Assembly: GCA_003990765.1 (NCBI GenBank)
Contig: RBNJ01000077.1
Location: forward strand, 1-43,327
Source: Jimgerdemannia flammicorona
Lineage: Eukaryota
Direction of reading: 5' to 3'
Length of the DNA stretch: 43,327 nucleotides
Shown: piece by piece, positions 1-43,327 of the stretch
Layout: each line of letters begins with the position of its first letter
Position numbering within the stretch: position 1 is the first letter of the stretch
Program-made: the position numbers and the translations under genes
The notes under the pieces: model-generated
What the model saw: the letters and a program-made list of their open reading frames with translations, nothing else
Told to the model about the DNA's origin: nothing
Database searches by the model: none

Positions 1-642
1 CTATATAGGCCAAAACCCTCCCCCACCACCCACTAAGCACTGCCCCCCCATTAACCTAGGCTAGCTATTGTCCAGCAGCTCGACCATGCCAGGCGCAGCA
101 GGGCTGATAAGCCTGCACCTCATTCTGTGCACCATGCTCTCCCTACCACCAGGGGAAACCCAACCATATGCCAATGACCGAAAGTGCATGCCTGAGAACC
201 CAACGTATGTACAAGGCCATGCCCGAGCCGAATAGAATAGCCCCTACCACCCCAAAGAGAATGATAGGCAAAGAAAAAACCCTCATCAAAGCACAACATG
301 GTGGATAGGGCCTGGTTCTCCCAGTCAAGGTGAGTAAAGGACTTACACATAAGGCGGGAGGAAACCCCCAATACCCCACTACTCAAGCCTGTGGGCCTCG
401 ATCACATTGCCATGTCAGCTCCCGGTTCCAGTTGAGTGCAGCCAAGATGCCTGAAATGGGTAGCCTCGGGCCCCCCGACCCCCCCTGACAACTGGGGCCT
501 CACCCCGCTACCCACCAAAAGAAGCCGAGAGTGACACCTACCACTTAACTGCACCGCACCAATCAAAAGGCCCCACCGAAGTAGCACCTGCCCCAGCCCT
601 GATGACCGCCCCCAGCCTGGCACCCTACTGGTTCACCATAAT

Positions 643-1607
643 CACCCTTCCGCCTATCTGTGACGGCCATCTCCCCTCCCATCCCGACAACACCCGAAAA
701 GCAGTCACCTATGCCAGAACTGCGCTTGCTGGGAAGCTTGCCAAAGCCAGAGGGCCCCACCATAGGCACTGAGGACCTACAGGTAACCTATACTGAACAC
801 TTGACACCCAAGGTCGGCCGACTCCCTACATAGCCCGAGACACACCAAGACAACTCCTTGTTGGCGACGGCAAAAGGAAGAAGGTGCCGCACCAAAATGG
901 GTATACCCCAGATGCAGCTGAAGGCACCAGAATCCGTGAAAAAGTGAAGGAAGTACCGATCTGACACCGATAAAGGGGCAACTCAGCACCATTGCCCTCC
1001 TCCCACCATGCCCCTGCAGGCACAGCAAACCAACCTGAGGTAGAGGGGGTAATATTAGGGGAAAGGGGACTCAGAAGGTCACCTACCAAACCTTGTGACT
1101 GGTAAGGTAGCGGAGAAAGGAGCTGTGCTCTTCCTTCTACTTGTAATGACCATCTCCTCTCCCATCCCGACAACATCCAAAAAACAGTCACCTATACCAG
1201 AACCATGCTTGCCAGGAAGCTTGCCAAAGCCAGAGGGCCCCACCACAGGCACTGAGGACCTGCAGATAACCTATACTGAGCACTTAACACCCAAGGTCAG
1301 CTGACTTCTATATAACCCATGATATACCAAAACAGTACCTTGTTGGCAATGGCAAAAGGAACAAGGCACTGCACCAAAATGGATATACTCCAGATGCAGC
1401 CAAAGGCACCAGAAACTGTGAAAAAGTAGAGAAGACACTGATCAGACACTGATAAAAGGGCAACACATTACCATTGCCCTCCTCCTACTGCCCTGCAACA
1501 GGTACAGCAAACCAACCTGAGGTAGAGGGGGTAATAATTGTGGAAAGTGGACTCAGAAGGTTGCCTACCAAACCATTGTGACCAGTAAGGTAGCGGAGAA
1601 AGGAGCT
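643..1607. repeat. Tandem duplication, 2 x ~483 bp, within CpG-depleted repeat DNA of unknown class
   Basis: ATCCCGACAA at 681 and 1164; GTAAGGTAGCGGAGAAAGGAGCT ends at 1124 and 1607 (constant offset 483). Copies differ mostly by C>T/G>A, with copy 2 more decayed. No recognisable protein motif. Confidence 0.8.
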
Positions 1608-1745
1608 ATTGGTTACATATCTCGTTGAGCGGGAGTGTTGGGATGGCAACTTGATATGTCAGCACGTGACCTTATGCCATGCCATCAGATTTACGTCATT
1701 CATCAGTAAAGCGTGAAATACGCGACCTACGCAACTTCAATAAAA

Positions 1746-3351
1746 ATGCCCCTCTCTTTACAACATCCCGGACTGCACCATCCATCACGTCTTTACGACA
1801 AAATCCGCCATGACCTCACCAATCCAGCCTCCCCGCTCTTCCAACTCCTTGTCCCGGAGTGGACTGCGCGCGCCGTCGACGCTTTGGAGCCCTTCGTCAG
1901 TGAGGGTTGCTATTATATAATTAATCTACTCACCTGCCTGGGCCCGGAATATCAGGAGTCACGGCGCCTAGACATGTTTAATGCCCCCCACTACGACAAC
2001 ATGCGCACCTTTAAGCTCCCCGCTGACGAACCGTCGAATGTAATCCGAATTTTGGTTGCCAACACGGATGGTGCGCCGCTCGCGGAGACTAGTCCATTCG
2101 ATCAGTTGTTCAAGACGTCGGGACTGCCGTTTCCCGCCGAGGTGGTCGCCGCGCCTAGGGATTACTACGAATTGGAGAAAATTGCCACGGGCGAGTACAG
2201 TCTGACGAGGAAGGAGCACTCGCCGCCCTTGCCGCTAGCAATATCAGAGGCCGGTTCAGTCGTAAGCAACCAGCTTGATTTGCCGCCGGAGCTCTGGTAT
2301 AAAATCCTCCGCCTGGTGATCGTCCCAAAAGACAAGGTTGCACTGATACCGAGAATTCTTTGGATGCGATTGGTAAACCATACATGGTAGGTAATCGCAT
2401 GGATAAGAGAAGTGTATACATGTTTATTTTACTCACTCTCAACCTTCATTTACTATTTTCACGTCTTTGCAGCGCAGGAACGAAATCGCAATCAGCCTCC
2501 ACACTCGTGTCACAATCCTAACCTCCCGTACTCCTAGCCTCGTTAACTTCCACACCGCCTTCCGCCCATACGTCCGTCGCCTCCGCTTTCATACCGAGTG
2601 GCTCGTTCGGAAACCGACCCTATCCTGGGTCCCCAACGACGTCAGTGGCCACGCACTCTCAAGACTCCCAGATACACTCGAAGATAGCGTCGCCATCGCT
2701 CTCGCAGAATTGCCAAACCTCGAGGAGATCGTGTTCATGCACCCACAATATGGTGACATTTCATCCACTTACGTTATTGGCTGGCGTCGGGATAGCTCGG
2801 TATCGGACGTCCTCGAGACCGTGCTCGTCGCACAGCTCGACCGACACCTCCGCCAGCTCGACCAATTCGATGCGAAAAATGTTGCCATCTTCGCGTGCAT
2901 CACTGACCCGATCCACCGTATCCGGCGTCGCCATTCGCGTGCTACCGCCTTCAGGAAGATCTTCCTCTCAGCCCCGACGCGCTTTCACTGCTTTGCCCCG
3001 CCAGGCGAAGCGCTGATTTCAGCGCTCGGTTGGTTTTTTACGGTGTTCATTCGGTGCCACAAGAATTTGCAAGTGAATGGGGATTTGCAAGTGAACGGGT
3101 ATCGGCAGGTAGAAGGCAATGCGATATTTGAAACTGAATTCGACGTCGCGGGGGAGTGGGAGGTCGAGGAGGCCGTTAGTTGGTTTGAGGACGGGAAGCC
3201 GTGGGTGCGTGGAGGATGGCCGGAAGAGTTAATGGTGTCGCTTTGTGAGTGGGCCGCGAAAATGCCGCCAATAATGCCAGCAAGGGTGGAGGGGAGGGGA
3301 AGGCAATTAAGTTGGCAATATGAAAATGAGGTGTTAGTGGCGACTTGGTAG
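1746..3351 (+). CDS. F-box-motif protein, tandem copy A (exons 1746-2386, 2478-3351; ~504 aa)
   Basis: GTAGGT..CGCAG intron joins NHT-W-NEIA in frame. F-box-like LDLPPELWYKILRL...MRLVNHTWNEIA. Paralogous to copies B and C. Start uncertain: it lacks ~25 N-terminal aa seen in B and C. Confidence 0.8.
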
Positions 3352-3512
3352 GCGGAGTCAGGTTAGCGTTTGCCGTTCGATAGCAGCTTCATTTACTCTA
3401 AATCTCTGAAATAAATTCACTGTCTAAATGGAGGATGCTCGAGGTGCATTGTAATTCTCAACAGTCAGCGATTTTCGAATAAACTCTGAGCAACCTCACC
3501 TGAGCTATGTCA

Positions 3513-3557
<45 letters not shown>

Positions 3558-4130
3558 AGAGTAGAAATAATATAAGGATTGAGAGGATTTAAATGTTTCA
3601 AGATGGGAATTTTTAGAAAAAAAAAAAAAAGCAACGAAACATCCCGACCGCCTCCTGGCCACCATAGTGATTAACCCACTCTTCTGTTCCTGTTTGGGAG
3701 TCCTTGCTGAACTCTGGGGTCTGAAATGTTGTGTCATATGTACATTCTCAATGTCATTTCTATAGGTGAGATTGTTCTCCTTGGTTCACTCGTCTAGGTG
3801 TTAGGATCCCAGGTTCCGACTGCTTAATTGAAAAGAATGCCAGACCTGTCCGATCGTGAATTCGTCTAAACTATAGACATGGTGCTTGGCAAATTCTTTC
3901 GAGTCAACTCTTGCAATCAAGTCATAACGTGGCATCCTGGATTGCGTTTGATAGTTTATTTGCAAGGGGGTATAACGACGTATTTTTGAGGAATCATTAG
4001 AGTAGTCTTCGGGTGCGTTCCCGGCGGGAATATCGACAACTCTTGTATCAATCTAAAGAGGCAAGATTCGTGTGATCATGGGGAGTTTTTAGTTTGTAGT
4101 CACGTGTCCACCATCCGAGCTACGGATTCG
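3352..4130 (+). repeat. Duplicated intergenic spacer of the tandem array (homologous to ~5809-6620 and, more weakly, ~9510-10135)
   Basis: Shared blocks such as CTGTCTAAATGGAGGATGCTCGAGG, GGATCCCAGGTTC, GGATTGCGTTTGATAG and CCCGGCGGGAATATC. Confidence 0.85.
3516..3555. repeat. (AT)n microsatellite
   Basis: About 20 perfect AT units; absent from the homologous spacer after copy B. Confidence 0.95.
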
Positions 4131-4166
4131 CAGTCAAACTCATGAAGACCCCTGACAACAAACAAA

Positions 4167-5775
4167 ATGAACGGACTCTATATCCCTTACGGGCATGTAC
4201 ATCTCTACGTTAGCACTGCGTACCCCTCCGTCTCCTACATCGAACTTGACTACAGTTCGTATCGCAGAATGGACGTTCCATCAAGATTTTACAACCAAAT
4301 CCGCCGTGACCTCACCGATCCAGCCTCTCCGCTCTTCCAACTCTTTGTCCCAGAGTGGACTACGCGTGCCGTCGACGCTTTGGGGACCTTCGTCAGTAAA
4401 GGCCGCAGCCGTACGATTAATCTGTTCACCTGCCTAGGCCCGGAACATCAGGAGTCGCAGCGCCAAGACATGCTCAATGCCCTCTGCTACGACAACATGC
4501 GCACTTTTTTGGTCCACGCTGACTTTCCGGAGAATGGAATCCAAATTTGCGTCGCCAACACGGATGGTGCGCCGCTCGCGGAGACTAGCCCTTTCGATCA
4601 GTTGTTCAATACGTCGGGATTGCCGTTCCCTGCCGAAGTGGTCGCCGCACCTAGGGATTACTACGAATTGGAGAAAATCGCCACGGACCAGTACAAGCTA
4701 ACGAGGAAGGAGCACTCGCCCCCCATAGTATCAGAGGCCGGTCCAGTCGCAAGCAACCGGCTTGATTTGCCGCCGGAGCTGTGGTACAACATCCTCCGCT
4801 TGGCGATCGTCCCACAAGACAAGGTTGCATTGATACCGAGAATTCTTTGGATGCGATTGGTAAACCATGCATGGTAGGTAATCGCACGAATATGGAGGAA
4901 AGTGTATAGGTTCACTTTTCTCACTCTCAACCTTCATTTACCTTTTGCAACGCAGGAACGAAATCGTACTCAGCCTCCACACTCGTGTCACAATCCCGAC
5001 CTCCCGTATTCCGAGCCTCGTTAACTACCCTACCGCCTTCCGTCCGCACCTCCGTCGCCTCCGCTTTCATGACGAGAGGCTCAATCGGCACATCCCTCCC
5101 GTCCTATCCAGGGTTCCCAATGATTTCCAGGCTCACGCACTCTCCGGACACTCTGACACGCTCGAAGATAGCGTCATCACCATTCTCGCAGAATCGCCGA
5201 ACCTCGATGAGATCGTGTTCGCGTACCCGAAATATTATTACATTCCATCCGCTCACGTTATCGGATGGCGTCGGGAAGGCTCGGTGTCGGACGTCCTCGA
5301 GACCGTACTCGTCGCACAGTTCGACAGCCACCTTCACCTGCTCGACCAATTCGATGCGGAAAACGTTACCACCTTTGCCTGCATCACTGGATCGATTGGC
5401 CGCGCCCGGCGTCGCCGTTCGCGCGCCATCGTCCTCGAGGACGTCTTCCGCTCAGCCCCGACGCGCTTCCACTGCCTTGCCCTGCCAGGCGAAGCGCTTA
5501 TTTCAGCGCTAGGCCGGTTTCTAACGGGCTTCATTCGGTGCTATAAGAATTTGGAGGGGAAAGAGGACTGGCAGATGAAAGGGGATCTTGAGTTATTGGA
5601 AATAGAATTCGACGTTGCGGGGGAATGGGGGTTCGAGGAGGCCGTCAGGTGGTTCGAGGAGGGGAAACCGTGGGTGCGGGGAGGATGGCCAGAAGAGGTA
5701 CCAGTGTTGGTTTGCGGATGGGACGCGAAATTGCCGGCGATAGCGCAAATGTGGAGAAGAGAGAGGGAGTGGTAA
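4167..5775 (+). CDS. F-box-motif protein, tandem copy B (exons 4167-4873, 4956-5775; ~508 aa)
   Basis: Same intron position and phase as copy A; LDLPPELWYNILRL. The TAA at 5773 corresponds to CAA(Q) in copy A, and homology continues YENYVLIVTW* to 5808. Confidence 0.85.
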
Positions 5776-6650
5776 TATGAGAATTATGTGTTAATAGTGA
5801 CTTGGTAGGTGATGAGCCAATTGAGTGTTCGTCGTTCGCTAGCAGCTTCATTTGCTACTAAATCTCAATATCCAAATTTGAAATAAATCCACTGTCTAAA
5901 TGGAGGATGCTCGAGGCGCATAGTAATTCTTGACAATCGGTGATTTGCTAATAAACTCTGAAGAAAAAAAAAAAAAAGATATTTTGAGATTTAAATGTTT
6001 CAAGATGGAAAAAAAAAATGCAATAAAACATTCAAGCACCTCCTGGCCATCACAGTGATTAACCAATAACTCATTCTTCTGTTTCTGTTTGGGAGTTCCT
6101 ACTGAACTGCAGGGTCTGAAATAATATCTTATATATATACATTCTCAACAATTTCATTTCTACAAATGTGATTGTTCTCCTTGGTTTGGAAGGCAATGCT
6201 CATCTAGGTATTAGGATCCCAGGTTCTGACTGCTTGATTGAAAATAAATACCAGACCTGTCCGGTCGTGAATTCGTCAAAACTATAGATACGTCGCTCGG
6301 CAAGTTCCATCCAGTCAACTATTGCAATCAAGTCATAAGGCGGCACCCCGAAAATGCTGGATTGCGTTTGATAGTTTTATTTGAAATGGGGGTCTAACGA
6401 CGTATTTTTGAGTGAATCATTAGAGTAATCTTCGAGTGAGTTCCCGGCGGGAATATCAACAACTCGTTGTATCAGAATATAAGAGGTGTTTTTCGAACAA
6501 GATTCGTGTGATCATGGGGAACCCCAGGCTATGAGGTGTGGCGGTGTTAAGCGCAAAGGGAGATGGTTTTCGGTTTGTAGTCACGTGCCCACCTTCCGAG
6601 CTGCGGATTCAGAAAGATCCCTGACAACCTCTCTTTCTACAACCAACATT

Positions 6651-7348
6651 ATGAACGAGCTCCAAATCCCCTACGGGCATGTATACCTCTACGTCAGCAC
6701 TGCTTATTCCTCCTCTCCTTCATCCAACTGGCCTATATTTCGTATCCCAGAATGGACCATCCGTCAAACTTTTACAACAAATTCCTTGAGTGGGCTCGAA
6801 ATTTCTGCTTGTTTCGCTCAGATTTGCATTAGTGGGCGTATATTTCCTTTTTTGGCAATCAAGGATATGCGTGCATTATTCTCTTTTTGCACGTCCACTC
6901 AATACGCTACTCTTCGAACTTCTACGTTCACGCGTCTTCGTGTACATTCGCACTCGCTTTTATTCAACCACCCTTCCCTCCCAGCAATGGTAGAAGGGCC
7001 GGTTTTCTACCGTGTGTTTCACCCAAATATATATTTTAAATTTATGTGCTTTATGGGTCCTCTCGCGTGGTCCGGGTTGTTTGGTTTCGTCGGACTCCAT
7101 ATCTTGACATTGATGGGTCCTCTTGCGCGGTCCGATCTGTTTTCGTTTGGACATTATAGCTAGACATTGAGCCATGACCTCACCGATCCAGCCTAGGTGG
7201 TTCGAAGAGGAAAAGCCGTATGTGCAAGGAAGATGGCCAAAGAATGTATATACTGGTATCGGTTTGTGGCTGGGACGAGCAAAAGGCGGCGATAATACCG
7301 GTGGGGCGACAATCAAGTTTTAAGGAAGGAGTGTTGGTGGTGACTTGG
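6651..7348 (+). pseudogene. Disrupted fourth copy of the F-box family gene
   Basis: Starts MNELQIPYGHVYLYVSTAY like copy B. Interrupted by a ~380-bp insert, then CATGACCTCACCGATCCAGCCT is joined directly to AGGTGGTTCGAAGAGGAAAAGCCG (about 1.3 kb deleted), ending GTGACTTGG. Confidence 0.85.
6791..7166. mobile_element. 376-bp insertion in the pseudogene, possible solo LTR
   Basis: Sequence absent from paralogues. Begins TG, ends CA, flanked by TTGAG at 6786-6790 and 7167-7171. Internal imperfect ~40-bp repeat starting ATGGGTCCTCT. Confidence 0.4.
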
Positions 7349-7831
7349 CGCGGTGGTCCGCGAGCAGCCTTGAGTTAATCCTACTTCTAAACCAGTAACC
7401 TATAGCTAATCTCTATGTCCAAATTTGAAACCCCAACAGAACATTTCAAATGTCTATAGCAGTCCTTGCTGAACGCCAGAGTCTGAAATATTTAAACGAA
7501 CGAGATTTATGATCATGGGGAAACTCTGTAGAGCGATTTTATTGTGGTTGGAATGAGGTGTGGCGGCAAAGGAATAGAAATAAGCCTCAAGACCAATGCG
7601 ATAGAGTATTCCTTGTTGGCTTTTAAGTCATGTCATGTGAGTGGGTTCAAATCAAATGGACGATGTTAGGGATAAGGTTGGTTTTGATTTGAACACAAGT
7701 CAATTTCTCTCATTAACTATAAAAAGGCGGTATTCGCGTGTCCACCTGATGAGCTGCGGATTCCCCAATCAAATCACAAACACCCATTCCATCTCCTCCC
7801 CCGACAACCTCCGTTTCATCTATGCAATAAA

Positions 7832-9484
7832 ATGTGCAGACACTACCCCCTAACCGAGCATGGGTACCTCTATCTCAACACTGCGTACCCCTCCGTCTCC
7901 TACATCAGACTGCCCTATAATTCATATCGCAATATGAAGGCCGGTTCCTTTCGCGACAAAATCCGTTACCACCTCACCAACCCGGCCTCCCTGCTCTCCC
8001 AACTCTTTGTCCCGGAGTGGACTGCGCGCGCCGCTGACTCTTTGGAGACCTTCGTCGATGAGGGTCTCAGTTATGTTCCCATCTACAAGATTGATCTGCT
8101 CACTTGCTTGGGGCCGGACCATCAGGAGTCGCAGCGCCCAGCCATGCTCAAAACCATCCAGTATGACAACATGCGCACCTTCTGGCTCCCAAACGACAGA
8201 ATCCGAATTTGCGTTGCCAACACGGACGGTGCGCCGCTCGTGGAGACTAGTCCATTCGATCAGTTGTTCAAGACGTCGGGACTACCATTCCCCGCCGAGG
8301 TTGTCGCCGCGCCTAGGGATTACTACGACTTGAAGAAAATCAGCACGAACGGGTACGAGCTGACGAGGAAGGGGCACTCGCCATCCTCACCGCGGCCAGC
8401 ATCAGAGACGGGACCAGTCGTGGGCAACCAACTCGACCTACCGCCGGAGCTGTGGCATGACATCCTCCGCCTAGCGGTCGCCCCAGAAGACAGGATGGCA
8501 CTGATACCGACAATACTTTGGATGCGATTGATCAACCATACATGGCAAGTAATCGCACAGATATAAAAGATGTTCTCATTCACTTCGCTCACTCTCAACC
8601 TTCATCCTCTATTTCCACACCTTCTGCAACACAGGAACGAGATTGCGACCAGCCTCTACCTAACTCTCCTCACAATCCCAACCTCCCGTATTCCCAGATT
8701 CTTTAACTACCCCACCGCCTTCCGCCCGTACCTCCGTCGCCTCCACTTTCATGCCAAGGAGCTCGTTCGGCACACTCCCCCCAGATACTCAAAAACTCTC
8801 GAAAATGTTATCCGCATCCTCGTAGAGTCGCCGCACCTCGATGAGATCACGTTCGCGCACCCGAAATATCTTTTTATTCCATCCGCTCATGTTGTTGGCT
8901 GGCGTCGGGAAGGTTCGGTATCGGACGTCCTCGAAACCGTACTCGTCGCACAGCTCGACCGTCACCTCCGCCAGCTCGACCAGCTGGACGCGGAAAATGC
9001 TACCATCCTTGCTTGCATCACTGAATCGATCGAACGCGCTCAACATCGCCGTTCGCGCGCCATCGCCCTTGCGAAAATCTTCCGTTCGGCCCCGACGCGT
9101 TTCCACTGCCTCGGCCCGCCAGGCGAGGCGCTGATTTCAGCGCTGGGCCGGTTTTTTACAGGGTTCATTCGGTGCTACAAGAATTTGCAGGTGGAACGGG
9201 ATTTGGCGGGCGTAGAAATTGAATTTGATGTGGCGGGGGAGTGGTGGGTCGGGGAGGCCGTTAGGTGGTTCGAGGAGGAGAAGCCGTGGGTGCGGGGAGG
9301 ATGGCCAAAGGAGGTACCGGTGTCGGTTTGTGGGTTGGACAAGGAAAAGGTAGCGATAATGCCGGTGAGGGTGGATAAGAGGGGACGACAATCAATTTGG
9401 CGATATAAGAATGGGGTGTTAGTGGTATTTTGGTGCATGATGAGTCAATGGAGAGTCCGTAGTTCCATTTATCCCTACTTTTAA
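7832..9484 (+). CDS. F-box-motif protein, tandem copy C (exons 7832-8544, 8635-9484; GC-AG intron; ~520 aa)
   Basis: Paralogy to A and B; LDLPPELWHDILRL. Donor GCAAGT lies at the homologous position and splicing there preserves the frame. Confidence 0.8.
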
Positions 9485-10528
9485 ACCACCGACCGATAGC
9501 CTATGCGGTAAATCTCAATACCCAAATTTGAAATAAATTCACATCTCCAATAGAATGTCATGACAGTCAGTGTTTTTCTCTGGGTGGTCTCAACTGACCT
9601 ATGGGAAAACAACTGATATATTCAGATTAAAATAATTGTTATGGTGGTACATTACGCCATGAGGATGCAGCTAGAGAAAGGGTCCAAATGTCGCAAAATG
9701 GGAATCTTGTGGTATAATATGCATGAGATGGTGGAAAAAATAAAAAATAAAAAACCGATAATGACAAAAACTCAACAGAACATCTCCGACGCCTCCCGGT
9801 CGCTGGAGTGATTAACCCGTTCCTCTTGCTGAACTGCAGGGTCTGAAATATGGCATTCCGAACAATGCCATTTCTGCAGATGGTATTATACTCCTTGGTT
9901 CGGATAGCAATGCTCACCTGTCCCAGGCTCCGATTCGAATCTGTGCAAGCGTGAGATTGTGTTTGAGGTTGTTCCGCTTGCTTGCTTGTCGATTGGCAAG
10001 TTCTTCCCAGTCATCTATCGCAACGTAACACCCTGAAAAATGTGGATTGCGTCGTATTCAAGTATGACAGTTTTATTTAAAGGCGTATTTTTGAGCGAAA
10101 TAGTAGAATGGCCACGGGGTGTTTCTGGCGATATCCGCCAGGAGGAATCTCGGCGACGAGGGAAGAGGTTTCGGCGGTTCGTCGTGTCGTTTCAGCAGGT
10201 GATGAACGAGATTCAATCGGGGGGAGGCGCCAACTTCCTGGTCGTTCCAATGCATCATCATGCGTCTTTTACACACTGACGTATTGTATGCATGCCAAAA
10301 TCAGTTTCGGATGTCTTGGTTGTATTTTCGGGTCTGTTTTATTTTTCGATCTGTTTTTCGGAGAGTAAATGTCCAACCTTTGAAACTCGTAAGGCAATTC
10401 TTTCTTTTTTCTTTTTTTTCTTCTTTTAATAGGTATATATTATATATATATATATTATAGTAAGAAGCTTGATGTGTTATATATTATCTCGCTAATATAC
10501 ACATATGTATATTATATTAAGCTTGATG

Positions 10529-11270
10529 TGTTATAAATTTTCTCACTGGATTTTGAGGTCATGAGTGATTTTTGTGGGTTCATCTGCTGCAATCCAGATA
10601 CGTATATACAACAAGAGTCTCCACAAAGTCTGACTGGCTGTAAAATTTTCGATGTTTGTGTTTGTCGAGATTTCCATATAAACCCTCCTTCATCTCGAAA
10701 GCAAAGCCAAACTCGTTGCTCAGCACGGTTGTACAGCAACCATCAACTTCAAGCTGCACAGGTACAATGAGCTATAATTATCTAGCTAGCAACCACATAG
10801 AAACCCAACTTGTATAAAATACCCTAGAGATTAAAGTGAATAAACCTCAGTCTGAAAAGTTAGTGAAAACTAAAGCAATAGACAAGTCTGCCTAATATAC
10901 TTTGAGAGATATACCTGCTAAGAGCTACTTGATCCAAAAGGAAAAGAATTGCAACACTTAGAAGAAATATCTACTCTAAAGTCACTATCTAGGAGATTGT
11001 GAGCTTGGTTCTCTTTTCTACTCTAGTCTACTTTCTGATACAAAGAAGAAGAAGTCAAGAAGTCTACCTATAAAGCCAGTCTAGAATAAGATATATCTTT
11101 ACAGTGAATTACTTACATATACTTCATATAAATGAAGCAGTCTTTGATGCAACTTTGCTAGGAGAGAAGTCTGTCAATTTAGAAAGAATCTATATCATCT
11201 GAGTCATCTACTATTTTCAAGAAGTCTGCCAAACTGCTGATTTGATTATAGCTGCTAAAAATATCAAAAA
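10529..11270 (+). mobile_element. Degenerate solo-LTR-like sequence related to the E2 LTR (boundaries approximate)
   Basis: CCACATAG..CCAACTTGTATAAAATACCCTAGAGATTAAAGTGAATAAACCTCAGTC (10793-10852) matches the E2 LTR sense core. Downstream short GAAGTCT repeats; decays into AT-rich DNA. Confidence 0.55.
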
Positions 11271-11525
11271 TCACTCATTTTATATAAATAGAAAGAATTC
11301 TATACTATTTAAGAAATTACTACCTAATTAGAAAATTACTAAAATTATCTATATTATATGAGTAAAAGAATCTATATCTATTTCTAAAAAGAAATTATTA
11401 AATATTTTATTACTTTTGATAAAGTAACTAAAAACTTAAACTAAACTATATAGCTTCTCAATCTTATATATAACTTATCTCTATTAAGCTGGTATATTAT
11501 GATATATAATATTATCTCTATATAT

Positions 11526-11983
11526 TGTAACAGTTGATCTGAATTAGGAATATGAATCAGGGGAATTAGATATTTGATCATAGTATCTGAACCCAATTCC
11601 CAATATAGTATAGTCTTATAAATAGCAGTCATTGTTATTTCACAACTGTTAAAGTTTTTGTAAATGTTGAACTCTTCGCAGATGTTGAAGATTTCACAGA
11701 TATTGAAAGATTTAATACTTGTAAAAAGTGACTCATAATATAGTCATAATTTAGCCATCTTATAGCTAGCAAACTTGTATAAATAATCCAGTATCTTAGA
11801 GTAAATAAACCTCAGATCAAAATAGTTCAAAGTAAAGAGAAAGCAAAGAAACTAGTAAGCCTGCAGGCAGATATACTTTGAACTTACCTCTATATCTAAG
11901 GACTCTGTAGAGTCAAAGAAGATTAAGTTTTTAAGATATAGAAATCTGACATACTCCCAAGGTTAAGCATTTACTATATTACA
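11526..11983 (+). repeat. E1 5' LTR (458 bp)
   Basis: Direct repeat of 17773-18246; TGTAAC...TTACA termini. Confidence 0.95.
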
Positions 11984-11986
11984 ATT

Positions 11987-12003
11987 TGGTGCCTATTAGC
12001 TGG
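11987..12003 (+). promoter_or_regulatory. E1 primer-binding site
   Basis: TGGTGCCTATTAGCTGG, 3 nt after the LTR; near-identical to the E3 PBS. Cognate tRNA not assigned. Confidence 0.75.
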
Positions 12004-12103
12004 TGATTCAAGATGAATTCCTCACTTTCAAGCTGAACAATGAACAACTGTCACCACCTGAACAACCATATAAATTGAACCAAGATATCTAAACAAGATA
12101 GAT

Positions 12104-15100
12104 ATGAGATTACTGATATTTTATAGTTATACTTCAGATGAATCAATCATCACCTTTATTAATAATTTTAAGTAATATGCTACTGTAAGGGGCCTGACAG
12201 CAAGGCAGCAAGTAACCCTCATACTCTTCAGTCTCTGAGGACCAGTAAGAGCAGCATTTACAGCTACAATCCATATAGGAAATGATGATAATACTATACT
12301 GATAGCATAGAAGACCTGGCTCTGAGCCACATACTATACAGATAAGATCAAGCAGGTACTAAAAGATTAGCTCAATACAATATATCAAGAAATGAGTGAG
12401 GATTCAAATACATTCTACACTAGAATCCAATATTAGATAATCTTTGCAGATTATGCTGTCATTATCAGAGATCAAGTAGCTAAAGTAACCTTCATGAAAG
12501 AAATCCACCCAGAGATAGTCCTGACCATCTGCTCATTACTAATAGTTCTGGATCTAATACAGAAGATCACCTATGCTCAGTAATACTGGATAGCCAGACA
12601 CCCACAAGACTATATAATGGAGAGAGTCACTGGAGTCAGAATTAAAGTACTTAAGATAATCAGTATAATCCCTACTATAGTAATCAATCAAAATACACCT
12701 CAATCAAGAGCTACTAATAACAAAAAAATAGTGACCCCATGGAGGAACTCACTAAGCAGTTTGCTGAAATAACTACCCACCTAGGAGATGTGATTAAGGA
12801 AATCAAAAGAAGAGACTGCTGCCCATTTTAGAAATTTGTCACTACCTTAGATAAGAAGAGAGGTACCTACTATACCTGTAGAGAAGAGGGCCACTACTTA
12901 TATAAATATATGAGCAAAACTAAGTGCAAGACACAGCCAAGTAATGCAACTTGAAATAAGGAACAGACCAATATCATCATCTTTAAGAAAATTGGAGAAT
13001 TAGATGAAGAAGAATGGGAGGTCTATCTTGTACAGACCACTAAAAAGAATGTCCACAAAGAACCCTACAAGAGGCCACCAGGGAGACCTAAGAAGAACTC
13101 TGTGGAAAAGCAGATAAAGACTGCTACAGAATGTTAAGGTAAAGAAATGAATCAAGATATGGAGTTAGAACAGGCTGTTCAAGATATCATCCAAGGAACC
13201 ACTCCAGCTAGTAAAGGAGAAAAGAAGAAAAAGCTTTGTAAAATCAAGACCTTCAAGTATGATACATATCTTCAAGGATCTCAGTTAATAAAGATCAATA
13301 CAACCTTTGGCCAGCTGGCAGAGATACCTACATTCAGATAGCAAATGAGATATGAACTTGCTGAAATAACTAAAGAGCAAGGATGGAAGATAACTAAGGC
13401 CAACAATGTTCAAGAAAACTCAGGAGAAGAAAGTGAAGACAACTGTAAAACCTCTGTCTATGCAACTTGTCAAATTGAGGATAGAGTCTTTGAGGCTATC
13501 ATTGATACAGAAGTAGAAGAATGCCTCCTCAGTAAGAAAGCAGCCAACTGCCTAGATTGGGAAGTTGAAGAAGCAATCAAATTAGTATTTGTCACAGCAG
13601 ATAGCACAAGAGCCACATCTCTGGGAAAGATCCAAAATGTCCCTATCAAGTTTGAAGGAGCAACCATCTCAGTAGATGTAATCATGACCAATGCAATCAA
13701 TTATAATATTCTTATTGGCAATCAATGGCTTCACAAAGCCAAGGCAATAATTGATCTGAATACACAGAAGATGTAGATCATCTACTATAGATAGAAGATG
13801 CAAATTCCCATCAATATCAATAAAGAAGTCCTGTCTGAGATGGAGGAAGAAGAGAGTGAACAGGAGGAAGCCTATATGGTGACAACTTAGAAAAAGAAGA
13901 AGAAGATCAGATGGATAAGTAAAGAAGACTAGTACAAGAAGATTACAGAAGGATATATACCACAAGGAGTCTGCCCCCATGGGATCTGAATGTACTATAT
14001 GGAGCATGTCAATGAGTGTTGCCAGTATACTGGCAAAATCAAGGAAATCTACCATCAAAGAAGAGAGAAGGCTCTTGAGAAATAGACAAGAGAAGAAAAG
14101 AGAATAGAAGAAGAGGAGGAAGAGGATGATGAACCACCAGCTCTCCTCAAAGACAGTGATGATGAAGAGGAAATCAAGATCAAGATTCAGAAGATTCATT
14201 CTAATGTAGTCTTACCAGAATATAAGTCAGAAAATACAGCTGGAATGGATATTACCATAGTGGAAGAAACTGTACTAGAACTCCAGACAACCACCCTACT
14301 TGCAACTGGTCTGGAGATGACTATTCCAAAAGACCATATCAGAATCCTCAAGACAAGAAGTAGCCTGGCTAGAAGAAAAATCACAATTGAAGGAGGAGTC
14401 ATCAATTCCAATTATATTGGAGAAATATTACTTATTGTTAGGAACCACAATCCTACAATTCCATTTCTAATTAAGAAGAAGGACCAACTGATACAGATGT
14501 TGATCTTCCCAGTTCTTTAGTCAAAGATCATAGAAGTCAAGAAGTTAGAGGAAACAGAAAGAGGAAGAAAAGGATTTGGATCTATAGGAAGAGGAGTATT
14601 CACTAGTACCAAGATCACTAAGCTACAGTACAAGAAGGAGAAAACTATAAATGAGCACAACTATACAATTGGAAATAAATTCCCACTCAAGACAGAGCTC
14701 AAGAAAATACTACATAAATTTGAGGATGTCCTTACCACAGACTTCAAGGATATCAAGGAAAGGACTCTACATTATCATCATGATGTAGATACTAGTGATA
14801 CCGAACTAATTTACCAGAAGGTAAGACCTGTCCCACCAGCCTACTGAGAATGGCTCAGAGAAGAAATCAAGTAGATGAAAGAAGCTAATATCATCAAAGA
14901 GACCAGCAGCCCCTGGTCTTCACTAGTTGTAATAGCTCTGAAGAAAGGAAAAAGCCTGGAGAATTTGCCCCAAGACTCTGTGTTGATTACAGAAAGCTCA
15001 ATTTAGTTACCAAGAAGAATCGCCAACCACTACCCCTCATCAATGATATCCTTATAACTCTGTGGGATGAAGCACAGTACTACAGCACCTTGGATCTATA

Positions 15101-16098
15101 TTCAGGATTCCACCAAATCAGACTCACAGAAACAGCAAGTGAGAAATCAGCCTTCATCACTCCAGATAGAACCTATATCTAATTATAAATGCCATTCAGA
15201 ATATGCAATGTCCCTGCAAGCTTCTAGTGAATAATGAATAAAATCTTCTACTATGATATGGGAAGATGGATGATGGTTTATGTAGACGATATTATCATCT
15301 ATAAAAGAACATCTGCAACACATTCAACAGATGATAGAGAAACTGAGATAGCATGCTCTTTACATCAAGTCCAAGAAGTACAAGTTCATGGAAATTAAGA
15401 TTATCTATCTTGGACATATCATCAATCAAGATGGAATATATACAGACCCTCTCAAGATACAAGCAGTAGTAGTATATCTGAGGCCTACTACTGTTACTGA
15501 AGCCCAAGCCTTCATGGGGCTGATCTCATATTACTGACAATTTATCAGAGAATTCTCCAACATTGCAGGCTCAATATATGAACTCAACAAGAAGGATACC
15601 AAGTTCCAATAGACTGACAGGTAACAAAAAGCATTTGATGAGCTCAAGGTCAGACTGACCCAGACACCTATCCTCAGAAGACCCAATTGGACTCAAGAAT
15701 TCATTCTGCAGACAGATGCAAGCACCCAGAGACTAGGAGCAGTCTTAGCTTAAAAGAAAAACAAAGTGGAGTATATTATCACATACCTAAGTTGAGAGAC
15801 CTGAGGAGCTGAAAAAAAATATGAATCCTACAAGTTGGAATGCCTTGCAGTCATCTGGGCTGTAGAAAAGTTCCACTACTATCTCACCAGAAGATACTTT
15901 ACCATCCAGACAGACTACTCAGTTCTCACTTAGCTACTGACCACTGGGCAACCCAAAGGAATCTATATCAGATGGATCATGAAATTACAAGCATATGATG
16001 TAACCATCATATACTACTCAGAAAGAACCAATACCAATGTAGATGCCCTCTCATGGACACCCTGAAGGATCTCCAACCAGCAAATTAATTATGAATAA
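12104..16098 (+). pseudogene. E1 gag-pol (Gag, Zn knuckle, aspartic protease, dUTPase, RT, RNase H); many stops
   Basis: Knuckle remnant TCREEGHY ~12875; IIDT(E) protease ~13500; dUTPase PEYKS..AGMDI, RSSL, GGVINSNYIGEI, RGRKGFGS 14170-14590; RT YVDD 15279-15290; RH LQTDAS..LECLAVIWA..QTD..DALS. Confidence 0.9.
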
Positions 16099-17281
16099 GA
16101 AGCTCTACTATAAAATGATCACCTATCTGGGACAGCAAAAGATACCCCAATATCTGGAAGAATAGATACAAATAATTATCAACAGAATATGGAAACAATT
16201 TGAAACTGATAGAGAAACATTAAAGAAAGAAAAGCTACTAGTTATATCAGAATATAAGAAGAAGCAAGCAATGAAATCAGTACATGAACTTGGCTATCTA
16301 GGAGGAACAAACATATATAATAAAGTAAGAAGAACAATATGGTGGCCAGGAATAGAGGAAGATATCAGACAATTTGTCAGATCCTGTGACAAATACCAGA
16401 AGCAGAAATAAGATCAATAAAACTAAGCCCCAGGATCAGCATACATAGAACCAATACTATTTGCCCATATTGCAATAGATGTAATTGGTCCTCTACCTCT
16501 GACTTTGACTGATAACTGATATATCATTGTCATTGTAGATCTTTTCACAAAATAGATAGAGGCAGGACCCCTCAAGGAAGCCAATGCACAGTCAATTGCT
16601 GATTTATTTTACAAAGAAATCATTTGCTGGTTCAAGACCTCAATACAAGTAACCACAGATAGAGGAACAGAATTTGTGAACCAGTTCTTTGAGGTTCTCT
16701 ACAAGAAGTATAAGATCCAGTACATTTAGACCATAGCATACTATCCCTAAGGAAATGGACAGGTAGAAAGGACTAATAAGACCCTCAAGAATGTTATCAC
16801 CAAGATCTGTGATAACTATGAAAACTGGGATCACTATTTGCCAATAGTATTATCTGCTCTCTGGGATATTTAATCACAAAGTACCCATTTCACCTCTCAA
16901 GAAATGCTGTTCAGAGAAGAAGATTCTCAAGAAACTCTATTATCTAATAGAGATACTGTATTGAAACATATAGATGGAGAGATACAGAGACTACACCAAA
17001 TCAGGAAGAAGGCTGAAGATTATATAACCAAGGTACAGGCACTATAATAGAATAATGTGGAAAGAGTTTACAAGCCTCTAGAGATTATTAAGATAGGAGA
17101 TAAAGTCCTTATATATTAGAATATAGTAAAAGCTTCATGGTCACAAAAACTGGAGCCCAAGTAAAAAGGATCTTACCTTGTGCAAGATATAAAAGGGACC
17201 ACCTTTTGGCTACAAAAACTCTCAAGCACAATCATCCCTACTATCTTCTACTGAAACTGACTCAAGAAGTATTATAGTTAA
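16091..17281 (+). pseudogene. E1 integrase, separate ORF in +1 frame
   Basis: ATG AAT AAG start; H..WWPG..C Zn-finger remnant, IAIDVIGPLP, VTTD(R)GTEF, GNGQVERTNKTLK; ends LKKYYS*. Confidence 0.85.
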
Positions 17282-17735
17282 TCAATAGAGCACTGCTATA
17301 GTCCTCAAGATCATCAGTACCATACAGCAAGCCATAGAAAGATAATAGTAAACTACTGAGCTGTCAGTTATAGAAGAATTCTTTGATAGTATACAGAGTA
17401 TAGTCCAGATATACCTATCATGAATCTTACACTTCAAGGTCTACTAGAACCAAACTGAGTTTCAAGAATACTTCAAGTTGGGACAACTACTAAACTTGTA
17501 ACTAGACATGGAAAAAGAAGACTAGACTAGAGAGTGTTAGCTCTCTTATACTCAGATTACAACTGTCAAACAAATCAACAAGATGTTTAAGGATGATGAG
17601 CCAGCTCTAGCCCATCTTCACAAAGTAGTTCCAGGAGACTTTAAATATATTAAGAGACAATACTGGGAGTATGTAATGATGCAGATTGAACAGTATAAAG
17701 AAATACAAATTGTAGAAGCTTGGGAGTTTGAATAG
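17274..17735 (+). pseudogene. E1 3' accessory ORF (~153 codons, unknown function)
   Basis: One frame whose stops all revert by a single transition: ..FQEYFKLGQLLNL..LSYTQITTVKQINKMFKDDEPALAHLHKVVPGDF.. Start ATA inferred to be a decayed ATG. Confidence 0.6.
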
Positions 17736-17762
17736 AATACTTCAGGGATGAATTATCTATTC

Positions 17763-17771
17763 AGGAGGAAG
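17763..17771 (+). promoter_or_regulatory. E1 polypurine tract
   Basis: AGGAGGAAG immediately before the 3' LTR; same as the E3 PPT. Confidence 0.75.
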
Positions 17772-17772
17772 T

Positions 17773-18246
17773 TGTGATAGTTGATCTGAATTAGGAATAT
17801 AAATCAGGAGAATTAGACATTTGATCATAGTACCTGAACCTAATTTCTGATATAGTATAGCCTTATAATAGCAGTCATTGTTATTTCACAACTATTAAAG
17901 TTTTTGTGAATGTTGAACTCTTTGCAGATATTGAAGATTTCACAGATGTTGAAGATTTTACAGATATTGAAAGATTTAACACTTGTGAAAAGTGACTCAT
18001 AATATAATTATAACTTAACCACTTTATAGCTAACAAACTTATATAAATAACCCAGTATCTTAGAGTGAATAAATCTCAGATTGAAATAGTTCAAAGCAAA
18101 GAGAAAGCAAAAGAACTAGTAGCCTGCAGGCAGATATACTTTGAACTCACTCCTGTATCTGAAGACTCTGTAGAGTCAAAGAAGATCAAGTTTTCAAGAT
18201 ACAGAAATCTGACATACTCCCAAGGTTAAGCATCTACTATATTATA
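17773..18246 (+). repeat. E1 3' LTR (474 bp)
   Basis: Direct repeat of the 5' LTR with one extra 18-bp CAGATGTTGAAGATTTCA-type unit. Confidence 0.95.
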
Positions 18247-18802
18247 ATATAAATTATCTAATACTAATTTAGTATAAAATAATTATTTGTAGAATTTGTA
18301 TCAAAGTTTATATTATATCTAAGTTAGTATAAGATCTGATATTAGATCTTATATCTAATATATATATATATATATATATTGTATATAAATATTTATACTA
18401 AGTACTTACTGAATATAAATTTCACATATACTATATATAAGAATCTTATTATAATAAATAATTTAGATTTTATATCCTTGTAGATTATAAAGTAAAGTTT
18501 AGCTTTTAGAGACAAATAATATGAAAAGGTAGAAAAAAGTATATTTTGTATAGAAGAAAGAACACTATATAGAAAGGTAGAAGAATAATATATTTGTAAA
18601 GTAGTTTTGAATTAGAAAAAATATATGAGTATTATAATAGTAATAAATAATATATAGATCATTATATCAAAAGTCTGACTAAGTTATATATCTCAAATTA
18701 TTAGTAGGAATATAAACATTATATTTTAGTATAAAGATTATATTCTAAATAAATAATATATTTCAATCAAATTTCAGTATAAGATAAAAATACTTTACTT
18801 AT

Positions 18803-20205
18803 TATAATGTGCCGGCTCAATGGAGGCAAATTACAAGATTGGGGGTTGATGTGGTTTGGCTTGAGCCCCTAGTTACTTTGTCAAAAGCAATAAAATATTC
18901 TTGGTGTTTAGCAGTATAATAGTCAAGATCTGGATACTATGCGAGTGGTTTCCTTTTTGGGATGGTTCTCTGAGTGTAGCAGCAATTTGTGTGTAAATGG
19001 ACTTCCTTCTTGGGTCAACTGGAAATGGTACAATTTGTGTAGTGTGAGTGGTTTCCTTCTTGAGTGACGATCTCTGATTTCTGCATAACAATCTGGCAAT
19101 TTAGTAGTTCTCCTTATGCAGTTCCTGCGTGATGATCTCTGTGTAGTGCAGCAGATTCCTTATGTGGGACATTCTGATAATTCAGCAGATAACTCGATTT
19201 GGCTCACTGGGAATGTAGGGCATGGGTTCTTCTTCCAGAATAAGACTGGCAGTGGGTAACTCAATAACTCAGGCTCACTGGGAACAATAAATAACTCGGA
19301 TGGCATGGATTCTTCCTAAATCAGTGGCTTTAACTGAGAATACTATTCAAATGGCATGAGTTCTTCCAAATCGGGCTCTTCTGAGGTTACGATGGCACAG
19401 ATTTCTTCTAAAACGGCGGCTTTAACTGGGAATACGATGGCACAGATTCTTCTGAATCGGCGGCTTCAACTGGGAATACAGTGGATAACTTGAAAATGGT
19501 GGATGGTATAGATTCTTCTGAATCGGCGGTCTTCTGGGAAATAACTCGGATTCTTGGCAAGTTACATCTAGACTGGCTTCGTTTGCATGAATGGATCACT
19601 GCAAAGTTGCATCAGAAACTGGCTTGGGCAAGGCAGCTTCCTCCGGGAATGTGGATAACTTGGAAATGGTGGCTTATTTCTTAAGTGGCAAATTACTCAA
19701 AAGGTGGCAAAGTTCTCCTTGAACTTAGGTGACAAATCTTCAGGCTTATCTGGCAAGTGAACTAATAGTTCCAAAGGCAGCGAAGTTCTCCTTGAACTTA
19801 GGCGACAAAATCAGCTTTGTATTGGAAAGTGGACCAGAGTGGGAATAAGGGGACCAATTGCTCAATCTTTAGAGGCTTCTTTGGTTTGCACTTCAATTTG
19901 GACTGAGGTTTATTCACTCTTATCTCTGGGGTAATTTATACAAGTTGGTTGCTATGTGGCTAACTATAGATCTGCTACTTATGGTAGATGTACAGAGTCT
20001 GTATGGTATACAGGACCTGTACAGTGTACAGAGTCTGTATGGTGTACAGAGTCTGTACAGATAAACAGACCCTTTCTGGTATATCTGGCTATTTATACAA
20101 TTTCTGCAGCAATGGTTGCTGGTTACTAAGCTGTGTGTTCATGTTATCTTTGTTTGCGTCATCTGATTAAGATATGATTCAGGTGGTATGTCTTGGCTTG
20201 TCACA
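18803..20205 (-). repeat. E2 3' LTR (1403 bp)
   Basis: Direct repeat of 24400-25727; internal ~43-bp and 18-bp tandem repeats. Confidence 0.95.
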
Positions 20206-20244
20206 TCAGCCCCCACTGAAGGGTAGTCTGTCCCAGACTATTCT

Positions 20245-23200
20245 TCAGTCATCATTCCAATAAGCATAGGCTGCTTCTGCATCTATACCTGTTCCATCAT
20301 CTTCATTATCTGTACTGAGGTCACTCCATTCTATGGGTTCTTCTTCTTCTTCGGGGAATAGGATTTTGACAGAGTTGATGATGCTCAAATAGGTAACAGG
20401 GTTCATTCCTTGAATATCATTCAGGGAGAATTGTGTCTGTGTCAGGGCTGTGACATTTCATTTGTAAATGGTATATAGTCTGTCTGCAGTAGTAGTGTCT
20501 CTTCTGGTCAGACCTGTGGTGTTCCTGATGTAGGTCTGTTCTGGGGCTGGGAGGTTCTGCAATTGTTCACCAATTGCATAATAGGCCTGCAGCTGGTGGA
20601 CTTGTAGTAGGCATCTGGCCAAGGTAAGATTTTCTTGGTGAACTTGAATCCTCTGAAGGGGGTTCCCATTGGCTTGGCCGAATTGAGGTAGGGGAACTAG
20701 TAGGGCTTGGAAGGAGCTGAGGACCAATGTCTGGAGGCGCTGATCAATCCTTTGGCTCATGATATAAGGGGGAAATATAGTTTGAGGTGATTGATATGTA
20801 CTGGTGTTCTCAGGGTTCGTCCATCCTTGGCGGGTTGCATGTCTGATGAGAGCTAGGATGTCTTCTCCCAAATTATAAATCTTGAGGATTCTTCTTCCTG
20901 GCTTCTTGGTCTGGCTTTTTCGGATCTGGCTTTTTCAGATCTGGCTTCAGTTGTCTCCTTTCTTCAAAGTATGCACTGCAACATCATGACTGAGATGAAT
21001 CTTCTGATGTCTGCAGTCCCGGCAGTCAGGGTGTCTCCCATGGTTGCAATATCCCATTGCTTGAAAATGGTGTTCCTGGCTGTTTATCTCCTGTTGTCTT
21101 GGGAATCGGTACCCATCTTGATCATAAGTGGGTGAAAGGGTAGACAGGGGATATATTTCTGTTCGGGTAAAGAAGCCTTGTCCTCTAAATCGACTTTGTA
21201 ACCTTATGGTGACTTCTTGAAAAATGGTAGACTGTGCAAGAGTAGTTGGGGGTTCTGGTCTCTGGGGTCTCTGCCTTTCTTGTTGGTCCAATAGATGACA
21301 CTGATAACAGTAGTCTCAGGGAGAGTGGAAGACCATTTGATGTAGACATCTCCCTAGCCGGAAAGCTTTCTCTTGGTGGGTTTCTTTCTTGGGGATAATG
21401 GTGATGGTACTGGGTCCTTCTTCTGTATTCCAGGGGTCATTGTCTTCAGGTGGTGTCCAGCGAGGGTCATCCCAGGGGATGAGTTCGGGGACTTCTTCTT
21501 CATCAGGTGCTTCTTGTTCAGGAACTTCTTGGTCAGGAGTTTCTTCTTCCTCGGATGATTCTTGACCCCAAATTGCTTGTACTTCTGTAGCTTCAGTTGC
21601 AGGGGTTTCTGGAATATGTCTGCATCTCTTCTTCTTCCTTCTGCACTCTGGGCAGGCTGTGCTAGGTGATTTCCTTGTTCCTATGATCTTGGAGAAGTGC
21701 TCGGGACACTTGTGTCTCTTGAGACATGTAGGGCATCCTTTGACTTCTCCTGCAATGGCTCCAATGGTGATGGGGATGGTATTCTTGGCCCACACATTGT
21801 CTTCTGGTCTGTCATCCATCAGATTGATTCAGGGATTGAGTCTGGGATCATTTCCATCTTCAGATTCTTCCTCTTCCTCTGTGGTAGATTCTTCACTGCT
21901 GGCATATTCTTCCTGAATAGTGACCTTCTTTTTCTTCTTCGATTGCTCATAGCTGGTCATCTTAACTCGGTACTTCTTGCCTCAGTAGTCAAACTTGAGT
22001 ACTTGTTGGCCAATATCAACAACTGCATTCATTTCTTTCATCCAGTTGGTGCCAAGAATCATGTCATAGGTGACAGCTTCAGTGACAACAGCTTTGGAAA
22101 TGGAGAACTGAATATGTCCAAGAGAGATGGTGATATTTCGTACTTCTCCAAGGGGTTGAGTTCGGGCTCCATCTGCTACTATGATGCTGAGGTTAGATGG
22201 TCCATCAATGGGCCATTGGAGGGTGTCCAAGAATCGTTTGGCAATGACACAGACAGCTGCTCCTGTATCTATGAGGATTTTCACTTTTTGTCCTCCAATG
22301 TCTCCATATAAGTAGGTGCTGACATGTCTTTCAGCTGCTTGGACAGGGATGGGAACTGGTTCTTGTTGCTGTGGGATTGGAACTCAGCCAGTGCTAGACC
22401 TAGTGGTTCTCAGTAATTTGTTTTGGACTCCAGCTGGTGTCAATTGCAAGAATTGTAGGAGAGGGACTTCTATCTTGGCTTCTTGAATCTTCTGCCAGGT
22501 TTCATTGTAAATGTCCCTAGGCATGGTTTTCAGAGTGTACTTCTTCTTAGGCTTTGGGGCAACAGATTCCTGTTCTTCTTGTTCCATTTCTTCATCTTCT
22601 GGTAGCAGCTCATTTGTCTCAGAGACAAAAGGTGAGGGGGTGAGGGGAGGTGTTTCTACTTGTCCCTCCTCATATTCTTCATCTTCTTCTTGGATAATTC
22701 TTCTGCTGATGTTCCTGGATGGTCTTCCTATAGGTCTCTTTCTCTTCTCTGCCAGATAGACTGTTTTTCGGGTTGTAACCTTGGTAGGGTACAAGTCTAG
22801 GTCACTGTAGTCTTCACTGTTGCTTGCTTCCTCGAAATCTTCAACAGGATGGGCCTCAGTCTTCTTGTACTGGGTGTCATTCCTTTGGTTTGGTGGTTCT
22901 GAGTCTCTTTGGTCACTTCTTTTGTTGTCACATTCAGTGGCATAGTGTCCGAATTGTCCACAGTAGAAGCATTGGACTTGGGCTCTGTCTCAGGCAGAGT
23001 ACCTTCTTTCTTCTTGCTGGTAATTCCTGTTATCTCTTGGTGGATAACCTTGGCTCCTCTGTGGTGGGTATCCTCTATGGTTTTGGTAGTCCCGATTTTC
23101 ACATGTAGTGAGTTTTTCAATCTGTCCAACCAATCAATCTAACTTGGAGCTGAGGTCTTAAATTTCGCTTCTGTCCTTCTTTCCTTCCTTGGCTGGCCTT

Positions 23201-24339
23201 CTTTCTTTGGTCCTTTCTTGCCCTTGAAGGAGTCCTTGCAGGGCCTTGACCAGGATATCTTCTTTATCTTCCTTCTTATCATGATCACTCCAGGTGGTTC
23301 CTTGCCTGACATCAAAGAATCCTTGGGCCACATCTACTTGTTCTTCAGACCTTCTGATGCCTAAGATGCGGACATGCTGGGCAATATTCAGGGGAATTCC
23401 ATTCATGAAGGTCATTGGACCTATGATGTCCTGGTTGGTGGCATTGAACCTGGTGGAATGCATTCTCTTCTGGATTCTTGTGAAGAAGGCTCTGGGTGAT
23501 TCTCCAAGATTCATCTTCATTCCCATGATAGATTCCTGAGCCTTGTAGCAGGTTTCATTTCCTGCATACTTCTCTATGAGCCAGTAGACCATGGCCTGAT
23601 ATTCTAGCTTATAGGAGACTGCTGCTTGTATCTGTCTTGCTATTTCTAAATCTGGGTTATTTGCTGTTCGATGGAAAATTCCTCTGGCTGGTTCTCTGAG
23701 CTGAGCTTTGTAGATGGCAATTTTTCTTTCATCTGAGAGATTCCTCAAGGCTGCGATTCCTTCAATTCCATCAAGGAATTCTCTGGGGTCTTCCTCCGGG
23801 TATTCTGCAAAGATTGGCAATGAGGTGGCCATTTCTTCATCACTTTCTTCTGATTCTGGTTCTGGTTCAGATTCTGATTCTGATTCGCTTCCTGAACTGT
23901 CACTAGAGATGGGGGTGCTTGAGTATCTTGAAGATGGTGTTCTGGTCCTTGGGTGAGGTAGAATAGGCCTAGGTATTCTTGTAGGAGCTACTTCTGATTC
24001 TGCAAGGGGTTGTGGTAGGGGTTCTATTGGTGAAATTGGTGGGACTGGTGTGGGGTGTCTGGCTGTGAAGTATTGGGCCCGTGTGATAAGGTCTTCTAGT
24101 TCTTGTGCAAGTTCTCTGAAATCTCTAGCAGAGCTGCCTATATTGTCTGGTTGATCTGGTTGGTCTGGTTGAGGATTTTGGGCTGTACTGCCTCCTGCTT
24201 CTGGTTGGGATCCTTCTGATGCTGGGTAGTTGGCAAGCCTTGAGGTAATTACTTCTCTTCCTGTCCAAATGCTAGTGATGACTAGTTCTCCTGTAGTGGC
24301 GGAAGTTAGTGTTTTATCGAATGTATCCAGTTTGACTAT
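20245..24339 (-). pseudogene. E2 single polyprotein frame (~1365 codons): Gag - CCHC knuckle - aspartic protease - Cys/His clusters - accessory domain
   Basis: Track ORFs starting 23832, 22794, 22284, 21819, 21291 and 20871 share one frame. Motifs LPIFAEYPEEDPREFL, CFYCGQFGHYATEC, ILIDTGA..ILGTNWM. The stops examined revert to CGA/CAA. Start ATA at 24339 is inferred. Confidence 0.8.
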
Positions 24340-24380
24340 GGGTTCTTGTGAGCTGAAAAGTCACGTCGATTTTAAAATCT

Positions 24381-24397
24381 TCCCAGTTGAGCCCCCA
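24381..24397 (-). promoter_or_regulatory. E2 primer-binding site, tRNA-Pro type
   Basis: TGGGGGCTCAACTGGGA, 2 nt after the 5' LTR; resembles the canonical tRNA-Pro PBS TGGGGGCTCGTCCGGGA. Confidence 0.8.
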
Positions 24398-24399
24398 AA

Positions 24400-25727
24400 T
24401 GTAACATGCTGGCTCAATGGAGGCAAATTACAAGGTTGGGGGTTGATGTGGTTTGGCTTGAGCCCCCAGTTACTTTGTCAAAAGCAACAAAATGTTCTTG
24501 GTGTTTAGCAGTATAATAGTCAAGATCTGGATACTATGCAAGTGGTTTCCTTTTTGGGACGATTCTCTGGGTGTAGTGGCAATTTGTATGTGAATGGACT
24601 TCCTTCTTGGGTTAACTGGGAATGGTACAATTTGTGTAGTGTGAGCAGTTTCCTTCTTGAGTGACGATCTCTGATTTCTGCATGATGATCTGACAATTTA
24701 GCAGTTCTTCTTATGTAGTTCCTGTGTGATGATCTCTGTGTAGTGCAGCGGATTCCTTATGTGGGATGTTCTGATAATTTGGCGGATAACTCGATTTGGC
24801 TCACTGGGAATGTAGGGTGCGAGTTCTTCTTCCAGAATAAGACTGGTGGTGGGTAACTCAATAACTCAGGCTTACTGGGAATAACAAATAACTCGGATGG
24901 CATGGATTCTTCCTAAATCAGTGGCTTTAACTGGGAATACTATTCAAATGGTGCGAGTTCTTCTGAATTGGGCTCTTCTGGGGATACGATGGCGTGGATT
25001 TCTTCTGAATCGGTGGCTTTAACTGGGAATATGATGGCATGGATTCTTCTGAATCGGTGGCTTCAACTGGGAATACAGCAGATAACTTGAAAACGGCAGA
25101 TGGCGTGGATTCTCCTGAATCGGCGGTCTTCTGGGAAATAACTCAGATTCTTGGCAAGTTATGTCTAGACTGGCTTCGTTTGCATGAACGGATCACTCTG
25201 AAGTTGCATCAGAAACTGGCTTGGGCAAGGCGGCTTTCTCTGGAAATGCAGATAACTTAGAAACAGCGGCTTATTCCTTAAGCAGCAAATTACTCAAAAG
25301 GCAGTGAAGTTCTCCTTGAACTTAGGTGGCAAAATCAGCTTTGTATCGGAAAGTGGACCAGAGTGGGAATAAGGGGACCAATTGCTCAATCTTTAGAGGC
25401 TTCTTTGGTTTGCACTTCAATTCGGACTGAGGTTTATTCACTCTTGTCTCTGGGGTAATTTATACAAGTTGGTTGCTATGTAGCTAACTAGATCTGCTAC
25501 TTATAGCAGGTGTACAGAGTCTGTATGGTGTACAGGACCTGTACAGTATACAGAGTCTGTATGGTATATAGAGTCTGTATAGGTAAACAGACCCTTTCTG
25601 GTATGTCTGGCTATTTATACAATTTTCGCAGCAATGGTTACTGGTTACTAAGCTGTGTGTTCACATCATCTTTGTTTGTGTCATCTGGTTAAGATATGAT
25701 TCAGGTGGTATGTCTTGGCTTGTCACA
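24400..25727 (-). repeat. E2 5' LTR (1328 bp)
   Basis: TG..CA termini; lacks one ~73-bp internal duplication unit present in the other LTR. Confidence 0.95.
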
Positions 25728-26159
25728 TTATAGACAAATTGTCAATTATCTCAATATTTTAAAATATAGCAATATATATAGTCTGTTTATATATTTATAG
25801 CCATTTGATATTTAGCTATAAAAGACAAAAAAATTGAGTAGTACTTATTAGCTAGTGATAATAATAGTTGCTTATCAGCAGATATAAATAAAATTTAGAA
25901 ATCTTGAATTAATTATGGTATAATTCTCTCTATTTTTAAGTATCTAACTTTTATCTATACTAGATCAGTTACTATATAAATTCTCATACTTATATTATAG
26001 TTTCTGAGATATTACTAAAAGCTTTCTAGAAGTCAGAATAGATATTATGAAATTTGTTTTATTTTTAGTTATTATAATTTATTAAATATAGTTTTGAATA
26101 AATAATAATAATAATAATATAATTATTAAAATTAAAATTTGAAAATTATTTATTACTAC

Positions 26160-26414
26160 TAGTGCTCTCAAATAAAATTAAATTAATTTAAATTGAATCA
26201 AATTGAGAGTCATTTGATTTGAATCAAATTGAGAGTTCAATTTGAATCCTATTTTTCAAAATATAATAACTTGATGAAAATATGTCCAAAATTAATAAGC
26301 TAAAGATTATTAAATTTGGACATATTTTTATTAAGTTATTATATTTTGAAAAATAGAATTCAAATTAAATCACAAATTGAATTGGATCTTTGATTTGATT
26401 TATTGGGAGTACTA
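26160..26414. mobile_element. Foldback MITE, probably hAT superfamily
   Basis: TIRs TAGTGCTCTCAAATAAA / TTTATTGGGAGTACTA; the whole element is an imperfect palindrome. 8-bp flanks ATTACTAC / ATTGCTAC (7 of 8 match). Confidence 0.8.
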
Positions 26415-26497
26415 ATTGCTACTATTATTATAATATATAGATTAGGGTATACTAGTATAGTAGGTATAAAGACTATAAATAAATAAAAAGATTATAT

Positions 26498-28097
26498 TAT
26501 AACAGTAATCTCAAATAGTGACATTATCACAGGTAACAGTCTTTCTTTATAAGCCATCAGATTGGAGTATAAGAAGATTATATAGTATGACTCACCTAGG
26601 CTATAAGATGAGTAATGATGACAAACTATAAGTTATAATAACTACAAGATAGAGATCTCAAGAAATATAAAAAAAAGACTAAGAAATCACAGTAGTAGTA
26701 ATTTAAACAAGACTTACAAAATTCTGAAATAGTTTGAAAGACTCACTATAAATAAAATACCTGCTGCTTATCAAACTACAAAGTCCAGAAACTATCAAGG
26801 CTTCTCAGTTTAAGAAAGGATGTTCTAAGACATCAAGAGAACCATAAGAACTTGTACTAGAAGAATTCTTAGCCTCAACTTAGATACTGATAACTCTTAT
26901 CACTTTACTCTCTACTACTATGAAATAGAGACAATGTCACTACTACTACTGAATACCTCTGGATGTGGCAGAAATATGAAATAGAAAATCTTCTTTACTA
27001 GGAATTCCCTTAGGCCAGTCTCTAAGAGATACAAGATACCACCTCTATGGATATATACAAATTGAGAGTAGCTAAAAAGATCCATTAGATCTTCAGACAA
27101 GTACCTTGGTCAATTTCCAACTTGGAGTATACCAGAGTCTCAGACTTCAAAAAATTGTCAGCTTACTATATAGATATACTAAAGGCTATAGTGGCTACAA
27201 AAGCCCAATTTACTATCATTCTCAAAAGTAATAAGATAGAAGAGTTCTAGAATCTCATTCTTGAGAATAATCTAGATCAATTTCTATAAGGATTAATCTC
27301 AGTATTCCAAGGCCTCAGTATCTAGGTCAGACCCTCTCAAGATCTCACCTTTATCTCCTACTTTGTGGAGAAAAATATTATAGATTAAAGAGCCCCTGAT
27401 CTTCTTTTTGCTACTATTAAATATGATGATATCACTAGTGATAACATTATCCTGCTAATCAATACATACAAAACAAATAAAATAGAAATGTTTACTGACC
27501 TTATTTCCTTCAAGAACATTCTATCCCCAATCTCTAGCCTTAATGACAGTGATAAAGACAAAGCCTCCAGGATTCAGAACATTCTACTCTAATTTGTTTA
27601 TATAACTATTTGTTTAAATACTTGAATATTCTGGTATCCTGACCTTATGTAACTATCAGAAATTATTTCAGCATTCTGATCTTATATAACTAATTATATA
27701 GGTACTCAAATTTGTACTTACAATCTGAAGTTTTTTATATTCAAATATCTTATTTAGTTATTGAATTTTATATTTAGCTTTATATCTTAGTAATTATTAA
27801 ATTATATTTTGTATAAATACTTCTCTCATTTCCTTTCAAATAAAGTCAGTATTAAAACACTCAAGTATTCAAGTATCCAACTACTCAAGAGTACAGAAGT
27901 TCTAATTCTCTACTCAATTTCATATAAGCAAATCTAAGAGACAATAAAACAGTTTAAAGATATGAAGTTTGAGGACTATAAGACCTTAGAAAGGTACTCC
28001 AATAGAACTTACTTATAAGAAACTTATGGTTGGTCTAAGAGATATATCTTGAAGAGAATCTGACATACTTGGAAGACTTAATACTCTCTATATAATA
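26498..28097 (+). mobile_element. Solo LTR of the E3 family, older and heavily mutated; carries the LTR ORF remnant at 26757-27592
   Basis: Colinear with the reverse complement of 28540-30067 from end to end; ATAT on both flanks. Confidence 0.85.
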
Positions 28098-28445
28098 ATA
28101 TATAGAGATTGAGTTAGAGATAGATTTTGTACTATACTAGTTTCTCCTTGAGATTCTTCAAATAGTAGATAGTTGACTAGTCTTAAGCTAATTACTTCTC
28201 TTTTTATCTAGATACTAGTGATAATTCTGTCTTTAGTATATAGTAGCTAAGATTAGTACTATATTAAAGATATCTAGATTGTCTGAATTCTATAATCTAA
28301 AAAGTTATATAGATTTATAATCTTTCTAGTTGAGCTCTCAAATATAATATTCTTAACTCAATAGAGGCAAATTATAAGGTTAGGAGTTTGTATAGTTTGG
28401 CTTAAGTCTTCAATTACTTTGTTAAAAAGTAATAAAATATTCTAT
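28098..28445 (-). mobile_element. Highly decayed fragment of an E2-family element (leader, PBS and U5 end)
   Basis: Matches ~24170-24500, e.g. CTAGTTGAGCTCTCAAATATAA vs CCAGTTGAGCCCCCAAATGTAA, and CTCAATAGAGGCAAATTATAAGG vs CTCAATGGAGGCAAATTACAAGG. Confidence 0.75.
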
Positions 28446-28539
28446 AATTTCTGATATCTTTATTATTATTTAGTAGTATAAGGATAATTTTTATATAAAA
28501 AGCAATTAATTTTCTTATTAGAACAGTTCTTGTATATAG

Positions 28540-30067
28540 TGTCATATAGTGGTCACTGAGTCCTTCAAATATGCCAGATTCTTTTCAAGGTATATCTCTT
28601 AGACTAACTCAAGTTTGTTATAAGCAAGTTCTTATTGAAGTGCCTTTCCAAGATCTTATAGTCCTCAAACTTCTTATCTTTAACTGTCTTGTTATCTCTT
28701 AAATTGCTTGCAAGGAAGTATGTGTATTGCACTGAGTTGACTGACTTTATTTCAGAGGAAATAAGAGGGATATTTATACAAATATAATTCAATAATTGCT
28801 AAGATATAAAGCTAAATATAAATTTCAATAACTAAAACTACTAAGTTCCAGGGTCAGCACTGTTGGTTGTACAGGTTCAGGATACTGATATAATTTAGTG
28901 TCACATCAGAATACCAGTGCTGGAACAATTTCGTATCACCTCAGAATGCCAGTACTGGTATTATCCGATGTTACATCAAAATACCAGTACTGGTATTATT
29001 CAGTGTAATAAAGAACTTAGAGCAGAAAGTTCAGGACCATAGGGGCTTCATCCTTGTCATCAGAGGTCAGGATATCTTCGAAAGAGATGAGATCTATGAA
29101 TTCGTCATTTTTACATGCTTTGATGTCACATGGGATGACATCATTGCTGATAACATCATCACATTTGGTGACAGAAAGGAGGTCTGGGGCTCTTCAGTCT
29201 ATGAGGTTCTCTTCTACAAAATAGGAGTCAAATATAGGATCTTGGGGAGATCTAACCTGGATGCTTGGGCCTTAGAATACTGAGATCAATCCTTGCAGGA
29301 ATTGGTCTGAGTTGTCTTGGAGGATGGAGTGCCAGAAGTTTTCTACTTCATCACTATTGAGAGTGATAGTGGACTGGGCTTCTGTAGCCACTCTGGCTTC
29401 TAGTGCATTGATTGGCAGGATGACAGATCTCTGAAATCTGAGACTCTAACATACTCCAAGTTGGGGATCAACCATGGTGCATGCCTGAAGATCTGATGGA
29501 TCTTCTTAGCTGTTCTTGTTTCGTGTATATCCATGGGAGTGGCATCTTGTAGCTCTTGAGTGCTGGCCTGTAGGAACTCCCAGCAGAGGAGGTTTCCTAT
29601 TTCATACTCCTACCACATTTGGAGGCATTTGGTAGCAATAGTGATCCTTGTTTCCATTTCATGGCAGTAGAGGATAAAGTGATAGTAATTTGCAGTACTC
29701 AGGTTGACACTAGGAGTCCTTCTTGAGTGGGTCCTCATGACTCTTCTGATGTCTTGGAACATCCTTTTCTCAACTGAGATACCTTGGTGATTCCTTGATC
29801 TTGAGATTTGGTGGGCAGCAGGCATTTCATTTATAGTAAGTCTTTGAGCTATTTTGGAATTGGTGGGTCTTGTTGGTTGCTGCTACTGCAGTTCCTTGAT
29901 CCTTCTTTTATATTCCTCAAGATACTCATACTGTGGTTACAATGACTCACAGTTGGTCATCATTGCTCATCTCATATACTATATGATCTCCTTGTGCTTT
30001 GATCTGATGGCTTGTGAGGAAAGGCTGTCTTCTGTACTGATGTTATCATTCAGAGATCACCATTACA
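28540..30067 (-). repeat. E3 3' LTR (1528 bp)
   Basis: TGTAAT...TGACA on the minus strand; direct repeat of 37266-38667. Confidence 0.92.
29017..29825 (-). pseudogene. LTR-encoded accessory ORF (~270 codons; second copy at 37744-38553)
   Basis: The two LTR copies complement each other's stops and one frameshift: MPAAHQ..MWQEYEIGNLL..ETRTAKKIHQIFRH..LEYVRVSDF..acidic tail..NFLL*. May extend ~45 codons upstream. Confidence 0.7.
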
Positions 30068-31505
30068 TCTTCCTCCTAAATAAGGATCTTCCTGAGCATC
30101 CTTATTCATTGGTTTAGTCCTGAAAAATTTGCTGATCCCATAACCTCTGGTAAGGGGTTGAAAAGTGGTATTTATGGGCTAGTGTCTTCTCTTTATATTT
30201 TGGCATAATGGTAAAGGATTGCTCCCTTCATATAGAGCAAGGGCCTGATTCTGATCTTGACCAATCAGTTGATGGTTCAAACTCTTCTGACTTCGAAAGT
30301 CTCACAGATGAGTAGTTACCAGTGCTGTATCCCTTAGAGAATGATCCAGACAGATAGCCTGCTGGTCCCAGGACATGCTGTTACAATTCATGAACTAGAA
30401 CCTTGTGGGTGGTCATCACGTTTTGCTTCTCTTGTATAGGTTTGTGATACTTCTTGAGTCTGTTCTTATATACCATGGTAGGCAGTATAGTCTCTGAGAT
30501 TTTTCTAAACCAGAAGGTAGTTCCCTTAATATCTTGTATGTAGAAGAGTCCTTTCTATTTGGGCTCCAGTTTTCATGACTATGAGGCTTCTACCATATTT
30601 CAATACAGTAGAACCTTTTTTCTGATTCAGATGAGTTCTAGGGTCTTGTAATTCTTTTCTGCATTCTTTCTTATCAGTGCTTGTGACTTAGTGATATAAT
30701 CTTTAGCCTTCTTTCTGATTTGGTGTAGTCTCCAGATTTCTGCATCAACCTATCTCCAAGTTAGGTCTAGATTTGTAGCTGAGGTTCCATCAGAATCTTC
30801 TTCTCTGAAGAGCAGCTCTCTTGGGGTAAAGTGTGTGCTCTGTGACCATATATCTTGTAGAACAGAGAGGGTGGTTGGGAGATAGTTATCCCAATTCTCA
30901 TATGTCTCTGAGATCTTTGCTAGGATGTTCTTAAGGGTCTTGTTGGTTCTCTCTGTCTGTCCATTTTCTTGAGGGTGGTACACAGTGGTCTTGATGTGCT
31001 AGATCTTGTATTTCTGATACATTATCTCATAGAATCTATTGACAAATTCCATGCCATGGTCTGTTGTGATTTGCTTCAGTGTCTTATAGCAGTAGATAAT
31101 TTCTTGATGCAGGAAGTTGGCTATAAAGAGAATATTGGCTTCTTGTAATGCTCCTGCCTCTATCTATTTGGTGAAGAGGTCTATAATAACTATAATATAG
31201 CAGTTTCCTGATAGTGTTACTGATAGTGGTCCAATGATATCCATTATGATGTGGTGGAAGGAGATAGGCTCAATTCTTGATGACCTGGATACCTGGTCTT
31301 ACTGATCTTATTTCTGTTTTTGGCATTTGTCACACCCTTTGACAAATTGGTGCAAGTCTTCTTCCATCTTGGGCCACCACATGATTCTTCTTACCTTGTC
31401 ATATGTGTTGGTTCCTCCTAAGTGTCCTTGCTCATGTACTTCCTTCATTACTTGATACTTCTTGTGTTTGGATATTACTAGCTTTCCTCTTTTTCTGAGT
31501 GTAGT

Positions 31506-31508
<3 letters not shown>

Positions 31509-31541
<33 letters not shown>

Positions 31542-32993
31542 GGCTGTAGCCTCATTTATTAACTATCTATAACATGCCACATATCCTCATACAACATCAG
31601 TAGCCCCATTCCACCCCAATCTCAACCCACCTTCACCCTCACCTAGCCTTGCACCTTTAGGGTATGAGTTGTGACCTCACTGCCCAAGTAACTAGATCTT
31701 CCTACCCAGCCTGCCCCACCTAGTAGATATGGGTTATGAGCTCCAACCACCTCAAGTACTTGGCATCTAGTGCACCTGACCTACCTCTATTAGTGCCTCC
31801 TGTCTTGTCCATCTAGCCCATCTTGCCTGCCCATATTGCCTATATTGCCCATGTTGCCATCTTGCCTGTCTTGCCCATCTTGCCCATCTTGCCCATCTTG
31901 CCCATCTTGCCTGTCTGTATTGCCCATATCCCATATTACCCATATTACCTATGTTGCCTGTGTTGCCTGTATTGCCCATTTTGCCCATTTTGCCCATCTT
32001 GCCCATGTCACCTGTCTTGCCTGTCTTGTCCACCTGTGTTACCCATATTGCCCATATTGCCATCTTGCTGTCTTGCCTGTCTTACCCATCTTGCCCATCT
32101 TACCCATCTTGCCTGTCTTGCTCACCTGTGTTGCCTGTGTTGCCCATGTTGCCCATATTGCCTGTGTTGCCCATATTACCCATATTGCCTGTTTTGTCTA
32201 TTTTGCCCATTTTGCCTATATCACCTGTCTTGCCATCTGCCCATCTTGCCCATGTCACCCATCTTGCCATCTTGTCTGTCTTGCCCATCTTACCCATCTT
32301 GCCTACCCATGTTGCCTATGTTGCCTGTATTGCCCATATTGCCTATGTTGCCTGTGTTACCCATATTGCTTATGTTGCCCATATTGCCTGTATTGCCCAC
32401 CCATGTTGTCTGTATTGTCCATGTTACCCATTTTGCCCGTTTTGCCCATTTTGCCCATCTTGCCCATGTCACCTGTCTTGCCATCTGTCTATCTTGCCCA
32501 TGTTGCCCATCTTGCCGTCTTGCCATCTTGCTATCTTGCCCATCTTGCCCATCTTGCCCATCTTGCCCATCTTGCCCATCTTGCCCATCTTGCCTGTCTT
32601 GCCTATCTTACCCATGTTGCCCATCCTGTCATCTTGCCCTCTTGTCCATCTTGCCCATCTTGCCTGTCTTGCCCATCTTGCCCATCTTACCCACCAGTAT
32701 TGCCCATGTTGCCCATATTGCCCATATTGCCCATGTTGCCTGTGTTGCCTGCCCGTGTTACCCATGTTGCCCATGTTGCTTACTCATGTTGCCCATGTTG
32801 CCTGTGTTGCCTGTTTTGCCCATTTTGCCTATATCGCATGTCTTGCCATCTGCCCATCTTGCCCATGTCACCTGTCTTGCCATCTTGCCATCTTGCCTAT
32901 CTTGTCTGCCCGTGTTGCCCATATTGCCCGTATTGCCTGTGTTGCCCCTGTCTATGTGGCTTAGCTCGCTCTGAGTGGTTTGAGCAAAAGAAG
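31509..32993 (-). mobile_element. Poly(A)-tailed non-autonomous retroposon (SINE-like) built around a 9-bp satellite
   Basis: 15-bp TSD TCTGAGTGTAGTGTT at 31494-31508 and 32994-33008; ~30-nt poly(A); AATAAA (minus strand, 31555-31560) 16 nt before the tail. Confidence 0.9.
31800..32950. repeat. 9-bp tandem array TTGCCCATC / TTGCCTGTG variants
   Basis: Well over 100 degenerate 8-9 bp units. CA, TG and rare CG variants at one position point to an ancestral TTGCCCGTS. Confidence 0.95.
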
Positions 32994-33120
32994 TCTGAGT
33001 GTAGTGTTGTCTAATTCAAACTGTTTCCAAGTTCAGTTGATAATGGTGATTGTCCAGGGTTCAAGGTGGTTGGGCATCTTTCGCTGCCCAAGGTAGCTGA
33101 TTAATCCATAGTATAGCTCC

Positions 33121-36100
33121 TTATTCATGTTGAATAGTCTTGATGGGGGTGTTTCAGAGTATCCTTAAGAGTGCATCAGCATTGGTGTTGGTCTTTCCTG
33201 AGCAGTACTTGATAGTACAGTAATACTCTTGCAGCCTGTAGATCCATCTGACATATATTCCTTTGGGGTTCAGAGTGTGGAATAGCCAGGCAAGAGTGGA
33301 GTGGTCTGTTTGAATGGTAAAGTGTTTCCTGGCTAGGTAGTAGTGGAACTTGTCTACTGCCCAGACTACTGCCAAGCATTCAAGCTTGCATGACTTATAG
33401 TTCTGTTCTGCTCTGTGGATATCTCGGCTTGCATAGGAGATGACATATTTATGTCCATCTTTCTTCTGAGCTAGGACTGCTCCAAGTCCTATGGCACTCG
33501 CATCTATCTGCAGAATGAATTCTAGGTTCCAATCTGGTCTTCTGAGGATAGGTGCTTGAGTCAACCTGGTCTTAAGTTTATTAAAGGTTTCTTAGTACTC
33601 CTTGGTCCATTCAAATTTGGTTTCCTTCTTCAGTAGCTCATAGATAGGTGCTGCAATGTTGGAGTATCCTTTGATGAACCTTCTGTAGTAGCTGGCCAGT
33701 CCAAGGAAGGCATGGACTTCTGTAGTTGTTCTGGGTCTCAGGTAAGCTACAACAGCCTCAATCTTCATGAGATTTGTGTGGATTCCAGTCTGGTTGATGA
33801 GGTGTCCTAGGTAGGCAATTTCTTGAGCTACAAACTTGTATTTCTTGGGCTTAATATAAAGGCCATACTCCTTGAGCTTCTTGAGAGCTAGCTATATGTG
33901 ATTGATATATTCCCATGCAGTATTGCTGAAGATGATCACATCATCAACATAGACAAAGAGCCATTTTCCAATCTCATTGCTGAAGACTCTGTTCATCATT
34001 CACTGGAAACTTGCTGGGGTATTGTACATTCCGAATAGTATTTGCAGGTAGATATAGGTAGCATCAGGTATAATGAAGGCTAATTTCTCACTGGCATCTT
34101 GAGTGAGACCAATCTGATGGAAGCCTGAGAACAGATCCAAGGTGGTGTAGTATTTGGCTTCACTTCCAAGGGTGGTAAGGATTTCTTGAATATTTGGCAA
34201 GGGCTGTCTATCCTTCTTGGTGATGGCATTGAGCTTCCTGTAGTCAATACAGAGTCTTGGTACAAACTCTCCAGGTTTGCTTCCTTTCTTCAGGGCAAGG
34301 ACAATGGGTGAAGCCCAGGGGCTGATAGCTTGCTTGATGATTCTGGCTTCTTCCATTTCCTTGAGTTCTGCTCGCAGCCACTCTCTGTAGGCAGGTGGTA
34401 TGGGTCTGGCTTTCTGGTAGATGGGCTTGGTATCACCAGTATCAACTTTGTGGTAGTACTTGGGTTCTTGATTGTGGATATCCCTAAAGTCTGTAGCAAG
34501 TACTCCTTCATTCTGGTGCAGAATCTTGAGAAGTTGTTTCTCCAGGGGAAAGTTTTCTCCAATAGTGTATGTGTGCTTGTTCTGGTTCTTGTCTTTCTTG
34601 TATTCAAGTTTGGTAATCTTGGTAGTGGCATAGGCTCCTCTTCTGGTAGATCCAAAGCCTTGTTCTCCTCTCTTGGTCTTGATGAGTTTGATGGCTTCAA
34701 TGATCTTGGGCTTCTTGATTTCGTGGATCAGCATCTGGCCAATCCTGTCATGCTTCTTGACTTCGAAGGGGGTGGTGGGGTTGTGATTTCTGACTATGAG
34801 GAAGATCTCACCAGTGTAATCAGGGTCAATTACTCCTCCTTTAACTGACATTTCACTTTTGGTCAGACTATTCCTGGTCTTGGTGATTCTGGTATGGTTC
34901 TCTAGCAGCTTGACTCCAATTCCAGTACCAAGTAGGGTGGTGGTCTGTGGTTCAAGGGTAGTATCTTGAATGCTGGCAAGGTCCATTCCTATGGCTCCTT
35001 CAGTCTTGTATTCTGGGATCTTGGCTTCAGGGTGAAACTTCTTGACCTTGAGGGTCATGTCTGATTCTTATTCCTCCTCATCATTGCTGTCAGCCTGAAG
35101 CTCTGGGGGCTGGTCATCTTCTTTGGCTTTCCTTTTTGCTTTGGCAGCTTCTTGCTCATGTTTCTGTTGGCAGATTTTCCTGACTTCACTGATACAGGAC
35201 CAGCAGTCATTCAGGTGTTCAGAGCAGTACATCCTAGTATCATGGGGTATCTTTCTTGAGGGGCATAGCCATCGATGATCTTGTTGTACTACTGCTTATC
35301 TGTGAGCTTGGGTGTCTTGTTCTTATTCTTGTTCACCAAGTGCATGAAGACCTCTGTGTCTTCTTCATCTCCTTCCTCCATGTCTGGTAGAACTCCCTTG
35401 TGGACATTGATAGAGACTCATACCTTTCTCCCTCTATAGTTGATCTGTATCTTCTGGGCATTGAGGTCAATGATGGCCTTGGCCTTGTGAAGCCATTGAT
35501 TGTCAATGAGGATGTCATAGTTGGTGGCACTTGTGACAATCACATCTACTGAGATGGTAGCTCCTCCTATCTTGATGGAGACTTCTCAGATTTTGCCAAG
35601 GGGGGTAGCTTGTATACCATCTACTGTAATATAGACCATCTTGGTGGACTCTTCAATATCCCAGCCTAGGCAGTCAATTGCCTTCTTGCTCATGAGGCAT
35701 CCTCCAGCACCAGTATCAATGATGGCATTAAAGATATAGTCTTTGATCTGACATGGAGTATAGGCTGATATCTTGCACTGGTCTTCAAATTCTTTACCTG
35801 AGTTCTCAGATTCTTCCTGTGCATTGTGAGCTTCTACAATCTTATACTCTTGATTCTTGGCAGTAGTTGCAAGTCCTACTCTCAACTGCTGTCTGAAGGC
35901 AGGGACTTCAGCTAGCTGTCCAAAAGTGGCATTGACCTTCTATTCCTTGAGGTCCTTGTAGATATCATACTGGTGAATCTTGGTCTTGTGCAGCTTCTGT
36001 TCCTTCTTACTTTCACTTTCTCCTGAGACTGGAGTAGTGCCTTCAATGATTTGGCAGGTAGCTTCATCTAACTCCATGTCTTGATCAATCTCCTTGGATT

Positions 36101-37145
36101 GGGTCTTGCTTTGAATAGTAACAGCTGGGGTCTTCTTTGGTCTTCCAACTGGCTTGCTTTTGCTCTTCTTGTCATAGGGCTTAGACTGGGTTCTGGTACC
36201 TTCAGTAGCAGGGTAGAATTCAAGCTCCTTGTAGTATTCTTCATCATCAGTATCACCAATCTCCTCGATGACTACTACATTGGTTTGTTCTCTAGTTCTG
36301 CTAGTATTACTTGGTTGGACTTTGCATCTTGTTTCGGTCATACAATTCTTTACATAGTGGCCTTCTTCTCTACATCTGAAGCATGTGATATTGCATTCTT
36401 CTATAGCAGCTGCAAATCTCTGCACTGGTCTCCTGTTGGTACTTCAGACTTCTCTAACAATATCACCAAGGTGTGCAGTCATCTTGGCAAACTGCTTGGC
36501 AAGTTCCTCCACTGGGTCAGCTTTGGCTGTCTTGGGGGTAGGTGGGGTTGGTTGTTTGTTTACAACTGTGGCAGGTATGATACTAGTTGGCTTTGATGGC
36601 TCCATCTTGATGCCAGTTATTTTCTCCATTGAGTGTTTGGCAGAGTGTCTGGCAGTCCAATATCTCTGTGCAAAGACTACTTTCTAATCAAGGGTCAGTA
36701 TAGCTGGGGTAGACCAGATTGCTAGGGCAATTTCAGGGTGAACTTCTTTGAGGAAGGTTGAATCCGCTATTTGTTCCTTGAGGTGGTCATCATAGTCAGC
36801 CAAGACAATCTGGTAGCAGATTTAGGTATAGAATGAGTTGGGATCTTCACTAAGTCCCTGGCAGATAGTATTGAGTTGATCCTTGAGAGCTTGCTTGATC
36901 TCTTCAGTATAATATATTGTTCTGAGGAAGGCCTTTATGTTGGCAAGTTTGGCTGTACCAGTATCAGCAATGGTGGCTGCATTGAACTTGTCTCTGGCAG
37001 GTCCTCTGAGACTGACTGGTAGAAGGGCCAATTGTGCATTCACACCAAGGGCTCGTATGGTGGCAAATTGTTCAAAGTCTTCAATAAAGGTCAGGATTGA
37101 TTCTTCAGTAGTATATCTATAGAATGTGGGGGAGCGCATTTCCAT
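33121..37145 (-). pseudogene. E3 gag-pol (Gag, CCHC, protease, dUTPase, RT, RNase H)
   Basis: CFRCREEGHYVKNC; IIDTGAGG; dUTPase GAIGMDL..GGVIDPDYTGEI..RGEQGFGST (34645-35058); RT SPWASP..RLCIDYRKLN..LDLFSGFHQI..YVDD; RH LQIDAS..LECLAVVW..TDH..NADAL. Confidence 0.93.
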
Positions 37146-37245
37146 CTTGTCTTGAATTCTTACAGGGGTGACTCTTGTAGTCAGAGTAGTTGTTGTGGGG
37201 GTTGTTTGTTTTTCAGCTTGAAAGTGAGGGATTTGTCTTGAATCA

Positions 37246-37262
37246 CCAGCCAATGGGCACCA
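37246..37262 (-). promoter_or_regulatory. E3 primer-binding site
   Basis: TGGTGCCCATTGGCTGG, 3 nt after the 5' LTR. Confidence 0.75.
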
Positions 37263-37265
37263 AGT

Positions 37266-38667
37266 TGTCATGTAGTGGTCACTGAGTCCTTCAAATACAT
37301 CAGATTCTCTTCAAGGTATATCTCTTAGACTAACTCAAGTTTGTTATAAGCAAGTTCTTATTGGAGTATCTTCCCAAGGTTTTATAGTCCTCAAACTTCT
37401 TATCTTTAACTATCTTGTTATCTCTTAGATTGCTTGCAAGAAAGTGTATATATTGTACTGAGTTGACTGACTTTATTTCAGAGGAAATAAGAGAGGTATT
37501 TATATAAAATATAATTCAATGGTTGCTAAGATATAAAGCTAAATATAAATTCCAATAACTAAAACTACTAAGTTCCAGGGTCAGCACTGATGGTTGTACA
37601 GGTTCAGGATGTTGGTATAATTCAGTATCACATCAGAATACTGATGCTGGAATAATTTTGTATCACCTCAGAATATCAGTACTGGCATTATCCAGTGTTA
37701 TATCAAAATACCGGTGCTGGCATTATTCAGTATAACAAAGAACTTAGAGCAGAAAGTTCAGGACCATGGGGGCTTCATCCTCATTATCAGAGGTCAGGAT
37801 ATCTTCAAAGGAGATGAGATCTGTGAATTCATCATTTTCGCATACTTCGATATCACATGGGATGATGTCATTGCCAATGATGTCATTACATTCAGTGGCA
37901 GGAAGGAGGTCTGGGGTTCTCCAGTCTATGAGGTTCTCTTCCACAAAATAGGGGACAAATGTGGGGTCTTGGAGAGATCTAACCTAAATGCTTGGGCCTT
38001 GGAATACTAAGATCAATTCTTGCAGGAATTGGTCTGGGTTGTCTTGGAGGATGGGGTGCTAGAAGTCTTCTACTTCATCACTATTGAGGGTGATAGTGGA
38101 CTGGGCTTCTGTAGCCACCCTGACTTCTAGTGCATTGATATGGTGGGATGATAGGTCTCTGAAATCTGAGACTCTAATATACTCCAAGTTGGGGATCGAC
38201 TAAGGTGTATGCCTGAAGATCTGATGGATCTTCTTAGCTGTTCTTGTTTCATGTATATCCATGAGAGTGGTATCTTGTAGCTCTTGAGTGCTGGCCTGTG
38301 GGAACTCCTGGCAGAGGAGGTTTCTTATTTCATACTCCTGCTACATTTGGAGGTATTCGGTAGCAATGGTGATCCTTGTTTCCATTTTATAGTGGTAGAG
38401 GATAAAGTGATAGAGATCTGTAGTACCCAGATTAACACTAGGAGTCCTTCTTGAGCAGGTCCTCATGGCTCTTCTGATGTCTTGGAATATCTTTTCCTCA
38501 ACTGAGATACCTTGGTGATTCCTTGACCTTGAGGTTTGGCAGACAGCAGATATTTTGTTTGTGGTAAGTCTTTGAGCTATTTTGGGATTGGTGGGTCTTA
38601 TTGGTTGCTGCTACTGCAGTTTCTTGATCCTTCTTTTATATTCCTCAAGATACTCATACTATGGCTA
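37266..38667 (-). repeat. E3 5' LTR, truncated at its outer end
   Basis: Matches 28540-~29939; homology is lost after GATACTCATACTATGGCTA. Confidence 0.9.
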
Positions 38668-39234
38668 TTTGAGTTATTTATATAAGTTGGTATAGAAGAG
38701 TAGTTCTAGTTATCTAGTATTCTTGATAAGATATATATATGGCAAATTATAGTATCTAATTTGGATACTAGTTTGGTATATTCTCTAGTAGCTCATTACA
38801 CTATTGAAAAGATATTTTATAAAGCAGAATTTCAAGATATAATGAGCAGTATTTTATGCTAATTAAATTTTAGAAATTCAGAAGATAAGTATATGACTAT
38901 TGGTAAGATCAATCAGATAACTATAATATTTCCTTATTTATGCAAAAAAAAGAGCAAAAAGTGAGATCTCAGACTTCTCTCTTCTTTTAATATAGAGAGA
39001 GAACCTGATATCTAACAGTTATCTAATTATTTATTACTATTTCTTTTCTTCTTTTTCAAATAAGAAAATAAAAGCTACTTTGTAGGGAAAATGGGTTCTC
39101 AAAGCCCAACTAAGAGCCATATATCCTTTTTGCTTCACACAGCATTCTTTTGCCAGTCTTTAAAGTTTTTTTAGAAATTGCTTATCAAAAAACAAATTAT
39201 ACTCAAAACAGAGCCAATTCTTTTTTACCAGAAT

Positions 39235-39586
39235 TAGTGCTCCCAAATAAATCAAATCAATTCAAATCAAATTGAATTGAGGGTCATTCAAATCGAATTG
39301 GTGATTTTTCAATTTGAATCAAATCAAATTCAAATCAAATTAAGGATCTAATTTGAACCCTATTTTTTGAAATATAATAACTTGATGAAAACATGTCCAA
39401 ATTTAATGATTTTTAGCTTGTTAGATTCCCCTTATATAAAGGAATCTAACACGCTAAGAATAATCAAATTTGGATGTGTTTTCATCAAGTTATTACATTT
39501 CAAAAAATAGAGTTTGAATTGAATCTCAAATCGAATTGGAACTTTGATTCAATGGAATAGAATCGAATTTGGGTCGATTCGATTCG
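39235..39586. mobile_element. Second foldback MITE of the same family, right terminus missing
   Basis: Starts TAGTGCTCCCAAATAAA; palindrome centred ~39436 (TTAGATTCC..GGAATCTAA); shares AATAACTTGATGAAAA with the 26160 copy. Confidence 0.8.
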
Positions 39587-40549
39587 TAGCCAGGATTTCC
39601 TCCGGAGGAAGACACCGAGCACAGTCACAGTCAGAATCTGACCGGATACCGTACTCAGCTTGCTTCCATGTGTTTCGTGTGCTATCATTTGCCAAAAAGG
39701 CCAAAAATACACACATTCCCGATGGCCATCATTATGGCGCGCTCATACATCGAAGTTGATCAACAAAATCCTGAACTGCTCCTTAACATTTGAGATGATA
39801 CCACCGCTTCGGGCATGAGGTTATGAAGGCGATGTTGAATGACACGGCCGATCAGGGGTAGGTGGTAGAGGAGGGATTTGCATTTGACACGAGCGCACGG
39901 AATATCAAGAACTTACACTTCCTTGTTATAGATCGTGTTGTCAAGTTGCTGTCATATGGTTGGGTGAGCAAGGCATCAATGATTTGCTGGTTCACCTTGC
40001 AAGAGTTCCTCAGCCGTCTGCCCGGGAATTGATTAGGATGCTAACAATATATAAGTTCTATGTTTTCTGCAGGGACTGCCGGAACAAGGGTGGCCAGGCT
40101 AATGACGACCATCGGTATTTCAAACATCTGATAGAGGTTATTGTCTGGTGGTAAAGTGGTAAGGCCATTTGCTTTAAGCATGATCACGGTATGACTGGCT
40201 CATAGCATGTGTGATCAGAAACCTTTCGAGTCACCCTGTAAAATTCCCAGCTGGAAAACATGATTCAGACCTACATCGCCAGTCGACAGGATGACATGCC
40301 ACTTACAGTTTTCGTAAAAGATTTTTGACTGCCCCAGATCCCGTGTAGATTTTCGTGAAGTTCTAAAAGGATTGTTGAAAATCAGCGAGGACATACTCTC
40401 ACGCCCGTCGGAGATTACCCTCAGAATGAAAATTGTCAACAACCAGCATCTGCAATCTGGGCGACATTCATGCATTGGTTAGAAAACAGTCACGGTGGCG
40501 GTTACAAAAAGTTTTTTTTTTCTAAGTTCTCAATCGCCTTTTCGCTGCT

Positions 40550-41774
40550 ATGTCCAAGACATTTCTTCGACTCCCTCAAGGTCCGATAACTGCGGATAGG
40601 TAAGTGCGTGTTACGAAGCTTGCTTTGCCAAAATCTTCCAGTGCTTGATGCGTGTGCATTGTAGATTGCCCTTGCAGATCGGTTCGCAAGTTTCGCCGAG
40701 TCGCTACAATACCTACATTCTTAACCGTGAATCACCAGGATACAAGTTCGAGTGGAAAGCCGATGGCAGCGTGTTCGTCGTAGATATGCCTCGCCCCACA
40801 CACGAATTTGTTGTTTGTATGTTACAAAGATGTTTCAATGTCCCCAACGGCGCTACAATTTTTGATCCTCCCATCACAACTTTGGGACAACCATGTAAGA
40901 GGATTTCCTGCAATACTTTTGATTCATGGTTTGTATATGATCTTTAACCATCCTTACGTCCTTTCCCTAGATTATGACGAACCCGGGGGAAGTGGAATCC
41001 TCGTCGCCCCGGATATTGCAGTTGTGCCGTTATGTGATCTCGTACAAGGTCCCACCATGCCGTATCCTGGCCCCCCCCCCGGCGACATAGATGTAAGTTT
41101 CATTGCACACTACCGTGGTTGTTTTGAAAATGACATCTAATATTAATTATTTGTAGGGAAATCCACATGCACGGGTCATATGTGAGGTTGCTCTTCATCA
41201 AGACACTCAAGATTGGGAACTCAAATGTCAGAACTGGCTGCAGCAGCAGTACGTGCGCTACGTTTTCGGCATCAAAATTCACGGGATGAGGGACGCGCAG
41301 AACGCGCAAGGTCAAAACCATCGCTCTATGACTGTAAGTCTTCAACGGTTACTTTTATGCTTTAAATCTAGAATATCCGAAAAAACATTTTTTAATATTA
41401 GGCAAAGCTCTGGAGGCAAGGCGCGCCACCGGGATACATTGAGGTGAAGCTAAGGTTTTTTATTATAAATTAATTGCGATCGAATTTCGGAAGCTTACAG
41501 GTTTTTTTTTTTTTTTCTCCAAACTTTGAAGTGGGATTTCGGTACAGTACAGAAGCATTCGCAAACTCTCACCAATTGTAATGCCGCCGGACTTCCTGCG
41601 TTTCAAGTCCAAATTCCTACAAGCGAAATATTTTGGGACCCCCCAATCTTGGCGGGGGTTCCCATTGTTCTTGGATATAACGCGGTGGCCCCTCCGGCTT
41701 TGACAATAGCCAACGTCAACATAGATCTGTACCGAATTCAACAGTTAGTTTTGCGCTCACAGCTTAATCATTGA
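40550..41774 (+). CDS. Uma2/DUF820-like PD-(D/E)xK restriction-endonuclease-fold protein (exons 40550-40599, 40665-40894, 40971-41092, 41157-41333, 41402-41443, 41532-41774; 287 aa)
   Basis: Five GT-AG introns give one open frame of 864 nt. Motifs DMPRPTHE, APDIAV, RVICEVA, VRYVFGIKI and WDFGT. Confidence 0.8.
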
Positions 41775-43159
41775 AAACAGGGGTCTTCAAGTCTTCATTC
41801 TATCGGGGTCATTCGATCAAGGAATAATTGCATTGTTGCAGTATATTTGCTTTCCACCCACCCTCGGCGAAACATTCCGTTTTCACGATTACACAGTCCC
41901 TTTTCAATAGCTTTGTAATTACTTCGTTGTGTGTAAATGTCAAAAATAGGATTTCAATAACATAAATTAGCATCGTGTATGTCGCAATATGGGCTGCGAC
42001 TGTATTCCGAGACCTTACTACTTGCGTTAGCCAAAGTCAAGCACCACCATATTTGTTATTTATGGCGTATACATTCCTTTCATACCGACTATTAAAATAG
42101 ATGTTCTAGAAATGTCATTTTTTCACGTATTTATGATTCCATTGACCTTTTGTTGATTGCCATCGAGAAAACGATAAAGATAGACAACCACGGAATGAGG
42201 TGGTGGATACGCGGGGGGACGACCAATAGCCCATATGCGCCTTACTGTGTTTGTCATGGCGTTGACATCTTTGTCAAGCAAATAACTCTCAAACACTCTC
42301 CACGACCGTGCCAAGCAGCTTAACGATGGCAAATGACGGTGGACTCCGTTCCCGTCTTGCCTGCCCGAATGCCACTGTGGAAGGGAGGGTGGTATGACAG
42401 ATCGTGAATTTGCAGAAGTGTGCTGAAAACCGAACTGACGGTTTGTCTATTCGGCACTAAAAAAACGGAAGGTGTGTATATGCGTATGTTGCAAAGTGCT
42501 ACGAGAGGAATCGTCCAGTGTGCCATTTAAATTTAGGTACGGTGCAAGAATATCGCGCAATTTTTTTTTTTTTTTTTATGCTCCCACGCAATATCATTTA
42601 TTCTGGTTGGTATATTCTAGCGTTATATTCCTTGACACATCGAGCGATTCAATCTATAGACAGGATCGGCCATCAGAGCGTCTTACCATTTCAATAATAG
42701 CAACAAGGATAAAGATTAATCAAATTTCATTTCCATCCCACATTCCACATAGTGAAATATCACTGTTTGGATTTCAACTTTGCAAAACTGCTATTATATA
42801 ATATCTACTATTCATCAATAATTTTTTGTGATAATCACTCTATTCCACGTCTTTGCGCCGAACCTGCGTTGCGGTAACGCGTTTGGCGTTCGCATTATTA
42901 GGCAAACGGCCGGATTTGCACCGAAAAATAGTAAGTTAGTTTGATGAGATTTAATGGAAGGCCAGTTACTTAAAATCATTTTAAATCAACAAACGAATTG
43001 CCTGAATAATACATTGTAATCTAACATGCCAATTAGCAACAATATTACGAAGACTAATATGGGTGCAGTATGATGCCATCATAGGAAGAAGCCATGTACA
43101 CGTCAAGAGCTACAGAACTGGAATATTTCATTAGAATTATTTGATATATTACATGTATC

Positions 43160-43327
43160 AGCAGTGAATGAAGTAAAGGAACTCTGGCATAAGTGTGAGA
43201 CAATGGTGCTAGGGAATGGGTTGGTGGGAGGGGACGTCATTGGAACAATTGTCCCTACTGGTGAGGTGGTGCGATATCTGGGCATATTCCTCTCTGTCTA
43301 TGGTTCTGTCTTGCCAAGGGTGTGGTG
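43160..43327 (+). mobile_element. Probable non-LTR (LINE) reverse-transcriptase fragment, runs off the window
   Basis: Frame reads WHKCETMVLG..GEVVRYLGIFLS, resembling the K..YLG motifs of LINE RT subdomains 6-7. No clear YADD upstream. Confidence 0.45.

Follow-up and report, generated by a model that had tools for sequence, protein, structure and literature searches.

The window, by which we mean the whole stretch of 43,327 nucleotides that was analysed, carries three LTR retrotransposons, designated here E1, E2 and E3. Repeats, Pfam domains and comparison of the LTR pair identify E1 as a full Ty3/gypsy element on the forward strand (11525..18248), bounded by LTRs that the repeat search places at about 11525-11985 and 17772-18248. 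On the reverse strand, Pfam and the LTR alignment define E3 (28540..38667), also a full Ty3/gypsy element, whose 1.4-kb LTRs lie at 28540-29939 (3') and 37266-38667 (5'). E1 and E3 have an identical domain order, each containing gag, PR, dUTPase, RT, RNaseH and IN, and their integrases are 61% identical; assignment to Ty3/gypsy rests on the paired LTRs and on the Pfam domains PR, RVT_1, RT_RNaseH, Integrase_H2C2 and rve found in both. E3 additionally shows a zf-CCHC match and a 9-nt tandem-repeat insert between RNaseH and IN. All frames of E1, E2 and E3 were free of a match to the chromodomain PF00385 at E<=0.01, as were, at E<=0.001, the integrase ORFs of L003, a metagenome relative of E2, and of L001, a further relative, and the ORFx proteins described below. 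Between E2 and E3 lies a second E3-family copy of which only a truncated 3' end is left (26536..28078, forward strand); it had been read as a solo LTR, a reading we rejected because the copy aligns about 120 nt into the internal sequence of E3.

Damage by transitions is heavy in E1, where the two LTRs differ by 44 transitions and no transversion (44:0); the other two LTR pairs gave 112:3 and 135:4, and 56-60% of the differences fall at CpA. The mutation is of the RIP type, in a fungus-like host, and the proposal of the sequence-only reading that the stops in the tail frames derive from transitions is confirmed. Among the sequencing runs listed as sharing words with the window none is of RNA; a DNA run from a soil metagenome contained a small fraction of the words, and its short contigs cover both tails, with differences that are mostly transitions.

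E2 (18805..25728, reverse strand) is a non-autonomous element made of gag with a CCHC motif, PR, a linker region and a tail ORF, which we call ORFx, between LTRs at 18805-20206 and 24402-25728 on the same strand. The flanks of these two LTR copies do not align beyond the LTR. RT and IN are absent from every frame of E2 in the Pfam search, zf-CCHC and PR being the sole domains found. Gag, PR, linker and tail are inscribed in a single reading frame of 1372 codons (20245..24360, reverse strand) interrupted by 11 stops, 10 TGA and 1 TAA, counting the final one. ORFx takes up its last 171 codons plus the stop (20245..20760, reverse strand), has one internal TGA and stops about 40 nt short of the 3' LTR. 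Its ATG overlaps, in the tetranucleotide ATGA (20757..20760, reverse strand), the TGA that closes what remains of an integrase, its last codons. The relative L003 retains the full form of the family, in the order dUTPase, RVT_1, RNaseH, IN and then the tail, and by comparison with it E2 lacks 3,405 bp, corresponding to dUTPase-RT-RNaseH-IN, between two GGATGGA 7-mers (L003 nt 384 and 3789) that are represented in E2 by one junction copy (20820..20826, reverse strand). E2 is a deletion derivative of a fuller element, arisen by a single deletion, and the in-frame fusion of ORFx to gag-PR is a chance product of that deletion.

This anatomy corrects two points of the sequence-only reading. The tails had been assigned three different positions, and they occupy a single one in E1, E2 and E3, between the end of the integrase and the 3' LTR; the ORF of E3 does lie within the LTR, as had been noticed, downstream of IN, the 1.4-kb LTR starting upstream of the tail. 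The remark that the ORF was important enough to be kept by an element that had lost RT and integrase was made of E3, which has both; it is E2 that lacks them, having arisen by a single deletion, and the retention of ORFx there is no evidence of its importance.

The tail of E2 is nevertheless a real gene under purifying selection. An exhaustive HMMER search returned five ORFx relatives at 53-74% identity, with no named protein among the matches, and a profile search returned 16, of which four span 97-99% of the query (P0033, P0034, P0036 and P0037, with lengths of 169-183 aa); a word-based search found nothing containing the E2 tail inside long proteins. For the three pairs with computable dS, dN/dS was 0.10-0.20, not the value of about 1 named beforehand as fatal to the proposal, and over all six pairs pS (0.58-0.81) was well above pN (0.17-0.26). 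The overlap of start and stop is present as ATGA in E2, L001 and L002 and as ATAA in L003. RNAalifold, run on four sequences, gave -6.5 kcal/mol around the overlap, with a compensatory change in 1 of 14 pairs, and no convincing conserved RNA structure upstream of it. Within the E2 family ORFx evolves much faster than the integrase (55-67% identity vs 88-99%). DNA identity between L001 and L002 is 93-100% as far as the end of the integrase but only 55-80% within ORFx: the gene has been exchanged by recombination between nearly identical elements.

The E2-family protein is about 170 aa long. In its model, which is of low confidence (pLDDT 59), the N-terminus is poorly resolved and the core, spanning roughly residues 34-134, is helical; the last 40 residues carry a net charge of -16 to -18 and end in an aromatic motif. 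We found no Pfam family, no PDB match and no fold match, the ESM Atlas scores of at most 0.87 being below the useful range. The highest 19-residue Kyte-Doolittle mean in the four near-full-length proteins was 0.94-1.36, which indicates no transmembrane segment. For the E2 family, then, the earlier description stands: an accessory protein unlike env, helical and to all appearance soluble, that ends in an acidic stretch.

The motif strings on which the tails of all three elements had been recognised are present in the sequence, at 17274-17735 on the forward strand in E1, at the ORFx position in E2 and on the reverse strand in the E3 copies; only the start given for the truncated copy, 26757, is out of frame. 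That copy, the most degraded one, reads from 26759 to 27592 on the forward strand. In E1 the tail frame (17274..17735) begins with an ATA codon that lies 5 nt before the TAA stop of the integrase (17279-17281) and overlaps it. It is in the +1 frame relative to IN, whereas the E2-family tail is in the -1 frame, and its 10 stops in 154 codons are not fewer than those of the other frames. Homology between E1 and E3 by tblastn and blastn stops at 17272-17275 in E1. Of the two tail copies in the E3 LTRs, the one in the 5' LTR (37744..38553, reverse strand) keeps an unbroken frame of 270 codons with five stops, counting the final one, the fewest of the six frames; in the 3' LTR (29017..29825, reverse strand) a 1-nt deletion near 29413 breaks the frame. 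The 3' copy shares its frame with IN across a 179-codon linker (29906-30443) that shows no shortage of stops, and from the IN end to the ORF stop there are about 480 codons, against a tail of about 150 codons in E1. The model of the E3 tail (pLDDT 41.9) is too poor for interpretation.

Whether these tails form one family was examined by several methods, and their similarity beyond chance is marginal. Smith-Waterman scores compared with 500 shuffles gave z 2.3 for E1-E2 (21/500), 2.5 for E1-E3 (14/500) and 2.9 for E2-E3 (6/500). There was no tail-to-tail match by tblastn at E<=1e-3, and between E1 and E3 no DNA or tblastn similarity despite the relatedness of their integrases. The claim of one family shared by the three elements does not reach significance in profile-profile comparison, an outcome that the sequence-only reading had itself named as refuting it: in hhalign the E2-family profile gave P 0.11 (probability 0.5%) with the E3 family and P 0.049 (probability 1.1%) with E1. 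With an HMM built from non-window relatives only and searched against 576 six-frame chunks of the window, the E3 tails ranked first among the non-E2 chunks (6.3 bits, E 0.24), but 5 of 20 runs on shuffled databases yielded 6.2 bits or more and the E1 tail scored only 0.9 bits; whole-window scores lie within shuffle noise, with the position-equivalent tails nevertheless picked first. With an HMM of E2 and E3 combined, the E1 tail came first among 420 chunks, at 6.7 bits vs 1.6 for the runner-up, and shuffled databases matched the 6-7-bit level in 6 of 20 runs. These HMM scores of 6-7 bits correspond to E values of 0.13-0.24. When the controls were conditioned on position, the shuffled tail chunks stayed below the observed score in 60/60 runs each, and Smith-Waterman, phmmer, hmmsearch and hhalign all chose one register. 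Scoring that tolerates RIP brought no gain (E1 z 1.4, 11/100; E3a z 2.0, 4/100; E3b z 2.1, 1/100; third copy z 0.3, 36/100). A phmmer match of the E1 tail at 25326-26225 on the reverse strand (E 0.079) was treated as chance, because it lies on the edge of the E2 5' LTR and its AT-rich flank and the counterpart beside the other LTR copy is unmatched. A search with IN plus tail of E3 returned only distant gypsy polyproteins at 21-37% identity, and the five that were inspected (P0002, P0003, P0005, P0007 and P0022) have no motif-like tail.

From position and rank we put the chance that the E1, E2 and E3 tails belong to one ORFx family at about even. Under our preferred reading, to which we give the same even chance, ORFx is a post-integrase accessory gene of a dUTPase-bearing Ty3/gypsy lineage in a fungus-like host with RIP, and the tails of E1 and E3 would be its counterparts. 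A gene confined to the E2 family is quite possible too, if somewhat short of even; the resemblance of E1 and E3 would then be chance in degraded and compositionally skewed sequence, their tails being unrelated or, in E1, non-coding stretches. Several results lean that way: hhalign P values of 0.05-0.11, HMM scores inside the shuffle range, RIP-tolerant z of only 0.3-2.1, an E1 tail with no shortage of stops, tail lengths as far apart as those of E1 and E3, and the lack of DNA or tblastn similarity between two tails whose integrases are clearly related. Against it, the best non-self matches land exactly on the position-equivalent tails, in a single register by four methods, and the shuffled tail chunks fell under the observed score. 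Moreover, at the pace at which ORFx diverges relative to the integrase within the E2 family, undetectable similarity is expected even for true relatives at 33-39% IN identity.

Two further readings concern what kind of ORF the tail is. It could be a C-terminal extension of the integrase reached by frameshift or read-through, a targeting domain replacing the chromodomain of chromoviruses, and the missing chromodomain, the frame that the E3 tail shares with IN and the tail frame open upstream of the ATG in E2, L003, P0028, P0037 and P0039 would all suit such an origin. We consider it decidedly unlikely, however: the tail frame has stops 21 (L001) and 8 (L002) codons upstream of the ATG, the apparent conservation upstream is an out-of-frame reading of the conserved integrase end, inspection found no canonical slippery heptamer before the stop, and the E3 linker has no coding signal. 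In addition, among the 16 profile matches plus the window ORF, nine called proteins start at the ORFx Met, and E2 has a Met at that codon. Env-like ORF3s are known from errantiviruses and Athila-type elements, and a decayed gene of that sort would share with ORFx the post-pol position only; the low hydropathy maximum of four near-full-length proteins, a length of merely about 170 aa, the lack of a Pfam match and the helical model make this reading scarcely credible.

On the preferred reading of a post-integrase accessory gene, the tails of E1 and E3 may be, with roughly balanced chances, diverged and RIP-degraded counterparts of ORFx at the equivalent position, and in E3 the start of U3 would have shifted upstream and so brought the gene within the LTR. 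Translation of ORFx would use the full-length RNA, with a restart at ATGA once pol terminates, and the product might serve as an adaptor, recruiting a host factor through its acidic, aromatic tail. The leading candidate roles are transactivation of the LTR and, for a lineage with no chromodomain, tethering of the integration complex, any one of the proposed functions taken singly being rather unlikely. A bolder version, which we hold to be unlikely, makes ORFx a regulator in retroviral style of a fungal LTR-retrotransposon clade, with a small basic helical core that would bind LTR or RNA of the element, an acidic-aromatic activation or adaptor end at the C-terminus, scant synthesis by re-initiation at an ATGA behind the long pol ORF and the mobility of a module. 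Movement as a recombining module would account for its occurrence in three diverged families and, within E3, inside U3.

Retroviral accessory genes situated in U3 or overlapping it include MMTV sag, HIV nef and foamy virus Tas/Bet, and the ORF of E3 is like them in being small, non-structural and placed within U3, on the 3' side of the core genes. Foamy Tas has an acidic activating end that resembles the acidic tail of ORFx, by description only; hosts and element classes differ, and no relation in sequence or fold is expected. In victoriviruses, AUGA serves coupled termination-reinitiation. Botrytis brtn runs antisense, unlike ORFx, which is in the sense orientation. According to the description in PMC2699510, the UAAUG of hypovirus CHV1 also mediates coupled termination-reinitiation. 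In these viruses, as in ORFx, the downstream ORF starts with an AUG that overlaps the stop codon of the long ORF before it, and the hosts are filamentous fungi; they are RNA viruses, whereas ORFx belongs to a retrotransposon and has no conserved upstream RNA structure that we could find. In the account of Porquier et al. (2021, bioRxiv 10.1101/2021.04.13.439636), brtn is an additional gene of BcGypsy1/Boty; by description it is, like ORFx, an extra gene of a fungal gypsy element in a host with RIP. Novikova et al. (2010, PMC2864245) describe fungal Ty3/gypsy elements with a dUTPase, in some of them between PR and RT, and in some an extra ORF of unknown function; compared by description only, the elements of that survey mostly bear a chromodomain, which E1, E2 and E3 do not. 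The ORF3s of bdelloid rotifer LTR retrotransposons, as presented by Rodriguez et al. (2017, PMC5408684), are common to diverse retroelements and share with ORFx the place of a third ORF after pol, dUTPase-bearing lineages and the nature of a module shared or exchanged between lineages; however, they are env-like, GDSL esterase or DEDDy exonuclease proteins, whereas ORFx shows neither an enzymatic nor a membrane signature and matched no known family.

What is new here is an accessory ORF placed after pol in a gypsy lineage that bears a dUTPase; a limited literature search found no description of ORFx, which is not a claim that it is unpublished. The present finding amounts to a useful annotation and a corrected anatomy, the shared family not being demonstrated. 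It is through extra genes that LTR retrotransposons acquire abilities like those of retroviruses, among them entry, regulation and targeting; for few of the genes other than env is a role known. ORFx is workable as a case, being compact, under selection, available in near-full-length natural copies and subject to recombinational exchange, with a stop-start overlap with pol that makes its translation testable. If the tails of E1 and E3 are true relatives, ORFx would be an old gene, quick to evolve, and the hallmark of a gypsy clade that has a dUTPase and lacks a chromodomain.

Three LTR retrotransposons and one fragment lie within bases 10,000-40,500 of the window, and the surrounding DNA is AT-enriched, with GC down to 27-38%. 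In Pfam, E1 (11525-18248, plus strand) matches protease, dUTPase, RVT_1, RNaseH and integrase, and E3 (28540-38667, minus strand) matches these domains and zf-CCHC; E3 therefore kept the reverse transcriptase and integrase that the sequence-only reading had considered lost. E2 (18805-25728, minus strand) matches only gag (CCHC) and protease, in a single frame of 1372 codons that contains 11 stops. The dUTPase domain follows protease and precedes reverse transcriptase, at ~14200-14600 in E1 and ~34650-35030 in E3 (Pfam E 5e-21 to 7e-27, a range that includes the metagenome contig L003). Homology between E1 and E3 extends from gag through the end of integrase (61% integrase identity, 213/350) and ceases at 17272-17275, the exact start of the E1 tail, that is, of the stretch between integrase and the 3' LTR. 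Transitions and transversions between the paired LTRs of the three elements number 44:0, 112:3 and 135:4, and 56-60% of the differences are in CpA context. This is RIP-type damage, so the premise that the stops in the tails are transition-derived holds.

Other sequences accompany these elements. Between RNaseH and integrase, E3 contains an array of degenerate tandem repeats, 1.1 kb long with a 9-nt unit (31796-32953; units like CCCATCTTG), whose translation consists of GKM/GNM/GQD repeats with spurious Pfam "Collagen" matches; because unique sequence and an A run of ~33 nt come after the array, directly before integrase, it resembles a polyadenylated insertion. Short pieces that resemble the end of the LTR and the leader of E2 (70-83% identity) suggest more E2-family remnants beside E3 (28142-28443, minus strand) and upstream of E1 (10780-10875, plus strand). 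Farther left, at 1710-9484, three paralogous tandem units (spacing ~2.5 and 3.6 kb, identity 64-87%, GC ~50%) each hold long plus-strand open frames of 226-314 aa, none with a Pfam match at E<=0.001.

The E2 tail (20245-20760, minus strand) was searched exhaustively with HMMER against 1.84 billion representative proteins, which gave five matches of 53-74% identity, and a profile search gave 16. Four of these 16 relatives cover 97-99% of the query (169-183 aa); three share the same initial Met, the fourth, P0037 (183 aa), starts 19 residues farther upstream, and all four have the conserved acidic-aromatic C-terminus. DNA and context were taken from three metagenome contigs, L001, L002 and L003. 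In E2, L001 and L002, the tail ATG and the integrase stop share the sequence ATGA; L003 has ATAA. Since the tail frame is shut by stops 21 codons (L001) and 8 codons (L002) upstream of the ATG, the tail is a separate ORF, which we named ORFx. When E2, L001 and L002 are compared pairwise (three pairs; Nei-Gojobori), dN/dS is 0.10-0.20 and not ~1. The estimate is confined to these because dS reaches saturation in each of the three comparisons with L003; over all six pairs, pS is 0.58-0.81 vs pN 0.17-0.26. Judged by these comparisons, the E2 tail is a genuine gene under purifying selection.

How the tail came to be the C-terminal end of the gag-protease frame of E2 is indicated by L003, where the order is dUTPase (nt 597-968), reverse transcriptase, RNaseH, integrase and then tail, the contig beginning only past protease. 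In its full form, the E2 family thus has the E1/E3 architecture, and the tails, once assigned to three different positions, occupy the same one in all three. Relative to L003, E2 has lost 3,405 bp between two GGATGGA words, a deletion that joined the post-protease linker to the final integrase codons, read out of frame, so that the tail is in frame with gag-protease. In the protease-dUTPase interval, a Cys/His-rich linker is conserved between the E2 frame (~21500-22000, minus strand) and L003 (nt 3-400), with no Pfam match.

The E3 tail ORF does lie inside the LTR, as had been proposed, with 1.4-kb LTRs at 28540-29939 and 37266-38667 and tail copies at 29017-29825 and 37744-38553, the left one with a 1-nt deletion near 29413. 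Some retroviral accessory genes overlap U3, and the position of the E3 ORF resembles theirs. Directly past the ORF stop (28880-29010, minus strand), ~40-nt repeated units with the palindrome CCAGTACTGG may be U3 promoter or enhancer repeats. The quoted motif strings are present in the tails, although the E3 copies are on the minus strand and the tail frame of a third, degraded copy (26536-28078, plus strand) starts at 26759. The latter had been called a solo LTR at 26757-27592; since its alignment continues for ~120 nt past the LTR and covers internal sequence of E3, it represents the 3' terminus of a second, truncated E3 copy.

Do the E1 (17274-17735, plus strand) and E3 tails belong with ORFx, or is their resemblance something other than homology? 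Against kinship, pairwise Smith-Waterman comparison of the three tails gave z 2.3-2.9, RIP-tolerant scoring gave z 0.3-2.1, tblastn found no tail-to-tail match, and profile-profile comparison (hhalign) with the E2 family gave P 0.11 (E3) and 0.049 (E1). An HMM built from external relatives only scored the E3 tail at 6.3 bits (E 0.24) and the E1 tail at only 0.9 bits; with shuffled databases, 5 of 20 runs attained 6.2 bits or more. Moreover, the 154 codons of the E1 tail frame include 10 stops, not below other frames, and the E3 linker between integrase and LTR has no coding signal. However, the tails share their position, every method chose the same register, and the same external-only HMM placed E3 tails as the first four non-E2 matches among 576 six-frame chunks. 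With E2 included, E3 ranked first and E1 second; with an E2+E3 HMM, the E1 tail was the top-ranked of 420 chunks (6.7 bits vs 1.6 for the next), though shuffled maxima reached 6.7 in 6 of 20 runs. When chunks were shuffled, tail chunks came on top in 2/60 and 1/60 runs and never reached the observed scores. In the E3 LTR, the ORF frame also has fewer stops (5 in 270 codons) than any of the other five frames. Finally, integrase identity between the E2 family and E1/E3 is only 33-39% and ORFx diverges far faster, so a true relative is expected at the edge of detection. We therefore lean towards homology with ORFx for the E3 tail, only just favor it for the E1 tail, and consider a single family of all three an even bet. 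The observation of the sequence-only reading is partly confirmed and its interpretation partly supported.

Within the E2 family, integrase identity is 88-99% vs 55-67% for ORFx. The DNA of L001 and L002 (L001 nt 1100-2297) is 93-100% identical until ~nt 1760 and only 55-80% identical within ORFx (start codon at nt 1790); this fall marks a recombination breakpoint near the start of the gene, which points to a swap of the 3' module between nearly identical elements.

ORFx proteins have no Pfam family, and PDB sequences gave only a weak coiled-coil match. The AlphaFold2 model (15 sequences, pLDDT 59) has helices within residues 34-134 and low-confidence ends. As had been noted, no segment is hydrophobic enough to suggest a transmembrane helix, and the end is acidic (net charge -16 to -18 in the last 40 residues, +2 to +6 in the body); by these predicted features ORFx is not env-like. 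The protein could be a small helical adaptor that would recruit a host factor through its acidic-aromatic end, which we take to resemble acidic activation motifs; the lineage lacks a chromodomain, and LTR transactivation or integration-complex tethering are our best guesses. Victoriviruses re-initiate after termination. By analogy with such fungal RNA viruses, ORFx may be translated by re-initiation once pol terminates, although no conserved RNA structure was found upstream of its ATG; coupled re-initiation after termination is described for the hypovirus CHV1 (PMC2699510).

Extra ORFs in LTR retrotransposons are not a new kind of gene. Fungal gypsy elements with a dUTPase and "additional ORFs" of unknown function in such fungal elements (Novikova et al., 2010; PMC2864245), ORF3 modules common to several retroelement lineages in rotifers (Rodriguez et al., 2017; PMC5408684) and the additional gene brtn in Botrytis (Porquier et al., 2021; bioRxiv 10.1101/2021.04.13.439636) are described. 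Among them, ORFx is a new, so far unnamed gene, which, compared with the fungal additional ORFs by description only, may be one of these; it is a separate ORF with a stop-start overlap with pol, under purifying selection and subject to modular exchange.
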